IMG/VR virus record: IMGVR_UViG_3300045285_000115
Span: 4,053 to 68,052 of that record
Direction: 5' to 3' (one strand)
Source of the DNA: a virus
Taxonomy: Duplodnaviria; Caudoviricetes
Length of the DNA stretch: 64,000 nt
Shown piece after piece: positions 1 to 64,000 of this stretch (its first letter is position 1; the number at the start of each line of letters is the position of its first letter). The notes under the pieces were generated by a model, which saw only the letters and a program-made list of their open reading frames with translations, was not told the DNA's origin and did not search any database. Both the position numbers and the translations under genes were made by a program.

Positions 1-104
1 AGGCTTGGACCCGCAAGGCGTTCTTCGACTATTGGGGTTCCCATCCGGTCCACGCCGACGATCTCCTTGCCGAGATCGAATGGCCAACTGACAAGCCTTC
101 GGCT

Positions 105-413
105 TTGGTCACTATCGACGACCGGGCGCTGACGTTCGACGGCACATGGCCGCCGATTGAGGCGCTGAAAGACTTCAAGCCCTGGAACAAGCGGCCGTTC
201 GGGGCAACCGGCGACTTCCCCCAAGGCAAGCTCAACGACCACGACGAAGGCGGCCTACGCATGGGCATCACCTATGACAAGGTTGACGGCATCGTGCGCG
301 TCGAGTTCGGCAAGCCGGTCGCGTGGCTCGGTTTGCCGCCTCCGAACGCCATCGCCATGGCGCAGTTATTGTTAAAGCATGCCGGCGTCCGCAAAGTCGA
401 AATCGAGATGTAA
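105..413 (+). CDS. hypothetical protein
   Basis: 102-aa ORF with phage-like codon usage, followed closely by next + ORF. Confidence 0.65.
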   Translation: MVTIDDRALTFDGTWPPIEALKDFKPWNKRPFGATGDFPQGKLNDHDEGGLRMGITYDKVDGIVRVEFGKPVAWLGLPPPNAIAMAQLLLKHAGVRKVEIEM

Positions 414-417
414 CGCC

Positions 418-600
418 ATGCTCTGCCTTCGCTGCCACGGCACCGGGTTAGCCGCCACTTCCACCCATGGGGAACTCATTCTCTGCGAGGACTGCCATGG
501 GCATGGGGTGGTGGCTTGCTGCGAGGGCAGCGAACGGTTTGGGCAGATGGCGGGGGAGGAAAGTGTTTCACGTGAAACGGGCCACCAGAAAGGTTTCTAA
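418..600 (+). CDS. small Zn-finger protein (DnaJ-type CxxCxGxG)
   Basis: MLCLRCHGTG...CEDCHGHG; stop directly abuts next ATG at 601. Confidence 0.6.
   Translation: MLCLRCHGTGLAATSTHGELILCEDCHGHGVVACCEGSERFGQMAGEESVSRETGHQKGF
564..579. promoter_or_regulatory. parS-like centromere site (15/16 match)
   Basis: TGTTTCACGTGAAACG vs consensus TGTTTCACGTGAAACA. Confidence 0.7.
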
Positions 601-1389
601 ATGCCGCTCGAATTGACGGTCGCTGCGCTTAAAGAGGCCAAGTTTCGCGGGCCGGTGGCTTTTTACGACGGCCGCAACGGCATGGCCCGGCAGGATTTCG
701 AGGCGGTGGATGAACCGCGTTTCGGGTATTTCTGGCGCCGCGAGGACCGGAAAGATCGCGGCCGACAAGCCTACATGGTGGATGGCAAGGAAGTGGCCAA
801 CCTCGAAGAGGCCGTCAAGCTTTTGGCGTTGCCGCCCGATCCCGACAGCCCCGCCGAAGTTCGCAAGCGGTCCCATGACGAATTTTCCTTTTCTCCCAAG
901 CTCAATTATGGGGCCACACGCGCCCTTTCCGAAGCACGCTGCAACGCCGATGGCGGTCCTTATCAGATGATTCGCGCATGGCTGCACCGGTCTGAGAACT
1001 CATGGCACGTTGGCATGAACCGTTGGGCCGATATTGAGCGGACATCCGGCCGCGAACATCCCAGTTGGATTTATGACGTCAAAAGTGCCGCGCACGAAAC
1101 CTATCGCGCGATGTATCTTTTCCAGGAGGACCGCGAGAAAGAGAACGGGCTGCAATGCGCTCTCGGCGTGCGCTGCCGGGATTGTCCGATTCTCGGCGAA
1201 ATTGAAAAGGCCATGGTTGACGCGCGCACTCGCCAACCCTTCCCGCGCGATATCGAGGACGCTGATATCGACGCGGCAAAGACCTGGGTTTGCTTAGGGC
1301 ATATCCTTACCAGCGGCAACCACGCGATAGACGGCGCGTTCTTCAGCACCGAGGCCGATCGGAAGGATACCGGCTGCGGTCTCTACTGA
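601..1389 (+). CDS. hypothetical protein (262 aa)
   Basis: long ORF, GC3-rich codons. Confidence 0.8.
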   Translation: MPLELTVAALKEAKFRGPVAFYDGRNGMARQDFEAVDEPRFGYFWRREDRKDRGRQAYMVDGKEVANLEEAVKLLALPPDPDSPAEVRKRSHDEFSFSPKLNYGATRALSEARCNADGGPYQMIRAWLHRSENSWHVGMNRWADIERTSGREHPSWIYDVKSAAHETYRAMYLFQEDREKENGLQCALGVRCRDCPILGEIEKAMVDARTRQPFPRDIEDADIDAAKTWVCLGHILTSGNHAIDGAFFSTEADRKDTGCGLY

Positions 1390-1391
1390 CT

Positions 1392-1407
1392 TGTTTCACG
1401 TGAAACA
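1392..1407. promoter_or_regulatory. parS centromere site (perfect 16-bp palindrome)
   Basis: TGTTTCACGTGAAACA, intergenic. Confidence 0.8.
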
Positions 1408-1525
1408 CTTTCACTAGAGGGAGATGCGGATGACCGAGGCGACCGCGAGCGGGAGAAAAAGGACGGCGAAGGAACTCCCGTCTGCCCCGCTTGCGCAGCC
1501 TCGCCTTTGGTGAGGTTGAAATAAG

Positions 1526-1652
1526 GTTTGGTTCATGAGAGGGGAGCGCGCATTGATGGCATCACCGGTCACCGTTCTTTCTTCGCGCCCAAGATCGAGG
1601 CCGCGGGTGACCGCCCCGACTCTCGCACGGTTTGCCCTCTCATGAACCAAAC
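1526..1652. repeat. inverted pair of bipartite intergenic repeats (empty, 32 bp between arms)
   Basis: GTTTGGTTCATGA-N27-CGGTCACC (1526-1573) and GGTGACCG-N26-TCATGAACCAAAC (1606-1652). Confidence 0.85.
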
Positions 1653-1669
1653 AAATCCCTAAACCCGCC

Positions 1670-1864
1670 ATGCCCGACAACGTCATCTCGTTATCCTCCC
1701 ACCGCGCCCTGCAAGACAACGGGGCGCGAGAAGCCTTGATCGAGATTCTGCGGGAGCGATTCTTCATCCCCGATCATGAGGATGCTGCGGCTCGATCTGA
1801 CACGTTGTTGCAAGCGCTGTGGTCGCATGGCTACAAGGTGGTGCCGGTTGAGGCAGAGAAATGA
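1670..1864 (+). CDS. hypothetical protein
   Basis: 64-aa ORF; ATGA overlap with next ORF. Confidence 0.65.
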   Translation: MPDNVISLSSHRALQDNGAREALIEILRERFFIPDHEDAAARSDTLLQALWSHGYKVVPVEAEK

Positions 1865-2019
1865 CGGCAGCGCCGAAAAAGCGCAAGCGCAAACCGAAAC
1901 CCCGGCGCGTTTGTATTTGCGACGGCGACAAGCATTGGTTCACCGATGGGGAACATAAAATCCTGCGCGTACTTCATAAAACGAATCCGTTCTGCAAGGC
2001 CCATGTTGAGCAGTTTTAG
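1861..2019 (+). CDS. small basic Cys/His protein
   Basis: MTAAPKKRKRKPKPRRVCICDGDKHW...; hand-translated, ATGA coupling. Confidence 0.5.
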   Translation: MTAAPKKRKRKPKPRRVCICDGDKHWFTDGEHKILRVLHKTNPFCKAHVEQF

Positions 2020-2028
2020 TTATGGCGT

Positions 2029-2208
2029 TTAATCCCGATGCTGCGGGCAATAGTAGCGCGTTTCCTTGTCTGATTTCACGTACTGCCAGCCCTTCAACTC
2101 GAATATCCTCGGCGGGTCCATGGCACCCTGCGGGATCGTTATCGAGCGGTGACAGCCGTCGTGGTCGCACTCGAAGGTGATCCGGCCGCCGTGAACGGAA
2201 AGGATCAT
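2029..2208 (-). CDS. small Zn-binding protein
   Basis: MILSVHGGRITFECDHDGC...YYCPQH; ATGA overlap with upstream stop at 2205. Confidence 0.55.
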   Translation of the reverse strand: MILSVHGGRITFECDHDGCHRSITIPQGAMDPPRIFELKGWQYVKSDKETRYYCPQHRD

Positions 2209-3113
2209 TTGTGTGGCAGAACGGCATAAATGGTGACGGCCTGACTGAGTACCAGAACCCCCATCATTATATAACTGACGATCTCGCCGCGGCCCATGCC
2301 GCGCTCTTTCGCGCCAGCCTCGGACTTTTCTACCGTCCTCAAACTTTTTGCCAGTTCGCGAATAGCCTCCGCATTGGTGTCCGCCATCTTGCTCATAGAG
2401 CGCGTCATAGTTTCCTGCATCGAAACCATACCAGAGCCCAAAGAACTTAGAGCATTCGCTAGCTGCGGATCAGAAATGCTGGTCTTGCCCTGGGTCACGT
2501 CCAGTCGCGACTTGATGTCGTTAAACTGCATTTCCGAACTTTTGCGCAACTCAGCAATTTGCGCTTCAAAATTCTTTCTAACCTCCGAAAGAAACTCCTG
2601 CCCCTGTTTGATGAGAGCCGCAAATCCCGCCTCCATCTTCGTACTGGCGGCCGTGTTGCTGTCGTTCGTGGCGATGGCCTGCTTTTCCTGCGCCTGTAGG
2701 GCGGCCGTCAGCGCCTTGTCATTCGATCCGAACTGATTGTTTACTCCGTTGAACTTCTCTTTCGTCTCTGCAATGTGGCCGTCAACCTTGCCCTCTAACT
2801 CCGCGAAGGCGGTGTCAATCTTTCCATCGACCTTCGCAAGCGCCCCCTCCATTCTCGCCGTCATTTCGGCCCGTAAACCACCAACCGCCCGGTCGATGTC
2901 GGTCGGCACGCGGACCATATCTTCATGTTGAAGTTTGGTCGCCGTGTCGATTCCTGCAAAGCGCGTGTGGACCGACCGAAGCTCTGTCTGAAATTCATTG
3001 CGCAGAGCAACAAGCGGATCGCCCCGCGATACCTGCATCAAAGCTTGCGACAGCTTAGTAAGAATATCGCGATCGCCAGGGGTTTGAATTTCGCCGTCAA
3101 TGCCGTCCGCCAT
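2205..3113 (-). CDS. coiled-coil protein with C-terminal membrane anchor
   Basis: 302 aa, helical heptad composition, hydrophobic C-terminus. Confidence 0.75.
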   Translation of the reverse strand: MADGIDGEIQTPGDRDILTKLSQALMQVSRGDPLVALRNEFQTELRSVHTRFAGIDTATKLQHEDMVRVPTDIDRAVGGLRAEMTARMEGALAKVDGKIDTAFAELEGKVDGHIAETKEKFNGVNNQFGSNDKALTAALQAQEKQAIATNDSNTAASTKMEAGFAALIKQGQEFLSEVRKNFEAQIAELRKSSEMQFNDIKSRLDVTQGKTSISDPQLANALSSLGSGMVSMQETMTRSMSKMADTNAEAIRELAKSLRTVEKSEAGAKERGMGRGEIVSYIMMGVLVLSQAVTIYAVLPHK

Positions 3114-3122
3114 GCCCCTCTC

Positions 3123-3269
3123 CTACCACAGCAGCGCAACGACCGAGGCCAGCAGCGAGGCCGCAAATACCGCCCCGACGACCTCGACGACCAACTGCTC
3201 AACCGTCGTGAGCCCGCGCCACCAGGAGCGCCACTGTTTGATAGGATTCGCGTTATTCCGCTGGCTCAA
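3123..3269 (-). CDS. small membrane protein
   Basis: TTG start after GGGGG, C-terminal TM (VVGAVFAASLLASVVALLW). Confidence 0.4.
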   Translation of the reverse strand: MSQRNNANPIKQWRSWWRGLTTVEQLVVEVVGAVFAASLLASVVALLW

Positions 3270-3325
3270 GTTCGGCGCCCCCTAGGCCATGTGTGCAATT
3301 TCGCATGATTCGCGTGTGAATGTCG

Positions 3326-3362
3326 AAAAGCCGCCGCGTCGGGGTTCTGACGACGCGGCGGC
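3326..3362 (-). terminator. intrinsic terminator after porin gene
   Basis: 12-bp stem GCCGCCGCGTCG/CGACGCGGCGGC followed by TTTT on minus strand. Confidence 0.75.
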
Positions 3363-3400
3363 CTGGCAGGCGGATCGCGGCAGCGACCCGCGGGGAAAGT

Positions 3401-4225
3401 TCAGCGCGGCACAGGGAATAGAAACGCCACCTTGCCCATGTACCGCGTGCCGGTGTCAAGCCCACCAGTGAAGCCAGGAGCCCCGCCGCCGCTGGCGCCG
3501 AGGTTCGTCACCTCGAAGCCGCGCATCGGCCACGACACCATCGCGGACACGTCCACGGCATTGCCGGTAGGCTTGCCCGTCGTCTTGTCCAAGATTTGCC
3601 AGATCGCCCCGAGCTTGAGCATGGGCGCAAACGCCACGTCGGCCCCGTTGACGCTGCCGACACTGCCAGTGACACCGAACGCCTCAAAACCAGCCGCGAT
3701 GTAACTGCGCGGCCCGGCCTCCACGTTGACGCCGGCGGGCGGAATCGGCGTGAACGTGGGGAAGGTAATGCCACCGATACCGAGCCCGCCGAGGGTGCTG
3801 GAGATCATCGAAAGCGGATCGACGGTCCCGCCATAGCGAAACTCGACGGTCGAACTCCAGCGGCTCGCGATGCCGATGGGCTGATTCGCCACGACCTCGC
3901 CAGCCGAGATGTTCTGATAATCGACGCAGGCTTGCAGGCCGAGCCATTGCGCGGCGTGGCCCTTGATGTAGCCGAAGCACCCGCCGACCGTGCCGCCCGA
4001 AGCCGTCAGCTTGCCGCTCACAAGCGAGTTGGCGAAGAGCGGCGAACCGCTGGCCGAAGCCTGTTGTACACCCGCGCCGGCCTCGATGCCCCAATAGAAG
4101 CCTGAGGTATCGACGAAGAAAACCGGGGGTGCCTTGACCGGCATGACCGGCAGATCGGCCGCACCGGCGGCGTTCCCTGCGAGGATAAAGGCCATACCAG
4201 CGTAAAGAAGAGTCTTGATTTTCAT
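3401..4225 (-). CDS. outer-membrane beta-barrel protein, Omp25/Omp31/RopB-like
   Basis: signal peptide then ADLPVMPVKAPP...SGFYWGIEAGAG, amphipathic strands, aromatic near C-terminus. Confidence 0.75.
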   Translation of the reverse strand: MKIKTLLYAGMAFILAGNAAGAADLPVMPVKAPPVFFVDTSGFYWGIEAGAGVQQASASGSPLFANSLVSGKLTASGGTVGGCFGYIKGHAAQWLGLQACVDYQNISAGEVVANQPIGIASRWSSTVEFRYGGTVDPLSMISSTLGGLGIGGITFPTFTPIPPAGVNVEAGPRSYIAAGFEAFGVTGSVGSVNGADVAFAPMLKLGAIWQILDKTTGKPTGNAVDVSAMVSWPMRGFEVTNLGASGGGAPGFTGGLDTGTRYMGKVAFLFPVPR

Positions 4226-4377
4226 TTGTCCGTCCCTCCGAACCGCCCCCATTGGCGGAATGGGTTTGATAAGAATCCGATGACATGATTCGGGAAAGGG
4301 GCGAACGGGTTAGCCACGTGGATTTAAGGAATGGTGTGGTTTTTGGGTGACAGGCGGGGTTGATTCCCGATTACCGA

Positions 4378-4701
4378 CTACATTCTTCGGCTTGCGCCAG
4401 TCCCAAGTGAACCATCTCGGTTGATATTGACCGGCGTATCGTCCTCGCTGTTCAAAATGGCGTCCAGTTCTTCGACCGTTGCTGGCGTCTTGGGCGCCAT
4501 TCGATCAAGTTCCCGTTGTAGCAACCACGCCGCATCCTCACCCATTCCCTGCAATCCGCGCTGCGGCGGAATTGCGAGCACGAACGCGCCAAGCAAGTCC
4601 ATGGTCTCAACGCGCGCCCGTAGGACTTCGTTTTCGCGGCGTAGTTCTCGAAGCTGATCGATTGCCATTCTCATCGCGCGCTCTTCGTCGGTCATTGTCA
4701 T
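4378..4701 (-). CDS. hypothetical protein
   Basis: 107-aa ORF in minus-strand operon. Confidence 0.65.
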   Translation of the reverse strand: MTMTDEERAMRMAIDQLRELRRENEVLRARVETMDLLGAFVLAIPPQRGLQGMGEDAAWLLQRELDRMAPKTPATVEELDAILNSEDDTPVNINRDGSLGTGASRRM

Positions 4702-4789
4702 GCTCCATTTGGTTGCAGTGATCGGTACGCCAGTCGAAATTACACTTAGCTTCGTCGCCTCCGCAGTAGGGACACGGTTCCATAGTTTG

Positions 4790-5065
4790 TTAACCGACTG
4801 ATACCAACTTGCGGCCTTCGTAAGTTAGCGGCGTGTTGGTCCATGGATAGGGCGTTGAGTTATCGATCTTCAAAAGACCCCGCGTCTCAAGACGCTTGAT
4901 CGTGGTGAACAACGCTCCCGTCATTTCAAAGCAGCTAAACCGTTGTGGTCCAGCGAGCGCGCGGAGCACAGCCATATCGTCGCCGTACATCTTCTTAGGA
5001 AGATCATCGAGCGACGAAAAGCGATCTATGTGGACAGCCCCGCCCTTGAATTTAACTTTTGTCAT
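4790..5065 (-). CDS. hypothetical protein (possible winged helix)
   Basis: 91 aa; TIKRLETRGLLKID. Confidence 0.6.
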   Translation of the reverse strand: MTKVKFKGGAVHIDRFSSLDDLPKKMYGDDMAVLRALAGPQRFSCFEMTGALFTTIKRLETRGLLKIDNSTPYPWTNTPLTYEGRKLVSVG

Positions 5066-5089
5066 GGTAGCCTCGTTGCTAATCTTGGA

Positions 5090-5332
5090 TTAACCCCGTA
5101 TGCGGCACGCAATGACGACGCAGCGCCAGCCGAGGCGCAGCATTTCCTTGGCGCTCATGCGGAATTGGATGTGCGTTTCGGGATTGAGGCTCGAAACCTT
5201 GAGCATCCCGCCACCGTAACTGATCTTCGGCCCGGTCGGATGCCAGAACAGCGTGGCGTCCTTCGGCCATGGGATGTTGTGCTCGGCGAAGGCGCGTCTC
5301 AGGTTTTCCGCCTGCTCATGCGATGAAGTCAT
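5090..5332 (-). CDS. hypothetical protein
   Basis: start MTSSHEQ with AAGGAA upstream. Confidence 0.55.
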   Translation of the reverse strand: MTSSHEQAENLRRAFAEHNIPWPKDATLFWHPTGPKISYGGGMLKVSSLNPETHIQFRMSAKEMLRLGWRCVVIACRIRG

Positions 5333-5375
5333 GTTTGTTCCTTGCCTGTGATTGTTAACGTTGTGTTTACGACTC

Positions 5376-5687
5376 TCACTCGCACTGGCGGGCGTCGTAG
5401 AGGCCAATTTCTTTTTGGTCATCATCGTCAAGAGTGACGGCCGGGCTCGCCTCTAAGCTGGATGATTGCTTATGGGTACTACCGGCCGCCGGAAGATCGG
5501 GTAACGGCATCCAAAGCTCAGGCGTGCCTCGCACGCGCATAGACATGGTATTTATCATCACAGTCCATCCGCTAGAAGCACGGCGTGAGCCCGAATTGCA
5601 TTTCGCCATTCGTACTTCTTTTTGCCACACGACCAAAATCCATTTATCGGTAGGCGGCTCGTCGTGAAACACTGAACGCCAAGTCAT
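5376..5687 (-). CDS. DUF551-like phage protein
   Basis: W..V..EPP...ILV...WMPLPDLP pattern. Confidence 0.55.
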   Translation of the reverse strand: MTWRSVFHDEPPTDKWILVVWQKEVRMAKCNSGSRRASSGWTVMINTMSMRVRGTPELWMPLPDLPAAGSTHKQSSSLEASPAVTLDDDDQKEIGLYDARQCE

Positions 5688-5714
5688 CTGGCTCGCTCCG
5701 TTGGTAATGGGAAG

Positions 5715-5939
5715 TTAGCCTCGGAAGTTTCGACGTTTGGACGTAACCGCCCTCAATAGGCTGATAGAGTTTTTGGTGCTACCAAGCCCTTTTGCAGTTG
5801 GACCTTTATCGCCTATCTCAAATCCGGCCATGAATGCCTTCCTGAGCTGGTGATAAAGAACTCCACCATTGTTCCTGGGATTGCGCCATAGCGGCCACTC
5901 TCGATCCAAGAAAATCTCAAATTCCTTTTGAAGGCTCAT
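5715..5939 (-). CDS. hypothetical protein
   Basis: 74-aa ORF; YHQLRKAFMAG. Confidence 0.55.
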   Translation of the reverse strand: MSLQKEFEIFLDREWPLWRNPRNNGGVLYHQLRKAFMAGFEIGDKGPTAKGLGSTKNSISLLRAVTSKRRNFRG

Positions 5940-5941
5940 TG

Positions 5942-6181
5942 CTAACCTTGGGTTACCGATTCAGCCTTGGCGACAATAGAGCGAACGCAGGCCTCATCCT
6001 TGCCATTAAGGGCTCTGACAATCGCGCTTTCGATGTCTTGGAGCCACAGGAGCGAATCGCGCTGGGTCCGGTTCGTGTTAGACACGATAATCATGCGCGC
6101 GATGCGCTGATTGTTCGTGGCGTTATTCTTGGTCATTGGTAACGGAACCTTAGCCACGCCGACGGCGCTGAACTGGCTCAA
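5942..6181 (-). CDS. hypothetical protein
   Basis: ORF in operon, start uncertain. Confidence 0.45.
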   Translation of the reverse strand: MSQFSAVGVAKVPLPMTKNNATNNQRIARMIIVSNTNRTQRDSLLWLQDIESAIVRALNGKDEACVRSIVAKAESVTQG

Positions 6182-6305
6182 CGCCTGTACCGTTGCAATG
6201 TGGGCATGGAGGATAGGCCAGAACGATCGGATCGCCCCGCTCGTTATATTCGACAGCTCGGCACGTAGTGCCGGTCCCTTGGCATTGGGTGCATTTTTTG
6301 GTCAT
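6150..6305 (-). CDS. small Zn-finger protein (CxxCxGxG x2)
   Basis: CTQCQGTG...CPHCNGTG. Confidence 0.6.
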   Translation of the reverse strand: MTKKCTQCQGTGTTCRAVEYNERGDPIVLAYPPCPHCNGTGVEPVQRRRRG

Positions 6306-6315
6306 TGGTATCTGC

Positions 6316-6507
6316 TCATTTGCCCCGAAGCATACTGCTGCCGTAGACGGTGATGGCGCTCCCCAACGTAATCGCCTGTTCCGCAGTGATCTCGAAACAC
6401 ACACCTCCACTATGACCATCTGAGTGAGTCACTTCAATTACGTTCCGGCGCCGGTTTTCGAGGACGAGTTTTCCGCCATCACCCAAGTCCAGAACTTGCT
6501 TTTTCAT
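6316..6507 (-). CDS. hypothetical protein
   Basis: 63 aa, GGAGAG RBS upstream. Confidence 0.6.
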   Translation of the reverse strand: MKKQVLDLGDGGKLVLENRRRNVIEVTHSDGHSGGVCFEITAEQAITLGSAITVYGSSMLRGK

Positions 6508-6528
6508 TTTCGTCTCTCCGCTATGTTG

Positions 6529-6735
6529 TCATTTACAACGCTCAACGCGGCGCAAGTCCACACAGCCGGCAACTTTGTCTATCCAGACAACCGGAGTGTG
6601 CCCCGACAGCACCTCCGCTCGCGACCGTGTTATTGTCTCTAGCGCCGATCCATCGTCTCGACGGTAGAGAACCGGAGAACCTACAGGCGTATTGAGATTG
6701 AAAGTATCCACTCGCCGCTGTGATTCTGGGCTCAT
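6529..6735 (-). CDS. hypothetical protein
   Basis: MSPESQRRVDTFNLNTPVGSPVLY; GGAAA upstream. Confidence 0.6.
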   Translation of the reverse strand: MSPESQRRVDTFNLNTPVGSPVLYRRDDGSALETITRSRAEVLSGHTPVVWIDKVAGCVDLRRVERCK

Positions 6736-6764
6736 TTCCTTTTTCTCCGTGGCTATGCTGTCGA

Positions 6765-7067
6765 TTACGCCGCCTCGATTGCCTTGCGTCCCGCATTGGT
6801 CAGGATTGCCCCGAAGTAAGGCTGCTGCTTTGCTCCATCCGAGGGAGCCTGCATCGCTTTGGTGATCGTCACCAAGCCAGGGAAACGGCGCTCGATCTCG
6901 CGCAGACAACGGGCTTCCCCGTAACCCCACACATCGCCGCCATCCTTGATGGCCGCCATGACGGTCTTCATTTCCGCCGTCAGGCCGCAGTAGGACGATG
7001 CCGCTGGCTTGCCGCGCGGAGGGCGACCGGAGCCGCGAGTCGCGCCATAACCATAGTGTCCGCTCAT
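6765..7067 (-). CDS. hypothetical protein
   Basis: ATGA coupling to upstream stop at 7064. Confidence 0.55.
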   Translation of the reverse strand: MSGHYGYGATRGSGRPPRGKPAASSYCGLTAEMKTVMAAIKDGGDVWGYGEARCLREIERRFPGLVTITKAMQAPSDGAKQQPYFGAILTNAGRKAIEAA

Positions 7068-7591
7068 GTTCTGCTCCGTTGTAATAGGGCCATTAACGCA
7101 GCAATCTGCTGTTTTTCTGTTTGGCGCTTGCCTTTCTGGCAATCCTCGGGCCGCAGGCATGCTCCAACCCATGGGCAGCACAGCGCCCGCGCCACATCCT
7201 CCTCGCTTGGCGTCCCTGCCGGCTCGTTCCAGCCATGTAAGCGATCAAAAGCAGTAATTGTCCCTGCCAGCGCTGCGGGAGGCCGCAGGGCGCGGATGTG
7301 GTCAGCCAGAAACGTTAAACGTTCATCTTCTTGCTGTACCTCTCTTGCTGCCGCCTCGATCCCCGCCGCGAAGCCCTCGGCTCGATACTGGTCACATTGC
7401 CGTTTGTATGCAGCCTCCATATCTGGCGTCGCAGCCTTCTCGCCTGGATAAGCGGCCTGCGCTGCTACGAGCGCGGCGCGGAACTCGGCCGTGGAATCAG
7501 CAGTCACATCGTCACTATTGCCGTGGGCTTTGGCGCACCGCTCAAATCGCCTGAGTAATCTTTCACCGGCCTTGATCAGCGCGTCCGTCAT
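7064..7591 (-). CDS. hypothetical protein
   Basis: 175 aa, coupled ORF. Confidence 0.7.
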   Translation of the reverse strand: MTDALIKAGERLLRRFERCAKAHGNSDDVTADSTAEFRAALVAAQAAYPGEKAATPDMEAAYKRQCDQYRAEGFAAGIEAAAREVQQEDERLTFLADHIRALRPPAALAGTITAFDRLHGWNEPAGTPSEEDVARALCCPWVGACLRPEDCQKGKRQTEKQQIAALMALLQRSRT

Positions 7592-7881
7592 GGCTGCACC
7601 TTGGGGAACATGGCGATGACGGCGCGGGCTACCTCTCGGGCGCTGAGTTTTTCAAAATCAAGGTGAAAAAGCACCTGCGCCACCTCCTCCTCAGTCGGCC
7701 GGGCGCGAAGGCGGGCAAGTTCAACAGCCAGCCAATTGAGCGCCTTAACCGCGTCATCGGCATCTACCGTTCCGTCCTCGATCTCCCTGCCGTCGAGATC
7801 GCCGATGAAATCCTCAAGCACGACAAATCGATCCCGACAGTCGTTCGGCAGCGCGCTCCAATCTGCGAAGGTTTCCGTCAT
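7588..7881 (-). CDS. hypothetical protein
   Basis: 97 aa, coupled ORF. Confidence 0.7.
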   Translation of the reverse strand: MTETFADWSALPNDCRDRFVVLEDFIGDLDGREIEDGTVDADDAVKALNWLAVELARLRARPTEEEVAQVLFHLDFEKLSAREVARAVIAMFPKVQP

Positions 7882-8243
7882 TTTCCCAACGCCTCCCGTG
7901 CGCGGCGAAAATCTGCTAGCCGAAAATCCCTGACCGACAGAATTGGCGATCCGCCATCCTTTGCCCTGGCATCAACGAACGCCTCGGCCTTCTCAGCAAA
8001 TGCAGCAAACGGCTCCAGTGTGGCAAGGAGGCGGGTGATCTCAGCGTCTCGGTTTTCCACCAGCTTGTGCAGGAGGGCGTTGGCGCTGCGGAGGTCGGCG
8101 ATCTCGGCGGCGGCTTCTCGGAGCAATGCTTCGCCGGCGTCGTCCCACTCGCCATGTTGGTCAACAATGAAGTTCGCTACTTTTTGTTCGATCTGCATGC
8201 GACCCTCAATGTAAATCAGGTATTTACGACTTCGTCTCGCCAC
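7878..8243 (-). CDS. hypothetical protein
   Basis: coiled-coil ORF, coupled. Confidence 0.65.
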   Translation of the reverse strand: MARRSRKYLIYIEGRMQIEQKVANFIVDQHGEWDDAGEALLREAAAEIADLRSANALLHKLVENRDAEITRLLATLEPFAAFAEKAEAFVDARAKDGGSPILSVRDFRLADFRRAREALGK

Positions 8244-8737
8244 TTCTCAAACAGTGTGCGAGGGTCCTTTTTAGAAATCATTGGGCACGGCCGCACATCG
8301 CATAGAACGAAGTGAATATGCGCCTCAAACAGAGTTTTGCACTTAGGACATGTTTCATCTTTGTATCCTTCCGCTAGCACTCGCTTGTGAAGCACCTGAC
8401 GGTTCACCAGTGCCAAGAGCACGTCGGCATGACAGGGCTGGTCGAGTGGACACCAGCAGGCCAGATTTTTGCCCTGTAGCGGGAGCAGCAAAGCCTCATA
8501 CTCGGTCGGCTGATCGCGGCGCATGTCCTCCATGCGCTGCTTGAACCAATGCACCTGAACGCGCGGCTCGCGCACGTCGTAATGGACCGAGCACATCTGC
8601 TCGTCGAAGTGTCCATAGCCGATGCCACAGCCGGGATAGTACGGATTGCCCCACCGGCTCGGCCGCCCGACGTAGATCGTGTTCGGTGGCATCCGCCATC
8701 CCGATTTACGTTGTCGTTGAATGCGAATTTGGCTCAT
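8216..8737 (-). CDS. DUF4326 domain protein
   Basis: IYVGRPSRWGNPY...LQGKNLACWC...CHADVLL signature. Confidence 0.85.
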   Translation of the reverse strand: MSQIRIQRQRKSGWRMPPNTIYVGRPSRWGNPYYPGCGIGYGHFDEQMCSVHYDVREPRVQVHWFKQRMEDMRRDQPTEYEALLLPLQGKNLACWCPLDQPCHADVLLALVNRQVLHKRVLAEGYKDETCPKCKTLFEAHIHFVLCDVRPCPMISKKDPRTLFEKWRDEVVNT

Positions 8738-8787
8738 TTCTTCGGCCGCCGTTGGTAACTCACCGTTTGCCGCATCACCAAATCTCA

Positions 8788-8834
8788 GGTGACCGATGAA
8801 CGAACGACTGTCGCGCCCCTCTCATGAAACAAAC
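8788..8834 (+). repeat. bipartite intergenic repeat copy
   Basis: GGTGACCG-N26-TCATGAAACAAAC. Confidence 0.85.
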
Positions 8835-9415
8835 CATGCTTATCCGGTTAAGACACACACCCTCTACATCTTGTGTCATGGAACTTCCTGTATAGGCGCG
8901 AAGATAACGTTGTCGGCCTCAGCTTCCGCGAGCGCGGCTTCAAGTGCGGTCATCTGATCGCTATGCACAATCCAGCACTTTTCGCCGTCGTCCCCCTGAA
9001 TGCCGACCTGCCTATTGTTGCCAGCGCGATAGGTGTCGAAACGCATTTGGATGATCTCGCGCGCGGCAGCATGAAGGGTCCGAAGCTTGCCGACTATCCG
9101 TTCCAATTCGTTGAGGGCGTCGTCCAACGCGTTGGGTGTCGATTTTCCTCGAAACTGGCCCCTTGGTGCCATTTGATCGCCCAGCGCGGCCGTCCGCTCG
9201 CCGAGCGAATAGGTCGCCTTCTCAGCCCGTTCGGTTTCCTCCACCGGATGACCGGGCCAGAAAAAAGTGCAGATAACGCTGCCGCCAGCATCTTTGACGC
9301 ATGGGCCGTCCAAATAGCCGGATTCTTCGAAACGCCACGGCTTTGGCCAGAAGTGCGACCATTCTTCGTGCGACATCAACATCTAGTCCCTGTGTGTGTT
9401 AACCGGATAAGCATG
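8835..9415. mobile_element. non-autonomous mini-transposon (MITE-like) with passenger gene
   Basis: perfect 17-bp TIRs CATGCTTATCCGGTTAA (8835-8851, 9399-9415) flanked by 8-bp direct repeat AAACAAAC (8827-8834, 9416-9423). Confidence 0.75.
8876..9382 (-). CDS. hypothetical phage protein (passenger of mini-element)
   Basis: 168 aa; GIQGDDGEKCWIVHSD motif. Confidence 0.75.
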   Translation of the reverse strand: MLMSHEEWSHFWPKPWRFEESGYLDGPCVKDAGGSVICTFFWPGHPVEETERAEKATYSLGERTAALGDQMAPRGQFRGKSTPNALDDALNELERIVGKLRTLHAAAREIIQMRFDTYRAGNNRQVGIQGDDGEKCWIVHSDQMTALEAALAEAEADNVIFAPIQEVP

Positions 9416-9426
9416 AAACAAACCAT

Positions 9427-9621
9427 TCATTCTGCCGCTTCCTCATATCCCGAACGCAGCCCCAGCGCTTTGAGAATCGTATCGCTCGGAGGCTTGCGCC
9501 CATTGACGACTTTGTTCACGTAGGACTGGCTTAATCCGTGTGCCTTCGCCCAGGCGCTTTCGCTTCCGGCCGTTTGGCAGGCTGTAGCAAGGCGTTTGCG
9601 GACATCTTCGCTCGAAAGCAT
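9427..9621 (-). CDS. XRE/Cro-like HTH regulator
   Basis: SESAWAKAHGLSQSYVNKVVNGRKPPS; 64 aa, no S24 peptidase domain. Confidence 0.85.
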   Translation of the reverse strand: MLSSEDVRKRLATACQTAGSESAWAKAHGLSQSYVNKVVNGRKPPSDTILKALGLRSGYEEAAE

Positions 9622-9628
9622 GGGGTGT

Positions 9629-9658
9629 CTAGTACCACAGGGGCATAAGATAGGTCAA
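9629..9658 (-). promoter_or_regulatory. leftward sigma70-type promoter, near-leaderless
   Basis: TTGACC-N18-TACTAG ending 7 nt before the HTH ATG. Confidence 0.55.
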
Positions 9659-9662
9659 CCGG

Positions 9663-9677
9663 GAACCAAATAGGAAC
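9663..9677 (+). promoter_or_regulatory. alphaproteobacterial LexA (SOS) box
   Basis: GAACCAAATAGGAAC = GAAC-N7-GAAC between divergent promoters. Confidence 0.6.
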
Positions 9678-9728
9678 ATAAATCACGAAAACGTGAATAG
9701 GAAGATCGCCCGTTATGCCCCTTTGGGA

Positions 9729-9756
9729 TTGACTATGCCTTTTCGGGCTTTATACT
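9729..9756 (+). promoter_or_regulatory. rightward sigma70-type promoter
   Basis: TTGACT-N16-TATACT upstream of + operon. Confidence 0.7.
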
Positions 9757-9784
9757 CCCCATCATCGAACGAAGGGGAACGGAC

Positions 9785-9964
9785 ATGACTCGAACACTTG
9801 CGATTATCACAAAACAAGGTTGCTTTGCGGTTGAATGGGAACGGCGCAACGGGCGCGTCTATCGCACGGCTTTCTCACACTATCTGCATGAGGCACTCGC
9901 TTGGCAGAGCATCATCGCACGGCACGACTGGTGTATGTCCGCGCATCCAGGCCCCGTTTCATGA
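9785..9964 (+). CDS. hypothetical protein
   Basis: 59 aa, RBS GAAGGGGAAC, hand-translated. Confidence 0.5.
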   Translation: MTRTLAIITKQGCFAVEWERRNGRVYRTAFSHYLHEALAWQSIIARHDWCMSAHPGPVS

Positions 9965-10098
9965 CCACAGCCTGGGAGCACAACACTTAACCCCCTCCCC
10001 GCCCCGGCTGGCGGCAACCATCCGGGGCGGGCTTTGGAGAGCACGAATACGGGGCTTTTTGGCAAAAGCGCCTCAAGCAACGAAACGGGGAGTTCCAG

Positions 10099-10464
10099 AT
10101 GGCTCAAGGCAGGACGATCCCTATCCGGGGAAGTGATTCGCCGCAAGGGCAAAGGGTGGTGGTGGGGATATTCTTCACCCGCTATCCCCAGCCGAAAATC
10201 ACCCCGATCGCGACGGCCGCGGATAATTCGATCCTCGCGGAAGCCGTCCCGATCAAGACCGAGAACGGATTTCCGGGATGGATTGTGCGGCTGCGGGCGC
10301 AAGGTTCCGCGCTGCCCAGGTTCAAGGACTCGGAGAATGTTTACCCTTCGTTAACCGCGGCCGAGGATGCCTATTGGCGCCAGTGCGAGGCCGAGCGGTT
10401 CCGTGAGGATGACGTGATCGAATGGGGCCATTGGCAAGAGGCCGTGGCGATCGCAGCGGAGTAG
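10099..10464 (+). CDS. hypothetical protein
   Basis: 121 aa, GGGAG RBS. Confidence 0.65.
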   Translation: MAQGRTIPIRGSDSPQGQRVVVGIFFTRYPQPKITPIATAADNSILAEAVPIKTENGFPGWIVRLRAQGSALPRFKDSENVYPSLTAAEDAYWRQCEAERFREDDVIEWGHWQEAVAIAAE

Positions 10465-10469
10465 CGAAG

Positions 10470-10691
10470 ATGGGCCAACAACTCGTCGCGCGCATCAAAC
10501 GCCGCAGCAAATATTGGGGCCAGACCGCGCCCAATCAATGGTTCGATGTGCGCGTAGTCGATGACACCCTCTGTCGCCTGCGCGGAAACAATAACAACTA
10601 CCGCCTAAGTGACGTGGTTCTCGGCGTGCGCCTGGATGATAACTCCGTCATCAATCTGGTGAACGGAAAACAAGAAAGTTTTGTTTCATGA
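10470..10691 (+). CDS. hypothetical protein
   Basis: 73 aa; stop TGA lies inside the TCATGA of a repeat copy. Confidence 0.65.
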   Translation: MGQQLVARIKRRSKYWGQTAPNQWFDVRVVDDTLCRLRGNNNNYRLSDVVLGVRLDDNSVINLVNGKQESFVS

Positions 10692-10725
10692 GAGCGGAGC
10701 GGCGCGGATAGCGTCATCGGTCACC
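10679..10725 (-). repeat. bipartite intergenic repeat copy (left arm of pair)
   Basis: TTTGTTTCATGA-N26-CGGTCACC. Confidence 0.85.
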
Positions 10726-10751
10726 GGAAGGGACCAGAAGGGGGAAAAAAG

Positions 10752-11321
10752 ATGGCCAAGCAGATCAAGATCGAAAACGCCAATGCCGAGAAACAGCACT
10801 TCGGCTGGTGTGTGTCGTGCCACTTTGAAGGCGCCCGCTATCACATCTGGCTTGACGGCGAGACGCTAGCAATCAAGTCCAATAATATCAACAAACCGCC
10901 GACGCTCTATAAGAACGCCCTTGTTAAGCGGAATGAGCCGGGGTTCTTCGAGTGCCGCAGGCTAGATGCCACGAACGCGACCAACAAACCGTTAGTCGAT
11001 GCCATGCTGGATGTCTTTCATGGCGGACTAAAAGAACAAGCAGAATTGCACGCACACCAGATAGAACAAAACCGCCTTGCGGTTGCCGCCGATGAAGCGC
11101 GCATCAGCCGGATCAAGGAAGCGGGGCCACAATTATTCGAGGCATTGCGAGAAATCTGCGAATTTTGGGCTTATGGACTCGCAAAGCCAGACGGCACAAA
11201 TCCTAGTGTGGAAGATAAGGAAAAGGTCGAACGGATAGCGTTGAAGGCGCTTCATACGCTTCACGCCGCCGATCCTTCCTACGTGCATACGCTCCCGGCC
11301 TCAGGTGACCGCCCCGACTAA
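10752..11321 (+). CDS. hypothetical protein bracketed by inverted repeat pair
   Basis: 189 aa; C-terminal SGDRPD* is encoded by the repeat. Confidence 0.75.
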   Translation: MAKQIKIENANAEKQHFGWCVSCHFEGARYHIWLDGETLAIKSNNINKPPTLYKNALVKRNEPGFFECRRLDATNATNKPLVDAMLDVFHGGLKEQAELHAHQIEQNRLAVAADEARISRIKEAGPQLFEALREICEFWAYGLAKPDGTNPSVEDKEKVERIALKALHTLHAADPSYVHTLPASGDRPD

Positions 11322-11349
11322 CCTACGGGCACACCTCTCATGAACCAAA
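11304..11349 (+). repeat. bipartite intergenic repeat copy (right arm)
   Basis: GGTGACCG-N26-TCATGAACCAAA. Confidence 0.85.
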
Positions 11350-11467
11350 TCGGTGCAGCCATGTTCACCTTCCTCGACCGCCTGATCTCTCCCGTCTGTT
11401 TCGTCGCTCTTCTCCTTTCCCTCTCCACGGTCCTGGTGTGGACCGGGATCATCGTGAGGTAGGGAAG

Positions 11468-11656
11468 ATGGGCACGTACATCATTGTGTTGCGGCTGCCG
11501 ACTGGCGAGATCGAGGCGGTTCGCGAGGAAGGCGCCCACATCCGCACGTTCAAGGGCCTCCGGGCCATCGTGGATTTCATCGGCAAACAACCGATGTTCG
11601 TCGGAACAGAATGGAACTATCAGTTTGTACGACTCGATGACGACATGACTGACTGA
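11468..11656 (+). CDS. hypothetical protein
   Basis: 62 aa, AGGGAAG RBS. Confidence 0.65.
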   Translation: MGTYIIVLRLPTGEIEAVREEGAHIRTFKGLRAIVDFIGKQPMFVGTEWNYQFVRLDDDMTD

Positions 11657-11697
11657 AACTGCTTTGGCAAAAGCGCAACGGGGAAAGGACCACGGCA

Positions 11698-12531
11698 ATG
11701 GCTCGCCCACGCGAAGGATACCGTAATCAAGCCGGTCAACCGGTGCCCGGCACCACCGACATCACTGGCCGCTACATGGATCGATCGCGGCTGCTCTATT
11801 GGGCCTTCAACAAAGGCCGCGATGGCGCCAAGAAACTCTACGACGGCGTCGACCTCAACATCGGCACGGTCGTGCACCAGATGGCCGAACTGGACCTCAA
11901 GGGCCAATCGGCCGCCGACATCGCCTTCTACGCCAAGACCACGCTCGCCGATCCCGAGCAGTTGGAAAAGGCGCAGACGGCCTTCCTTGCCTTCAAGAAG
12001 TGGCGCGCCAAGTTCCACATCGAAACCTACAAGCAGGAACTATCGCTCGTCTCGGAGAAGTATCAGTTCGGCGGCACCTTGGATAACGTCGCCATCATCC
12101 GCAACGGCTTAGGGCTAGTCGACTTCAAGTCCTCGACCAAAGGCGATGTGTATGAGGATCACGTCATCCAGTTGGCCGGCTACAACATCCTGTGGGAGGA
12201 AAACTTCCCGCTCGAACCGCTCTCCGAAGGCTCGCATCTGATCGTGCTGCCCAAGGAAGGCGGCGAGCCGGTGCACCGGCATTGGACGCGCGATCAGTTG
12301 AAGCCGTTCCGCAAGAAATTCAAACTCTACCGCAAGGCCTACGCGCTCGAGCAGACGACGGCCGATCCCAAGGTCTTGGCAGGTGCCGCTGTCATCGCCT
12401 CGCATGCGCCCAAGGCCAAACCCACGCCGCGCGAGAAGATCACCCCGCGCATCGAGAACCAGCCACGCGGCATGACGATGGCTGAGATCATGCGGGCTTA
12501 CGGGCACGTGAAGGAAGGGGTGGCGGCGTGA
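11698..12531 (+). CDS. PD-(D/E)XK nuclease (phage exonuclease/Cas4-like)
   Basis: FGGTLD...LVDFKSS...QLAGY motifs. Confidence 0.8.
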   Translation: MARPREGYRNQAGQPVPGTTDITGRYMDRSRLLYWAFNKGRDGAKKLYDGVDLNIGTVVHQMAELDLKGQSAADIAFYAKTTLADPEQLEKAQTAFLAFKKWRAKFHIETYKQELSLVSEKYQFGGTLDNVAIIRNGLGLVDFKSSTKGDVYEDHVIQLAGYNILWEENFPLEPLSEGSHLIVLPKEGGEPVHRHWTRDQLKPFRKKFKLYRKAYALEQTTADPKVLAGAAVIASHAPKAKPTPREKITPRIENQPRGMTMAEIMRAYGHVKEGVAA

Positions 12532-12908
12532 TCGAGATCAAACACACGCCGGGACCGTGGGTTCGTAACCCCGAAAGTACACGAGAGGCGGCCTGGTCGG
12601 TATCGACCGACACCCTGCTCGGAAGCATCGGCGGCGAAACTTGGATTGTTCTTGGAAATGAGAGTGATCCCGTCCCGGTTTGTATCGTCACGGAAATCTA
12701 TGCTGCCGAACGGGACGAGAAAAACGACTACCCGCGACTAGAGGCAAACGCCCGTTTGATCGCCGCCGCGCCACAAATGTTTGCGGCGCTAAAGACGATC
12801 ATCGAGGCAAGCGACAAATGCATGGGCCACCGCTGGTGTCGCCACGACATGACCGGATGGAAGATGGCCCGCGAAGTAATTGCCGAAGTCGAAGAGGAAA
12901 CCCCATGA
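12528..12908 (+). CDS. conserved phage hypothetical protein
   Basis: HTPGPW...ANARLIAAAP motif. Confidence 0.75.
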   Translation: MIEIKHTPGPWVRNPESTREAAWSVSTDTLLGSIGGETWIVLGNESDPVPVCIVTEIYAAERDEKNDYPRLEANARLIAAAPQMFAALKTIIEASDKCMGHRWCRHDMTGWKMAREVIAEVEEETP

Positions 12909-13291
12909 ACGCCGCCGTCATCAAGGTTGCCTTCGCCAATCCGCCGCGGGAAGGAAAGAAACGCGCCTCGGTCAAGACCGACGATGGCGATTTCTTCTTG
13001 GTCTTTCCTGAGAAGCTCGGTCTGTTCCAGCCTGGACGCACCTACCGCGTGGAATTCTCAGAAAAGGACTACAAAGGGCAGACGTATAAGACCATCACCA
13101 AATGCGAGCCGGTTGAGGACAAAGCCCCCCAGTCCGCCGGTCGCTCGGAAGGGGCGCGGGCCGATGAATTCGAATTCGTCACCCGTGTCCTTTCCGCCTC
13201 GATTAGAGCGTGTACGGTTGCCAATACCGAACAGGCGTTGATCGAAGCAACGCGGATGATCCGGGCGGTTTATCGCAAGGCGATGGCATAG
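12905..13291 (+). CDS. hypothetical protein (possible OB-fold ssDNA-binding)
   Basis: beta-rich N-terminus; ATGA coupling; lies next to nuclease. Confidence 0.6.
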   Translation: MNAAVIKVAFANPPREGKKRASVKTDDGDFFLVFPEKLGLFQPGRTYRVEFSEKDYKGQTYKTITKCEPVEDKAPQSAGRSEGARADEFEFVTRVLSASIRACTVANTEQALIEATRMIRAVYRKAMA

Positions 13292-13701
13292 TGCGCAACC
13301 ACCCGCAAAGACTACTCCGCCCTGCCACCGCCTTTTCGCTCGACGGCGGTAAGGTCATGCGCTGCACGCGTCAACACGCGCGTTCGCATCTTGCCTGGCT
13401 CAAGACCTTGCCCTGCCTGATATCGGGAACCCGCAAGGACGTTGAGGCGGCGCATATCCGCTATGCCGAGCCGGTGTATGGCAAGCGCCTGACCGGGATG
13501 GGCGAAAAGCCCTCGGACCGATACGCGGTGCCGTTATCGAGGCTCTTCCATGACGAACAGCACAGGGGAAACGAACGCGCATTCTGGGCGCACCATGGCA
13601 TCGATCCCCTGTTTGTGGCACTATCCCTTTGGTCGTGTTCCGGTGATGATGAGGCTGGCGAAGCCGTCATCACCGCAGCGCGTGCGAAGGCCCGCAAATG
13701 A
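13291..13701 (+). CDS. DUF968-like / HNH-related recombination protein
   Basis: WLKTLPCLISG...EAAHIR...GMGEKPSDRYAVPL...HDEQH. Confidence 0.7.
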   Translation: MRNHPQRLLRPATAFSLDGGKVMRCTRQHARSHLAWLKTLPCLISGTRKDVEAAHIRYAEPVYGKRLTGMGEKPSDRYAVPLSRLFHDEQHRGNERAFWAHHGIDPLFVALSLWSCSGDDEAGEAVITAARAKARK

Positions 13702-13860
13702 ACTACCCCGCCTTTGGCTCCCCCCCCCAGGCGAAGGCGGGCAGGGGCTACCCCAAATCGCGTTGCGATTTGGGGACCCCGTGAGCGCCGCCCGTGACCA
13801 GAATGGAAGCCCCCTTCGACTCGCGGGCGGCGCAGATTTTGAAATGAAACGGAGACACCG

Positions 13861-14067
13861 ATGGCAAAACGGGAAACGACAGAACGAAAACAACCATACG
13901 TCCTTACTGAGGAACAGGTTGAGGCACTTATGCGTCTTGCCTGTGACGCGGGCGCGTTATGGAATGCAGTAGCTAGTGATAAACACAAAAGGGACGACGA
14001 CGCTCATATGAAGTGGCTGCGAAGTCAGCCGCTTGGCGCCCGTAAATTTATCCTGGATTCATACTGA
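13861..14067 (+). CDS. hypothetical protein
   Basis: 68 aa, GGAG RBS. Confidence 0.65.
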   Translation: MAKRETTERKQPYVLTEEQVEALMRLACDAGALWNAVASDKHKRDDDAHMKWLRSQPLGARKFILDSY

Positions 14068-14168
14068 TGAAAGAGCGCGCCTCGCTCCACGACTACCTCG
14101 TCGGCGTCGGACTTGCGATTGTCTGCGCCATCATCGCCGGGATCATCGCCTATGTGATGACGGCTTAA
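14067..14168 (+). CDS. small single-pass membrane protein
   Basis: MKERASLHDYLVGVGLAIVCAIIAGIIAYVMTA. Confidence 0.5.
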   Translation: MKERASLHDYLVGVGLAIVCAIIAGIIAYVMTA

Positions 14169-14169
14169 G

Positions 14170-14218
14170 GTTTGGTTCATGAGAGGACAAACCGCAGGAG
14201 AGCGCGGGGCGGTCAACC
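14170..14218 (-). repeat. bipartite intergenic repeat copy (left arm)
   Basis: GTTTGGTTCATGA-N27-CGGTCAACC. Confidence 0.8.
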
Positions 14219-14234
14219 GAAGGGACCAAGAAAG

Positions 14235-14534
14235 ATGAAATGGGACAGCAAAGATTTGGCCTCGGCACTAACAAAACTGGAACAATGCAAAGCTGGTGGT
14301 TGGGTTGGATTAACCACCGCTGAAATGGAAGCCCATATAGCATTCACCCGTTCAACTGGGCGCATCGAAGAAAAAACCATGGACTTGCGCTACATTACCG
14401 TCGCAGGCATGTGCGTCCTACAGCAACGCATTGTGTGGTACTCGCTAGACCGCACAACCGGAGGCCAAGAATGGCGCAATGTGCCAGTAATCCACGATAC
14501 GGATGCACCCACCTCAGGTGACCGCCCCGACTAA
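14235..14534 (+). CDS. hypothetical protein bracketed by inverted repeat pair
   Basis: 99 aa; ends TSGDRPD* encoded by the repeat. Confidence 0.65.
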   Translation: MKWDSKDLASALTKLEQCKAGGWVGLTTAEMEAHIAFTRSTGRIEEKTMDLRYITVAGMCVLQQRIVWYSLDRTTGGQEWRNVPVIHDTDAPTSGDRPD

Positions 14535-14559
14535 CCTGCGGGCACACCTCTCATGAACA
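14517..14559 (+). repeat. bipartite intergenic repeat copy (right arm)
   Basis: GGTGACCG-N26-TCATGAAC; spacer nearly identical to the 11304 copy. Confidence 0.85.
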
Positions 14560-14571
14560 CGGAGACAACTA

Positions 14572-14772
14572 ATGCCATTTATGCGGACAGATAAAGCACT
14601 TCTTTACAAAGAAGTCGAAACCGAAATTGGATACCCGATAGTTAGTTGTTTGTGGCCCTACCCGACCAGCGGAGGCGAATGGCGATGGGATCATGGAACG
14701 CCGAACGGTGCGGTTTTTCGGTTCTGGCGTTGGCAGGATGCCACGCCTGTCCTTATCACGGATGGAGGCTGA
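14572..14772 (+). CDS. hypothetical protein
   Basis: 66 aa, GGAG RBS. Confidence 0.6.
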   Translation: MPFMRTDKALLYKEVETEIGYPIVSCLWPYPTSGGEWRWDHGTPNGAVFRFWRWQDATPVLITDGG

Positions 14773-14773
14773 C

Positions 14774-14872
14774 ATGGACATGGAACCGTTATATGGCCCC
14801 GTACTATTCGGGATCGCCCTGGCTTTCCTGATTTTCTGCATTTTTACTGCGTTTGGGGTGCGGGTGTTCTGA
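14774..14872 (+). CDS. small membrane protein
   Basis: GGAGG RBS; MDMEPLYGPVLFGIALAFLIFCIFTAFGVRVF. Confidence 0.5.
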   Translation: MDMEPLYGPVLFGIALAFLIFCIFTAFGVRVF

Positions 14873-14880
14873 CAGTCTCA

Positions 14881-14928
14881 GGTGACCGATGACAGAAGCA
14901 ACAGCCACTCCGCCCTCATGAAACAAAC
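14881..14928 (+). repeat. bipartite intergenic repeat copy
   Basis: GGTGACCG-N27-TCATGAAACAAAC. Confidence 0.85.
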
Positions 14929-14965
14929 AAATCCCTAACACACACAAAACCCAAAGGAGACTCCC

Positions 14966-15577
14966 ATGTCCATCGCTGATACCTTCGGCAAGCGCCGCCG
15001 CAACGGCCCGGTGAATATCCCCGATCTCCCTCGCATTGGCCCTACCCCGCAATTCATCATCGAAATGGCCCAACAGAACGCAACCGCCGTTCCCGCGCAA
15101 GATGGAGACGCTGCATCCCCCGATGCGCAGGCGGCGCGCGAGCGCCATTTCGCCGCCGCGCTTATGATCGAATCCGACGCCACGGCGCTCTCGGAGAATG
15201 CGCAAAAGCTTCTTGCCATCATCACGCAGGCGCTTGATCTCGCCAAGCGCGAGCGAGACCACGCGCTCGAACAGGCCGCCGCCGACTGCCGCGCCACCGA
15301 GGAAAGCCTGATCCGCGCGGCGCACGACCATATCGCGGCAACGGAAATCTATCAGAATCTCGCCAAAAACCACGCCGACGTGGTGCGCGCCGACGGCGAC
15401 AAGCTGCTCGGCGTCATCCGCGAGGCCGACGACCGGCTCAACGCCAAGACGCAGGCCATCTTGCAGGCGCAGAAACCGGCGGCGGAAGCGACGGAAGAAA
15501 AACCAGCCGCAGTACCACCGCCGCCAACCTTCAACCCCGCCCCCGACAAGGACGACTACGCGCAGTTGAGCGGGTGA
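14966..15577 (+). CDS. coiled-coil protein
   Basis: 203 aa, AAAGGAGA RBS. Confidence 0.8.
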   Translation: MSIADTFGKRRRNGPVNIPDLPRIGPTPQFIIEMAQQNATAVPAQDGDAASPDAQAARERHFAAALMIESDATALSENAQKLLAIITQALDLAKRERDHALEQAAADCRATEESLIRAAHDHIAATEIYQNLAKNHADVVRADGDKLLGVIREADDRLNAKTQAILQAQKPAAEATEEKPAAVPPPPTFNPAPDKDDYAQLSG

Positions 15578-15921
15578 ACAGACCGATGGCAGCCAATGAT
15601 GATGGGAAAATATCCCAAAACGAAATCTGGTCCCTCTTCGGGGATCAGATTCCGATGGAGGTGATTGCCCTCCTATGGGATTCACCGCCCGATAAAACCA
15701 TTGGACAGATGCGCGAGGAATTGCGAGCACTTGTGGCACATCTGTCTGCAAAGCCATCGCGACCGATTGAGGAAATCAAAGCGGCCGATGCTTTTGTTCA
15801 TTCTCTGGTCAACCGCTGCGATTTCATGATCGGCGATGCTCCGCTCTGGTATGGATGGGCTATCGCCGACGGTTTCCATGCCGGCATCGCTTACGCGCGG
15901 CAGAAAGACAAACTCGAATGA
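15574..15921 (+). CDS. hypothetical protein
   Basis: coupled ORF. Confidence 0.65.
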   Translation: MNRPMAANDDGKISQNEIWSLFGDQIPMEVIALLWDSPPDKTIGQMREELRALVAHLSAKPSRPIEEIKAADAFVHSLVNRCDFMIGDAPLWYGWAIADGFHAGIAYARQKDKLE

Positions 15922-15993
15922 TCCTTCCCGACCCCCTGCTCTATGCCGAGACGTGGCATCTGGACTGGCTTTGTTTAGCGCGAGGAATACACC

Positions 15994-16230
15994 ATGCTCT
16001 ACGACGTGACCAAGTCAGCGCCGACGTTTGCTCAGGAATATGCAGAACTGAAGAAACAATGCGACGATGCCACGATATCGGCGGCCGATAGAATGCGACT
16101 GCTCGATATCATGACCGCGCTCAAACTCGGATATCTCTACGGCCGCGCCGAAATGGGAACGGAAATGACGGCTATCCTCAAAGGACCTCAGGTGACCGAT
16201 GAGAGAACCCCAACCGCTCCCTTCTCATGA
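15994..16230 (+). CDS. hypothetical protein
   Basis: 78 aa; stop lies in TCATGA of repeat copy. Confidence 0.6.
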   Translation: MLYDVTKSAPTFAQEYAELKKQCDDATISAADRMRLLDIMTALKLGYLYGRAEMGTEMTAILKGPQVTDERTPTAPFS

Positions 16231-16236
16231 ACAAAC
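16191..16236 (+). repeat. bipartite intergenic repeat copy
   Basis: GGTGACCG-N26-TCATGAACAAAC. Confidence 0.85.
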
Positions 16237-16242
16237 TAACCT

Positions 16243-16491
16243 TCACTTCGGCCCCTGCTTCCTTAATCTCTCCACCATCCCCACGATGGCTTCCGCCGGC
16301 ATCGGCGCTCCATATTTTCCCCGCCCGAAGAACTGGTCTGCCTCGATCTCGATCGACCGGCGGCGGCCCTTTCTTGATCCATCGGCCGACCAATAGGCGA
16401 CGACCTCGATGATCGACGGCCATGATTCGTCCGCCTCAAGGGAAGTCGTGCGCGCAAGGTCGCCGTGCGGAATCTGGATGTTAGTTGGCAT
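16243..16491 (-). CDS. hypothetical protein
   Basis: 82 aa, overlaps end of upstream gene. Confidence 0.65.
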   Translation of the reverse strand: MPTNIQIPHGDLARTTSLEADESWPSIIEVVAYWSADGSRKGRRRSIEIEADQFFGRGKYGAPMPAEAIVGMVERLRKQGPK

Positions 16492-19375
16492 GGGGTTTTC
16501 CTTTGAAGAACCGTTTGCAATAACCTGCCGCCCGTACCGGATCGGCCACAAGGGTACAGTGCGGCCCATCGGTCACGAACATCGAACAGACGCCGCAGTA
16601 TTTGCCGGCATGTGGCGACGTTGCAACGTAGCCGACGGAGGAATGGGGAAGTTTCTTATCCTCTCCGTTCTTGATCGGCTTCGTCGTATCGCCGTTCTCA
16701 AGCCAGTGTTTGAATTGTTCGACCGTCATTTCCTCGATGTGACCGAGCCGCAGATGTGCCTTGCCATCGGAGAACGCCTTGGCATAGCAGGTGCGGACTT
16801 GAACTTCCGAGGCGAAGCACAAAAATGTTTTATGTTCATCGAAGCGACCGGTTTCCGCGTTCTTCTGATCAATTACGAACGCCTTGGGCGATTTCAGATG
16901 CGTTCCCAAATAAACATCGACGTGATCCCGATCCTTTCCCTCCGTGCCCTTTATGTAGCCGTATGCACATGGCATACGAACCGACCATTTCTTGCCGTCT
17001 TTGTCGATGCCCGAACGTTCGTGCCCCTTCGCGTTCTCAATCGTCAGATCAAGACCAAAAATATGCACATGGTCTTTGGCATAATTATTTGCCGTTTTCT
17101 GGCCTTCGGTAGGATTCTTTTCAATATTCTCCGCGTTGACCCTTCCCCCATGCTGGCGTAAAGGAACGACATGGCCTCCCCGGCGAAAGCCCTGTTCATT
17201 CTCTACTGCGCCGCCGTCATGCTGCTCGGCTGGTGGCCGTGGAACTTCTACCTGTTGCTGTTCGGCGCCTGCTGGCGTTGGCGCCTCGATGGCCGTTATA
17301 CCCATTTGCTTCAACGACCGCGCGAGGTTGGTACTGGCGAGCGTGACGGCCGCCCGGGTTGACGGAGTGGTGTTGCTTTGCGCCCGCCGCACCGCCTGTT
17401 GCCACTGTTTAAGTTGATTGGTCACCGTCGGCATCAGGCCCGAGATCGCGCGCGCTTCCTTCGCTTCGCCGATCTTGCCCACCACCTGGGCCGCGCCTTT
17501 GCCGACCGCCATGCCGGCTAATTCGCCGACGTAGGGCAATCCCAGCCCGTGCCCGAGGAATCCACCGATCACCGCCGCCGTATTGCTCGTGACCTTGTTG
17601 CCGATCTTTTGTAGGAACGTCGCGGTATTCGACCAATTGGCGCCCGCCTGCGGGACTTCCAGTTGCCGCATCAAATCGGCGTAGCGTTGCAGCATCGCGC
17701 GTTCCTGCTGGGAGAACACGACACGCGCCAGTTCCTTACCGTCGCCGTTCAAAAACTGGTTGATGCGATTGGCAACCTTGCCCGGCCCCCAGTCCGTCAC
17801 TCCCGGCGGAGTCTCAGTTAACCGCGAGAACAATCCCTGCCGTGCCCCAATCCATTCCGGCGACTGCTCGCCGAGAATCGATTTGATCCGCTGTGCTACT
17901 GCCACGTCCCGGGTATTGGGGTTGACCCCCGACCGTCCGTAGATGAAATCGGCAACATCGTTGCCGTGCGCGGCTGGCGTATTTCCCTTGCCGAGAATTT
18001 TTTCCACTGCGCCGCCAACCGGATCGCTCTTACCTTTACTAAATATTGATTTGTAATCCGCATAGGCCGCACGCGCATCGTTCCATGCCCCAACCGCGCG
18101 CGCATCACCAGTGAACTGTCCGCCATTTACTGCCGCGTTGATCCGCTCGTCGAACGCATCGATCACCGCCTGCGCCGCGCGTCCGTCCGCCGCATTGCCA
18201 CTCGCATAGGCATCGCGCCGCATCGAAGAGAGACGCTTACGCATCTGATCGACGCCCGCGAGGTTGACCCCGACAATATTTTCCGGGTTGGGTTGGCCGA
18301 AGGGATCGGCGCGGTTTTGAATGCGTAATTGCGAAATACGCTTTTCCAAATCATCGATCATATGTGCCGCGTGTGGCGTCAGTCTTTCATCGATGATCAC
18401 CGGTTCCGTGCCGAGCGACAAATCGCCCTTGATGCCTTGGCCTATACCCTCAAATGCCCCGGCATGAATCTCGCCCGGCAGCCCCCGCGCCGTCTCGTAG
18501 GCTTGAGTGACGTCAGTTTTGGCCGTTTTCGCCGCACTCTTAACGCCCGCCGAAACAACTTCCCCCGCTTCCTGCGGGCCTGCGGCGATGATTTGCCCAC
18601 CCAAGGTATCAAGCGACTTTGCGATATCACCCTTGGCGGCGGCGAGCTCCGCTTCCTGTTGCGTTGCGAATTTGGCAGCCGCCTGTTGCGCGGGCTTTCC
18701 TGAAGTCCCACGCAACGCCGCTTGCTCGCGCTGGATGGTGGAAAGGTCGCCGACCGCCTGTCCTTCGCTCAAGGTCACGCCGAACGGACCGGTCGACGGT
18801 GCCGGGCGCGGAGGTGGCGCGGGCGGGGGCGGAACGGAAGGACGAAACGCCCCTCCCGCCGTTGGCATGCCGGCGCGCGGTGAAAGCAATCCCAAGGCGG
18901 TTTCCATCTGCGGCTCGATATCCCGGGAAATCTGCTCACGCGAAGGCATCGGCGCCGGTTCCTTGCCGCGCAGATACGAAATCCCCCGCGCGATCGGTTC
19001 GCCAATGGCTTGCACGGCCTTGGCTTCCAGGTCCGCGAGATAGGGAGCGGCGGTTTTGACTGTGCCCGTGATCGGCGAAGCCGCCAACTCCGGTATCGCC
19101 GTAAGTCCACGGCCCGTCGCCATAAAGCTCTCTGGCATAGAAAAGAATGGCAGCTTGCTCTCGGCCTCATGGCGCGCCCGCACGGCCTCTGAGAATGGAT
19201 TAAGCGTGGCGTTCAAGCCTGAAACAGCCGAATGTCCGGCCTCGTAGATATTGCCGAGCAAGCCAGCTTTGGGTGCTGTGTCCACCGTCTCAAATGGCCG
19301 CGAGGGATCGAACGGCGGTTTGTCGACCGTAAACGGTTGCGACGGATCAAACGGCGGCTTTTCTTCGTCGGCCAT
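16481..19375 (-). CDS. large virion/ejection-type protein with C-terminal InPase and HiPIP-like domains
   Basis: 964 aa; GYIKGTEGKDRDHVDVYLG...FDEHK (InPase); CGVC-x8-C-x12-GYC (HiPIP-like). Confidence 0.8.
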   Translation of the reverse strand: MADEEKPPFDPSQPFTVDKPPFDPSRPFETVDTAPKAGLLGNIYEAGHSAVSGLNATLNPFSEAVRARHEAESKLPFFSMPESFMATGRGLTAIPELAASPITGTVKTAAPYLADLEAKAVQAIGEPIARGISYLRGKEPAPMPSREQISRDIEPQMETALGLLSPRAGMPTAGGAFRPSVPPPPAPPPRPAPSTGPFGVTLSEGQAVGDLSTIQREQAALRGTSGKPAQQAAAKFATQQEAELAAAKGDIAKSLDTLGGQIIAAGPQEAGEVVSAGVKSAAKTAKTDVTQAYETARGLPGEIHAGAFEGIGQGIKGDLSLGTEPVIIDERLTPHAAHMIDDLEKRISQLRIQNRADPFGQPNPENIVGVNLAGVDQMRKRLSSMRRDAYASGNAADGRAAQAVIDAFDERINAAVNGGQFTGDARAVGAWNDARAAYADYKSIFSKGKSDPVGGAVEKILGKGNTPAAHGNDVADFIYGRSGVNPNTRDVAVAQRIKSILGEQSPEWIGARQGLFSRLTETPPGVTDWGPGKVANRINQFLNGDGKELARVVFSQQERAMLQRYADLMRQLEVPQAGANWSNTATFLQKIGNKVTSNTAAVIGGFLGHGLGLPYVGELAGMAVGKGAAQVVGKIGEAKEARAISGLMPTVTNQLKQWQQAVRRAQSNTTPSTRAAVTLASTNLARSLKQMGITAIEAPTPAGAEQQQVEVPRPPAEQHDGGAVENEQGFRRGGHVVPLRQHGGRVNAENIEKNPTEGQKTANNYAKDHVHIFGLDLTIENAKGHERSGIDKDGKKWSVRMPCAYGYIKGTEGKDRDHVDVYLGTHLKSPKAFVIDQKNAETGRFDEHKTFLCFASEVQVRTCYAKAFSDGKAHLRLGHIEEMTVEQFKHWLENGDTTKPIKNGEDKKLPHSSVGYVATSPHAGKYCGVCSMFVTDGPHCTLVADPVRAAGYCKRFFKGKPHAN

Positions 19376-22213
19376 TTATTTGTAGGTTCCGTCGGGCTGT
19401 AGCGTATAGGTGTGACCGTTCTGGATCACGGTGGCGGGCTTGGCTGGCGCAGGTGCCGCCCCGCCACCGGCAGGTACGGGCGTTGTCGGCATGGTGGTCG
19501 ACGGCGGAGGTGCCTTCCCCGAAATCCGCGCCAGAATCGCCTGCCGTACGGTTTCCGGCGCGATTTTGGCGGCTTCCATTTCCCTGCCCATCTGATCGAG
19601 CACGGCGGAAATTTCCTCGTGGCTCGACGCCTTGCGCAACAGTTCCTCCGCCGCCTGCTGCGCGTGAACCGAGTTGGTGCCGGTACGACTCATCGCCTGC
19701 GAATAGGCGGTCATCGTCCCGCGCAATGCGGTAACATAGCGCGCAAGCGCCGGGCTGCTGCTGCCCGCCTGCACCATCTGCACCGCCTTGTTCCACGGCA
19801 CGAAAGAGGTACGCGGCAATGCGGCAGATGCTTCCAGCGCCAGCGGGAAGGTATTTTTCGCTTCCTCGACCGCAAATTCCACTTGGGCGGCACGCTGCGC
19901 CGACACTCGCGCCGCGCCCACATTGGCGGCAAAATTAGCATTTGCTGCCGCGATGTCGGGGCCGCTCTTGCCTTCATCTCGCATTATTTGGTTCATGCGC
20001 TCGCGCACGGCGACGATGTTCATCGGTCCTTGCACGCCACGGCCGAGGTTCTGGAACACAGACTTGTCGCCGGCCAGAGCCTGACGCGCCAAGGTATCGA
20101 CGGTTTCGGGACTGAACAAGCCGGCACCGGCCTTCGCAATAGATGCTTTTTGTACATAGTCAGGATCATGCGGCCCACCCGGCGTCGGAACCAGGGTTCC
20201 GTCGTCCTTTTCCGTCCAGCCGAATTGCTTTTCGCGCGCCCCCGCTTCCGCGCGAATGGTTTCAGGATCATGCGGCCCGCCGGGAGTCGGCACGAGCTTG
20301 CCGTTGTCGGCCTTGGTCCAGCCGAACGGCTCGCGGTGCTGGCGTTTTGCTTCCTCGAACTGCTTCGTCTGCAACGCGAGATGTTTCTGCGCCTGTTCCG
20401 CATGGAGCGCGAGATTATCCGCCGCCTGATTGATCTTTTGCTGATTCATCGCCTCGGCGCGTTGTTCACGGCCCAAGCCCTGATAGGTCTCCAACCCGCG
20501 CAAGCCCCCTTCACCGACCGCCACGCCCGGGAACGGCGATTTCGAGGCCATCATGCCCAAGCCTGCCGCCATTAGTGATGGCCATATATTCGATTGCGCG
20601 GAGGACCACGGCACGGATTCGCCGACGCCTGGTCGCAACGTCGCGGGCGGGGCACCGCTGCCGTAGCGCTCCAAGATACGGTTGGCGATGGGGGTATTGG
20701 TTGCCGCGGGCGCTAATCCCGGCGTGCCGGTTTGCGCAAACGGCAAAGCCTCACCTGATGTCCCGCCGGTAATCTGCGGCGGCAAATCGAGATCACGACT
20801 GGCGCGCCACGCCGCCATAGCCTCTGGGGACACCTCGCCCGGAACCTGATCGGGCGGCAGTTCGATCACGTCCCCGCCTTCCTGCCGGTGCGGTATGAAT
20901 CCGCCAATCCCGAATCCGGCCCGCGCTGGGACGTTGATGCGATTGTGGTGGGGAAGCCGATCGACCAGACCGCCCCGGGCATAAATCGCGCCTTCGCCGA
21001 ATCCGGCTTCCGGCGCCATTCCGGGGGTCTGGACTGGGCCTTCGGGAGGGGCCGCCAAATCCATGGGAGCACCCGTGGTGCGGTTTCCCGTGTTCCCCGT
21101 GCCCTTGAACGCGGATGCGATCCTTTGCGCATCGGCGATCATCTTATCGGCGCCTGATTGGGGCGTTCCCGGGGGCTTGGGCGGCCCTGCGCCACGGGTC
21201 AACTGCGTCGGCGGCAGGAACCCGGAAACGCCGCCGTAAACCGGTTGGCCAATGAGCACCGGAACCCCGCCATCGGCAAAACCGGGATAGGGCTGATCGG
21301 CCTCTTCCGCGTTCACGCCACCGCCCTTGGCGCCGAACATGGTCTTGAGATAGCCCGATGGCCCAAATCCGCCCGTGCCCCCGAGGACACCGATGGCGCC
21401 AAGCCCAAGCCCACCCAACTGGCCAAGCAATGACGGAGGCGGTCCCGTAGTGGTCGAGGTGCCCCCCATCTGGCTTCCTACCCCGGTATCTATTCCCGCG
21501 AGCCATTGCCATTGCTGGTAGGGAAAGGCTTGCTGCATCAGGAATTGGTTATAGAGCGCGGCGTCAAGCTGCTGCTTGTTCTGCTGTTCCAAGGTCCCGG
21601 CCTGGATTTGCGCCCCCGCGCCGGTCAGCCCCGCCTGCTGGCCCGCCACTCCGAGATTACCGAGCGAATAGGCGCCCTGCGCCTGCTGCTGCTTCGCCGC
21701 GAGCGCGAGTTGTGCCGCCTGATTGAAGCCCTGCGATTCAAGTCCCGCGATAACCGGGGCCTGCGATAGCTGCTGCTGGCCGGCGAGATTGGCCTGCGCC
21801 ACGCCTACGCGGTCACCTCCTAACGCCCCTTGCAGCGCGGCGTTGCCCAGCACTTGCTGCTGCTGCTGGGCGTTCATGTTCTGGAATTGCGCCTCGGTCG
21901 CGCCGACGACGTTCTGCTGCCACGGGTTATAATAATTCTGGATGTCGCCCGAAGAAATTGGGGTGGCACCCGACAGTGCCATCATTTCGGCGGCGGAAAT
22001 TGCCGGCTGGGCGGATTCCGCGTATCTGTTGATGCCGCCAATGCCGCCGTACTGTTGCGGGTTAATTCCAGCTACAAATTCGCCGCCATATGTTTGAAAC
22101 GGATTCTGGTTTACGACGCCCTGGGCGCCTCCAATCAATTGATTGTAAGCCGTCATCGCATACGGATTCGGCGACGTGTTGGTGGTCGTCGTTTGACTAC
22201 CCTTGTTTCCCAT
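19376..22213 (-). CDS. DNA-transfer/ejection (internal virion) protein
   Basis: 945 aa Q/A/G-rich; follows GNAT as in P22-like podoviruses; internal repeat FGWT...LVPTPGGPHDP x2. Confidence 0.75.
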   Translation of the reverse strand: MGNKGSQTTTTNTSPNPYAMTAYNQLIGGAQGVVNQNPFQTYGGEFVAGINPQQYGGIGGINRYAESAQPAISAAEMMALSGATPISSGDIQNYYNPWQQNVVGATEAQFQNMNAQQQQQVLGNAALQGALGGDRVGVAQANLAGQQQLSQAPVIAGLESQGFNQAAQLALAAKQQQAQGAYSLGNLGVAGQQAGLTGAGAQIQAGTLEQQNKQQLDAALYNQFLMQQAFPYQQWQWLAGIDTGVGSQMGGTSTTTGPPPSLLGQLGGLGLGAIGVLGGTGGFGPSGYLKTMFGAKGGGVNAEEADQPYPGFADGGVPVLIGQPVYGGVSGFLPPTQLTRGAGPPKPPGTPQSGADKMIADAQRIASAFKGTGNTGNRTTGAPMDLAAPPEGPVQTPGMAPEAGFGEGAIYARGGLVDRLPHHNRINVPARAGFGIGGFIPHRQEGGDVIELPPDQVPGEVSPEAMAAWRASRDLDLPPQITGGTSGEALPFAQTGTPGLAPAATNTPIANRILERYGSGAPPATLRPGVGESVPWSSAQSNIWPSLMAAGLGMMASKSPFPGVAVGEGGLRGLETYQGLGREQRAEAMNQQKINQAADNLALHAEQAQKHLALQTKQFEEAKRQHREPFGWTKADNGKLVPTPGGPHDPETIRAEAGAREKQFGWTEKDDGTLVPTPGGPHDPDYVQKASIAKAGAGLFSPETVDTLARQALAGDKSVFQNLGRGVQGPMNIVAVRERMNQIMRDEGKSGPDIAAANANFAANVGAARVSAQRAAQVEFAVEEAKNTFPLALEASAALPRTSFVPWNKAVQMVQAGSSSPALARYVTALRGTMTAYSQAMSRTGTNSVHAQQAAEELLRKASSHEEISAVLDQMGREMEAAKIAPETVRQAILARISGKAPPPSTTMPTTPVPAGGGAAPAPAKPATVIQNGHTYTLQPDGTYK

Positions 22214-22230
22214 CGCCTGTTTCTCTATTT

Positions 22231-22421
22231 GTTTGTTTCATGAGAGGGAAGCGCGGATTGATAGGATCATCGGTCACCTGAGGTTTGCGGTGCGCCCCGG
22301 CGCCTTGCCAAGAGCCTAGGTCTCCTTGTATGCCGTGAGCGAGGACGGCCCAGGGCTCTTACCGGGATTTCCTCAGGTGACCGATAATCCTCTCCTATCT
22401 GCTCCGCCCTCATGAACCAAC
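22231..22421. repeat. inverted pair of bipartite repeats (empty element, long hairpin)
   Basis: arms 22231-22278 and 22376-22421; perfect 15-bp IR ATCGGTCACCTGAGG/CCTCAGGTGACCGAT. Confidence 0.85.
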
Positions 22422-22423
22422 CT

Positions 22424-22990
22424 TTACATCATCCCCGCCATTGCCGCGGTATGAATTGCAATCGGCAGCGGCAGCGACTTTTCTTTCCGGGCCGCAAATG
22501 TCGCGCGCCAGAAATCCTCATTCGCATAGTCATCGCCAGCCCAGCGGGCGGGACGGTTATGCACGAAGAATGCACCGGCCGGCGTTCCCAATATTCGCCG
22601 ATAAAGCCTCACCTTCGGCGCCATTTGTTTGTTGGTCAGAACCCCGATCACCAGCGGAATTCCGATCTTCTCGGCACATTCCTTGGCAAAGGCGATCAGC
22701 GTTTTGGCATGATCGGACTCCCTGGCATCCGGCCGCACGTAATTGAACAATTCTTCCAGATGGTTTTCCTTCGTGTACCAGAATCGCGTGATCAACAGAC
22801 AGATCATCGCCTTGATGTTCTTCGGCTCCCCGATCACCCCGATGATCCCGCCCTTGCGGTCGAAGGACAGATTGAACGTCTCGCGCGCACAATCCTCGTC
22901 CAACGAGAGCATCCCGCATTCCCCGTGCATGAGATGCAGGAGGAGCATGATCTCGCCTTCGTCGGCGCGGGTGGCTATGCGGACGGTCAT
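22424..22990 (-). CDS. GNAT-family acetyltransferase (virion-associated)
   Basis: MTVRIATRAD...YVRPDAR...LIAFAKECA; typical position before ejection genes. Confidence 0.75.
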   Translation of the reverse strand: MTVRIATRADEGEIMLLLHLMHGECGMLSLDEDCARETFNLSFDRKGGIIGVIGEPKNIKAMICLLITRFWYTKENHLEELFNYVRPDARESDHAKTLIAFAKECAEKIGIPLVIGVLTNKQMAPKVRLYRRILGTPAGAFFVHNRPARWAGDDYANEDFWRATFAARKEKSLPLPIAIHTAAMAGMM

Positions 22991-23211
22991 GATTCACACA
23001 CAATGCAGCTAATTTCACGCACGGGCGATGGCTTCCTCCCCGCCATGATCTCCGCGATGTCCGCATTCAATCGAGCGTGATCAATGGCGGGTATCTCTTC
23101 GGTCATTTCCTGTCCATAGGCATCAAGGCCCGTGACGGTCAGAAATTTCCTCGGCAAGTTATATTTGCCGGACAAAATAAGCGCGGCTTCGACTGCGTTG
23201 CGGTATATCAT
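22987..23211 (-). CDS. small protein resembling a fragment of structural protein 39519-40808
   Basis: FLTVTGLDAYGQEMTEEI vs FLVTGYDVRRNLMTELI. Confidence 0.5.
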   Translation of the reverse strand: MIYRNAVEAALILSGKYNLPRKFLTVTGLDAYGQEMTEEIPAIDHARLNADIAEIMAGRKPSPVREISCIVCES

Positions 23212-23903
23212 AGCAGCAAGCCTAGCGTGCGGGCGTAGTATAGAGGATCATGATTGTACTTTTTGTTGTTGCATCGGCCGCATAAAAACTGAAGATTTTT
23301 CCGATCATCCGTCCCTCCTTTGCTTAGCGGTACAATGTGATCGACATGTCTAAATCTTTTACCGAGCACAGACGTACAATATGCGCACTTTCCTCCTTGT
23401 GCCCTAAAGATTTCAGCCAAATCCTCCGCAGTGTGAGAACCGGCACTTGCTAATTTCCTCGCTCGGCGCCTGTTGCGATATTCACGTTTTTTATCCCAGT
23501 TTGCTTCGTACCATTGCCTGTTCCACTCGTTCATTTTTTCTCGATTGGCGGCATAAAAGCGCCGCAAAACTTGTTTTGCCAATTCGGGATTGTCTCGTCT
23601 CCATTTACTAACCTTTTCCCTTAACCGCTCTTGATTCTGAATATAATAAATGCGCGCCTTCTCTAGTTCCTGTTCGCGATTGGCATAGTACCGCACCCGC
23701 ATCTGTTTGAGAGCTTTCTCACGATTTTCGGCATGCCACAGTAGTTTATCGTTACCCGTACAGCGAATGCAGTCTGTGTTAGATACATATCGTTCACATA
23801 CATGTCCGCGCGGACATGGTTTCCCAGTAAAATAGCGCTTAAGTCCATGACTTCTCGCCTCTTTACAAGAGATGATTCGCAACGTAGCGTCATCATCAGC
23901 CAT
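23208..23903 (-). CDS. HNH homing endonuclease
   Basis: GLKRYFTGKPCPRGH N-terminus; CAYC...HVDHIVPLSKGG...NLQFLCGRCN; AT-rich. Confidence 0.9.
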   Translation of the reverse strand: MADDDATLRIISCKEARSHGLKRYFTGKPCPRGHVCERYVSNTDCIRCTGNDKLLWHAENREKALKQMRVRYYANREQELEKARIYYIQNQERLREKVSKWRRDNPELAKQVLRRFYAANREKMNEWNRQWYEANWDKKREYRNRRRARKLASAGSHTAEDLAEIFRAQGGKCAYCTSVLGKRFRHVDHIVPLSKGGTDDRKNLQFLCGRCNNKKYNHDPLYYARTLGLLL

Positions 23904-23979
23904 TTCGAGTCCCCTATACTCGTTTTGGTTAGGGGTCCGCGAGGCGTTGGACGCACCTTGCGGACCTCGTTGACTTATA

Positions 23980-25041
23980 TCACGACTTCGCCGGTCCTGG
24001 TAGTTTTTTCAGCGTTTTGATGTGTTTTTCGCGGTTGCTCTTGACCCACATATCGAGCACCTTGTGCCCATGATCGACATTCCCACCACCAATAGCCGCC
24101 ACCACATGGGGCGGCACAACATACTCGCCGCCCGCCGTCACGACCTCGACCGGCGATCCGACATCATGCCCACGGCCGCCGCCCTGTGAAGTCATCACGC
24201 CTTGCAATTTGGGCGGCCTCGGCAAACTTCCGTGCCCCATCTTCGGCGCGCCAGCCCCGAACGGCCCACTATGAAACATGCGATTGAGCACGGCATAACC
24301 GGCCTGCGTATTGCCCTGGCCCAGCGAACTCACGTGGTCTGCCGGGAGGACGTAGCTTCCTGAGGGAACTTTCATCCCGTGACGATCTGTGCGGCCCGGA
24401 ACAATCGAGGGTATCGGCCCCGTGTGCATCATGCCCCTGGCCTCGTTCCGCACGAACCAAGGTGCGGGCGGTCCGCCCAGCGCCAACCTTTGAATCCCCC
24501 CGCCGTCCTTGCTGCCCATGGCCCCGGAACCCGCGCCGGGAAACCCCCCAAAACCGCCCATGCCGCCTGCGCCGGGATACCATAAGGGAATGGCGTTGAC
24601 GTAAGAAGGGTTGCCCGGCGGCCCCAAGCCGAATCGTCCTATGCCGCCGTAGGGCGGAGCAGAATTCCCCCAAGCCCCCCCGCCGGCATCCGGTGTCCCA
24701 AAGCCGGGCGCAGGCGGGGGCTCCGGCTGCGCTGGCGGCGGGGAATAACTCCCAGTTGGCGGAGACGGAGGTGGCGGCGGGGGCATCGCAGCCCCCAGCC
24801 CCCCCGTCGGCATGGGCGGGCCTGAGACCGGGGCGGCGTTGGGATTGGCAAAACCGCCGATGTCGAAGTGGATGCGGCCGCCTTTTTTGCGGCCCTTTTT
24901 CCGCGCCTCGCGCTGGGTATTGAGGGCAATCGCGATTGCCTGAGCCCGCGATTTCACATGCGGACTTTTGCCGATATCTTCGTCCAGCGTCCGCATGTTG
25001 GTCCGCAGGGCAGATTTCGATGACGAATGGAGCAGGGGCAT
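23980..25041 (-). CDS. Gly/Pro-rich internal virion protein
   Basis: GRTD...VPSGSYVLPADHVSSLGQGNT; GGEYVVPP. Confidence 0.7.
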   Translation of the reverse strand: MPLLHSSSKSALRTNMRTLDEDIGKSPHVKSRAQAIAIALNTQREARKKGRKKGGRIHFDIGGFANPNAAPVSGPPMPTGGLGAAMPPPPPPSPPTGSYSPPPAQPEPPPAPGFGTPDAGGGAWGNSAPPYGGIGRFGLGPPGNPSYVNAIPLWYPGAGGMGGFGGFPGAGSGAMGSKDGGGIQRLALGGPPAPWFVRNEARGMMHTGPIPSIVPGRTDRHGMKVPSGSYVLPADHVSSLGQGNTQAGYAVLNRMFHSGPFGAGAPKMGHGSLPRPPKLQGVMTSQGGGRGHDVGSPVEVVTAGGEYVVPPHVVAAIGGGNVDHGHKVLDMWVKSNREKHIKTLKKLPGPAKS

Positions 25042-25050
25042 GGTCGCACC

Positions 25051-25632
25051 TTAAGTGATTCGCGCATCGATCGCCCCATCGGCCGCGACTTGGGCGCGGA
25101 TAATTTCGTGGGCATCGGCGGGGCCAAGTTCCATCCGGCCCACAAGATAATTATAGGTTTCCCGGTAAGATTCCGGGACCGGTTCGTGGTCCGCTATCCG
25201 GCGGCGGATAATGGTCAAAGCTCCCGCCGCGCCGGCGATCTTGCGCAGGCGTCGATATTCCACCTCATAGCCTTGAGGTATGTCGCCGCCGCGCCGCTGC
25301 CGGTCGAGTTCGGCGCGCGCAAGCCGCGCCTTCGTCGTATCGGTGTTGCCGCGGTAGCCGGGATTCTCGCGCGCGGCCTTCAATGCCGCCCTCACCTTCG
25401 TCGAAAATTTCGGATCACGGTGCATCGCCTTGAGCCGTTGTGACGCGCGGCGTTTGTTTTCCTTGGTGTAGCGTTTAGCCCGCCTCATCCGCTCATGATT
25501 GGGGTCGCTACGCACTTTTTTCATGATCGCGCGCGAGCGTTCGCGTAATGCCGGATCGGCCATGATCTTGCGCATGCGCTCGGCATGAAATGCGCGACGC
25601 GGATCATCCTTCGCCCACGGCTTACCGGCCAT
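25051..25632 (-). CDS. Arg-rich putative DNA-binding protein (NUMOD-like repeats)
   Basis: repeated RM.K.(M/H).DP units. Confidence 0.6.
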   Translation of the reverse strand: MAGKPWAKDDPRRAFHAERMRKIMADPALRERSRAIMKKVRSDPNHERMRRAKRYTKENKRRASQRLKAMHRDPKFSTKVRAALKAARENPGYRGNTDTTKARLARAELDRQRRGGDIPQGYEVEYRRLRKIAGAAGALTIIRRRIADHEPVPESYRETYNYLVGRMELGPADAHEIIRAQVAADGAIDARIT

Positions 25633-25649
25633 TGCTGCCTTCCTGGTTT

Positions 25650-25791
25650 GTTTGGTTCATGAGAGGTGCGCCCGTAGGTTAGTCGGGGCGGTCAACCGAG
25701 GTAATCCCAGCAGGAAGCCGGCGCGTCAACACGGAGATTCTTACCTGACCGCCCGGATCACGCCACCGCCTGGGCCGGCGTTTGAACCAAA
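25650..25791. repeat. inverted pair of bipartite repeats (right arm degenerate)
   Basis: GTTTGGTTCATGA-N26-CGGTCAACC (25650-25697); CCTGACCG-N28-GTTTGAACCAAA (25744-25791). Confidence 0.75.
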
Positions 25792-25796
25792 TCTTT

Positions 25797-26063
25797 TTAA
25801 GCCGCCTTCTCCGCATCGAACACACCCATGCAGCGGAGTTTGTTTCTCGCCCTCATCAACCTGCGTTCGATTTCCTGCAACAGCAAGACAACAATCTCGC
25901 GGAACAGAGACTCCTTGTCCTCCCCCTTGATCTTTATCAGCGTGTGACCCGCCGTATTCAAGGTGAAGTCTCCTGCCTTGGATATCAACAGCGCCTGCCG
26001 TTCCAGTCCTTCGATCTCGTCAACGAGCGCTGCTGCGCTGCGCACTTCCTCTTTCGTCATCAC
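25797..26063 (-). CDS. hypothetical protein
   Basis: 88 aa, coupled. Confidence 0.65.
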   Translation of the reverse strand: MMTKEEVRSAAALVDEIEGLERQALLISKAGDFTLNTAGHTLIKIKGEDKESLFREIVVLLLQEIERRLMRARNKLRCMGVFDAEKAA

Positions 26064-26791
26064 CCATCTCCGTTCCCATTGGTCACGTCATGCTCATCCC
26101 GATCCGGGCTATACCATCCATCCTTGCGCGGTCCACAGCAAATCACGAAGAGATAATGCGCCATCTGGGGAAAATTCGACCCGATCATTTCATCGTTCAT
26201 GGTGAACAGAAACACGTTCTTGAAATAGCCCCGCATGTCGGACTTGAGTTGTTCCCCCGAGCGGCAATTGACGTGCCCGGCCTTGGAGATGTCCGCGGCA
26301 TGCTGCTGCGCTTCCAATGACGGCACCCCGGCGATGAAGATGCCATCGCTGATCAACGAAGCGCAGATGTGCCGCATGCACCTTGGTTCCGATGAGGGCC
26401 GGATATGTTCGAGCACGTCGACCATGTAGACCGCATCGAACCGCACCCCCGGAATGGCTTTCCACAGCGGCCCGTCGAGAATGTCCCAGGTGGTAATGCG
26501 CGGCTCGTAATTCTTCCACACCGGATCGAAGTCGAAAAGATCAAGCTTGATCACCTTGCGCCGCACGATTTCCGACATGAAGCCATCGGCACAGCCGATT
26601 TCCGCGACCCGGCCCAACCCCTTGACGTGCTGCGCAACGAAGCGATAGCGCGCGGCCACGAACGAGAGCCTATCCGGATTCCACCGCCACGTCGAGCCGA
26701 TCATCGGCCCCAAGGTGACGGGCGGCTCGGCAAAGCAGGCGGCATATTGCGGCTCGCGGGTGACGATGGGTTGCGGGATGTAGTCGTTCAT
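26060..26791 (-). CDS. class I SAM-dependent methyltransferase
   Basis: VAEIGCADG; FDAVYMVDVLEHI. Confidence 0.85.
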   Translation of the reverse strand: MNDYIPQPIVTREPQYAACFAEPPVTLGPMIGSTWRWNPDRLSFVAARYRFVAQHVKGLGRVAEIGCADGFMSEIVRRKVIKLDLFDFDPVWKNYEPRITTWDILDGPLWKAIPGVRFDAVYMVDVLEHIRPSSEPRCMRHICASLISDGIFIAGVPSLEAQQHAADISKAGHVNCRSGEQLKSDMRGYFKNVFLFTMNDEMIGSNFPQMAHYLFVICCGPRKDGWYSPDRDEHDVTNGNGDG

Positions 26792-26842
26792 GTATGTTCT
26801 ACCTGTCGCGTCAGAAAGGAATCGGTCAGCGCGTTCTTTGAG

Positions 26843-29800
26843 TTACTGATTACAGAACTCTGTGATGTAGACCACGCCGGGCGCACCCGCACCAGCAGAT
26901 AAAGCCGCACCGCCAGAAATTTGCCCACTACCGCCGCCGCCACCACCATAGTTCAGACCAGCGGAGCCAGTGCCAATACCAGCCGCTCCTGGCCCACCGC
27001 CTCCCATACCTCCACCGGAAGCCCCACCATTGCCAGCCATCAGCGCGTTTCCATCGTTACCGAATGCGCCAGTGCCACCGTTACCGCCTGCCAGCACGTC
27101 TCCTATAGTTGCGGTCCCCCCAGCGCCGCCTGCGGCTTGCGCCCATACTGCGGCGCCGGCATTTCCTCCTGCCCCAACACCACCACCGGCCGAGCAAAGC
27201 GTCCCAACTGAGGTCGTTCCGCCATTGCCTCCTGCATTATTCCCGGCCGTTGGCGCAGCGCCAGCAGCACCAATCGTAACTGTTTTAGAAGCCCCAACCG
27301 CCGCAGCCGTTACCGTCTTACGGGCATAAGCGCCTCCGCCGCCTCCTCCCGTGGCAGCAGCATTGCTCCCGACTGGACCGGCGCATCCACCACCAGCACC
27401 ACCGCCACCTACACACTCTATTGTCGCATAGAGCATCCCCGCCGACGGCGTGTAGGTGCCATTGGCGGTGAAGGTTTGGACCTTTACAGTTTGAATTAGC
27501 TTCAACGGCGCAACGGTAAATTGTGCGTAGGTAAGTGCGTCCGTCCCGACCGTGTTCACCGTCGAAGTGATCACCCACTGAGTGGTCGCGTTCACCGTCC
27601 CACTAACTACCGGGATTGCCCCCGTAAAGTTAATGTCTGAGGGTTGGTCGTAGTCGAGCGCGCGAGTCAGTATCCACGGAAGCACACCAGCAATACCAAG
27701 CTGCGTAACGTTGTAGACGCCATTCTGGAATGCGCTCGCTTGATTCTTCACGAGAATGCGATCATTCAGTAGAGGCGTATAGCCATCCACCACTAGAACG
27801 GCATTCGCCCCTGCCGTCAGAGTCGCCCCTATTCCACTCACGCCATTGTTGTATGTCGGCGTGTTGGGGAGCACAGTCGTCGTAGCCGCCGACACAGCGA
27901 CCGCCGGATTGACGGCCGCAATGGCATTATTGATTGCCGTAGTGACGAAGGCGTCAGTGGCAACCTTTGTAGAATTGTCTCCTGCTGCCTGAGTCGTTGC
28001 AGTGAGAACACTCGGATTAGGATATGTCCCTCCGAGATCGCCGCCAGCCGTGCCACCCTGCTGTGCCGTCGAAATCGTGCCAAGCAAATCGCTAAAATTG
28101 AGTGATCCTTTGCCGCCGACGACGGTAAAATTGGAAACACCATCACACTCTAGCAAAACGAAACCGCGCGCCCGGTTAATTACGACGGATGCCGCCCCTC
28201 CGTTGATGGTGTCCGGCAACGTACTATTTGGCGCGACAGAAAGTGTGTTTGAGGCTGTCACCCCGCCAAAATCGTCGCTAACTAATATCAGCGCCCCCGG
28301 TGGATAATATATCGCTTGGTCGAGCGTCCACGTTCGTGCTAAAGTGAATGCAGCATTAGTAACAAAAACGTTAAGCAATGCACTATTAGATTTCAGCCCA
28401 TTATTTGCATTTCCAAACGCTGTTCGATTAGGTTGCGGCCAGTATTTGTACTCTATAGACCCCCCCACCAATCCAGTTATAATATCTTGATACACCGCCA
28501 GCACGCCGCCAATTGCTATTGGTCTATCCGAACCCGGACCGGCCCCAAATGTCCTGACAGAAAACACATTCGTTCCGGTGTTTGCTATAAGGAACAATCG
28601 ACCCACAGCGAGGCTGCCGAACAAATTCATCTGCGGCAAAGTGATAATTAAACTCTGCGCAGTGGCGCTGATATTCAAAAGCCCCGGCGGTGTATTCGGT
28701 ATTTGGTAGTTAACCCCAGTTAGGACCGCTGCTTGTGGCTGCGGTATAACAGTTTGGTTGTACGCATCGATATAAGTATAAAGTGCGGGGTTCGCCGTGG
28801 CGAAGTACGTGGCTCCGTAGATTTTACTACCGGGTCCATCCGGTGTGGAGAACGTCGTCCCCTGGATGTCGAAATGCGTGCCGTCGATAACCGTAATCGC
28901 CCTTGCCAAGGCATCGCCGGTCACGTCGCCAACGAAGTCGAGCACCATATTGTTGACGAACTGCGAGGTGTCTGTGCACTGGACGCGGATAACTCCCGCC
29001 GTCCCGCTTGAGGTGGAGACGACGCCACCGCCAACTTCCTGCGCCGGGTCGTGCAGTTGCAGCCACGTCTTGTACGTGGCGTTGATGTTTGCGATGAACG
29101 AGCCGGGCGAATTGCCAGGATCTTCCGAGAATACTTGAGTGCCAGGATTGGTGTCACCGCAAACGAAGTAATTGTGCAGGGCCAAGGCAACCGTAGAGCT
29201 TCCAACTACGGTGTGGGTTCCATTCGCTGTGTCATTGGCAGTAAGGGCAAGCGTCACCGATTGGCCAGGTGGAATGTTTGCAGATGTAGTTTTCCACGGC
29301 GGCGCTCCCGAGACCCCATCTTGCAGAAGGAGCGCCAGCGGCCCCTTGGAGAGGGGATGGTTGGTGATCGTGAACGGCACGCCGATTGGCCACGAATGCG
29401 GCTGGTTCATCGGAGGCAGCACGACATTCTGTACTGAAGTCGACGTGCTCTTAATGATCGTGTTCCCCTTCAGGGGATTCGTCAGTGTACCCGGCGCCTG
29501 CTGAGTCGGAGCAGCCCATGGCGTGGTCGTCGGTATATTCGCTGTCGCTAAAGTGTTGTTCCGTGCAGCCATTGCAGCGTTCGTGGCAAAATACTCGCCG
29601 CGATCGATCACGCCGTTCACAAAACCGCCGGAGACGAACGCCGACGACAAGTCCACCAGGGTGCCACTGACAACCGTTATCGTTGCGGTCCCGTCCGCCG
29701 CCGTGCCGGTGTTTTGCACCACCCAGGCGTCGCCGTTCATCATTAAGCTGGTGTCAGAAACAGAAAGGCGGTTCTTGCCAGAGCCGTTGTTGGCAACATT

Positions 29801-29983
29801 GGACACGACAATCTGCTGGCCATTAGGGAGCTTAAATTTGCTTCCGCCATTAGCCACCCACGACAAATAGTTCGCGCTCGTATTACTGACGTACTGACCA
29901 GTTGAATTTTCAAACACCGTAGTCAGCGGGTTTCTGTCGCCGACGACAGAGTACCACGTGGTAGGGTAAACAGGCGTGACCAT
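26843..29983 (-). CDS. tail fibre / receptor-binding protein
   Basis: 1046 aa, T/G/V/N-rich; DRILVKNQ...QNGVY domain; Gly-rich C-terminus. Confidence 0.8.
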   Translation of the reverse strand: MVTPVYPTTWYSVVGDRNPLTTVFENSTGQYVSNTSANYLSWVANGGSKFKLPNGQQIVVSNVANNGSGKNRLSVSDTSLMMNGDAWVVQNTGTAADGTATITVVSGTLVDLSSAFVSGGFVNGVIDRGEYFATNAAMAARNNTLATANIPTTTPWAAPTQQAPGTLTNPLKGNTIIKSTSTSVQNVVLPPMNQPHSWPIGVPFTITNHPLSKGPLALLLQDGVSGAPPWKTTSANIPPGQSVTLALTANDTANGTHTVVGSSTVALALHNYFVCGDTNPGTQVFSEDPGNSPGSFIANINATYKTWLQLHDPAQEVGGGVVSTSSGTAGVIRVQCTDTSQFVNNMVLDFVGDVTGDALARAITVIDGTHFDIQGTTFSTPDGPGSKIYGATYFATANPALYTYIDAYNQTVIPQPQAAVLTGVNYQIPNTPPGLLNISATAQSLIITLPQMNLFGSLAVGRLFLIANTGTNVFSVRTFGAGPGSDRPIAIGGVLAVYQDIITGLVGGSIEYKYWPQPNRTAFGNANNGLKSNSALLNVFVTNAAFTLARTWTLDQAIYYPPGALILVSDDFGGVTASNTLSVAPNSTLPDTINGGAASVVINRARGFVLLECDGVSNFTVVGGKGSLNFSDLLGTISTAQQGGTAGGDLGGTYPNPSVLTATTQAAGDNSTKVATDAFVTTAINNAIAAVNPAVAVSAATTTVLPNTPTYNNGVSGIGATLTAGANAVLVVDGYTPLLNDRILVKNQASAFQNGVYNVTQLGIAGVLPWILTRALDYDQPSDINFTGAIPVVSGTVNATTQWVITSTVNTVGTDALTYAQFTVAPLKLIQTVKVQTFTANGTYTPSAGMLYATIECVGGGGAGGGCAGPVGSNAAATGGGGGGAYARKTVTAAAVGASKTVTIGAAGAAPTAGNNAGGNGGTTSVGTLCSAGGGVGAGGNAGAAVWAQAAGGAGGTATIGDVLAGGNGGTGAFGNDGNALMAGNGGASGGGMGGGGPGAAGIGTGSAGLNYGGGGGGSGQISGGAALSAGAGAPGVVYITEFCNQ

Positions 29984-29995
29984 TTTTTGTTTCTT

Positions 29996-31039
29996 CTATG
30001 GACCGACGCGGATGAGGCTCAAATTGTTCAAGCTCCCGTCCAGCCCTGTTGCCTGTGAAGTCGGTATTCCTGGGTTGTTCACTATGGGCGCGACCAGCCC
30101 CGCCAGCACATCCGACGTGCCGTTAAATGACACAGTGGCGGTGAGCGCCGCCGCTCCTTCGCCGCTTGCGCCCGAAATCACGCGCGCTTGAAAGAACCCA
30201 TTTCTTGTGACACCTACGTCAACCTGCACTACCGATCCGATGCAGTACCCGTTGCAAACACACTGGTACGTGCCAGGAACATTCGGTTGAATGCTCGATC
30301 CCACACGGATGCCGTCGTTGTCAGAAACAACTGTGTCATAAGGAATTACGCTGAACCCGCCGTTGGGGATGTTCACGTTGCCGATTAAGGACAGCTTGCA
30401 GTAATTCGACGGCAGCGTGAACGGAGCGAGGTCTATCTGAGTCGGATTGGCGGCCCAGGTTCCGGCCGTCGCCTGATTGGAGACACAGCGCGCGAGGGGA
30501 TAATAGGGAATAGCACCCGTACCACCGCCACAATAAAGCGTGCTTGCGCTCGTCGAGCCAGAAGTAAGCGCCGCGCATGCTCTTGTTCGAACTGACAAAT
30601 CAAAGAGCGGCGTTCCGACTGCTAGTAGCGGCGTTCCTCCAAAGTTTACTATATAAAGAATGATCTGCTGATTACGATTTGAGACATGCCCTAATGTAGC
30701 GCCCGACGGAATAGTAACCTGCGACCCAGGATTACCTGCTGAGGTCATTTGCACGACAACATAATTACCAAGTGCCGCAGTGCTATTTCTAAAAATAAAG
30801 GTAACTGGATCGCTCGCCGATGGATCGGCGCCTGCAAGCGTCTTAATGGCAAGAGTCAGTGCGGAACCGGCAACCGAGGCAACCACGGTGCCGTTCGCCA
30901 TAGTAACGAACGGACCCAATGCTTGGGCCGCAGAAGTCGCAACGGCCGCGGTAATAAACGCCGTCGAAGCCGCGCGATTATCCGAGGTACCGCGCGGGGC
31001 GGTAGGGACGATCCAATTGGGGTTGAGGCGACCGACCAT
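29996..31039 (-). CDS. tail fibre-like structural protein
   Basis: beta-rich, ASTAFITAAV repeat typical of fibres. Confidence 0.7.
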   Translation of the reverse strand: MVGRLNPNWIVPTAPRGTSDNRAASTAFITAAVATSAAQALGPFVTMANGTVVASVAGSALTLAIKTLAGADPSASDPVTFIFRNSTAALGNYVVVQMTSAGNPGSQVTIPSGATLGHVSNRNQQIILYIVNFGGTPLLAVGTPLFDLSVRTRACAALTSGSTSASTLYCGGGTGAIPYYPLARCVSNQATAGTWAANPTQIDLAPFTLPSNYCKLSLIGNVNIPNGGFSVIPYDTVVSDNDGIRVGSSIQPNVPGTYQCVCNGYCIGSVVQVDVGVTRNGFFQARVISGASGEGAAALTATVSFNGTSDVLAGLVAPIVNNPGIPTSQATGLDGSLNNLSLIRVGP

Positions 31040-31070
31040 GATGACGCCGCAACGTTAAACTGATTCGCCC

Positions 31071-31520
31071 TCAATATGGGGAAGTGGCAATCGTCAAAGC
31101 CCCGGTTGTCCCCGCCTGAACGGCGGCGGTCCAGGCAAAGGCGGCAACCGCCCCCGCCACCGGAAGATAGTCATAGGGCAGGATCACCCAGCCCCCGCCG
31201 GGGCTAGTAAAGGTCGCCCCCAAGGTCGAAGGCGAGACGATCACGGCCGTTGCCGACATCGGGTTATGGAACAGGATGCCCGTGCGAGGAAAGGCGGAGG
31301 TATCGGCTGAAAGCACGGTTGTTGCCGCCGTCCCGATCGCGTTGAAGGCCAGGGTGGTGCCGATCGCGAGCGCATTGGAGCGGTAGGCGATGTTATTCTG
31401 CTGGCCCAGATTCTGCGCGATCGCCTGGAGCTTGGAGACGGCATCGGACAGCGACCCGTCGCCGCCCCCGCCCTGCCACGGGGGCGTCCAGGCTGGGGCT
31501 TGCGTGCTGGCGTCGGCCAT
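31071..31520 (-). CDS. structural protein
   Basis: 149 aa in tail module. Confidence 0.7.
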   Translation of the reverse strand: MADASTQAPAWTPPWQGGGGDGSLSDAVSKLQAIAQNLGQQNNIAYRSNALAIGTTLAFNAIGTAATTVLSADTSAFPRTGILFHNPMSATAVIVSPSTLGATFTSPGGGWVILPYDYLPVAGAVAAFAWTAAVQAGTTGALTIATSPY

Positions 31521-31550
31521 TGAAGATTACCGGAACAAGTCGGGAAGAAC

Positions 31551-31596
31551 GGTGACCGATGATTCTTTCCTATTCGCTCCCCTCTCATGAACCAAA
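31551..31596 (+). repeat. bipartite intergenic repeat copy
   Basis: GGTGACCG-N26-TCATGAACCAAA. Confidence 0.85.
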
Positions 31597-31603
31597 TTCT
31601 TCA

Positions 31604-33667
31604 CTACGCCCTCCCATCCGGGCGGAAGCGATAACGCACCCGCCCCAACCTGCTGAACGAACCGAGATCATTTCCCGATACCGTGATGGACATCTGCCGT
31701 CCGCGCAACGCAACGGACAGATACTGCACCGAGGAATTATAAAGATATGGCCCGTAGGTTGTCGGCGTATCGGTCGGATAATTGATGATGTTGAACGTCA
31801 TGTTGATCTGCGCGCCCTGCGATCCGCCATAGGTGCCGAGCTTCCAGTCGGGATAAATCTGGTCGACGAAGAAGAAATCCTCCCCTTCCCCGATGAGAAA
31901 ATAGCCCGTGGTCCATGACCATGACAGAGGCGCGCCGTCGGCGTCGTTGGTCGTCTCATGCTGATAGATGAATCCCGTCGGCGAAGTGGCAATCGGCGCC
32001 CCGAGAATGGTCTGGTCGATCCACGACGATCGCGCCAACTGTGAATTGCCGATGTTGATATCCCACGGCGCTCCCGGTTCGGTGATGTTGAACTTGATGT
32101 GCGAATCGCATTCCCCACTAGACGACGCGGACGAAGGAAACAACCATCCCACCTCGTTGAAGGGAGTATTCGGCATCGCCCGCACATTTTGCACAAACGC
32201 GGTATTGAGATTCTGGAATACCGCATCCCACACCGGGCAGGGAATGACCGACACCGCCCCGCCGGCATAGACAAAGAAGTTATTCGGCCCCCACCAGAAC
32301 ACGGCGCCGCGCAATTGCTGCATGGCGTGCGAAGATACTGCCCCCGCGCCCGCGCCGATCTTATTGAAGCCGTAGACGAACGGCGGCCCCTGGTAGGTCA
32401 TCGCCCAGCAATCGAGGTCGGTCCAAATCAGATTCTGGTTCGGTGCCGCCAAACCGCAAACGATCTTCGATCCGGTTGGAATCCGGTAGGACCCCGCCTG
32501 ATTCGTGGTCAATGGCGTCCACGCCGTATTCGACAGGAAATCCCCGATGGTACACCATTTGACCAGCAGCGGGTCCTGCGCGACGCCGATCGCCTGGGTG
32601 ACGGTAGAGCCCCACAGCACCACGATTTGCTGCGCCATGGATACGAACATGCCGCCATTGAAGATCGGTGCCGTGCGCACCAGGGCCGCATTGGTGTAAC
32701 CCGCAGTCGGATCGTACTGATAAAGCCCGCCGTTCTTCGGGCATTCCAATAATATCTGTCCCCAGTTGTCAGAAGTCCAGTCGGTCGCCGTGATCGGGTT
32801 GCCGGTCAACGACGAGGGCGTAGTGCCGAAGCCGAACCCACCCGAGCCGAACGGCCCGAGACCGAAGCCAGTCCCGACCGCCGGCGGTCCGAGATTGAGA
32901 TAATAGAGCAATTGCGCGCGATCCGCATTCATCGCCGTCGTACCAGCGGCCGTCGCCTGCACGTTCGCGGTGATGTTGAAATCATTGGCATCGATCACCG
33001 AATTGACCGCATAACTACCTTGAATGGTCGCCCCATTCAACGAAGTCGAGATCGGAAACACCACGGTGTTGCCGGCAACCGCGTTGTGATTGTTGATCTG
33101 CACCGCAATCGTCGCGGAATTGGCCGCGCTGGTGAAGATCGGCGTGTGTGCGGTCGTGGTCGTCACTGAGGCCGCAAGCGTATTCTGTATCTGATAGGAA
33201 TTGCTGCCGGTAACGGCCACGATGGGATAAAGCCCCGAGAGCACGATCCCACCGCCGGAAACCGGCGTGTTGAAATAGACCGCATCGAGCACCGTGACGT
33301 TGGTTGCGCTCGCGTCGGAAATCGTCACCGTCGTGTTGGTCGCGGTAAAGATGAAATTTCCCGGCGCGGTAAAATTGCTCGTCAAAATCTGCGGCGTGAT
33401 CACCGCAAGCGAAGTGCTGGTAATCACCCCCAACTGCGTGGTCGATCCGTAGGCGAGATGATTTGTCTGGTTCAAATCCTGCCACGCATGGAGATCGCGC
33501 GGAACGCCGGCTACCGGACTGGCATAATATTTTGCAAAGCCGCCCTGCTTCTGGACGAGCGAATCCTTGAAGCGAATCGCGGTCGACGTGGCAAAACCGG
33601 CTTCGAGCAACGTCGGTGTACGCTCGACATTGACCCCAGGAATGAGACGGACCGACCCGAACGGCAT
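31604..33667 (-). CDS. tail hub/stabilisation protein (P22 gp10-like)
   Basis: 687 aa beta-propeller-like W-rich; MPFGSVRLIPGVN start; GRVRYRFRPDGR end. Confidence 0.7.
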   Translation of the reverse strand: MPFGSVRLIPGVNVERTPTLLEAGFATSTAIRFKDSLVQKQGGFAKYYASPVAGVPRDLHAWQDLNQTNHLAYGSTTQLGVITSTSLAVITPQILTSNFTAPGNFIFTATNTTVTISDASATNVTVLDAVYFNTPVSGGGIVLSGLYPIVAVTGSNSYQIQNTLAASVTTTTAHTPIFTSAANSATIAVQINNHNAVAGNTVVFPISTSLNGATIQGSYAVNSVIDANDFNITANVQATAAGTTAMNADRAQLLYYLNLGPPAVGTGFGLGPFGSGGFGFGTTPSSLTGNPITATDWTSDNWGQILLECPKNGGLYQYDPTAGYTNAALVRTAPIFNGGMFVSMAQQIVVLWGSTVTQAIGVAQDPLLVKWCTIGDFLSNTAWTPLTTNQAGSYRIPTGSKIVCGLAAPNQNLIWTDLDCWAMTYQGPPFVYGFNKIGAGAGAVSSHAMQQLRGAVFWWGPNNFFVYAGGAVSVIPCPVWDAVFQNLNTAFVQNVRAMPNTPFNEVGWLFPSSASSSGECDSHIKFNITEPGAPWDINIGNSQLARSSWIDQTILGAPIATSPTGFIYQHETTNDADGAPLSWSWTTGYFLIGEGEDFFFVDQIYPDWKLGTYGGSQGAQINMTFNIINYPTDTPTTYGPYLYNSSVQYLSVALRGRQMSITVSGNDLGSFSRLGRVRYRFRPDGRA

Positions 33668-34642
33668 CTAAGCCGCCCTGATGAGCCAGATGCCGGTGAC
33701 TTGACCCGGCTGTATGATATTATGAGCCGCACCACCGCCCGTGTTCTGAATGGAAATACCGGTCGAGGCAGCACTGGTATTGCCAGCGCTAGGCGACGCG
33801 CCCCCAGTAAAACCACCCGACCCGAATGTTGCGGCAGAGAGCGATGCGGTAAAAGGATGAGTGTGCGTTGGATCGGTAACGCCGTGACTGTGAGCGGGGA
33901 TTTCGTTGGTCACGAGTGTGTGACTTCCTTCCCCACCGCCCGCGCCTAGCGTATTTCCATCCAAACCACCACTGACTGCCGTGCTCACTCGACCACTTCC
34001 AAGATTGAGCATCACAGGAACGCGCCCGCGCAAATCCGGCACCCCGAAGGTGGTAGCCCCATTGCCGCCGAAGGTCGAGCCGAGCGTTACGCCCAGATTG
34101 GGATAGGCGGAGATGTTGTAGGTCGATCCGTCGCACCCAAGAAACGGCGGCAGGGTTGAAGCCGTGATCCATCCCGGCGTGGTGGCAACGCACATATGTT
34201 GCAAGGCACCCACCAACGGCAGATTACAGTGATAATAATTTGTTCCGTCATTGAACACATGTTGTAGCACCCCCGGCGGCAACCCGATCGCGCTTCCCGC
34301 CCCGTTCGACATGGTGACGACGAAAGAACCGACCGTGCAGTTGTTGTAGACGATATAGAACCCTGGCCGAGTGCAGACGAGAACGTTGTTGCCGCTCAAG
34401 GTTCCCGTGAGTTTGATCACGGCGTTCTGCGACTGCACCGGCCCCGCCGATGGCGTCGGCGTGAATCCGGCCGGCAGGCTCAACGTCGTCGTCGCAGCGG
34501 CGGTCAAGGAAAGAGCAAGAACCCCACCCAACATGCCGTCGAGGGCGTTGGTGTTGGAATTCAGACTCCCGCCCCAGGTCCCGGTATCGGACCCGATGGC
34601 CGGAACGTTCATTCCGGTGTTGCCGCTTTGTGGATCGGCCAT
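33668..34642 (-). CDS. tail collar domain protein
   Basis: FLGCDGS...YPNLG...FGGNGATTFGVPDLRGR. Confidence 0.85.
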   Translation of the reverse strand: MADPQSGNTGMNVPAIGSDTGTWGGSLNSNTNALDGMLGGVLALSLTAAATTTLSLPAGFTPTPSAGPVQSQNAVIKLTGTLSGNNVLVCTRPGFYIVYNNCTVGSFVVTMSNGAGSAIGLPPGVLQHVFNDGTNYYHCNLPLVGALQHMCVATTPGWITASTLPPFLGCDGSTYNISAYPNLGVTLGSTFGGNGATTFGVPDLRGRVPVMLNLGSGRVSTAVSGGLDGNTLGAGGGEGSHTLVTNEIPAHSHGVTDPTHTHPFTASLSAATFGSGGFTGGASPSAGNTSAASTGISIQNTGGGAAHNIIQPGQVTGIWLIRAA

Positions 34643-34645
34643 CGA

Positions 34646-35359
34646 TCAACTCCGTGGCGGCGTTGCGAGCGGCGCCGGTTCCTTCGATGACCAGCCCGCG
34701 CTGGTGAACATCTTGCGCGCTTCCTCGACCTGGGCGGATTTCAACAACGTCTGAAAATGACTCTCCCAGGTGATTGCAGACTTCGGATCATCCGCCGCAA
34801 TGCCGAAGTTCTTCATCGCCCCGTTGGTGAACACCAGCGCGCCCGCCATGAACAGATCGGGCAGGAACACCGTGAGCAATGTCGTGGTGTTTGAGGCCGA
34901 GAGTGGCGCCGGGCGCTGCTCGCCGATCACCTCGACGGTATAGGCCGCATCAGGATAAGGCCCGACGATGATCTGATCCTGCGAACGCATCGCGAAATAC
35001 TGCGGCACGGTCGAACCCGTCGACGAGGGCCAGAGCATGTCGAGTACATCTTCCGATACCGGCACGAGCGCATTGCGCGTCCCCAGTTCGGGATTGGTCT
35101 GCGATGACGGCGTGATCACGTTGACCCGATCGACCACAATGAAGGTGCCGATATTGCTCGGCAGATTCATCAGCCGCGTATTGAGGGAAAACGTCGTAGT
35201 GTCGGCGACCTGTGTCGCGATTAGTGAAAGTTCGCGATAAACCCGCTGTTCCGTGTCATCGATGATGCCCGGCAATACCGCCTGGAAGCGCGCGTCGGTC
35301 GACGGCCACACCACCATGTTGGATAGGGTCGAGACGAAAGAGGAATAGGTGTAGCTCAT
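34646..35359 (-). CDS. head-tail adaptor / tail tubular protein
   Basis: PQYFA...IIVGPYPDAAYTVE; PDLFMAGAL. Confidence 0.7.
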   Translation of the reverse strand: MSYTYSSFVSTLSNMVVWPSTDARFQAVLPGIIDDTEQRVYRELSLIATQVADTTTFSLNTRLMNLPSNIGTFIVVDRVNVITPSSQTNPELGTRNALVPVSEDVLDMLWPSSTGSTVPQYFAMRSQDQIIVGPYPDAAYTVEVIGEQRPAPLSASNTTTLLTVFLPDLFMAGALVFTNGAMKNFGIAADDPKSAITWESHFQTLLKSAQVEEARKMFTSAGWSSKEPAPLATPPRS

Positions 35360-36099
35360 GCGGTGACCGCCGTCCAACCGGTTGAGCCATTGGTGTTGAT
35401 GTAGAGCCGGGACGTGTTTGTCGCGCCGTCGTTGCGGAAGTAGATCGACGACGTTCCGGCCGCCAAGGTCGGGGCGCCGGTCCCGACAAACATGCCGACG
35501 TTCGGCACGGTAAAAATAAACCCGAGCGAAGTCGTTCCGCCGGAAACAACCGGCCCCATGGGAATCGTCGCTTTCGTGACGCTCGAACGATCACGAAACG
35601 CATGGGTCGCTGCTTTATAATAGTTGGTCGGATCGGTCGCATTGCCGAGCACCAAGCCTTGGGCGCCGTCAGGCGCGTAGATCACCGTATAGTTGGTCAA
35701 AAAATTGATGATCGTGGTTGCGTTTATTTCATATCCGATGGCCGTATTGCTGGCGTTGAAAAGCGGCGCCGTGACCGAAGTCGCGAGCGTCGGCGCGCCG
35801 GTGAACAGAAGGCCCGTGCCGGCGGCATTGACCGCCAAAATCTGCGCCGCAACCCCGGCAATCGCAGCCACAGTAGCGCTGGCAGTGCCCGTAACGCCGA
35901 GAACTGAGAGCCCGGATACGGCGGCAAGCTTCCCGATCGAGAAATTACTTTGCGCGAACGAAAGAACCTGATTGAGCGTGAACGCAACCGACGTGCCCGA
36001 CTGCACCGATTCCAATGGCTCGGTCCCGACGATGGTCGTGCCGGGGTTGGCCGCCAGCAACTGCGTCAGGTTGACATTGGCGGGGAGCGCGGTGACCAC
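35356..36099 (-). CDS. structural protein
   Basis: 247 aa T/A-rich; GTGAP...GSIYFRND motif. Confidence 0.7.
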   Translation of the reverse strand: MVTALPANVNLTQLLAANPGTTIVGTEPLESVQSGTSVAFTLNQVLSFAQSNFSIGKLAAVSGLSVLGVTGTASATVAAIAGVAAQILAVNAAGTGLLFTGAPTLATSVTAPLFNASNTAIGYEINATTIINFLTNYTVIYAPDGAQGLVLGNATDPTNYYKAATHAFRDRSSVTKATIPMGPVVSGGTTSLGFIFTVPNVGMFVGTGAPTLAAGTSSIYFRNDGATNTSRLYINTNGSTGWTAVTA

Positions 36100-36100
36100 G

Positions 36101-36457
36101 TTACTCCCCGATCGTGATCCGCTGCGGCGGATTGATATTACCGATGAGCACCCGCACCGACCCGTCCATCGTCACCCGCGTCGACTGTTCCTCATCGATC
36201 GTGTAGTTCTCTACCCGGGCATTCATGATCGAGGGAGGATCGGGCGGGAGAATGAGCGTGCCCAGTTGGCGCTGCGGCTCGTCCAAATAGTCGGTCAGAA
36301 CTAGGCGGCGTTGATTGACCAACGAAGTCCCAGCCCATTCGTACTGCCATTGCAGGTCGTCATGATTCCCAAGAAAGCCCGTCCTGTCGCAAGTGGCCCA
36401 GGCCCGCGGACTGTCGGGATCGGTGATCGTGTGCTTGGGATGCGGGCGCCAGGACAT
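36101..36457 (-). CDS. conserved phage structural-module protein
   Basis: AWATCDRTGF...DEPQRQ motif. Confidence 0.75.
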   Translation of the reverse strand: MSWRPHPKHTITDPDSPRAWATCDRTGFLGNHDDLQWQYEWAGTSLVNQRRLVLTDYLDEPQRQLGTLILPPDPPSIMNARVENYTIDEEQSTRVTMDGSVRVLIGNINPPQRITIGE

Positions 36458-36460
36458 ATG

Positions 36461-36832
36461 TCATGCGGCTTTCGTTTTCATCACCGACTTATCGCTGATG
36501 AGAAGGCGCAAATAGACCTTGCAACGCGAATGATCCTCAATCCACTCCAACTCCGGTTTGACGCGCCAAAAAAGCGTACCTATGCGCTCACGCGCATAAT
36601 CTTCAAAACACTTCAGCGCGGACATTACGGCGGTTTCTTCATCGAACGCCAACTCCCGCCGCTTGCCTTCGTCGATGGTTCCTGGAATCTGCGGTAGTCC
36701 GTCGCGATGATCCTGCGCCCCGATCACGACATAAGGTTCCCCGGTCACCGAAAGCGCACAGTCGGTCGATTCTCCCACCGGAAAACGCGCCTCGATTTCC
36801 TTGACCAACCACTCAATGTTAATTTGGTTCAT
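36461..36832 (-). CDS. hypothetical protein (moron-like insert)
   Basis: 123 aa, charged composition unlike neighbours. Confidence 0.7.
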   Translation of the reverse strand: MNQINIEWLVKEIEARFPVGESTDCALSVTGEPYVVIGAQDHRDGLPQIPGTIDEGKRRELAFDEETAVMSALKCFEDYARERIGTLFWRVKPELEWIEDHSRCKVYLRLLISDKSVMKTKAA

Positions 36833-36835
36833 CCG

Positions 36836-37558
36836 TCACCTTGGGAAATATGCCGTTATTTGCGGCGCGAATTTCAGCGGCACGTTCTGGGTATCCTGAG
36901 TCGCCGCGATGGTGAAAGCCTTTTCCGCGTCCTTTTCCCGCGCTTGTTCAAATGCGATGCGGTCCGCCATCGGGGCGCCCTGCGGGGGATAAATCTTGGC
37001 CAACCGCGCCGCCAGCCCCGCCACCAGCGCATCGTTCCAGCGCCACGGCACGTCAGGGGTTTCGCCCGAAGCGAGATTGGCGTCCTGAATCTGGGTATAC
37101 GAATAATAATCCCAGGTGTAAGGCCCGTTGCCATCGGGCACCGGCCAGAAGGTCACAGTCGGGGCAATGAGACGGTCGAAAAAATAGACGGTCGGAGGAC
37201 CTGGTGTCTGCTGGTTCGCATAGGTCATGTACTCGGAATAGGAAATCGGCGTGATGTAGCGCCGCGATTCATTCGACTGTCCGAAGTTGAGCACGATCGA
37301 GGAATCGAGGATCATGATGGTTTTTGCTGGCACCAAATAGGTCGCGGTCCCTTGGGTCAAGGTTGTTTGTGTTCTATTTAATTCCCATAAGTTGACACCG
37401 CGATTCGACCATTCCGAAAACATGAAGTTGAGTTCGCGCCGCGCCGAAAGCATATGCTCGGAACGAATCGCCGGCCCGCGCACGTCGACGCGCTCGTAGG
37501 CGGCGAGCACGATTTCGCCGTTTGACGGCGAAAACGCATAGGTGCCGGAACTTGCCAT
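36836..37558 (-). CDS. head-tail connector protein
   Basis: MASSGTYAF...ARRELNFMFSEWSNRGVNLW; VTFWPVPD. Confidence 0.75.
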   Translation of the reverse strand: MASSGTYAFSPSNGEIVLAAYERVDVRGPAIRSEHMLSARRELNFMFSEWSNRGVNLWELNRTQTTLTQGTATYLVPAKTIMILDSSIVLNFGQSNESRRYITPISYSEYMTYANQQTPGPPTVYFFDRLIAPTVTFWPVPDGNGPYTWDYYSYTQIQDANLASGETPDVPWRWNDALVAGLAARLAKIYPPQGAPMADRIAFEQAREKDAEKAFTIAATQDTQNVPLKFAPQITAYFPR

Positions 37559-37570
37559 CTTGTTTGTTTT

Positions 37571-38260
37571 CTATCGTCGCCGCCGCGCCTGGATTACGCC
37601 ATAGACGCCCGCGGTCGAGCTAGTGAATTGCGCGTTGGTCACTAAAAATGCCGTCCCCGCCGTCGCGAACAGCATTTGTCCAAGCCCCGTCGGGCATCCC
37701 ATATCGCTTCCGCCGGTCAATCCGGCTCCGAGGGAGACTTGATTAAGTTGTCCCGTCGTTGCAGTTGGTAAGGTACTGGTCGAATTGACGCCCGCCTGGA
37801 TTTCCTTGACCACCGTCAAACTCGGGATCGTAATAAACACGGTGCCCCATACATCGTAATCGCCGGCAGTGAGGGGGATCGACACCACGCTGGTGACCGT
37901 GTTGGTGGCGAGTGCCAAGGCGGAACCGGCGGCGAGCGCCGATGAAATATACTGGCCGATGTTGCCGGCAACGGCCGCGGTATTCGAGGCAATTCCCGGT
38001 AACTGTCCGATGGCCGCGGTCGCAGCAGGTCCGGGCGTCACCCCGCCAATCGACGCCACGGTTATATTTGTTGTTCCGGCAACGCTTGAGAGATCACCCC
38101 CGAAGGCAGGCAGGAACGACGCGCCGAGTGTGGTTGTCCCATTGATCTTAACAACACTGATATTGGTTGTCCCCGCAACGCTTGACAAATCCCCGCCCAG
38201 CGCGGGCATCGCACTGGCAGACAGAGCCTGACTGGTATTGGTGCCGGTCGAGTCCGCCAT
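37571..38260 (-). CDS. structural protein
   Basis: 229 aa with tandem repeat PA(L/F)GGDLSSVAGTTNI. Confidence 0.7.
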   Translation of the reverse strand: MADSTGTNTSQALSASAMPALGGDLSSVAGTTNISVVKINGTTTLGASFLPAFGGDLSSVAGTTNITVASIGGVTPGPAATAAIGQLPGIASNTAAVAGNIGQYISSALAAGSALALATNTVTSVVSIPLTAGDYDVWGTVFITIPSLTVVKEIQAGVNSTSTLPTATTGQLNQVSLGAGLTGGSDMGCPTGLGQMLFATAGTAFLVTNAQFTSSTAGVYGVIQARRRR

Positions 38261-38261
38261 G

Positions 38262-38888
38262 TCATGGGCTCGCTAGGCCAGCCTGGATACCGGTCGCGCG
38301 CACGGTCCCTGTCCCGGAGTTGACCAGCAACCGCCATGCCGTGATTGGATCGTTCGAAGCGCCATCCAGATTCGAAGTCGTGGATACGACCGTCGGATGA
38401 TTGAACGCCTGCGGCACGCTCACGCCGGAAGGAAGATTATTGGGATCGTCATAGGTGTATTGGATGGAATAATTCGCCGACCCGCTTTGAATCACCACCC
38501 CATAGGCGATATTCACGGGGGCGGCGTTCCAATTCACGATCTGCCACAGACTCGCACCATTGCCGTTGGTGCCGATCGATACCGTGCCTGCGGTGCCGGT
38601 GAGCGCCGTGATGCGAATTAAGGTCTTGTAATCGAGTTGCGAATTCACCGTGCCGGTATTTGGACCGGTGATATTTTCCGTGATCGTCATGTTCGCGGCA
38701 TTGAGGCCGACGATCGTAAACGTATTGCCGGATTCGTTCCCCGCCACCGTGAAGCTGATGCGGCGCTGCTGGTCGAGCGTTGTCGTCGCCAAGGTGAAGT
38801 TGCCGGCCGCGATGGTGCCGACCGCGTTGACGATGTTGGTCGAGTTGAAAGCGGAAAGCGAATAGGTCACTACTTGTGGAGGCGCCAT
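38262..38888 (-). CDS. structural protein
   Basis: 208 aa beta-rich. Confidence 0.75.
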   Translation of the reverse strand: MAPPQVVTYSLSAFNSTNIVNAVGTIAAGNFTLATTTLDQQRRISFTVAGNESGNTFTIVGLNAANMTITENITGPNTGTVNSQLDYKTLIRITALTGTAGTVSIGTNGNGASLWQIVNWNAAPVNIAYGVVIQSGSANYSIQYTYDDPNNLPSGVSVPQAFNHPTVVSTTSNLDGASNDPITAWRLLVNSGTGTVRATGIQAGLASP

Positions 38889-38904
38889 GCGCGGCCTTTA
38901 TCTG

Positions 38905-39147
38905 TTAGTGGCGCGGCGCCCGATCCATTCTGTGGCGAACCGATCCGCCGTCTATTTTCCCGATCTCGGGATATTTTTTGTGAACTTTTGCGCGAACTTT
39001 CGCTTTCAGCGCCGCCGTTCCATGCTGCGAAACGCGCGCAAGAGCGTTACGCGCGTGACTCTTATCCTCGATTGGGTAGCTCCTATCCGGCCCCGCAAAC
39101 TCCTTCGCTGGCAGCGCGTTCCTTCGCTTGGCGTTGAGCCGCGCCAT
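38905..39147 (-). CDS. small basic conserved phage protein
   Basis: RNALPAKEFAGPDRSYPIEDKSHARNALAR. Confidence 0.75.
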   Translation of the reverse strand: MARLNAKRRNALPAKEFAGPDRSYPIEDKSHARNALARVSQHGTAALKAKVRAKVHKKYPEIGKIDGGSVRHRMDRAPRH

Positions 39148-39150
39148 CGC

Positions 39151-39501
39151 CTAGCTGCTCATCCCCCCTTCCTGGGTCTTGGGCGTGGATTCCGCGCCAT
39201 GGGAGCGATGCGCGGAAGTCAGCGGCGCCGAATCGGAGCCGACGCGACCGCCCGACTTGCGGCCAGGGCGATCGAGCCGCGGGCGCACCGCGCCGCCGGT
39301 CATCAGCCCCACGTTTTTCGTCACCGGTCCGCCCTTGGCGCGTTTCTTCTTGGCCTTGCCGCCGTGCTTGCGTTCCTCGGCTTCCTTGATCACGTTCGGG
39401 TTGCCCGAAGCGACCATGTGCTTCTCATGGCTTTCACCTCCGTGCTCCGCGCCGCCGCGCGCCTTGTGGTGCCTGCCGCCGTGCTTCTTGTGGTGTTTCA
39501 T
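39151..39501 (-). CDS. K/R/H-rich putative core protein
   Basis: multiple xxxGGxV motifs. Confidence 0.7.
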   Translation of the reverse strand: MKHHKKHGGRHHKARGGAEHGGESHEKHMVASGNPNVIKEAEERKHGGKAKKKRAKGGPVTKNVGLMTGGAVRPRLDRPGRKSGGRVGSDSAPLTSAHRSHGAESTPKTQEGGMSS

Positions 39502-39518
39502 GATTTAAGACCCTCCTA

Positions 39519-40808
39519 TCAGGTCGTGGACTGGGCGACACCGAACATCGGCACGATGTTGTTTGGTGTGGCGTAAACCATATTCCATACACCGACGTTC
39601 TGCATGACCGAAAGGCGCGCGGTGCCGTTCGATGGGGCGGCGGCAACCGAGGTGCCTAGTCCGCCGGTCGTGGATATCTGCACCGTACCGCGCGTATCGC
39701 CGGTGGTATTGGTCGCGGGCGAAGTTACTGCCGCAGTCGTGAAACCGTTGGCGTTGACCATCGCCGCATTATTCCAGACAATTTCCGTCTGCGCCCAAGT
39801 GTCGGCACGGATCGGAAACCCGAACGTATCGGCCAATCCTACCGAATAGGTGTTGCCCGTGGTCGGAATGGTCTGCTGCACCGACTGAAGAAATTTGAAC
39901 GCCTTCTTGCCGAAGGTCACAGTCGCGGACGTCGTCGCCGGCGACGTGATCAATTCCGTCATCAGGTTTCGGCGCACGTCGTAGCCTGTGACCAGGAACC
40001 CGATAGCCGTTGCCGTGCCGCCGGTCGTCAGCGACACCGACAGCGCCCGGCAGAGATTCTCGCGCGGGTTATGAATAGCCGCAATACCTGCCTGGATAAC
40101 CTTATGAAGGCTCACAGGGGTCACATTCGTCGGACCGAACTGGGTGCCGAGCGGAATAAGATTGGACCCAAACAGGTTGGCCTGCCCAATCGGCGCGTTG
40201 CCTAGTGTCGCGAGCGGCACCGGATTGACGTTAATGCCGGTCAGGTTCGAGGTTGAGATCGCCGTGACCTGGGTAATCAGCGAAGCGGTGTTTGCGGAAT
40301 TGCCGACGTTACCGATGACGATCCATTGGCCGAGCGACAATTGCGTGTTATCGGCGCAATTGACCGTCGATGAATTTGCCGTAGTGGTGCCGGTGGTGAA
40401 GCCGAAGTCAATCGCGATGACGCTTTTAACGCTGGTCGTACCCTGAGGCACGATCGGCACGGCGACGGCAATCGATGGATTGCCCGCATTTGCGCCCGCA
40501 ACACCGACGGTTGCGAGCGCCATCGAGGCATTCGCAGTCAGAAGCGACGCCTGAACGGCGGCGATTACGTTCGTTGCCGATGCCTGCGGGGCGTTATCCA
40601 CCGTCCAGAACGAGGAATGCAGATAAGCGTCCTGGCGGCCGGGCAGCAGCCCATCCTTAACGAAGGGAAAATCCTGCAAGTCAAGGACGCCATAGCCCTG
40701 ATAGGACAGCATCGGGCCATCCATAGGTTCGATGGTCGCAGCAGTACCGCTCTGCTGTTCCATCGCACCCATGTTGCTGATGGGGCCGCGGAAGTTGGTG
40801 TCAGCCAT
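39519..40808 (-). CDS. structural protein
   Basis: 429 aa from MADTNFRGP; directly after capsid module. Confidence 0.75.
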   Translation of the reverse strand: MADTNFRGPISNMGAMEQQSGTAATIEPMDGPMLSYQGYGVLDLQDFPFVKDGLLPGRQDAYLHSSFWTVDNAPQASATNVIAAVQASLLTANASMALATVGVAGANAGNPSIAVAVPIVPQGTTSVKSVIAIDFGFTTGTTTANSSTVNCADNTQLSLGQWIVIGNVGNSANTASLITQVTAISTSNLTGINVNPVPLATLGNAPIGQANLFGSNLIPLGTQFGPTNVTPVSLHKVIQAGIAAIHNPRENLCRALSVSLTTGGTATAIGFLVTGYDVRRNLMTELITSPATTSATVTFGKKAFKFLQSVQQTIPTTGNTYSVGLADTFGFPIRADTWAQTEIVWNNAAMVNANGFTTAAVTSPATNTTGDTRGTVQISTTGGLGTSVAAAPSNGTARLSVMQNVGVWNMVYATPNNIVPMFGVAQSTT

Positions 40809-41631
40809 GGCCAACGGCCTCCTGATATCTCGGGTCGTCATCGTCAAAGACAGTGAGCCGGTCGATATATCTCATCGCACCACGAAAGACGTGTTGGAGT
40901 TTTTTCTTATCTGTATCCACCTGTAGCATCAAACCGTAACACCAAATGCACAGGATACCTCGCGGCTTGCCGAGACGCGTCCTGTCGCGCCGAATATCGC
41001 CAGGGCCGCGCGCCCCCTCTGCGCCACAGCACTCGCACTTGGCTTCATACTCCTGCGCTAAGTAGTTGGGACGCGCAGGCACTACTTCCGGCGCGTGGGC
41101 AAAATCACCGTGGATTTCCTTGGCGGCCTTCTCATAAGCAGCCTGGGCATCGGCTGCATGAGAGAAATACCCAAGGTAGTGCCGCTTGCCCGCGAAGTGG
41201 ATACGCGCGACGTATCCAGTCCCGTGGGGGAATACTCCGCGCGACGGGGCGATTGTACGCCGGCTGGTGTCGCGACGCGCAGCGTTTTGCGCAGCGGTAC
41301 AAATTCGCAGATTATCGATAGCGTTGTTCGTCCGGTCGCCATCGATGTGATCGAGTGAATCCGACGGCCATTCGCCGTAGTGATAAAGCCACGCCAAACG
41401 ATGTGCGTAGTAAACAGTGTTGTTCACCTTCATCGTCAGGTAGGCGTTACCCTTCGTCCACAATCGACTCCCAAGCGGCTTCCCAACGGTGCGCCCAAAC
41501 CCGGGTTTTTTCCACATGAATACCCCGGTGTCCGAGGCGTAATCCATATTCGCACGCAGCCACGCGACGGTGAGCGTCGAATTCCGTTCTTTCGGTGTCA
41601 TGGCGGTTGTAACTCCCATGGTTGAGGCCAT
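40801..41631 (-). CDS. HNH-AP2 homing endonuclease with extra C-terminal Zn domain
   Basis: AHRLAW...DHIDGDRTNNAIDNLR; ARIHFAGKRHYLGYF (AP2); CECC...RGILCIWC. Confidence 0.85.
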   Translation of the reverse strand: MASTMGVTTAMTPKERNSTLTVAWLRANMDYASDTGVFMWKKPGFGRTVGKPLGSRLWTKGNAYLTMKVNNTVYYAHRLAWLYHYGEWPSDSLDHIDGDRTNNAIDNLRICTAAQNAARRDTSRRTIAPSRGVFPHGTGYVARIHFAGKRHYLGYFSHAADAQAAYEKAAKEIHGDFAHAPEVVPARPNYLAQEYEAKCECCGAEGARGPGDIRRDRTRLGKPRGILCIWCYGLMLQVDTDKKKLQHVFRGAMRYIDRLTVFDDDDPRYQEAVGHG

Positions 41632-41722
41632 CAGTATGGCCCCTTCCGGGAATTTGTCAACCGCGAAGTTGGTGTACGAACGGTACACTTTTGGAAGCTC
41701 CGTCGATTTCCTTGCTAAGTCC

Positions 41723-42637
41723 TTACGATGTCGGCGTTTCCCACCAGAGAGCGCGCGGATCGTTGTACCCAAAACTGTAACGTTCATAGGCCTTGACAAG
41801 AAGATTGTCCGTGACGTTATCAACCCATAAATCGCTCTCGTATGGAATTCTCAACATATGTATTAGCCCATCGATATTCGTCGTCAGTCCCCACGCGAAG
41901 TTGGAGGTCAAGAAGTCGAGCACGATGAAGCCTTCCGGCAGGCCGCCCGAGAGCGTGAGGATGGCGTTGACATCGTTCTCGGCCGTGCCGGGGCGAAGCT
42001 CGGTCTTGGTCAGCCGGATGGCGATGCCTTCGAGATTCGGCGGCACGATCAGCCGGCGGCCGCGCGAGAGAATGCGCAGGCCGCGCTCGTTGACGAACTG
42101 CGTGCGCACGTTCGTCATGTTGGCGAGCAGGGTCGATTCGTTGAGCGACTTCGGGGTGGACGAGGTATTGGCCCAAGTGCCGCCGTCGTAAGGATGAGCG
42201 GTCGAGGCGAGCGCGACGCCATCGCCGATCACCGAGGTATTGTAGGTGGTCGCGAGGTTGAGGATGTTGGCACCCTGGATTTCCTTGAACTGGGCGAAGG
42301 CTTCTTGCAGTTTCAGGTTGGTTGGGTTGAACTGCGCCTTGTAGATATTGTCGTCGATTGCCTTGCGGGTGATGGCGTAGCCGAGCGCGACTTCGACATG
42401 CACGAACGCCCAGGTGAAGCGCTCGCCGGCGTTGTTGTCGAACTGGGTGGCAGCGCCTTCGTCCTTGAGTTGGGGAAGGCCGACGAACGCCATCTGGGTC
42501 GAGCGTTCGACCGCCAACTTAGACGTGTGAGTTGAAAATACCTTGTCCCACTGACGGGGAATCATTTCGTACGAACCGCGTACGTCGAACAACCCTGGGA
42601 GGAGTTCCGAGCGGATGTTAGCTAGAGCAATGGGCAC
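41723..42637 (-). CDS. major capsid protein (GpT-like family)
   Basis: 304 aa, strongest codon bias, GLPQLKDEG, LIVPPNL, ERYSFGYNDPR. Confidence 0.85.
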   Translation of the reverse strand: MPIALANIRSELLPGLFDVRGSYEMIPRQWDKVFSTHTSKLAVERSTQMAFVGLPQLKDEGAATQFDNNAGERFTWAFVHVEVALGYAITRKAIDDNIYKAQFNPTNLKLQEAFAQFKEIQGANILNLATTYNTSVIGDGVALASTAHPYDGGTWANTSSTPKSLNESTLLANMTNVRTQFVNERGLRILSRGRRLIVPPNLEGIAIRLTKTELRPGTAENDVNAILTLSGGLPEGFIVLDFLTSNFAWGLTTNIDGLIHMLRIPYESDLWVDNVTDNLLVKAYERYSFGYNDPRALWWETPTS

Positions 42638-42751
42638 GACTTACCCTCCTATGGGTTGAAGGGCGGGCGCTGTCGTGCTACGAATAGCGAACCCGCCGAG
42701 CGTTCGAGCGCGCGACGGGTTCTTGATCACCGATCCGCCTAACCCGGAAGG

Positions 42752-43312
42752 ATGACCCGCCGCATGACTACCACAGCCGTTGAAGAATGGCGACCCGTTC
42801 ACGTCACCGAACTGGTGGGACTCTACGAAGTCAGTGACCTTGGCCGCGTCCGAAGTCTTGACCGAATACGCCCCGGCCGGCTGAGGCCGCGCAGGGTTGA
42901 CGGAAAAGTGTTGTGGCCCGCAACCCACCGCCTGGGGTATCGTCATGTGAATTTGTTCGCGGGAAGCTTCAAAAAGACATTTCTCGTTCACCGACTGGTA
43001 GCTTTTGCATTTATCCCAAATCCCAAGCATCTTCCCTTCGTCAACCACATCGACGGCATGAAGGGGAACAACGCGGCCGCAAATCTTGAGTGGGTTGATG
43101 ACCAAGGAAACAGACAGCACGCCATCGATATCGGGCGCATTACTATGTACAGCAAACTTCTCTCGCCCGACGAAGTTGCTGGAATCCGTCGTCTCGCCGG
43201 CACCATAAGCCAAATGGCAATCGCCCGCATGTTCGGCACGACCCAGACCAACGTGTCCCTGATCGTTCGCGGGTTGCATCACAAGGCTATGGGTGATCGA
43301 AAGCACCAGTAG
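42752..43312 (+). CDS. NUMOD4-HNH homing endonuclease with C-terminal HTH
   Basis: EEWRPV...YEVSDLGRVRS; VHRLVAFAF; VNHIDGMKGNNAAANLEW; antisense to head operon; start may be 42764. Confidence 0.9.
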   Translation: MTRRMTTTAVEEWRPVHVTELVGLYEVSDLGRVRSLDRIRPGRLRPRRVDGKVLWPATHRLGYRHVNLFAGSFKKTFLVHRLVAFAFIPNPKHLPFVNHIDGMKGNNAAANLEWVDDQGNRQHAIDIGRITMYSKLLSPDEVAGIRRLAGTISQMAIARMFGTTQTNVSLIVRGLHHKAMGDRKHQ

Positions 43313-43318
43313 CTCCGA

Positions 43319-43924
43319 TCAGGCGCCGAAGTTCGAGCGCATCAGTTGATTGTTGAAGCCGACCACGACCCAGTTGAAGGGCGTGGTGGGATCGGAACCG
43401 TTGCCGATGCCCTGGTAGAGCCCGACGATGCGGAACGGCATGGTGGTGGCGCCGGCGCCCGAGGTGACGGTCGACTGATCGATGGTGAAGGCCGAGAACG
43501 CCCCGCCAGTGGTGGCGCCGACGGCGGTGGAAAAGTTCGCCACTTGGCCGATGTTTGCTGAGGTGATGGCCGTGTTGGCAGCGGCAACAAGAAAGACCGC
43601 GTTGGGAGCATCGATAACGTAGGCGGTGGCGTTCTGCGCCGCACCCGATCCGGGATAAAACGGCGACCATGTGGGCGGTCCACCCGAAGTCGGGATGAAC
43701 ATGCACCCTTGGAAGATGCCGACGATCGGGGCGGTGGTGGCCAAGGAAGGGGTTGAGGGAATGATGAATGGGGACGTGGAGTTCGTATATTGCACCACGT
43801 CGCCGAAGCAGATGCTGGTCGCGAGCGCCGACGCGATGGCGTAGTGGGAGAGTTGGTAATCCGGGGCACCGCCGGCCAGATACGCCTGGTGCTTGAACCC
43901 GAATTGCGCTTGGGAATTGGCCAT
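43319..43924 (-). CDS. head decoration/cement protein
   Basis: MANSQAQFGFK...GIFQGC...VIDAPNAVF; precedes capsid. Confidence 0.75.
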   Translation of the reverse strand: MANSQAQFGFKHQAYLAGGAPDYQLSHYAIASALATSICFGDVVQYTNSTSPFIIPSTPSLATTAPIVGIFQGCMFIPTSGGPPTWSPFYPGSGAAQNATAYVIDAPNAVFLVAAANTAITSANIGQVANFSTAVGATTGGAFSAFTIDQSTVTSGAGATTMPFRIVGLYQGIGNGSDPTTPFNWVVVGFNNQLMRSNFGA

Positions 43925-44144
43925 GCCGGATCGTCTCCGGGCTGTGGCTTCGTTCTTCGCCGGCGCGGCGAATATGAATGCCGGGGAGAAGGCGCCTGCG
44001 GCGTGCGGCGCGGTCAAATGCCGATAATGAAAAACGCGCGCGTGGCGTTCTATCGGCCGATGCTCGACCCGATTCGGCGCGAATCAGGGAACGTGACGAG
44101 GATTAGGAAGCGGTAAGGTGATTCGTGTCAAGTGGGGAATACGT

Positions 44145-44282
44145 TCAAGGGACCCAATGTGCGATCCAGACCTCGTGGGCCGCGAGAACCATGCACATGA
44201 GGCAAAAGCCCAGCACAAAGGCCAGCGACCGGCGAATGAACCATTCGGGGACAAACTCGCCGAGAAGTTCCAACAGGTTCAT
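44145..44282 (-). CDS. small membrane protein
   Basis: 45 aa, one TM. Confidence 0.45.
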   Translation of the reverse strand: MNLLELLGEFVPEWFIRRSLAFVLGFCLMCMVLAAHEVWIAHWVP

Positions 44283-44283
44283 G

Positions 44284-44478
44284 TCAGCACCCACGACAGA
44301 TGGGGTTGGGCGGCGGCGGGTAGGGCGGCAGCGGGTCGACTTGCGACTTTCGTGGCGGTGCGGGCTGCTCAACAGGTGGGGGCCGCAGATGTCGAATCTG
44401 GCGCCTCGGTTGTTCGTCGCATCCGACCAGTATCAAAGCTACCCCCAGCGCGGTTAGCCGCGCACCAGTACGTTCCAC
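44284..44478 (-). CDS. Pro-rich lipoprotein (o-spanin-like)
   Basis: GTG start, lipobox LVGC, Pro-rich tail. Confidence 0.45.
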   Translation of the reverse strand: MERTGARLTALGVALILVGCDEQPRRQIRHLRPPPVEQPAPPRKSQVDPLPPYPPPPNPICRGC

Positions 44479-44636
44479 GGGGCGCCGAAGGCGTGCCCGC
44501 CAAGGATCGCTACGAGAACCCATAGCCAGAACCATCCTCCAGCGACCCACCAAGCAGGGCGGTCGTTCCACCATGGCCACGCCGTGAAGATGACGCACAG
44601 CACGTAGATGAACCAGAACCAGAAGCCGATGCTCAT
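44454..44636 (-). CDS. small Trp-rich membrane protein
   Basis: MSIGFWFWFIYVLCVIF; 2 TM. Confidence 0.6.
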   Translation of the reverse strand: MSIGFWFWFIYVLCVIFTAWPWWNDRPAWWVAGGWFWLWVLVAILGGHAFGAPWNVLVRG

Positions 44637-44785
44637 AGCCTGCCTCCGAGTAGTAGGAAGAGCAGAAGCACGATCAGGATGACGCCGACGATACCGAGGC
44701 CGCTGCCGCCAATATGGCCACCATAAAAACCAAACCCGCCGCCGAACAGCAGCAGAATAATCAGGATCAGAAGGATGAGGCTCAT
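44633..44785 (-). CDS. DUF3309-like small membrane protein
   Basis: MSLILLILIILLLFGGGFGFYGG...GIVGVILIVLLLFLLLG. Confidence 0.65.
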   Translation of the reverse strand: MSLILLILIILLLFGGGFGFYGGHIGGSGLGIVGVILIVLLLFLLLGGRL

Positions 44786-45073
44786 GGCCTATTTCAGATG
44801 GCGAGCGCAATCATGTGCGCCTCCTTTGGGCGATTCGCGGATCATCATAGCATAAAACAACGGTTCGCTCGCGGGCCGGGCGCTATTCCGACTATCCTAT
44901 TGGCACATAACAAGCTATGCGCGTTAGCTACTCGCGCCAGCCGATTAGAGGAGCCAACCAACATTCCGGGTTATCAGCCCGGACTCTGCGGCACTTCCCG
45001 AGTTCTAGAACCATCGGTTCGTTGCGTGTCTGCTTTCCACGCCGCCGCGAGCGAAGGGGGAGAATAGCGCGAA

Positions 45074-45364
45074 TCACGCCGCCTTGGCAACAGGCTCCGC
45101 CTTCTTGTGCGGAGCCGCCAGCGCGAACGGGCGCGGGGCCGCATCGTCCCATTTGGCGAGATACGGGATGCCGGGGGCTTCGAGCACCGGGGCGGCATGC
45201 CAGCCGACGATCAGGAGGTCCAAGGTCGCGGAATGGCCGGGTTTGTCACCCTTGGCTTTTGCCGCCGGGTGTACGTCCATGACGATCGCCGGATAGGCTT
45301 TGTCGGGTTCATCGGTGCCCAGCGGATAGACGAATACGATGGCGCCAGCATGGGGATCGGACAT
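45074..45364 (-). CDS. hypothetical protein
   Basis: 96 aa, AAGGAGA RBS. Confidence 0.7.
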   Translation of the reverse strand: MSDPHAGAIVFVYPLGTDEPDKAYPAIVMDVHPAAKAKGDKPGHSATLDLLIVGWHAAPVLEAPGIPYLAKWDDAAPRPFALAAPHKKAEPVAKAA

Positions 45365-45437
45365 GGGGAGTCTCCTTGGGGTTTATAGGGAGGAACGCGC
45401 AGGAAGGTAAAAGGTTGCAGGCGAAGGAAGATTTAAG

Positions 45438-45486
45438 GTTTGGTTCATGAGGGACAGGAGCGTGGGGAGGGCGCGGGGCGGTCACC
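45438..45486 (-). repeat. bipartite intergenic repeat copy (left arm)
   Basis: GTTTGGTTCATGA-N28-CGGTCACC. Confidence 0.8.
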
Positions 45487-45519
45487 CAAGTGCCCGGAAG
45501 GGAAGCGGAAAATCAGGTA

Positions 45520-45966
45520 TCACCGGCTCGTAATGACCATCAGGCCGCTGCGATTACTTCCCGGCGTCGCTATTTGCTTGTGCAGCGCCGTCATGTCGGG
45601 AAACTCGACGCGCTCACGTCCTTCATAGATTTTGTCGCCAAGCTCGTCCTCGTCAGGCATCAGCTCATCGCACGGGAAGTAGAACTCAGTCGGATAGCCA
45701 GTCGCTTCCCAACATTTCCCGTCAAAAAACCAATAGGAGCAGTAGGTCGTGTCGCTAGTGTCCCATGGCCACGGCCAGCCCTGCTCAGGGAACGTCGCGT
45801 CGTCGCGCTTCTTCAAAAAGACCTCGACCGCCTTCCGATAATTGGCCTCGGTCTTTGCTTTGAGGATGTAGCCCGCGATGCCATCGCGGTAACCGTCCCA
45901 AGCAATCGAGCCGATCCATTCGGCGGCGCTGCCTTTACCAACGTAGAAATCTGCTCTCGTTCCCAT
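45520..45966 (-). CDS. hypothetical protein bracketed by inverted repeats
   Basis: 148 aa MGTRADFYVGKG...WIGSIAWDGY. Confidence 0.8.
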   Translation of the reverse strand: MGTRADFYVGKGSAAEWIGSIAWDGYRDGIAGYILKAKTEANYRKAVEVFLKKRDDATFPEQGWPWPWDTSDTTYCSYWFFDGKCWEATGYPTEFYFPCDELMPDEDELGDKIYEGRERVEFPDMTALHKQIATPGSNRSGLMVITSR

Positions 45967-46010
45967 TGTGCTTATCCTATAGTTGGTAACTCACCGTTTG
46001 CCGCATCACA

Positions 46011-46029
46011 CTCTCATGAACCAAACCTT
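46011..46029 (+). repeat. half copy of repeat (outer box only)
   Basis: CTCATGAACCAAACCTT is a perfect 17-bp IR of 45435-45451. Confidence 0.7.
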
Positions 46030-46033
46030 CGCT

Positions 46034-46246
46034 CTAACTTCCTGCCGATACCTTCTCGGCTGCATCAATCGCCGTGGTGACGAGCGCCAGCACGTAGGCA
46101 TCGATCTGCGCCCGATGCGCCTGGATTCCCTCGTCGACCTTCCGACGCATGAATACCGGGGCCATTTTTTCCGCGTCCGCAATGTCGGCGTCGACGAGCG
46201 GGCGAACCGCCTTCATGGCGGCATCGATCTTAGCTTGGCTTGCCAT
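46034..46246 (-). CDS. hypothetical protein
   Basis: 70 aa, GGAG RBS. Confidence 0.7.
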   Translation of the reverse strand: MASQAKIDAAMKAVRPLVDADIADAEKMAPVFMRRKVDEGIQAHRAQIDAYVLALVTTAIDAAEKVSAGS

Positions 46247-46248
46247 CT

Positions 46249-46521
46249 CTATTTCTCCATTGGTGGGGTGCGAGTTGCGCTGTCGTAGAAGTGTTTGACG
46301 ATAATGCCGAGCAAAGTCATCAGGCCACTAATGGTTCCCGCGATGATGCCGACGACCGGGCCGTCCGCGGGAACCTTGACAAACAGGCACACGAGCGTGA
46401 GACCAATCACGGCGAAACAGATGGTCAGCGCGATGATGCCCTGAATGGTGAGGCGGTCGAGGAACACAAGTTTCACCGGCTTGTCGTCCTTGGGCGTGGC
46501 CAGCGGATCAGGCATAGACAT
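46249..46521 (-). CDS. two-TM membrane protein (holin candidate)
   Basis: two hydrophobic helices, charged C-terminus. Confidence 0.5.
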   Translation of the reverse strand: MSMPDPLATPKDDKPVKLVFLDRLTIQGIIALTICFAVIGLTLVCLFVKVPADGPVVGIIAGTISGLMTLLGIIVKHFYDSATRTPPMEK

Positions 46522-46536
46522 TAAGGTTTTCCCGGT

Positions 46537-46713
46537 TCATCTGCGGCGACTGTACCGCATCGAATAATTACCGCGGAAACGGCGGGACCAATCCCGCACG
46601 CGCAGCCAATGGCTCCAGTCTGCCCGCGTCCATTGGCCGTTCGGGCACGCCGCACGGACGGGGAGTACGATCAGCAGCGCGGCAATAACGATGGCAAAGC
46701 GCATGGCGATCAT
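46537..46713 (-). CDS. small secreted protein
   Basis: signal peptide MIAMRFAIVIAALLIVLPVRAA. Confidence 0.5.
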   Translation of the reverse strand: MIAMRFAIVIAALLIVLPVRAACPNGQWTRADWSHWLRVRDWSRRFRGNYSMRYSRRR

Positions 46714-46745
46714 GTTTACCCGGACAGCCCTACATCTTGTGTTCA

Positions 46746-46994
46746 TCAGCCGCCTCCGAGACAGCGTTTCGCGGTCCAATCGTGTGCGCGTTGAGCCCAT
46801 TGGGGTTCCCATGGCAACGCAAGAAACGGATGGATCAGCGCGTTGTGAACAAATTTCCAGAAAAACCACGAGGCAGGGTGGCTTCTGGCGCCGTAATAGA
46901 TGCATTCTCTGGCACAAGGCGAAGCTTCGAGCGGTCCACGCGTCTCGGTGCCACATCCTTCACAGTGCCACCCTCTTTCTGTCGCGATCAACAT
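46746..46994 (-). CDS. hypothetical protein
   Basis: 82 aa with CxxC. Confidence 0.6.
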   Translation of the reverse strand: MLIATERGWHCEGCGTETRGPLEASPCARECIYYGARSHPASWFFWKFVHNALIHPFLALPWEPQWAQRAHDWTAKRCLGGG

Positions 46995-47112
46995 CTAGTA
47001 GGTCTCAGCGCTTGTGTGTGTTCTTACGCCAAGTTCCGGGCGCGGAGAACTTGCGCGCCGCCCATACGGCGAGACACAACAGATAGAGCGGGACGAAGAT
47101 CAGGCGCGCCAT

Positions 47113-47547
47113 TCAGTTCTCCGCGTAGAACGGACGGTAATGATTGCCATAGCCCCATCGCCAAGGAAAGGGAAGGCCAGGATGGCCGCCGGGGCGCACG
47201 CCCGCCCACATGATCCACGCCCATGTGGGACGCCCGATCAAGGTCACGCAACGCCACAGAACGGCGTCGGCTCGCTCACGTTCATCGGAAGTTCCACCGC
47301 GCCAATAGGCAAAATCATGGGTCACACAACAATGCTCGAAGGAAGGTGATTCGCGAAAGAGGATACGCCAGAAAAGCGACAGGCCCCCGGAACAACCATC
47401 GGAGGTGAACCGGTAGTCGGGCTGCGGTTCAATGAGATCGCTGGCGGCAAGAAGATCGGCGGGGATGGTAATTCTCTGGGCGGGAATGACATAGGGGGCG
47501 GTGAAGAAGGCCGCAAGCAAACAAAGAAAGGTAAGGATTTGTTTCAT
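47113..47547 (-). CDS. secreted phospholipase A2-like protein
   Basis: signal peptide; FTSDGCSG...CCVTHDFAY...AD..L..CV. Confidence 0.6.
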   Translation of the reverse strand: MKQILTFLCLLAAFFTAPYVIPAQRITIPADLLAASDLIEPQPDYRFTSDGCSGGLSLFWRILFRESPSFEHCCVTHDFAYWRGGTSDERERADAVLWRCVTLIGRPTWAWIMWAGVRPGGHPGLPFPWRWGYGNHYRPFYAEN

Positions 47548-47894
47548 GAGAGCATGTCATAGCGTGACGAAGGGGATGGGATATTTTCGATATCTGGGCA
47601 GTTTCTGTCGGGGGAAATGACAAATAATGGCGGGCCTGCTTCCCGTTCGGGGGGAATTTCAACGCCCAAGACACGCAACTTCGCCTCCAAATCCTCGATA
47701 TTTTTCTCAATTATTTGAAAGGCGACTCCTGCGGCTTGGCAAACAAACGATGACTGATCTGAATGAATGGTCTCACATCCAGAAAAATTCATCCGCACCT
47801 CGGAAGCACCAGCGCGCACTTTTGCCAGCAACTCTTTCTGCTCTCGCCACCACTTGGCAAGAGTTGCTGCGGTCCCACAATCATCGAGTTTCAT
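47544..47894 (-). CDS. hypothetical protein
   Basis: 116 aa, AT-richer. Confidence 0.6.
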   Translation of the reverse strand: MKLDDCGTAATLAKWWREQKELLAKVRAGASEVRMNFSGCETIHSDQSSFVCQAAGVAFQIIEKNIEDLEAKLRVLGVEIPPEREAGPPLFVISPDRNCPDIENIPSPSSRYDMLS

Positions 47895-47903
47895 TTTGAT
47901 GCC

Positions 47904-48875
47904 TCATCGTGCGGCCCGCTGACTGCTTTTAGGCTTAGCCGGGCGGCTCACTCTCTGATTGGTGCGCACCACACGTACCTTCTCACGACCGTTAGGTTTT
48001 GTTTCCTCGGCAACGCGAAGAAATTCTGCGACTTCCGGCCTTAGCACGCCGACGTCACCCGACAAAACGGGTTTGATTTCTTCGACCAACGCTGGGGCAG
48101 GTTGAGGTAGGCTAATCGGCAACGCCGGCGCCAACGGTTTGACTTCCGCCTCGGGTGGCATCCGCGGCACCTGCACGATGGTATTGGCCGTCATGTCGAG
48201 ATAGCGATGGCCGTAATCGAACGGCCCGACGTGGGAAATCTTGTGGCCGATCGCCGCCCATACCTGCCCGCCGCACATGTTGTGACGGATGCAGAAGGAT
48301 AAATCCTCCGACACGACGCCGCGGGTCGGGATGTCCATCTTGTCGAAGAACCGGAGCAGGCGCGTAGCGCCCGCCGACTGCATGATGCCCTTTGCCGGAT
48401 GGAGATCAAGGCGTCCGTCGATCAAGTCTGGAAACCGCGCGATCATCGGGGGAATCGCGTCCCGGCGGATCAGGCAGCAGCCCATACCCACACCCTCGAC
48501 CTTCATGAAGTCGGAGCGGCGTTCCGCCAAGGTTTCCCCCGTTCCCGAACCTGCCCATGAGGTCGGCAACTGCCGCTGCGGATAGATCGAACCGACGATC
48601 GGCTCATTGAACAACAGCATGTCGAGGATGAGATCGGGCGGAATCCCCATGTCCGCATCGATGAAGAGAAGATGCGAACAATCCACCAGCCGATCGAACC
48701 AGATGGTGAGCGCCATGTCGCGCAGTTCGGCGATGTCGGGAAACGACAGGGTGGAAATACCGAAGCCTATGCCCTTCGCCTGCAACGCCTGGCCGATGGC
48801 GTGGGTCGAAAGAAAAGTGGTGGCGGTGATGTGCTGGCCATAGCCGGGCACGAAGGTGTAGACGCGGTGGGACAT
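47904..48875 (-). CDS. GT-A fold glycosyltransferase-like protein
   Basis: HLLFIDADMG; GVGMGCCLIRRD; SEDLSFC. Confidence 0.8.
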   Translation of the reverse strand: MSHRVYTFVPGYGQHITATTFLSTHAIGQALQAKGIGFGISTLSFPDIAELRDMALTIWFDRLVDCSHLLFIDADMGIPPDLILDMLLFNEPIVGSIYPQRQLPTSWAGSGTGETLAERRSDFMKVEGVGMGCCLIRRDAIPPMIARFPDLIDGRLDLHPAKGIMQSAGATRLLRFFDKMDIPTRGVVSEDLSFCIRHNMCGGQVWAAIGHKISHVGPFDYGHRYLDMTANTIVQVPRMPPEAEVKPLAPALPISLPQPAPALVEEIKPVLSGDVGVLRPEVAEFLRVAEETKPNGREKVRVVRTNQRVSRPAKPKSSQRAAR

Positions 48876-48893
48876 GGTTAGTCTGCCGTTTCT

Positions 48894-49487
48894 TTAATCA
48901 TCGTAGCCGTAGAAACCGATACGCGGAACGGAGGTCTTTTTTCGTTGTTCCAACATTTTGGTTTCGATTTTCCCAAAATCGAGGGATTGCATCGCATCTT
49001 CAACTGGCGCCAAACTTTCAAGAAACAGCTTGGCCTGCGGTGTAAGAAGCGCCATACCAACGACTTGAGTTCGGAGGTCTAGGCTCTGCTTTTGAATCGA
49101 AGTCTTGGCAATGGCAAGCATTGCATCACATTCAGACTTTGCGACGCGCTGTAGTTCCGCGCGTCGAGAGGCTGTTCGCATTTGCCCCCTACCATTCCAT
49201 GACAATTCAAGCTTCGGCGCCATGTCCTTGGGAATACCCAACTCGACGCACCGTTCTTCGATCTTATCTTGTGCGGATTTAACAACCTCCATTGCTTTTT
49301 CGGTAGCCGCCTTCCACACGTCATCTTGGTCGTACTCATAGATTGTCGCTAAATGTCTTTCGAAATCAGCCATACACCTTTTGGCTTGTTCCTCCGCATG
49401 GCTCGTAAGTACCTTGACGCGTTCTTTAATAATTTGCCCAAGGTCATGGGTTTCCTGCCGAGTTAGTCTGCGCTCTGTTTCGGTCAT
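48894..49487 (-). CDS. hypothetical helical protein (AT-richer insert)
   Basis: 197 aa. Confidence 0.75.
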   Translation of the reverse strand: MTETERRLTRQETHDLGQIIKERVKVLTSHAEEQAKRCMADFERHLATIYEYDQDDVWKAATEKAMEVVKSAQDKIEERCVELGIPKDMAPKLELSWNGRGQMRTASRRAELQRVAKSECDAMLAIAKTSIQKQSLDLRTQVVGMALLTPQAKLFLESLAPVEDAMQSLDFGKIETKMLEQRKKTSVPRIGFYGYDD

Positions 49488-50419
49488 CGCATCCCCACCC
49501 GTGGAATATTGATCACGTTCGCGGGCGGCAGCAATTGCCCGACCCAGCGCTGTTGTTCCTCAGGCGGCATTCCGGCGATCAGTCCGGGCACCAGATTCAT
49601 CGCCTTGATCTTGGCGCGGATATAGCGCTCATCGGGCGGTATCGTGCCGCCGTTCGATGAATTCCATTCCATGTCGCGGGCCTGTGCCCGGCATTGTTCG
49701 TTGATCCAGCGCGAGCGCCATTCGATGTGGGGATATTTCGACTTGATGACGGTCTTGCGCCAAGGGGCTTCCTCGAAGTCCTCGCCGTCGACGATCGCGT
49801 GAGCAGCCATCCGGCGGTGCAGATAGCCGGCATCGAAGAACGTCGCCCACCAAGCCAACTCGCGGATGTTCTGGGTCGGGGGTTTTCCCTGCTTGTCGTA
49901 GGCGACCGGGCAATCGATCACATGCTCGCGGTCGATCAGTTTGGCGATGTCGTAGACCCAATGGTCCGAGAACCAGTAGGGAAAAAGCGGCGGGAAGTAA
50001 TAGGTCAGCTTGTCGGCGAGCTTGCGCGTCATGGCGAAGATATCGGGGAACGAGGCGTTGCGCAGATGATTGACGACGAAGCCGTAACCGTCGGGAAACG
50101 TTTGTGCGGCCTGACAAATCTGCTCGTCGAATCCCTTCGCCGCGAACGCGGTATAGTCGGAAAGGTTACAGATCAGGTCGCAGGGATGGACAAGCGCGCG
50201 ATTATATTTCTCGCCTAACGTATCCTCGCGTGGATACACCGAGACGAGCACGTGCGGCGCGGCGAACCATTTGAGCTTCGCGCGCGTCGCCTCGTCGTCC
50301 TCGTCAACCGAGACCATCAGCACGGTCTCGGGTAACGTGATATTGGCGATGGTCGATTCGATCGTGCGCGCCAGGACTTCAGGGCGGCCGCGGGTGACGA
50401 GATTGATGATGAGTTTCAT
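49484..50419 (-). CDS. glycosyltransferase family 2-like protein
   Basis: TRGRP...SVDEDD...TLGEKYN...WFSDHW. Confidence 0.7.
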   Translation of the reverse strand: MKLIINLVTRGRPEVLARTIESTIANITLPETVLMVSVDEDDEATRAKLKWFAAPHVLVSVYPREDTLGEKYNRALVHPCDLICNLSDYTAFAAKGFDEQICQAAQTFPDGYGFVVNHLRNASFPDIFAMTRKLADKLTYYFPPLFPYWFSDHWVYDIAKLIDREHVIDCPVAYDKQGKPPTQNIRELAWWATFFDAGYLHRRMAAHAIVDGEDFEEAPWRKTVIKSKYPHIEWRSRWINEQCRAQARDMEWNSSNGGTIPPDERYIRAKIKAMNLVPGLIAGMPPEEQQRWVGQLLPPANVINIPRVGMR

Positions 50420-50697
50420 AGGGCACTATCTACTGGTTTGAAGGTAAGGTCGTTATATTTCGGGCCCACTCGAGACTCCAAAGCATCATCGTTAGGGGAA
50501 AGAACCAACGTTCGCCACCGTTCCTCACCGACAAGAGCCGCTCTAGCATCATCCCAAAAACGCCTATTCATTATTCTTTCTTCCATGACACGGAAGCCAT
50601 TTGTGTAGATATATTCCGCCAATGGACCGGCGGCGATCGTGACGGGCAGATTTCGATCAAATCGGGACAGGGCATCAATCAGATCACCAACGGTCAT
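50416..50697 (-). CDS. hypothetical protein
   Basis: MTVGDLIDALSRFDRNLPV, common phage start motif. Confidence 0.7.
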   Translation of the reverse strand: MTVGDLIDALSRFDRNLPVTIAAGPLAEYIYTNGFRVMEERIMNRRFWDDARAALVGEERWRTLVLSPNDDALESRVGPKYNDLTFKPVDSAL

Positions 50698-51423
50698 TTA
50701 TCCCTCCACATGCACGATGAAACGGCGTCCGGTAATGCCATAAGCGCCCCAATCGGAATTGCCGCCACGACCTGGGATGCAATAGCGATCACTGATTTCC
50801 TGCCACGCCTTCTGTTGCCCGAACTTCGGCGACCCGCAATTGCAGTACCAGTCATCGAACAGGATGGTGGCGCCGTCCGCGATCATGTTGCGGGCGAACA
50901 GCGGCTCCAACGCATCCATCGTCGATTCGTAATAGTCGCAATCGACGTGAATGAGCGCGAACTTACGAGGCGCAGGAATCGCTTTGACCGTATCCTTGAA
51001 CCATCCAGGAACCACGACTGTCGGCACGAACCTATTGCAAAGTTTCCGCACGGCATCGGGCGAACCACCCCGGGCCACGCCCGGCCCCCATATCCGATTC
51101 TTGATATGCGGGCTTTGGCTGTCGACCAAATTGTCAACCTCGGGAAATCCTTCGAACGAATCGAAAAGCCACAGGGTTCGGTCGGTCGTCTCGTTCAGGA
51201 TTTCGTTGGTGGCGTATTTCATCACCGTCGCATAGAGCGCGCGCGCGATGACTTCGGCGGAGCGACCTTGGTAGCAGCCGAATTCGGCGATGTCGCCCTG
51301 TACCCCGCAGGTCACGATGTATTGCACGGCCAGAATGAGCGCGCGCGGATCGAAGTCGGCAAAGCCGACGTAGCCGTAATCGGGCTGTTCGGCAGGAGCG
51401 GCGAGGGTGGGTGATTCGTTCAT
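50698..51423 (-). CDS. TylF/MycF-family O-methyltransferase
   Basis: GDIAEFGCYQG; LFDSFEGFP; GWFKDT; IHVDCDYY; ILFDDW. Confidence 0.9.
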   Translation of the reverse strand: MNESPTLAAPAEQPDYGYVGFADFDPRALILAVQYIVTCGVQGDIAEFGCYQGRSAEVIARALYATVMKYATNEILNETTDRTLWLFDSFEGFPEVDNLVDSQSPHIKNRIWGPGVARGGSPDAVRKLCNRFVPTVVVPGWFKDTVKAIPAPRKFALIHVDCDYYESTMDALEPLFARNMIADGATILFDDWYCNCGSPKFGQQKAWQEISDRYCIPGRGGNSDWGAYGITGRRFIVHVEG

Positions 51424-51554
51424 AGATATCCAAATGTATTTGGCACAAGCCAGAATGAATGCGACGGCCAGCGATGGTCACCACTGTAGCAGGCCCATGC
51501 CCACTTCGGAACACCCTTCCATCGGACTCGGAAAATAGTTACCATGGTTCTCAC

Positions 51555-51731
51555 TTATCCAACAGCGTTGAACGCATGCGCATTTTGTAGGCCGAAAAGC
51601 TCATCGGCCGCATGTTCGATTATGTCCTTAGCTTCTGCGGAGAGGGCGCAACGTTTGGCGAGCCTGCGCAGTTCATCGGGCAACGCGCGAGGATCGCGAA
51701 GTTCGCGAGCGTGCACAACTTTACTATTCAT
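51555..51731 (-). CDS. hypothetical protein
   Basis: 58 aa, GGAGCGGAAG upstream; hand-translated. Confidence 0.45.
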   Translation of the reverse strand: MNSKVVHARELRDPRALPDELRRLAKRCALSAEAKDIIEHAADELFGLQNAHAFNAVG

Positions 51732-51771
51732 TGCTTCCGCTCCCGTCGTGAAAGGAACATCACCGCCCTCA

Positions 51772-51819
51772 GATGACCGATGACAGAAGCAACAAACACT
51801 CCGCCATCATGAACCAAAC
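51772..51819 (+). repeat. bipartite intergenic repeat copy
   Basis: GATGACCG-N27-TCATGAACCAAAC; spacer close to the 14881 copy. Confidence 0.8.
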
Positions 51820-51962
51820 AACTCAAAAGCAGTCAGCCGGCTTCTCCCGATTGGCGGCAACACCTATGGCCTCCCGGTCATTCCACGCACGTCATCGGGA
51901 GCGTGGTTTCTCTGCCCGCCGGCCACGGGGCGCAGAGGAAAGGCGGAACGACCGGGTAATCC

Positions 51963-52634
51963 TCACTGCGAATCATCCGCCGGCTGGTAGGACGGCGTTG
52001 GCGCGGCATATCCTTCATCGATCGACATCGAGACCTGGGTTCGCTTGCCGCGATAGTCGGTGCGCGGATTGAGCTTCAAGTCCTGATGCACCGAGTTTTG
52101 CAGATTGGCCTTTCGGCCCATCAGCGCTTCATCGCGGTCCTTCATCTGTCCGTAGGCGCGCGCGTAATCCTCCGCTTCCGCCTCGCGGCAGAGTTCTTCC
52201 GGCCGTTCTTCCAGCCGCATGCCTTCGATCTCAATCGCTCCTTCGTGGTTGAGCGGCATGAACATGCCGGGATGTCGATTGGCCGGCACTGGGCGCCAGC
52301 CCTGCGCATACATAGTCAGATTATGCCGGCGCGCGACTTCCGCGTTGCCGATGACGGAAACCGTGTTCCACTGGTAGCGCCAGCCTTGCGGCACAATTCC
52401 TTCAGGGATGTCGAAGGGGTCGGAATTGCCCGCCTTGCCGCGCGAAAGCATTTCGCCGTTGCGCCCCTTGACGATCAGCCCAGAACGTGGCCCCTGGCGC
52501 GGATCGTGAGTCACGGCATCCGAGCGCGGACCGGCGCGGGATTCGCGTCCCCCGGTGAGGGTGATTTCTTCCGTGCCCTCAGTCACGGGCGGAATGCGCG
52601 GAGTGTTAGCTTGCGGTTCGGGACGCGGGGCCAT
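51963..52634 (-). CDS. conserved head-module protein
   Basis: IPEGIVPQGWRYQW...GWRPVPA...GMRLEERP. Confidence 0.75.
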   Translation of the reverse strand: MAPRPEPQANTPRIPPVTEGTEEITLTGGRESRAGPRSDAVTHDPRQGPRSGLIVKGRNGEMLSRGKAGNSDPFDIPEGIVPQGWRYQWNTVSVIGNAEVARRHNLTMYAQGWRPVPANRHPGMFMPLNHEGAIEIEGMRLEERPEELCREAEAEDYARAYGQMKDRDEALMGRKANLQNSVHQDLKLNPRTDYRGKRTQVSMSIDEGYAAPTPSYQPADDSQ

Positions 52635-52636
52635 GG

Positions 52637-52924
52637 TCAGTATCCTCGCAGTTTGCGCGCGAATGTTTCCAACTCGCGCGTGGCTTCGTCATATTCGATT
52701 TTGGCTTTTACCCATCGCAATATCGCAAGGTCGCGTTGCAATGGCGGGTTTTCCTCCGCTTGGGCGGGATGGCCTATTCGGCGCTCGTAAACCGGCGTCA
52801 CGGAATTACCCAGCGGACCGATAGTCTGCCCCATCATCCGCACTGAACCGGTCAAGCCGCCTTCCGCTTGACGCGCGGCCCAGTCGTCCATCTGCTTGGC
52901 GGCATCCTTAACCGGATCGCTCAT
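52637..52924 (-). CDS. hypothetical protein
   Basis: 95 aa, coupled. Confidence 0.6.
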   Translation of the reverse strand: MSDPVKDAAKQMDDWAARQAEGGLTGSVRMMGQTIGPLGNSVTPVYERRIGHPAQAEENPPLQRDLAILRWVKAKIEYDEATRELETFARKLRGY

Positions 52925-53979
52925 TGATCCACATTCCCATTCTCGAAGATGCCCGGGCGTTCCTTGCTCATCTCATGCACCCGGCGCGCCATTTCCCGCA
53001 CGCCGATCGGCTTGCCGACCATCGAGGCATCCTTGATGCGACCGGCGGCAAGATCGGACTTGAGCCAGACGTGCGTTCCGTCCTCCGCCGATTCCGCCTG
53101 GCCCTTGGTCAGGCGGACCTGTATCTGTTCCGATCCGCCCGATGCGGGAGAACCGCCGCCGTTGACGGGCGCTGCCGGCACCGATTGCCTCCGTTGATGC
53201 GCGCGCACTTGCGTCACGCCTGTTTGTTTATTGTCGGGTTTTTCTTCGCTCGCGGCTTTCTTCAAGCCGACGAAACTTTCCAGATGCGCAAAATATTCCG
53301 GGGTATCGACGGCGATCCCTTCCGCCGCCGCATCGTTGTCGGCAGCGATCAACTTGCGCGCCAACTTCGATTCTTCCGCCGAAGCCATCCCCGCCATATA
53401 GCGCCCCACAGCTTGAGCCTGAGGCGCATGCGCGCGCAACCAAGATTGCGTCTGCGCCGTGCGCGAGCCGATGAACGCTTCCACCGGATCAACCTGCCGG
53501 CCCCGAAGCGTATCATCACCCACCTCCGTGCGTTGCGTCTGGCGCCGCGTTTCGATCTGGTCTTTTGCGTCGGACAATCGCGTGATGTTGGCAACCGCCG
53601 TGGTCAAGCGTTCCTGCGCTTCCGCCGCCTCGTCCCAGTTGCCCGATTCCATGGCCGCCTTGTAGGACTTCTTAGCGGCATCGCGCGCGGCCTGTTGCGC
53701 GGTCAATGACGTTTCGATCGCCGTCAAATGGGTATCGGCAGCCTCGGTGCGTGCGGCCTGCGCGTCCGCTCGCGCACGCTCGGCATCCTGGCGCGCCTGC
53801 GCTTCGCGTTGGAGGGAGGCCGCAGCATTCGCGTCGCTGACTTGCTTGCCGCGTTGGATTTCATCGAACTGGCTCTTAAGGTCGGCCAACGCGTCGTCGG
53901 TCGCGGCACCGTTCGTTTTGCTAGTTTCTTTCGTCTCGCCTTCCGGTTCCAGCGTGATCAGAGTGTCGTCATCGGCCAT
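52921..53979 (-). CDS. capsid scaffolding protein
   Basis: coiled-coil, EYFAHLE, VRLTKGQAE; between GroES and head genes. Confidence 0.7.
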   Translation of the reverse strand: MADDDTLITLEPEGETKETSKTNGAATDDALADLKSQFDEIQRGKQVSDANAAASLQREAQARQDAERARADAQAARTEAADTHLTAIETSLTAQQAARDAAKKSYKAAMESGNWDEAAEAQERLTTAVANITRLSDAKDQIETRRQTQRTEVGDDTLRGRQVDPVEAFIGSRTAQTQSWLRAHAPQAQAVGRYMAGMASAEESKLARKLIAADNDAAAEGIAVDTPEYFAHLESFVGLKKAASEEKPDNKQTGVTQVRAHQRRQSVPAAPVNGGGSPASGGSEQIQVRLTKGQAESAEDGTHVWLKSDLAAGRIKDASMVGKPIGVREMARRVHEMSKERPGIFENGNVDQ

Positions 53980-53991
53980 GTTTCTCGGTCC

Positions 53992-54411
53992 TTAGTAAAC
54001 GAACGCCGGATCGGCCACACGGGCCTTGATATGGATGTCTTGAATCAACCGACATGAAAGGCCCTGCCCCGGGGTATCGATGCGGCGCACGAAGTGTTCA
54101 AGCGCGTCCGACGTGCGATAGATCACCCATTCCCCGGACTGCACCGTTAACCCGTAGAACTTGACATGCCCCTCATCCACGAACGCAGCGGGACCGACCT
54201 TGATCACTAATCCAGCCTTCCCCTGAAAACGGTCCTCTTGTAGCGTATTGTCGGGCCGAATGATGCCGCCGGCGCTTTTCTCGGGCCGGATGTAGGAGGC
54301 GACGAGCACCAGATTATGGAAAACTTCATACCACGACATGTCGCCGAGCGCATCGAGCAGCGCGGACTTGGGGTCTGCCTGTTGGGCAAGCTCACGCAGC
54401 GCGACGCGCAT
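53992..54411 (-). CDS. groES: GroES-like co-chaperonin
   Basis: RPEKSAGGII; GLVIKVGPAA; GEWVIY. Confidence 0.8.
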   Translation of the reverse strand: MRVALRELAQQADPKSALLDALGDMSWYEVFHNLVLVASYIRPEKSAGGIIRPDNTLQEDRFQGKAGLVIKVGPAAFVDEGHVKFYGLTVQSGEWVIYRTSDALEHFVRRIDTPGQGLSCRLIQDIHIKARVADPAFVY

Positions 54412-54552
54412 TCAAGACACCTTCCGTATTTGCTGCTCCCGACCGGACGCCCGCTGTTTCTTGGGCTCGACAGTGAGAATGACGATGGCAACCGCCACTG
54501 CCGTGACAGTGACGCCAACCGCAAATCCAATGACGAGCCCCAGAAACAACAT
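54412..54552 (-). CDS. small membrane protein
   Basis: MLFLGLVIGFAVGVTVTAVAVAIVIL. Confidence 0.5.
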   Translation of the reverse strand: MLFLGLVIGFAVGVTVTAVAVAIVILTVEPKKQRASGREQQIRKVS

Positions 54553-54553
54553 C

Positions 54554-54709
54554 CTATCCCTGCTGCGCGGTCGATGTTACTGCACGAATCTCGGCCAACT
54601 GGCGCATCACATGCGTGACATTGCAGGCCGCTTGCGAGAATTGCAAGGCCTCATGCGGTACATTCGTCTCGCCTGCTTTATGTACCAACGTCTCCACGAT
54701 CTTTTCCAT
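54554..54709 (-). CDS. hypothetical protein
   Basis: 51 aa; EALQFSQAACN. Confidence 0.5.
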   Translation of the reverse strand: MEKIVETLVHKAGETNVPHEALQFSQAACNVTHVMRQLAEIRAVTSTAQQG

Positions 54710-54769
54710 CGGGTTTTATCTCCGAAAAGAACGTCAGCACTTTAGAAGCCGGTGGCCGACATTGACCGG

Positions 54770-55006
54770 TCAATCCCTTAGTTGCTTTTCCGTTTCCGCG
54801 GCGATTTCCGCTGCGCGTTTAAGTCCCGCGATGAATCCGCAGCGCTCACAATAATCACCCCAATCCCCGGCAAGCCGACGCGCAACCTGTTCGGACTTTT
54901 CAGCGATTTCCCTATTGAGGCTTGCTTGCAGCGCCCGGTTCAAGCGCGGGTCGCCATCGTAGTACGCCCGCACGGGTGATTCGGGTAGGGTTTTAGACAA
55001 CGCCAT
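54770..55006 (-). CDS. hypothetical protein
   Basis: 78 aa; DYCERCGFIAGL. Confidence 0.7.
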   Translation of the reverse strand: MALSKTLPESPVRAYYDGDPRLNRALQASLNREIAEKSEQVARRLAGDWGDYCERCGFIAGLKRAAEIAAETEKQLRD

Positions 55007-55205
55007 GTATTTTCTTCACGTAGTCCACAAGCGAAGCATCAAGGTTGGATTTACCCGCGAGGATGCATTCATCGCACCACGCTTGCCCGGCTCCTGTCAC
55101 CCCAACTGGCGGCAGGGCGCGAAAGTGCGGGACCATGGGGACTTTGCCGCATCCCTGACAGGCTTCGCGTTCCGTTACGGCGAAGTCACGCAGAACATCA
55201 GCCAT
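54993..55205 (-). CDS. small Zn-finger protein
   Basis: CQGC...WCDEC. Confidence 0.5.
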   Translation of the reverse strand: MADVLRDFAVTEREACQGCGKVPMVPHFRALPPVGVTGAGQAWCDECILAGKSNLDASLVDYVKKIHGVV

Positions 55206-55437
55206 GCGGATGCTTGGCCGCCATCCTTGCCTTGGCCAAGCGACCCTTGCCGCCGCCGGCCCCGCCGGGAAGATCAGGTCCCATGGCGCCATGGGTCGGA
55301 TGCTCGGTCGGGCCGCCATGGGCGTGATAGGAGCCAAGCTCGCGTTCCGCAACATGGTGCGTGCCGTGGTGACCGTGCGGATGCTCTATCGCGCCAAGGC
55401 CGGAATGATGCACGGTCGGGGCTTTGTGCGCGGTCAT
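55198..55437 (-). CDS. His-rich small protein
   Basis: 79 aa, many His. Confidence 0.6.
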   Translation of the reverse strand: MTAHKAPTVHHSGLGAIEHPHGHHGTHHVAERELGSYHAHGGPTEHPTHGAMGPDLPGGAGGGKGRLAKARMAAKHPHG

Positions 55438-56045
55438 GATACCAGCCCTCCGCGCCGATACGTGATCGGCCTGCCGCGCCCAATGTCCTTACCGTCCTTT
55501 TTTCCGTCGGTGTGCTGCACAGGCGTCTTGTTCTTTTCCGATTCGATCCAGCCCGGCCCCGGTTTGACCCGGCCGCCCTTGGCATAGGTGCGCCCACCTG
55601 ATTTACGGGGTCCCAGCGCCCCAGGGGGCGGCATACCAGGGCCAATTCCCGGCGGCAGGCCCGGTGCCATGCCCGGCGGCGGCAAGGGCATCGGGGGACG
55701 CGGCATGGCTATCCCGGGCGGCCCGCCGGCCGGAACGGGAACCGGCAGCGGGGGTTGTCCCCCACCATGGCCAACGATCACGTTGACGTTGGTTTTCGCG
55801 TGCTTGACCTTGCCGCCCTTGGCGCGGTGCGGCTTGTCGAGCCGATGTTTGACCGCCCCGCCTGAGGCGCGCTTGAGCGCGTTCGGCTTGACCATCGCCT
55901 TGACCAGCGCGCGATCTTCCGGCGCGTCGGTATGATCGGCCCGGTGCGGCTTGCCGACCGAAGTCCCGCCGTAGCCCTTGACGATATGGCCGACGCGGCG
56001 GTGCTGCACGTCATTGGCGCGGTGGGCGGCGTAGGGGTGGGCCAT
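55434..56045 (-). CDS. basic Pro/Gly-rich core protein
   Basis: multiple xxxGGxV motifs, AGGAGAG RBS. Confidence 0.7.
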   Translation of the reverse strand: MAHPYAAHRANDVQHRRVGHIVKGYGGTSVGKPHRADHTDAPEDRALVKAMVKPNALKRASGGAVKHRLDKPHRAKGGKVKHAKTNVNVIVGHGGGQPPLPVPVPAGGPPGIAMPRPPMPLPPPGMAPGLPPGIGPGMPPPGALGPRKSGGRTYAKGGRVKPGPGWIESEKNKTPVQHTDGKKDGKDIGRGRPITYRRGGLVS

Positions 56046-56243
56046 GAACTCTCTCCTGAAGTAAGAGAGGCAGGGTGTTTATCCCGATCCGGTTAAGGCT
56101 TCCGTGACGCAGCCCCGTTCGGGACACCCTGCTTCGCTCTCTGAATGGGACCAAGGCCCCGACACCCAAGTAACGGATGCGCGGTTGCAGTCGGGAACGT
56201 GCCGCGCCTCATGCCTTGCCTTTGGTGGTCCCTCTGTGGTTTC

Positions 56244-58532
56244 CTATGACTTCGGTTTACTTGCCGGCTTCGGCGGATGCAGCGCCTGATGCACGTCGAG
56301 CGCGTGTCCCGCCCGGTCCATCGCGGCATCATGTGACGCCTGCGTTCGTTCCAACTGGTGTCCCGCCTGATCCATGCGCTGGTCGTGGGCTTGACCCGCC
56401 ACATCCAGCCCATGCTGCCTACCTGATTCGCCGATGTCATGCACGGTTTTGAGGATATTGAGCCCATGTTCGGCGCGATCCATCGACTGGTCGTGCTGTG
56501 ATTGCGCCTGATCCTTGCCGTGGATGACCATTTCCCGGGCGAGTTCGGCGGTATGGATATCCCGCTGCGCCTGGATTTTCTCCGGTTCCAGCGCCATGTC
56601 GGCCTGTGCTTGCTGCGCCTTGGTCTGCGCCTGCATCTGCTGCGCCTTGGCCGATTCGACCTTGGCTTGAGCCGCAATGGTCGCCGGGTCGGGCGCAGCG
56701 GCTTGCGGCGGCGGGTCAATGACCAATCCCTTACTATCTTCCTTGAGCGCGCGCAAACAGCGGCGGAGAACTTCTTTCGGATCAAGGTAGCGCCCGACGA
56801 TCGGGTTCCCGGCAAGCTGCAAGAGCCCGAGCGCCTTGGCAATGCGAAAGATGTGCGACGGGACATTAGGGTCCGCGACCGGAACCAGGGGCGGGCACCT
56901 CTCCAGCGCCATCATGAATTTTTCATCGTTCCAGAAATCCTTCGGCGCCACCTCGTTCCCGCGCCAGAAGTCCTGCGGTTTCTCTTTGAAGAGATCAATC
57001 AACATTCCGAATTCTTCCGCCTGCGCGGTATACATGCCCTTGTGGGTCGCGACGATCACCACCATCGCCTGTTCGATTTGCGACAAGATGGTCCCGACTG
57101 GCACGTTTTGTATTTTTTCGGCGGCAGGAATATCGGCCGCGCCCCCGAGCGTCTTTGTCTGCGTTGTTATTCGATCAATCAAACCCAGCAGGCCAGGCGT
57201 CACGTCGCGATAAGGCATCGGCATGAACATTGTCCGAATGTCCTTGCCGCCCGTGTCGACCGGCGCAAACTCGCCCGGCGACACACGAATGATATTCGTA
57301 TTTTGTTTAAGCGCGGATTTTTCCGCGAGACCGCCCGCGAAGTTGGCGTACATTCCACCATCAAGCGAGATGCGCCATGCCGCCGTCATCGCCGCGGTGG
57401 AATTGCCGAGTATTTGCATCAGCCCAGTGCCATAGAATCCTGGCCCCGGCACATAGGGATATTTGACGTACAGCCGCTTGCGCCTACAATCCTTGTCGTC
57501 CTCGTTCCAATCACGATGCAAAGCGAGAATCTTGCGCGTGTCCTTGTCGATGGTCACGCGATAGGGCAAGGGAATCCCCTCGCCCTTGAAGTCGGCCGGC
57601 GCATAATCGTCAAGGTCGAGTTCGCATTGCGTTTCCCACAGCGTATAGGGTTGGTCCTCCTGCCGCTTCGGAATAGCGACCGTGCCCTGAATGCTCGCGA
57701 TTTTCTGATCGGTGCGCGACGTCTCGGGCGACGCCTGTGCCAATTCATAATCGACGTAGATGCCGAGCAACTGCATGCGGCGAAGCACCGACGGGCGCAT
57801 GTCGTCGATTTCATGGGTGATGCGCCCGCAGGCGGCAAAATCTTTTTTCGCGTCATCGACGATCAGTTTATCGGGCGACACACTTTCCGATACCGGCCGC
57901 CGGCGCATCGGACAGCGGTAGACCTTCTTGATGCCGCAGCCGCGAAAATACGGTCCCCATAGCAGCATGTGCGAGGTGTCGGGATAATAGGCCTTGTCGA
58001 TGTCGGTCAGGTAATGATTGAAGTCGCGCTCAAGTGCATCGGCCAAGTCATCGGTCGTGTCGTCGGCTTCGCCCACATCCTTGATCTTCGCCGGCCCTTC
58101 CGCTGGCAGCAATTCCCCAACCGTATTCGCCCACCCGCGCAGAATGGCATCGAGCATGAGAGGATTGGTAACGCTCGACATGCCCTCCACTGCGCCTGTG
58201 GATTCGGAGGCGATGGACTTCGGCTTCTCCAGCTTGAGGCCGAGCAGCGTCAAACCTTGCGAGACGTTGGACAAATACCCCAGCCGCGATTCATTGTCGG
58301 CCTCGATCGCCTCAATCAATTCCTCGCAGATCGTCCCGAGCTTCCCGGCGTCCATGTCTTTGGCGAGATTCTTAAACCACCCGTCGTCCGCGTCGTCACC
58401 TTCCTTGCGCGCCCGTCCGGAATTTAATTGGACGACAACACCGCCGTCGTTTTGTTTGGTGGCAATATCGCCCGTCGTCTCATCGACCGAGACCGGATCG
58501 TCGGTATCGATGGTGACGGCAATGTCAGGCAT
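56244..58532 (-). CDS. portal protein
   Basis: 762 aa after TerL; ELLPAEGPAKIK; PGFYGTGL. Confidence 0.85.
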   Translation of the reverse strand: MPDIAVTIDTDDPVSVDETTGDIATKQNDGGVVVQLNSGRARKEGDDADDGWFKNLAKDMDAGKLGTICEELIEAIEADNESRLGYLSNVSQGLTLLGLKLEKPKSIASESTGAVEGMSSVTNPLMLDAILRGWANTVGELLPAEGPAKIKDVGEADDTTDDLADALERDFNHYLTDIDKAYYPDTSHMLLWGPYFRGCGIKKVYRCPMRRRPVSESVSPDKLIVDDAKKDFAACGRITHEIDDMRPSVLRRMQLLGIYVDYELAQASPETSRTDQKIASIQGTVAIPKRQEDQPYTLWETQCELDLDDYAPADFKGEGIPLPYRVTIDKDTRKILALHRDWNEDDKDCRRKRLYVKYPYVPGPGFYGTGLMQILGNSTAAMTAAWRISLDGGMYANFAGGLAEKSALKQNTNIIRVSPGEFAPVDTGGKDIRTMFMPMPYRDVTPGLLGLIDRITTQTKTLGGAADIPAAEKIQNVPVGTILSQIEQAMVVIVATHKGMYTAQAEEFGMLIDLFKEKPQDFWRGNEVAPKDFWNDEKFMMALERCPPLVPVADPNVPSHIFRIAKALGLLQLAGNPIVGRYLDPKEVLRRCLRALKEDSKGLVIDPPPQAAAPDPATIAAQAKVESAKAQQMQAQTKAQQAQADMALEPEKIQAQRDIHTAELAREMVIHGKDQAQSQHDQSMDRAEHGLNILKTVHDIGESGRQHGLDVAGQAHDQRMDQAGHQLERTQASHDAAMDRAGHALDVHQALHPPKPASKPKS

Positions 58533-58746
58533 TGCTGCTGTCGGTCACCGGCAGATCATGCCGCGCATCCTTGGCGATGTCGGCGTAAGAGGGCCGAGCC
58601 GAAACCTTACCGGCTAACGCGAGCATATGATCGACGAAATCGATGATCACTTCGGCATCGGCATGTGAGAGCAAGTAGCCCTGCGAAACGTCACCTTTGT
58701 TCACGAAGTCCCGCAGTTCGCCAATAACCTGCTCGAACGTTTTCAT
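58525..58746 (-). CDS. hypothetical protein
   Basis: 73 aa, coupled. Confidence 0.6.
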   Translation of the reverse strand: MKTFEQVIGELRDFVNKGDVSQGYLLSHADAEVIIDFVDHMLALAGKVSARPSYADIAKDARHDLPVTDSSNA

Positions 58747-59021
58747 CGCACCCTCAGAATGCTGGTCTTGCCTTCCGGCTTCACTTTCGCGCCGGTCACG
58801 TTGTCGAGAATATCGCGCTTCAACTGGTCGAGCCCGAGGTTCAAATCCCCCGGCCGCGACCCGCCGAACAGCGGCGCCCACCCACCCGGCATGCACAGCA
58901 CGATCGCCACTCCGTCGACCTTGCCTTGTTCGGCTTCCGCCAAGGCTTCGCGCAAGACCTCAACGCATTGATTCTGGTGGAACGATAGGCGAAGGTTCGG
59001 GGTGTTGCCGTTCATGGTCAT
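58743..59021 (-). CDS. hypothetical protein
   Basis: 92 aa, coupled. Confidence 0.7.
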   Translation of the reverse strand: MTMNGNTPNLRLSFHQNQCVEVLREALAEAEQGKVDGVAIVLCMPGGWAPLFGGSRPGDLNLGLDQLKRDILDNVTGAKVKPEGKTSILRVR

Positions 59022-59058
59022 GGCGAATTAGCCCCACAGTTGGGTGATTCGGTCAAGC

Positions 59059-60825
59059 CTAGACTGGGTAGAGCGCCTTCGGCTGCGGCCTGTGCATAAC
59101 CCGGGCGATTTCTTCCGCCTGCGCTTCCGTGTCGGTGTTGGCAAGGCCAATATCCCGGAAGTGCTTAAGCGCTTGCGAAGTCGAGTCCGTTAGATCGTTA
59201 TACGCGTGTTTCGGGAATGTTTCCATTTCCTCTATCACCATCTCGGCCCAGTCCCTAATCGGTGCGAACACCATCAACTGCGAGAACGTCGGCTGCACCG
59301 CCAGCGCGCGAGAGAACTTATCCCCGCACACCGGCTGCAATTCGACCGACCAGGTGCGGTCGCGATAGCGATTCTGCAATTCCGAGGCCGCCGACATGCC
59401 AGACGCCTTCGCCTCGATCAATAGCTTGTCGACTTTGAACCGGTCGCAGGTGTCGGCGACGTGCTCGATCAACCCCCACGACGGCATGGCGCGGCGACGA
59501 TAGTTCGCCATGCGCATACGCGCGATGTGCGGTGAGGTTGCCGGCACGATCAGTTCCGCCGGCCAAATCATGCCGTCGATTTCGGTATCCACCACCAGCG
59601 GATCGATGCGCGGTCCCGAAAATTCGACAAACTTACGCCAGGCGTGGAGCAGAATAATCCGGCGGCGTTTCGCCTCTTTTTCCAGGAAGATGCCCCAAAC
59701 CGTGAGCGCCGACGGGCTGTTCGATTCCTTTTCGGTGAATGCGCCGTCAAGCGAGGCCATGATGTATTCGAGCGGCGGGAATTTGCCTTCCGGGTGATCC
59801 CACACCTGCCACCACGCGCGTTTGAAGATGCCACCGCCACGCGGGGCCGGCGCCTGCTGATATTGGCCCGCATAGGCGTAGGGACCTTTGACGGTCCGCA
59901 GCGATTCGACGACTTCGGGCGGAAAGCGCTCGACCCACGCCAATGTTTTGTTGCAAGCATCTGGGTTGCCCGCAACGTAGCGCGGATCGAACCAGCCGAT
60001 TTCGGTCTTGTGTGGTTCTCCATTCTGATCCACTTGCCTATCCCAGTCGTATTCCATGGGAATCATCAAATGACAGTACGGAAGCTGTAAGTCCAAGATC
60101 GCCCCTGCTACGTCCTGCGCATGAGAGCGCTGCATGATCGCCACAATCACATCCGTTACCAAATCATTCAGACGATCCGACATGGACTCCCGAAACCAGC
60201 GCACGGTTTCGGTTCGCACCACTTCTGATTCCGCTTCTTTGATATTGTGAGCGTCGTCCAGTATGATTCTTCCGCCGCGTTCGCCAGTGCCTACACCTCC
60301 AACCGACGAGGCGAGTTTCCACCCTTTCTTACTGTTGGAAATCTTGACCGAACCAGCTTGAACTATCTGCACCCTATCGGCCCACAACTCCTTGTAGGAC
60401 GGATGTAGCACCAGATCGCGAAAGCGATTGTTATCGCGCTCAGTCAAACTAGCTGAATACGAAAATGCGATATAGCGCTGATGTGCCAGGTTTTGCGGCC
60501 CCCATTCCCATGCTGGCCAGAACACGTCCGTACACAGCGATTTCATGAAGCCCGGCGGAACCGTGATCAGCAGCCGCTTGATCTCGCCGAACGTTACTGC
60601 TTCGAGATGCAGCACGATCGCATAAAGCGCCCACCCTTCGATCAATTCCGCTTCCGGCTCGAGCACGTGCCAGTAATGGCGGATGAAGGCCATCAGGCCG
60701 CCTTGCAAAACCCCATAGTCATCGAAATAGCCGCGGCGTGATTGTTCCGCGCGCAATAGTCGTTTGTTTAGTTCGGCAAGAAGCCGGTGTTTACGCTGTT
60801 CGGCGCGCGCAAATATGACATTCAT
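59059..60825 (-). CDS. terL: terminase large subunit
   Basis: VPPGFMKS (Walker A-like), RIILDD (Walker B), YAGQYQQAP, DLTDSTSQAL. Confidence 0.95.
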   Translation of the reverse strand: MNVIFARAEQRKHRLLAELNKRLLRAEQSRRGYFDDYGVLQGGLMAFIRHYWHVLEPEAELIEGWALYAIVLHLEAVTFGEIKRLLITVPPGFMKSLCTDVFWPAWEWGPQNLAHQRYIAFSYSASLTERDNNRFRDLVLHPSYKELWADRVQIVQAGSVKISNSKKGWKLASSVGGVGTGERGGRIILDDAHNIKEAESEVVRTETVRWFRESMSDRLNDLVTDVIVAIMQRSHAQDVAGAILDLQLPYCHLMIPMEYDWDRQVDQNGEPHKTEIGWFDPRYVAGNPDACNKTLAWVERFPPEVVESLRTVKGPYAYAGQYQQAPAPRGGGIFKRAWWQVWDHPEGKFPPLEYIMASLDGAFTEKESNSPSALTVWGIFLEKEAKRRRIILLHAWRKFVEFSGPRIDPLVVDTEIDGMIWPAELIVPATSPHIARMRMANYRRRAMPSWGLIEHVADTCDRFKVDKLLIEAKASGMSAASELQNRYRDRTWSVELQPVCGDKFSRALAVQPTFSQLMVFAPIRDWAEMVIEEMETFPKHAYNDLTDSTSQALKHFRDIGLANTDTEAQAEEIARVMHRPQPKALYPV

Positions 60826-60989
60826 TGGTCATTCGTAATCGACACGCCATTTTCTTCCAACTCATTAAGGACAACACGCCAGATGTGTTCCAATCCCGCG
60901 CTCGCGGGAATGCTCCCCATTTCCACCTGTTCCTTGATATCTCGCGGCACTAAATCCTTCGTGTACCATTCCCGATATTTATCGCTCAT
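60822..60989 (-). CDS. hypothetical protein
   Basis: 55 aa between TerS and TerL. Confidence 0.5.
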   Translation of the reverse strand: MSDKYREWYTKDLVPRDIKEQVEMGSIPASAGLEHIWRVVLNELEENGVSITNDQ

Positions 60990-61683
60990 GTGTCACCTGC
61001 ACGCCAATCTTCACTTCCACCCCAAGCGCATTCAACTCCGCGACAATCTGCGTCGTCGACATCTCGCCGACATCATCGCTCAACGGCCCGTTGGTTGCGC
61101 CCAGTCCCAAGAGCTTACGCAACTCGCGGTTGGCTTCCATCTTGGAATAGGTTTTCGTCACCACCTTGCCGGAATCGGTGATTTGCACAGCTTCCACCAC
61201 CCGGCACAAATCTTCTGGTAGGTCCGCGAGCATTCTGGCCCGCTGGACCTGATAGGTCACTGGCTTATCGTCAACGATCACTGGATTGCCAGCCTTGTTG
61301 AGCAACACGCGATCTTCGACCTCCCACAGTTCGGCCGGGTTGTGCTCGTGGATAAGCCAGAGGAATTCTTCCAGCCGCCTGCGCTTTTCGAGGACGACGG
61401 CCTCTTCCTGATGGGCAAGGTAAGCAATGCGCGCCTCGACCTCCCGACGGCGCTCGAGCCGCGAGGCGTTGCCGCGCGCGGCGTGGAGTTGTTCCAGGGT
61501 CAGAGTCGAACGGTCAAGCCGAAAGGCTTGGCAATAGGCTTCGACCTTGGGCAAAAGCAGCGCGCGCGCCCTTGCGAATCGCTCATGGCGGTCGGAAAGT
61601 TGGCCCGAGCCGGGGATAGGCGCAGGCGGGGGCTCATTCGCCCGGATCAGTTCCTGTGCGGTTGCTTCGGCCATTCCCAGCAT
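60979..61683 (-). CDS. terS: terminase small subunit
   Basis: RHERFAR...AYCQAF...NASRL...VEARIAYL; upstream of TerL. Confidence 0.7.
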   Translation of the reverse strand: MLGMAEATAQELIRANEPPPAPIPGSGQLSDRHERFARARALLLPKVEAYCQAFRLDRSTLTLEQLHAARGNASRLERRREVEARIAYLAHQEEAVVLEKRRRLEEFLWLIHEHNPAELWEVEDRVLLNKAGNPVIVDDKPVTYQVQRARMLADLPEDLCRVVEAVQITDSGKVVTKTYSKMEANRELRKLLGLGATNGPLSDDVGEMSTTQIVAELNALGVEVKIGVQVTHER

Positions 61684-61901
61684 TTTAAGCCTGCGAATCC
61701 CAGAGAATCATTTTGCCTTAATTTCGCGGCCAAAACCGCCGGAAAGTCAAGCCGCGTCGTCGCGCTCTCCGATCATACGGGACCACAGACGCCGCAGCGC
61801 TGCCCGGCGCTCGCCCAAGCAATCGCTCAACTCTTGCGTGGCGGTCCCTGGAAGGGGGCCGCGCTCGGCGTCGGTAAACGGGGTAATCCCTGAGACGAAC
61901 G

Positions 61902-62816
61902 CTAGCGCCGCTTGAGCGCTTCGAGCCTCTCGAGTGCTGCCGTCAGTCCGTCGGTGCTGGTTAATCGCGGACGGATCGCTGGCTGATTGAGCTCCGCGAT
62001 GCCCTCGGTCTTGCATATCTTCTGGTAGAGCAGCTTGATCTCGGCGTCCGAGCGCACCTTGAACCAATTGCCCTTGCCGCCCTTGTATATCTTCGGAAAT
62101 ATCCGCGCGCCCTTGTCGGCCGCGTAGAGACGCGCGGCTTGGTTCCATTCTGATGACGGGTGGTCGAACCATTGCCATTTGCCGGTCTTGCGGTCCTTCG
62201 CCCCGTGCGGAGGCTTGTCTTTCCACTGGGTGGTCGAAGAGTTATCCCCAAAATTCACAGGGTGCAAGCCCTGAAGGCCACCTCTTTCTGAATCTATATT
62301 GGTTTTGGTTGGTTGTTCTGGTTGGCAATCCGTTTCCATAAGGATTCCGGGGAGATGCGGCATTTCGTAGTCCCGCTCGTAGTCCCGCTCGTAGTCCCGC
62401 TTGCCCGTGCCACTTGACCCTTTGGATTGGAATTTATCGTAATTACAAACGGTTATGACAGTGCGCCATCGCGTGGACAATCGCCTCATTGCGCCATTGG
62501 TAGTCCCATTTTTATTTTTGCGCGCGAGTTCGACCATCCCGTGCTCGGCGAGTAGCTTGAGGAACCGGTGCACGTTCGAGCGAGGCCACCGCCACGCGGC
62601 CGCGAGTTCGCGGATGGTCGCGGCGAGTTGTCCCCGCTGCACATCCGTTATCCCCAGGACATGACGATGACCTTTGGGCTTCCAGGCGGCCTGGGCAATG
62701 AGCCACTCCCAGGCTTCGCGACGTGAATAGGGGGGCCTTCCATAGTTGAACAACGGATGATCGAAGATCGTGCGGGCAACCGCGAAGTAAGCCGGCGGGC
62801 GAGTTTTGGCGGTCAC
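61902..62816 (-). CDS. phage replication initiator (replisome-organiser type)
   Basis: RTIFDHP...REAWEWLI...RGQLAATIRELAAAWRW...HRFLKLL. Confidence 0.8.
   Translation of the reverse strand: MTAKTRPPAYFAVARTIFDHPLFNYGRPPYSRREAWEWLIAQAAWKPKGHRHVLGITDVQRGQLAATIRELAAAWRWPRSNVHRFLKLLAEHGMVELARKNKNGTTNGAMRRLSTRWRTVITVCNYDKFQSKGSSGTGKRDYERDYERDYEMPHLPGILMETDCQPEQPTKTNIDSERGGLQGLHPVNFGDNSSTTQWKDKPPHGAKDRKTGKWQWFDHPSSEWNQAARLYAADKGARIFPKIYKGGKGNWFKVRSDAEIKLLYQKICKTEGIAELNQPAIRPRLTSTDGLTAALERLEALKRR
62365..62400. repeat. 3x12-bp tandem iterons (putative origin)
   Basis: TCGTAGTCCCGC x3 in the linker of the initiator gene next to an AT-rich tract. Confidence 0.65.
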
Positions 62817-63541
62817 AGGAAGGAGTCCTGTATGGCGGGTTTTACCTTCTCGATAAACATATCCGGCTGACGCGCGGCTTCCTCGATGCGGCGGCAGGCG
62901 ATTGAGAAATAACGTTCCTCGATCTCGATGCCGATGAACTTGCGGCCCATATTGATCGCGGCAACGCCCGTGGTGCCGGAACCCATGAAGGGGTCGAGGA
63001 TGATTTCACCGGGATCTGAAAATGAGCGTACCCACTCGCTGACCAAACGGATCGGTTTTTGTGTCGGATGCTCGCCCTGCTCAATCGGGCAGGTCCAGAC
63101 TGCGTGATGGCCGCCGCCGTTCCAGCGCTTCTTTCCCTCGCGGTGAAGAAGCGCGACGGCTTCCCATCCTGTGCCCGGTCGGTCGCCCGTGAATTGTGGC
63201 GCTCCGTTCGGTTTAATCCATACGCCCAATCGAATTAGGGGCACCCCTGATGCCTCAAGCGCTGCGGCGTGCCGCCACTCACAGGTCATCACGACCCAGC
63301 GCTCAGCGAGCACCGTAAGGGCACGGCATAGGCTCGTTAAATCGATGCTCGTAATCGAGCCGAAGTCGATCGTGGTCCGGTCAAGGGAATTTGCCGAACG
63401 CGCGCCCGCGTGGGTAACTTGCCCATACGGCGGGTCCGTCACCACGGCATCGACCTTCGGCAGCGACGGCAATATCTCCCGGCAGTCGCCGAGATAGAGC
63501 GTGGCGTTGCCGATGGTTTCGATTCGGCAGGAAGGCCCCAT
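62813..63541 (-). CDS. N6/N4 DNA methyltransferase
   Basis: VTDPPY; HPTQKP; ILDPFMGSGTTG. Confidence 0.92.
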   Translation of the reverse strand: MGPSCRIETIGNATLYLGDCREILPSLPKVDAVVTDPPYGQVTHAGARSANSLDRTTIDFGSITSIDLTSLCRALTVLAERWVVMTCEWRHAAALEASGVPLIRLGVWIKPNGAPQFTGDRPGTGWEAVALLHREGKKRWNGGGHHAVWTCPIEQGEHPTQKPIRLVSEWVRSFSDPGEIILDPFMGSGTTGVAAINMGRKFIGIEIEERYFSIACRRIEEAARQPDMFIEKVKPAIQDSFL

Positions 63542-63589
63542 GACGGGGCGGGACGTTAAACTGATTCGGCCGATAGATAGCGGGCGATT

Positions 63590-64000
63590 TTAGTCTTGGC
63601 ATCTCGCCGTCATAACGAACGAAACGGGATCAAGATCGAATATCCGGCGTTTGGTTTCTTCAAACGTTTTGATTTCGTGCTGCACGCCGACCGATTCCTG
63701 CCAGCCGTCGAGATGGGCGACAATCAAGACTTGGCACAGCGCCAACATCGCTTCGTTGAAAGGGAGCCATATTTTATGGTCCAGTGGATCGATATTGCTG
63801 TGGATCGCGAGCGCATGACAATGCACGATCGGGGAATAGACCTTGACATGACATTGCAACAGTTGCGCGGCAATCTTGGCGGCTTCGCTGAAGGCTTGAT
63901 CGAGGCCGTGTTTGTAACGCGAATACGGCGTCGCGAGGTAGGCAAGCGAATCCTGTGGATATCTTTGCGCGGATGATTCGCGGGCCGCGGCGGCGGTGAA
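63590..64000 (-). CDS. DUF1937 family protein (5-prime truncated by window)
   Basis: YLATPYS...VYSPIVH...LDGWQESVGVQHEI. Confidence 0.8.
   Translation of the reverse strand, partial: FTAAAARESSAQRYPQDSLAYLATPYSRYKHGLDQAFSEAAKIAAQLLQCHVKVYSPIVHCHALAIHSNIDPLDHKIWLPFNEAMLALCQVLIVAHLDGWQESVGVQHEIKTFEETKRRIFDLDPVSFVMTARCQD

Follow-up and report, generated by a model that had tools for sequence, protein, structure and literature searches.

A previously undescribed bipartite element occurs in 17 full copies in the 68,052-nt genome of an uncultured soil phage, 16 of them within the window, the whole stretch of 64,000 nt analysed here; with one degenerate and three half copies, the total comes to about 20. 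All copies lie at gene junctions, far beyond chance, and several overlap a stop or start codon. We tentatively read the element as a directional, protein-recognised boundary signal of promoter type, spread and homogenised by recombination, which would resemble the PeSL cassettes of T4-type phages in role without being a PeSL.

Anatomy and catalogue of the element

The element spans about 50 bp and has two boxes: the left one, (CTCA)GGTGACCG, is separated by 26-28 nt of spacer from the right one, CTCATGAAMCAAAC, and sequence conservation ends with the right box. Spacer length holds in 19/19 aligned copies; conservation is confined to the two boxes, and the spacers, free in sequence, fall into two sub-families (A and B). 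The initial annotation had described a dispersed bipartite element of at least 15 copies, with this spacing, two spacer sub-families and every copy at a gene boundary, all of which was upheld: the strict pattern GGTGACCG-N24-30-TCATGAACC has six exact matches against none in 100 shuffles, the right box with up to two mismatches has 17 matches against 1.28 expected, and an nhmmer profile made from the element copies themselves, with which the full copies were counted, recovers every copy listed there (E 1e-7 to 1e-14). Elsewhere than in the elements, TCATGA and GGTNACC occur at the expected frequency.

No consensus RNA fold was obtained on either strand of the element unit, and Rfam gave no match to it. 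Because the boxes are conserved, the spacer is free, and neither a fold nor an Rfam family was found, the element is most likely a site on double-stranded DNA read by a protein, and not an RNA, as the proposal of a protein-bound site had it. A likeness to REP/BIME arrays is not supported, because the single unit is not palindromic.

The copies and their associated genes are as follows (window coordinates unless marked genome).

Genome 2387-2409 (-): left-box half copy, left of the window
Genome 2880-2934 (+): full copy, left of the window
1525-1573 (-): full copy, family A; left member of an empty outward-facing pair
1601-1653 (+): full copy, family B; right member of the empty pair, with an ATG at 1670, 17 nt on
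8751-8778 (+): 28-nt companion repeat (the "U-box"), also at 45982-46009 and left of the window
8782-8835 (+): full copy, family A, inverted with respect to the leftward early operon; a 597-nt insertion interrupts its right-box tail AAACAAAC, a duplicate of which lies at 9411-9423, where the HTH gene 9427-9621 has its stop 3 nt away
10679-10729 (-): full copy, family A, inverted with respect to the rightward operon; left arm around gene 10752-11321; its right-box TGA doubles as the stop of gene 10470-10691
10752-11321 (+): cassette gene inside an inverted pair, 189 aa, no family; its stop TAA falls within the right-arm spacer
11298-11350 (+): full copy, family B1, sense; its box ATG opens a 40-aa membrane peptide
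14169-14221 (-): full copy, family B2, inverted; left arm around gene 14235-14534; right box abutted by a TAA stop plus G
14235-14534 (+): cassette gene inside an inverted pair, 99 aa, no family; ends GDRPD* within the right-arm spacer, like gene 10752-11321
14511-14558 (+): full copy, family B1, sense; 19 nt from box ATG to the start at 14572
14875-14929 (+): full copy, family A1, sense, solo; start 14966 is 37 nt downstream
16185-16236 (+): full copy, family A, where the rightward block and the late operon meet in their only convergent junction; gene 15994-16230 has the box TGA as its stop, and the stop of 16243-16491 is 6 nt off
22230-22284 (-): full copy, family A2, sense; forms the left arm of an empty pair and lies 17 nt ahead of the start of a 945-aa ejection protein
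22371-22421 (+): full copy, family A3, inverted; gene 22424-22990 stops 1 nt away
25649-25702 (-): full copy, family B1, sense; start at 25632, 17 nt on
25744-25793 (+): degenerate copy, inverted; adjoins the stop of 25797-26060, at the end of the translocated tail-fibre module
31550-31597 (+): full copy, family A3, inverted, solo, at the start of the translocated module; stop of a 687-aa virion gene 6 nt before, start of gene 31071-31520 28 nt away
45437-45491 (-): full copy, B-like, sense; start 45364 is 73 nt on; left arm around gene 45520-45966
45520-45966 (-): cassette gene, 148 aa, no family, between copy 45437-45491 and the half copy at 46011
46011-46027 (+): right-box half copy, left box and spacer missing, fused directly to the U-box 45982-46009
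47537-47553 (-): right-box half copy; a 144-aa ORF begins at its ATG and has a signal-peptide-like N-terminus and a weak DUF1353 match
51766-51820 (+): full copy, family A1, inverted, solo; border of a slot with content unlike that of the related phage G001

The inverted pairs that enclose nothing (1526-1652, 22231-22422, 25650-25793) and those around one gene (10752-11321, 14235-14534, 45520-45966) agree with the initial annotation, as does the half copy at 46011; the copy at 25744 stands as a degenerate one, and a half copy placed at 47528 belongs at 47537-47553. The U-box invariably lies inward of a (+) copy, with a leftward gene downstream of it; that at 8751-8778, together with the adjoining left box, is 100% identical over 43 nt to the copy left of the window. 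The copy at 1525-1573 (-) comes after a 262-aa gene and a parS-like site.

Ordering along operons and occurrence in other phages

Copy orientation relative to transcription is about 50/50 in this genome, yet the copies are ordered along operons: an inverted copy stands 1-7 nt after a stop codon, and a forward copy then stands 10-73 nt before the next start. Since the inverted copies come directly after stops, each junction has the order inverted copy, accessory gene (if any), forward copy. Three sense copies lie exactly 17 nt ahead of a start codon, and three have the leader AAAT(C/A)(C/T)CTAA in common. All seven close pairs are (-,+), and thus outward-facing, with no face-to-face pair; strands alternate in 15 of the 19 steps between neighbours (permutation p 0.0065). 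Each of the four divergent early units has an inverted copy at its end, 0-7 nt past the stop in three of the four and about 136 nt past it, beyond the parS-like site, in the fourth. Short uORFs that end -27 to +14 nt from the next start begin at the box RTG; elsewhere this RTG is the start of real small membrane or secreted proteins. Sigma70-like sites are few (3 in 20 kb against 7.7 expected, one being the switch promoter at 9729-9756), which leaves the long operons without any other visible internal promoter.

The motif was not found in GenBank phages or plasmids, and the strict pattern has no occurrence in 185,579 bacterial and archaeal species genomes. It is present in a few other uncultured phages, among them one (G009) sharing no detectable protein over the 25.6 kb available for comparison, which argues for a functional signal and not a merely inherited one. 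Nine of the 11 full copies in other phages are co-directional and lie 9-50 nt upstream of starts (three of three in G001/G006, two of three in G007, four of four in G009, none of one in G008), a sense bias with a one-sided binomial probability of 0.03, worked by hand. This sense bias, the occurrence in an unrelated phage and the strict order along operons were not part of the initial annotation. Relatives carry solo copies only, mostly sense. The box-to-box distance extends over 19-30 nt in distant phages, GTG replaces the box ATG in two phages, and a canonical intrinsic terminator lies 6 nt past one sense copy in G009.

Recombination between copies and exchange of modules

Gene conversion has taken place between copies, and relatives differ in their presence or absence. 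Between distant loci, copies share 91-100% identity in either orientation: 14511-14558 is 98% identical to 11299-11345, 25649-25702 is 98% identical, inverted, to 11306-11349, and 14875-14929 is 91% identical to 51768-51821. The copy at 11298-11350 is orthologous to G001 51700-51648, with identical boxes, flanks of about 73% identity and a replaced spacer, which indicates boxes under selection and a spacer altered by gene conversion.

Comparison of empty and filled sites among relatives, as the initial annotation had suggested, revealed differences at the copies. G001 lacks the pair 22231-22422, the whole 210-nt pair region being a 3-nt junction there, and L029 has an additional copy at a junction only 3 nt long in both our phage and G001. 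Several copies are missing in close relatives, or modules are swapped at those sites; the tail-fibre module, translocated relative to G001, has copies at both bounds (25744-25793, 31550-31597), and the variable slot 51423-51860 has one at its border. Where homology to relatives is lost, the break falls at a stop codon or within a flanking gene, at no fixed element position. The coincidence of copies with synteny breaks and empty or filled sites lends support to the suggested analogy with T4 PeSL shuffling. Homologous recombination would have amplified and homogenised the family in this genome, and the repeated copies may act as homology linkers for the gain, loss and movement of modules or small accessory genes.

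Candidate functions and related systems

The element may be a lineage-specific directional signal, read by protein on double-stranded DNA, that marks transcription-unit boundaries inside operons. Forward copies (left to right box) would most likely be factor-dependent internal promoters of a non-sigma70 type, or alternatively transcription-plus-translation start modules, with a leader of 9-40 nt from the right-box end to the next start; at some copies the box ATG would itself be the start. The inverted-then-forward order would occupy the usual position of terminator, then promoter. Promoter activity, any barrier formed by inverted copies and which factor binds are points on which we infer rather than observe. 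In this genome, the short distances from sense copies to starts, the uORFs and small proteins begun at the box RTG, the scarcity of sigma70-like sites, the inverted copies that end the early units and the ordering of copies, with seven (-,+) pairs that would be divergent promoters, speak for this reading. The non-canonical promoter suggested in the initial annotation gained support from the relatives, whose copies are mostly sense and just upstream of starts; on inspection, neither boxes nor spacing fit a sigma70 or sigma54 consensus, as had been stated, nor those of sigma32, sigma28 or ECF factors. Besides this misfit, several points count against a promoter: a C-rich stretch just upstream of the box ATG is unlike a -10 element; GTG variants hit the would-be critical A if CATGAA were the -10; a box distance of 19-30 nt is looser than one rigid polymerase contact allows; a terminator closely follows the sense copy in G009; and half of the copies in our phage point against transcription, so that as promoters they would run antisense into early regulators and the late operon. 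Nor was a candidate sigma factor or activator identified, the search yielding HTH, wHTH and zinc-ribbon proteins only.

Seven pairs of one topology with none of the opposite, the folding of pairs into long hairpins, the absence of an entire pair at the 3-nt junction of a close relative, near-identical copies at distant loci and the motif in an unrelated phage would also suit a non-autonomous, MITE-like selfish repeat, the mobile unit being the outward-facing inverted pair (127-672 nt), sometimes with a passenger gene, the solo copies decayed halves, and the mobilising enzyme supplied by the host or another phage; the genome holds another small TIR element (8827-9423) with an 8-bp duplication. 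We consider this unlikely: no pair has a target-site duplication, the outermost bases vary (AAAC, AAAT, AACC, AAAA) while internal ones are invariant, pair arms come from different spacer sub-families, the orthologous copy keeps its boxes and swaps its spacer, relatives have only solo, mostly sense copies, no transposase was found in the genome, and plasmids, GenBank phages and bacterial genomes gave no matches. Sites at which a site-specific recombinase captures and shuffles accessory cassettes, comparable to pdif modules or integron attC, would explain the alternating orientation, the single gene enclosed per pair and the copies at synteny breakpoints and variable slots, but are very unlikely, as the 26-28 nt box interval far exceeds any known crossover region, a single unit is without the internal dyad needed for attC, homology breaks at stops or in flanking genes and not at a fixed element position, and family searches, which covered part of the genome, found no tyrosine or serine recombinase or integrase in the scanned ORFs. 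The missing duplication, the unlike arms and the lack of a recombinase or transposase in the roughly 100 ORFs scanned likewise tell against the cassette end of the initial annotation.

A dispersed operator or roadblock, at which dimers of a phage or host DNA-binding protein, bound to the short palindromes GGTNACC and TCATGA, silence transcription units or insulate them, in the manner of stoperators, phiC31 CIRs or KorB operators, would accord with two palindromic boxes around a free spacer, with intergenic copies in both orientations, right behind stops and at the ends of all four early units, and with the HTH, wHTH and zinc-ribbon proteins encoded. It seems quite unlikely, however: an orientation-free site leaves the 7:0 pair topology and the sense bias elsewhere unexplained, the motif is unlike the inverted repeats noted in the immunity-switch region by the initial annotation, and it is common to a phage without a shared protein in the 25.6 kb available. 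Signals at the RNA level are highly improbable. Inverted and forward copies might pair in polycistronic mRNA as RNase III processing or stabilising stems, and closed pairs do fold at -73 and -101 kcal/mol (z -4.2 and -5.0), but solo copies, the rule in relatives, are unable to pair, and no fold is conserved inside a unit. Alternatively, forward copies might be translational coupling cassettes (SD-like AGGTGA, RTG, 10-codon mini-ORF, ATGA overlap); the left box AGGTGAYC, complementary to the 16S 3' end, the left RTG in frame with the box TGA in 4/5 sense family-A copies, and the left-box ATG that starts an MT-A70 gene all point this way, whereas the left RTG is missing in family B and half of the family-A copies are out of frame.

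Returning to the promoter-type boundary signal, among its closest counterparts are the promoter-early stem-loop (PeSL) cassettes, mobile regulatory units in T4-type phages (Arbiol et al. 2010, PMC2839356). These combine an exact sigma70 consensus with a G/C stem-loop terminator, are used as promoters, and are read as promoter plus transcription barrier, with inter-copy recombination shuffling modules (PMC2839356). Like them, our element is a repeated intergenic cassette reaching from the stop of one gene to the start of the next, clustered around small ORFan genes and variable regions where relatives differ by insertion, deletion or replacement; unlike them, it has no sigma70 match and no stem-loop within the unit, and half of its copies are inverted and form closed outward-facing pairs. 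Start-associated sequences (SAS) and extended SAS (ESAS) of Cluster K mycobacteriophages (Pope et al. 2011, PMC3203893) also invite comparison; SAS contains the ribosome-binding site, at a distance of 3-8 nt to the start, ESAS consists of a 17-bp inverted repeat whose spacer measures 4-13 bp, and almost all of the sites point the same way (PMC3203893). Both they and our element are phage-lineage-specific composite motifs with variable spacer and 10-20 copies per genome, just upstream of starts, kept upstream of orthologous genes and with no known function, but ours combines two unlike boxes, at a distance of 26-28 nt, with a longer leader and occurs in both orientations.

The stoperators found in Cluster A mycobacteriophages each consist of one 13-14 bp site; they are related to the immunity operator and point in the direction of transcription. 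They share with our element asymmetric sites dispersed over short intergenic gaps (20-30 stoperators, in a temperate phage); ours is bipartite, unrelated to the switch-region repeats and of mixed orientation. The pdif sites of Acinetobacter plasmids, 28-bp XerC/XerD sites with a 6-bp core, likewise hold gene modules between sites of alternating orientation, but nothing Xer-like is present in our phage. Correia elements of Neisseria are MITEs with outward promoters, 26-bp matching TIRs, a TA duplication and hundreds of chromosomal copies, and their transcripts fold into RNase III substrates. They too are short units (about 100-190 bp) with inverted-repeat bounds at gene junctions, the ends of which can be outward promoters; our pairs, unlike Correia elements, are without a duplication, have arms of unlike sub-families and in some cases enclose a passenger gene, and solo copies predominate in the relatives of our phage.

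Anatomy of the element and its placement at gene boundaries

The element consists of two boxes held at a nearly fixed distance; the consensus of 19 copies reads ctcaGgTGACCG, a spacer and CtCTCATGAAcCAAac, and the spacer measures 26, 27 or 28 nt without exception. A strict form of the pattern matches 6 times against 0 in shuffled sequence, the right box with up to two mismatches matches 17 times against 1.3 expected, and a profile built from the copies recovers 17 full copies in the genome (E 1e-7 to 1e-14), with halves in addition. The two spacer sub-families claimed by the initial annotation are present, each with near-identical sub-groups: family A has GATGAY at its start and CGCTCCSC at its end, and family B begins with GCCCCGAC.

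No consensus secondary structure was found on either strand (RNAalifold: 0 pairs on one strand, 3 non-covarying pairs on the other), nor any dyad within the single unit; Rfam returned 0 matches at gathering score across the whole window, a tRNA search was likewise empty, and TCATGA and GGTNACC occur at their expected frequency away from the elements. Taken together, these observations argue for a bipartite site at the DNA level, as had been supposed from the sequence alone. An RNA structure or known RNA as the identity of the element was rejected on the same blank searches, as was restriction-site avoidance, given the palindrome frequencies, and a conserved spacer mini-ORF as a general function, the frame being kept in only 7 of the 15 family-A copies.

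The phage record of 68,052 nt (IMG/VR) is rated complete. Its late genes extend leftward on the minus strand, from the right end as far as 16243, and four early units (T1 to T4) diverge from two switch regions; the sigma70-like promoter at 9729-9756 is the only good one found by consensus scan in the first 20 kb.

Main genes and transcription units of the phage
59059-60825 (-): terminase, late
56244-58532 (-): portal, late
41723-42637 (-): major head protein, late
26843-29983 (-): tail fibre, late
16481-22213 (-): ejection proteins, late
Just left of the window, leftward: early unit T1, with an HTH protein, a 130-aa Cys-rich protein and a 67-aa zinc-ribbon protein
Left of the window to 1389, rightward: early unit T2
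From 9621, leftward: early unit T3, whose first gene (9427-9621) encodes an HTH protein
9785-16230, rightward: early unit T4
11698-12531: exonuclease (family search)
Left of the window: MT-A70 and DUF5131 genes (family searches)
A TylF methyltransferase (family search)
23208-23903 (-): free-standing HNH endonuclease, 231 aa (Pfam HNH, 1.7e-13)

The HNH gene lies within the late operon, in a slot unlike that of the relative G001. At the head of the same operon, 61902-63541 (-) encodes a 304-aa winged-helix (IclR/MarR-like) protein, 77% identical to its G001 counterpart, and an N6_N4 DNA methylase, with the small terminase immediately downstream; the winged-helix protein is a candidate regulator. 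Pfam and PHROGs scans of about 100 ORFs of this phage brought up neither a recombinase or transposase nor a sigma factor or RNA polymerase.

All copies are located at gene junctions, as had been claimed, against a crude coding fraction of 0.86. Forward copies, in which transcription reaches the left box first, stand 10-73 nt ahead of a start codon (17 nt at 1652, 22231 and 25650; 37 nt at 14929; 73 nt at 45438), and in some the box ATG doubles as the start codon, at 11340 for a 40-aa membrane peptide and at 47547 for a 144-aa protein with a signal-peptide-like N-terminus; the start codon of the MT-A70 gene is the ATG of a left-box half copy. In inverted copies the right box lies 1-7 nt past the stop at which the preceding gene ends, or the copy itself contains that stop (9423, 10691, 14170, 16236, 22422, 25793, 31597 and 46026), a 21-nt stretch, TAAG-GTTTGGTTCATGAGAGG, being identical in three of them. 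Left of the window, in this phage and its relative alike, an inverted copy supplies the C-terminal codons of the zinc-ribbon gene.

Forward and inverted copies are about equally frequent in this genome, yet their succession along it is ordered. Neighbouring copies alternate in strand at 15 of 19 steps (permutation p 0.0065), and all seven pairs less than 700 nt apart are arranged (-,+), right boxes outward, with none (+,-). Along an operon an inverted copy is followed by nothing or by one small family-less gene and then by a forward copy, which confirms the earlier description of inverted pairs around zero or one gene.

Genes of no known family enclosed by an inverted and a forward copy
10752-11321
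14235-14534
45520-45966

Inverted copies ending the four early units
Genome 2880-2934
1525-1573
8782-8835
10679-10729

By analogy, the succession of stop codon, inverted copy, forward copy and start codon is the layout of terminator-then-promoter boundaries; a scan for intrinsic terminators near the copies gave nothing above shuffle level. Family and orientation are also associated, B being mostly forward (5/6) and A mostly inverted (8/10; one-sided Fisher p 0.025, calculated by hand).

Copies in other phages and at mosaic borders

The motif was not found in GenBank phages or PLSDB plasmids (with a full pair as blastn query, 50,697 phage and 72,556 plasmid records yielded chance matches only), a scan of 185,579 bacterial and archaeal species, each represented by a single genome, gave no match to the strict 21-base bipartite pattern, and a sequence-based literature search for the motif returned only primers. 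A host repeat or known IS end was rejected on the blastn and species-genome searches.

The motif occurs in nine metagenome contigs and in a small number of IMG/VR records. Two contigs, G001 and G006, represent one close relative (portal 78%, head protein 95% identical), with three full copies, all forward, and one inverted half copy. G007, with two forward copies and one weak inverted copy, has nothing in common with this phage beyond DUF5131, MT-A70 and a weakly matching terminase, G008 has a single inverted copy, and G009, a 25.6-kb fragment with its genes on one strand and no protein common to other carriers, has four copies, all forward, of a variant CTCGTGAACCAA with left box GGGTGACCGC. 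A phage-encoded factor common to this phage, G007, G008 and G009 was rejected, the three proteins shared with G007 being the only ones in common. Of the 11 full copies in other phages, nine run in the same direction as the genes and precede a start by a short distance. At 17364-17450 of G009 a gap of 6 nt separates a forward copy from the canonical intrinsic terminator behind it (CCCTCC, loop, GGAGGG, T-run), and 8 bases further on the next gene begins with its ribosome site and start, a layout that recalls a lambdoid late promoter with its terminator.

The orthologous copies at 11298 and at 51700 of G001 have identical boxes in flanks of about 73% identity, and differ in the spacer; that at 11298 is a family-B1 replacement, a sequence which two other loci of this phage share at 98%. 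Kept boxes around a swapped spacer show that the boxes are under selection and that the copies undergo gene conversion.

Several copies mark differences between close relatives. Empty and filled sites, which the initial annotation had proposed to look for, were found at 22213-22424, where 210 nt (an inverted-forward pair with a 17-nt leader) correspond to a 3-nt junction in G001 with the flanking gene ends conserved, and in a third relative (L029, head protein 88% identical), where an inverted copy follows the homologue of 39151-39501 at what is a 3-nt junction in this phage and G001. The tail-fibre module (gene 31071-31520 to the fibre) ends the late operon behind a forward copy in G001; in this phage its neighbours are the 687-aa virion gene and a 193-aa gene, and it is bounded by 31550(+) and 25744(+)/25650(-). 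Slots 45364-47904 and 51423-51860 have contents unlike G001, with copies at their borders. Recombination among the copies is shown by their amplification and homogenisation and by this position at mosaic borders. For the proposed model of cassette capture the outcome is divided: indel borders do coincide with copies, but homology to relatives ends at stop codons or tens of bases into flanking genes, at no fixed point of the element, and neither recombinase nor transposase was found in the ORFs scanned.

The module at 25797-31520 (gene 31071-31520 to an 87-aa gene) and its counterpart at 44713-47954 of G001 occupy different places in the late operon, and the tail fibres are only 37% identical, over part of their length. 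A portal protein search detected no prophage relatives in bacterial genomes. The putative outer-membrane moron at 3401-4252 (-) has no Pfam match; its homologues, at most 77% identical and one labelled "outer membrane immunogenic protein", lie on phage-sized metagenome contigs and lead also to one MAG, and the element is absent from two phages that carry them, both unrelated and GC-richer, one with a baseplate (myovirus-like). Co-mobility of element and cassette gene was rejected, as the only homologue of 10752-11321 is in an unrelated phage lacking the element.

Candidate roles and comparison with known classes

The repeat family is real and undescribed, and its kind is that of phage mobile regulatory or boundary cassettes, with a putative mechanism. 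Quite possibly, though short of an even chance, the element is a directional promoter-type boundary element of transcription units, a reading suggested by the sense bias, the short regular distance to starts, conservation that ends at the right-box edge, pairs that are exclusively divergent and the small number of canonical promoters. The signal would be read by a factor outside the known sigma consensus classes. A scan and inspection of the alignment found no fit of the sigma70, sigma54 or ECF consensus hexamers at the spacing of each promoter family, in agreement with the first impression for sigma70 and sigma54. No sigma70-like site lies within any copy by consensus scan, and the copy alignment has no -10-like hexamer 16-18 nt from the left box. 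A plain promoter does not explain the inverted copies directly after stop codons, which may be convergent promoters insulating units, polar protein roadblocks or by-products of recombination.

A MITE-like repeat, with the pairs as its units, would account for the pairs, seven outward-facing arrangements of 127-672 nt that resemble terminal inverted repeats bounding a short unit. We consider it unlikely: MITEs make target-site duplications, whereas the outer flanks of all seven pairs have none, the pair arms are unlike each other, the tips vary and relatives carry solo sense copies. No related autonomous element or transposase was found by Pfam and PHROGs, and similar DNA is absent from plasmids and GenBank phages. 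A dispersed operator or roadblock site is decidedly unlikely; stoperator arrays are oriented with transcription and resemble the immunity operator, whereas these copies are oriented about 50/50 and are unlike the switch region at 9622-9785. We would give very little weight to a recombinase site, for which neither an enzyme nor a plausible crossover core was found. Integron attC sites have internal imperfect inverted repeats (R''-L''/L'-R'), a GTTRRRY core and an integrase, whereas the boxes here are not mutually complementary and the right box ends in GTTTGGT, which departs from GTTRRRY; the ORFs scanned included no integron integrase. An RNA-level signal is equally improbable. Transcripts of the closed pairs are predicted to form hairpins, long but imperfect (-73 and -101 kcal/mol, z -4.2 and -5.0). 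The suggested REP/BIME likeness did not hold, as REPINs are imperfect palindromes with a hairpin and a RAYT transposase, whereas this unit has no dyad and no Y1 transposase was found in the ORFs scanned.

In its role the promoter-type element resembles, by analogy, the PeSL cassettes, which are mobile regulatory cassettes (PMC2839356), and as in these its copies mark the edges of insertions, deletions or replacements that distinguish close relatives; PeSLs, however, contain a sigma70-consensus early promoter inside the repeat and a stable stem-loop terminator per unit, both lacking here. At the level of an outside chance, the element may form a phage-borne cassette system, in which a directional 50-bp site in alternating orientation would insulate and express single accessory genes and serve as a recombination substrate, for a putative enzyme or for the exonuclease and annealing system of the phage, by which cassettes are captured, inverted and exchanged between unrelated phages of one host; such a system would be a functional analogue of the integron or pdif module for phage morons.

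To our knowledge, cis-elements for the exchange of modules or morons in mosaic phage genomes have been described for a very small number of groups, with T4-type PeSLs and lambdoid boundary sequences as the examples. The present element is compact and well delimited, occurs in uncultured soil and peat phages, and combines features rarely found together: precise placement between stop and start, a fixed inverted-then-forward order around single accessory genes, and presence in phages without shared genes. A factor-dependent promoter would constitute a new promoter class for its host group, and would help to predict the transcription units of metagenomic phages; were the inverted copies barriers, one sequence would be promoter or insulator according to its orientation.

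Neighbouring repeats and structures

A perfect chromosomal-type parS palindrome (1392-1407, TGTTTCACGTGAAACA) separates the 262-aa gene from the inverted copy at 1525; Pfam detected no ParB domain in the 262-aa protein. Behind a 223-aa late gene, a non-coding stretch of about 100 nt (51860-51960, -) is 89% identical to G006, against about 75% elsewhere, and folds into a long stem whose arm differences between this phage and G001/G006 are compensating; it has no Rfam match and may be a structured RNA, or else a site of processing, in the late operon.

The right box of the copy at 8782-8835 is split by a 597-nt insertion (8827-9423) that has the box tail AAACAAAC at both sides (8822 and 9411), 25-nt inverted ends matching at 96% (8835-8859 against 9415-9391) and one family-less 168-aa ORF. 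A second repeat, the U-box (GGTAACTCACCGTTTGCCGCATCAC; 8751-8778, 45982-46009 and genome 2855-2897), adjoins the left box of three (+) copies, with a leftward gene start 14-20 nt downstream, and two of its loci match at 100% across 43 nt. At 46011 the U-box is joined directly to the right box, the left box and spacer being absent.

Follow-up and report, generated by a model that had tools for sequence, protein, structure and literature searches.

What is the 581-bp segment, bounded by inverted repeats and filled by a single gene, that lies in an early operon of this virus, and could transposition have brought it there? The window analysed here is a stretch of 64,000 nucleotides (bases 4053-68052 of a 68,052-bp IMG/VR record rated complete) and it is a true tailed phage, with genes for a large terminase (59059-60825), a portal protein (56244-58532), a tail fibre and an ejection protein. 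A sequence-only reading of the window had described a mini-transposon of 581 bp with perfect 17-bp terminal inverted repeats, an 8-bp target duplication and an ORF of 168 aa, and we re-found all of these features at 8827-9423 (Table 1). As set out below, we regard the segment 8835-9415 with high confidence as a non-autonomous derivative of the IS1595 family, that is, a mobile insertion cassette, in which one passenger ORF has taken the place of the transposase.

Table 1. Coordinates of the cassette, its flanks and related features in the window
Feature	Position	Strand	Remark
Predicted IS1595-derived cassette, 581 bp	8835-9415	ORF on minus strand	between two early genes
Left 8-bp target-site duplication, AAACAAAC	8827-8834	no strand	
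Right 8-bp target-site duplication, AAACAAAC	9416-9423	no strand	3 nt past the 64-aa HTH gene's stop codon
Element end after the passenger stop codon (right end relative to the ORF)	8835-8875	+	17-nt tip perfect
Element end before the passenger ORF (left end relative to the ORF)	9377-9415	-	carries the 17-nt tip
Passenger ORF, 168 aa	8876-9382	-	no assigned function
Copy of the dispersed bipartite intergenic repeat	8784-8834	+	box 1 GGTGACCG, box 2 CTCATGAAACAAAC; last 8 nt are the insertion target
Second cassette of the same IS1595 lineage, decayed	46711-47022	-	alignment with family ends

Anatomy and setting of the 581-bp element

The 17-nt arm at 8835-8851 is the perfect reverse complement of 9399-9415, and at 82% the inverted repeat reaches 39 nt (8835-8873 versus 9377-9415). 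The ORF occupies the interior, taking up 507 of the 581 bp; 41 nt remain on its stop side and 33 nt on its start side. The end that precedes it contains the 17-nt tip, a CA-rich block, a Shine-Dalgarno-like AGGGA and an ATG at nucleotide 34 from the tip, while the end that follows its stop codon has a subterminal part common to other cassettes (see below) and resembles the right end of ISAcr1. With up to three mismatches allowed, the 17-mer is present in the window at the two element ends only; shuffled window sequence gave 0.04 matches on average, and none of 100 shuffles gave two. No further copy was found in the whole 68,052-bp record.

Formally, the direct repeat around the element measures 15 nt (8823-8837 and 9412-9426), because the right arm ends in the same four bases, CATG, that precede the left duplication as part of the phage repeat. 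From the family data described below, the true duplication is 8 bp long.

The insertion point is intergenic and no ORF is interrupted there. The HTH gene past whose stop codon it lies (9427-9621, minus strand) is the first gene of a leftward early operon that diverges from the promoter region 9622-9785, and the passenger is co-oriented both with this operon and with the next gene, a DUF4326 gene (8216-8737). Lying between this 64-aa HTH gene and the rightward genes, 9622-9785 is a divergent control region. It contains an inverted pair of 14 nt with 93% complementarity (9635-9648 and 9713-9726), and a sigma-70-like site facing rightward, TTGACT-16-TATACT, is found at 9729-9756.

We searched IMG/VR, the GenBank phages, the JGI metagenome contigs and a set of 5.8 billion proteins for close relatives of the phage and found none; a DNA search of GenBank phages returned short DUF4326 matches only. 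The best neighbour of the flanking DUF4326 gene is 64% identical, and no relative of the flanking HTH gene was found. An exact 30-mer of the reconstructed empty site had 0 matches in the JGI metagenome contigs, as had a 22-mer from the right flank alone. With neither a close relative nor an empty-site allele to hand, we therefore infer insertion in this phage lineage from the structure of the element and from its family.

The element ends recur in viral and bacterial genomes

An exact scan of IMG/VR placed the 17-mer in at least 54 contigs. In nearly all of those listed it is followed by the same CA-rich block, and this in turn by either a Shine-Dalgarno box and an ATG or a conserved block just past a stop codon; matches of this kind are not due to chance. 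Among the matches listed, the 15-nt tip is found as inverted pairs 281-1897 bp apart, and in 30 of 40 such pairs the outer 8 bases are identical within the pair and differ between pairs. A scan with a degenerate tip, run on one genome per prokaryote species, gave at least 120 contigs, of which those listed are mostly from Alphaproteobacteria and Betaproteobacteria, many of them metagenome-assembled genomes, with many inverted pairs that have perfect 8-bp duplications and that measure down to 91 bp. A third scan, using the window's own subterminal variant, added at least 90 further viral stretches, with perfect 8-bp duplications in 34 of the 59 pairs among the matches listed.

In total, IMG/VR viral contigs and bacterial genomes hold at least 99 distinct elements with perfect 8-bp duplications. 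The 99 elements listed comprise 7 MITEs (no ORF of 50 aa or more), 74 single-ORF cassettes and 18 bigger or more elaborate elements, which are IS or transporter-IS copies of 1.06-2.3 kb. In the 92 elements that bear an ORF, the longest ORFs fall into 76 BLASTP clusters, figures which bear out the earlier suggestion that such elements move phage accessory genes. Pfam matches above the curated cut-off were obtained for a few passengers (C5 DNA methylase, DUF1281_C, HAD hydrolase); matches below the cut-off, which are leads only, include PAPS-reductase-like, MazG-like, ASCH and DHHA1. The cargo is a typical phage accessory repertoire. A search of 50,697 GenBank phage records found no tip-bounded elements.

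Larger copies bounded by the same tip encode an IS1595-family transposase

An IS with the same terminal repeat, for which the sequence-only reading had suggested a search, does exist. Larger copies (1.06-2.3 kb) that share the 15-nt tip and the 8-bp duplications encode a protein of ~340-370 aa matching PF12762 DDE_Tnp_IS1595 (E about 1e-32) and PF12760 Zn_ribbon_IS1595, and six of the transposases scored 171-199 bits against NCBIfam NF033547 "IS1595 family transposase", for which the cut-off is 75. By tblastn, the transposase gene lies inside the inverted repeats of elements of 1057-1170 bp in L094, L098 and L108 (bacterial contigs, perfect duplications) and inside copies of 1.4-2.3 kb with extra genes in L113, L165, L027, L033 and L238; the tip-bounded transposase-bearing copies of L027 and L033 span 3979-5875 and 4422-6205, respectively.

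In the plasmid collection, the closest annotated relative is ISAcr1 of Acidiphilium, the transposase of which is 69% identical to that of L108. Its copy in pACRY02 is 1080 bp long, with ends CTTGCCTATCCGGTTG and the 8-bp duplication ATATATTG, and these ends agree with 13 of the 15 tip bases. ISAcr1 is like the window element in its 8-bp duplication, in the type of inverted repeat and in a similar subterminal palindromic box. It differs in residing on plasmids of Acidiphilium cryptum and A. multivorum, whereas the window element is found in a phage and has an unrelated 168-aa ORF in place of the transposase.

The ISSod11 subgroup, whose ends we take to be nnnGcnTATC and whose members we assume to be 1.0-1.1 kb long, is matched by the tip CATGCTTATC, and the autonomous tip-bounded copies measure 1057-1170 bp; placement of the lineage in this subgroup is a lead only. 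Among the matches listed, no transposase-bearing copy with the window's exact subterminal sequence was found, and the nearest phage-borne transposase copies listed have 1-2 differences from the window element within the 15-nt tip and further ones in the CA-rich block.

The account of the IS1595 family in PMC8101967 (citing Siguier, Gagnevin and Chandler 2009) gives as its hallmarks 8-bp duplications and a single transposase with an N-terminal zinc finger and a C-terminal DDE domain. The 581-bp element has the 8-bp duplication, and its terminal inverted repeats are common to members that encode the IS1595 transposase; the DDE_Tnp_IS1595 transposase with zinc ribbon that would make it an autonomous IS is absent. 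A six-frame search of the whole 68,052-bp record with PF12762 and with a phage-borne transposase as the query returned nothing for an IS1595 transposase, which extends to the entire record the earlier statement that the window has none. Since neither the ORF nor the 68-kb record holds a transposase, the element is a derivative and not an IS, and any movement needs a transposase supplied in trans.

IS ends that surround unrelated genes are conventionally called a mobile insertion cassette. The 581-bp element has IS-type ends, a passenger, no transposase and the parental duplication length, all of which indicate a transposase-less IS1595 derivative of that class. The description of the element as a non-autonomous mini-transposon with a passenger gene thus finds support both in the family of at least 99 elements and in the IS1595 copies with the same tip. 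The inverted repeat, which recurs before genes in many contigs, had also been considered as a phage promoter or leader motif; this reading was dropped because paired ends, 8-bp duplications and transposase-bearing copies appeared.

Cassettes of this family move as units

Three comparisons bear on movement. First, over 690 nt a cassette from the genome of Ferrovibrio xuzhouensis (L149) shares 80% identity with one from a viral contig (L213); their alignment stops no more than 5 nt from the element boundaries, the flanking sequences show no relationship, and each cassette has a different duplication. Second, two paralogous 568-bp cassettes (L037 and L249) occupy two sites of one viral contig, and their homology is confined exactly to the elements. 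Third, we rebuilt the empty site for every element and compared it with all loci gathered in this analysis. For the L051 cassette this revealed an orthologous, uninterrupted site in a related phage contig (L211), with flanks that are 83% identical and with the target octamer present once, 7 of its 8 bases matching. Taken together, and at the level of sequence comparison, these cases show that cassettes of this family move as units.

We further infer that the transposase is supplied in trans, which is plausible because the phage contigs L027, L031, L250 and L265 hold both cassettes of the window subtype and transposase-bearing copies. Indirect support comes from the family cassettes, which occupy different sites and have differing duplications, and from the one filled/empty pair. 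For the window element, the proposed mechanism is as follows. Two IS ends of about 40 nt each enclose the passenger ORF in place of the transposase gene. A DDE transposase with an N-terminal zinc ribbon, provided in trans by an IS1595 copy in the host chromosome or on a plasmid, by a co-resident prophage or by a co-infecting phage, would have made the insertion. The cassette would thereby have entered the intergenic site 3 nt past the HTH gene stop codon and duplicated 8 bp of target, the target being the AT-rich tail of one bipartite repeat copy that fits the weak preference of the family. The passenger would then be expressed by read-through from the early-left promoter, being co-oriented with the operon, and the conserved element end would supply the Shine-Dalgarno-like box and the start codon at nucleotide 34.

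The window holds a second, decayed cassette of the same lineage (Table 1). Its stop-side end aligns with that of the family but lacks 9 internal nucleotides and carries 2 substitutions; on the start side, 33 subterminal nucleotides survive, the same start heptamer among them, and the 15-nt tip is lost. It contains an 82-aa ORF (46749-46994) that begins with the same ATGTTGAT. A decayed cassette that has retained its ORF shows that this phage lineage was colonised at least twice and that old insertions become fixed genes.

This relic is also one of the reasons to ask whether the 581-bp element, while a real IS1595-derived cassette, is by now an immobile, fixed gene, either because no compatible transposase is ever available to it or because its ends are dead. 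Such a reading would agree with the lack of a transposase in the phage record, with the decayed ends of the second cassette, which show that such insertions become fixed, and with the result that no second copy of the window cassette was found in the collections searched. However, both tips are perfect and match the conserved family tip at 15 of 15 positions, and the perfect duplication points to a recent event. Moreover, cassettes of the window subtype and transposase-bearing copies are carried together by the four phage contigs named above. We therefore consider immobility unlikely, though it is not a negligible prospect.

The insertion site is a suitable octamer within a bipartite repeat

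The duplicated octamer consists of the last 8 nt of box 2 (CTCATGAAMCAAAC) in the repeat copy 8784-8834, as the sequence-only reading had observed, and removal of the element in silico restores an ordinary box 2 with unique sequence after it. That reading had gone on to suggest that the element may target the repeat family. Site-specific insertion of this kind would account for the position of the duplication at the tail of box 2, for the CATG before the duplication, which mirrors the last four tip bases, and for the right junction, at which 12 of 14 box-2 bases are rebuilt. The target sites of the family point elsewhere. In the 63 unique sites listed, the duplications are 66% A+T, versus 49% for the flanks, and they share a weak palindromic preference: G or A at position 1, C at position 8 and A or T at positions 2, 3, 6 and 7 (about 80-90%), with T at -2 and A at +2 outside the duplication. 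Beyond this preference, which can be written T-N-[RWWNNWWY]-N-A and which the window site (caTg, octamer, cAtt) fits, the target sites are unrelated. Within the phage, one of about 15 full repeat copies is occupied and none of the others is, box-2 copies with an equally good fit to the preference, such as those at 14915 and 22232, have no insertion, and the relic cassette at 46711 lies outside the repeat copies. Targeting of the repeat is therefore not supported, and we regard it as very improbable; the box-2 tail simply happened to be a suitable AT-rich octamer.

That no mobile element is present at all, and that a pair of regulatory palindromes or the scar of a local inversion or duplication surrounds an ordinary gene, is a reading to which we give next to no credence: a palindrome-like box does lie inside each end (CTAGATGTTG and CTACATCTTG) and could be a regulator binding site, but identical tips with about 100 different 8-bp duplications surround genes of unrelated kinds in phages and bacteria that are themselves unrelated, transposase-encoding copies are bounded by these tips too, and a filled site with its matching empty site exists in the family. 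At the level of sequence, the family data already refute this reading.

The bipartite repeat itself is spread over 1526-51824 of the window in about 15 full copies, each consisting of GGTGACCG, about 25 nt and CTCATGAAMCAAAC; besides the copy at 8784-8834, examples are 1526-1573/1601-1655, 10680-10728, 14877-14933, 22231-22281/22372-22421, 25651-25697 and 31547-31596. Copies point either way with respect to the neighbouring genes, two pairs of inverted copies could fold into long hairpins, and the middle part falls into two classes, GATGA... and GCCCCG.... A reading of the repeat as a sigma-70 promoter does not fit. In addition, a perfect 25-nt direct repeat, GGTAACTCACCGTTTGCCGCATCAC, is present at 8754-8778 and 45985-46009, 37 kb apart; each copy adjoins a box-1 or box-2 element of the bipartite repeat, and none would be expected by chance.

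The passenger gene and its translation signals

No homologue spanning the whole passenger was found, the matches sharing either the C-terminal ~60 aa only or the N-terminal half only. The C-terminal ~60 aa are a domain present in many phage proteins of differing architecture, and the N-terminal half recurs in other contexts that have no inverted repeats. One of these is a JGI metagenome contig of 1006 bp (L086, 94-298), whose copy of the N-terminal half is 81% identical in DNA sequence, is frameshifted by one base and precedes a ParB-like gene; it too has no inverted repeats. Since the N-terminal half is joined there to a different C-terminal part, the passenger gene is a mosaic of two modules. 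The passenger gave no match in Pfam or PHROG and sub-threshold leads only in an Atlas search; its AlphaFold2 model is mediocre (pLDDT 66), and a comparison of the model with BFVD returned nothing at E ≤ 0.001. By analogy with the sister cassettes, it is presumably a dispensable phage accessory gene.

Across the family, start codons lie 20-70 nt from the tip in 60 of the 74 single-ORF cassettes listed, and the offsets in this set have modes at 33 nt (10 cassettes) and 43 nt (15 cassettes). The heptamer ATGTTGA starts 24 cassette ORFs among the matches listed, and the proteins that these ORFs encode are unrelated. Transposase genes of the autonomous copies begin 52-66 nt from this end, so that passengers occupy the former place of the transposase. 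That the start codon has a fixed position within an IS end suggests a portable expression signal.

A complete promoter inside the element upstream of the passenger is unlikely, because the distance from tip to ATG is 33 nt only, and no promoter was found on the minus strand. Family-wide, 89 of 135 comparisons, made with a crude gene caller, have the passenger on the same strand as the best flanking ORF. For the window element, expression probably depends on read-through from the early-left promoter.

Comparison with known systems

MIC231 is an IS231-derived cassette of the Bacillus cereus group that belongs to the IS4 family and resides in bacterial replicons, and it differs from the window element both in its IS family and in its replicons. 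For IS1595 itself, the text of PMC8101967 refers to 'transporter IS' forms, described by Siguier, Gagnevin and Chandler (2009). Mobile insertion cassettes and transporter IS are like the window element in that IS ends surround passengers with no role in transposition and that the duplication has the parental length; mobile insertion cassettes also share with it the presumed mobilisation in trans. Unlike the window element, transporter IS keep the transposase. Compared with MIC231 and transporter IS, the lineage of the window element consists mostly of single-ORF elements, is found largely on viral contigs and places the start of the ORF at a fixed distance inside a conserved end.

MITEs are also non-autonomous and have inverted repeats and target duplications, and true MITEs of 91-200 bp with the same tips exist in the family of the window element. 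The latter, at 581 bp and almost entirely coding, is neither short nor non-coding as a MITE would be. Very small mobile elements that are polymorphic among close relatives have been described in mycobacteriophage genomes as MPME1 and MPME2; they measure about 439 bp and add a 6-bp sequence at the left inverted repeat, with no target duplication (PMC3029335). In contrast, the window element has a true 8-bp duplication and unrelated ends; MPMEs have no link to IS1595, and their hosts are phages of Actinobacteria.

IS1595, its transporter forms, MITEs and mobile insertion cassettes are thus all established, and the striking repeat structure of the window is explained by an ordinary element of known type. 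The scale and form of this IS1595 lineage in uncultured phages, by contrast, seem to be unreported in the literature searched, in which the tip string is absent and IS1595 cassettes or MITEs with target duplications in phage genomes are not described. The gain and exchange of small accessory genes of phages ("morons") are usually ascribed to illegitimate or relaxed homologous recombination. Here, classical transposition moves such genes, and its events can be counted: about a hundred insertions with intact duplications, nearly all with different cargo, in uncultured phages and prophage-bearing genomes. The cassette boundaries, moreover, offer a clean, sequence-defined way of extracting mobile phage accessory genes for functional screens.

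We tentatively put forward, as a possibility for which the chances are a little short of even, that this IS1595 lineage has become adapted to phages as a set of plug-and-play single-gene cassettes, with ends that provide a ribosome-binding site and start codon on one side and an ORF termination region on the other, and that it is a main route of accessory-gene exchange among phages of soil and freshwater Proteobacteria. If so, any ORF between the ends would be translated wherever the cassette lands in an operon, and the minority of phage-borne transporter-IS copies would supply transposase to the cassettes. Anti-defence genes might be exchanged by the same means, and the system would be invisible in databases of cultured phages.

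Further arrangements of tip-bounded elements

Some loci contain more than one element or end. In L112, two different cassettes lie in tandem (2899-3294 and 3303-3806) with exactly one copy of their shared 8-bp duplication, CGTTGATC, between them; this octamer was hit more than once, and a small array of cassettes resulted. In L238, a larger element (8412-10676) flanked by a perfect duplication contains a cassette-type left end immediately ahead of its transposase gene, and L042 has two right ends 43 nt apart (9726-9794). These nested and adjacent ends suggest that ends have been exchanged or stacked between cassettes and IS copies.

Many short scaffolds of the draft genome of Cupriavidus sp. 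UYPR2.512 (L088, L103, L105, L132, L134, L138, L151 and L175) stop at the IS tip shared by this family, a pattern that a multi-copy IS1595 element would produce by interrupting the assembly. This strain is a cultured host with an apparently active relative.
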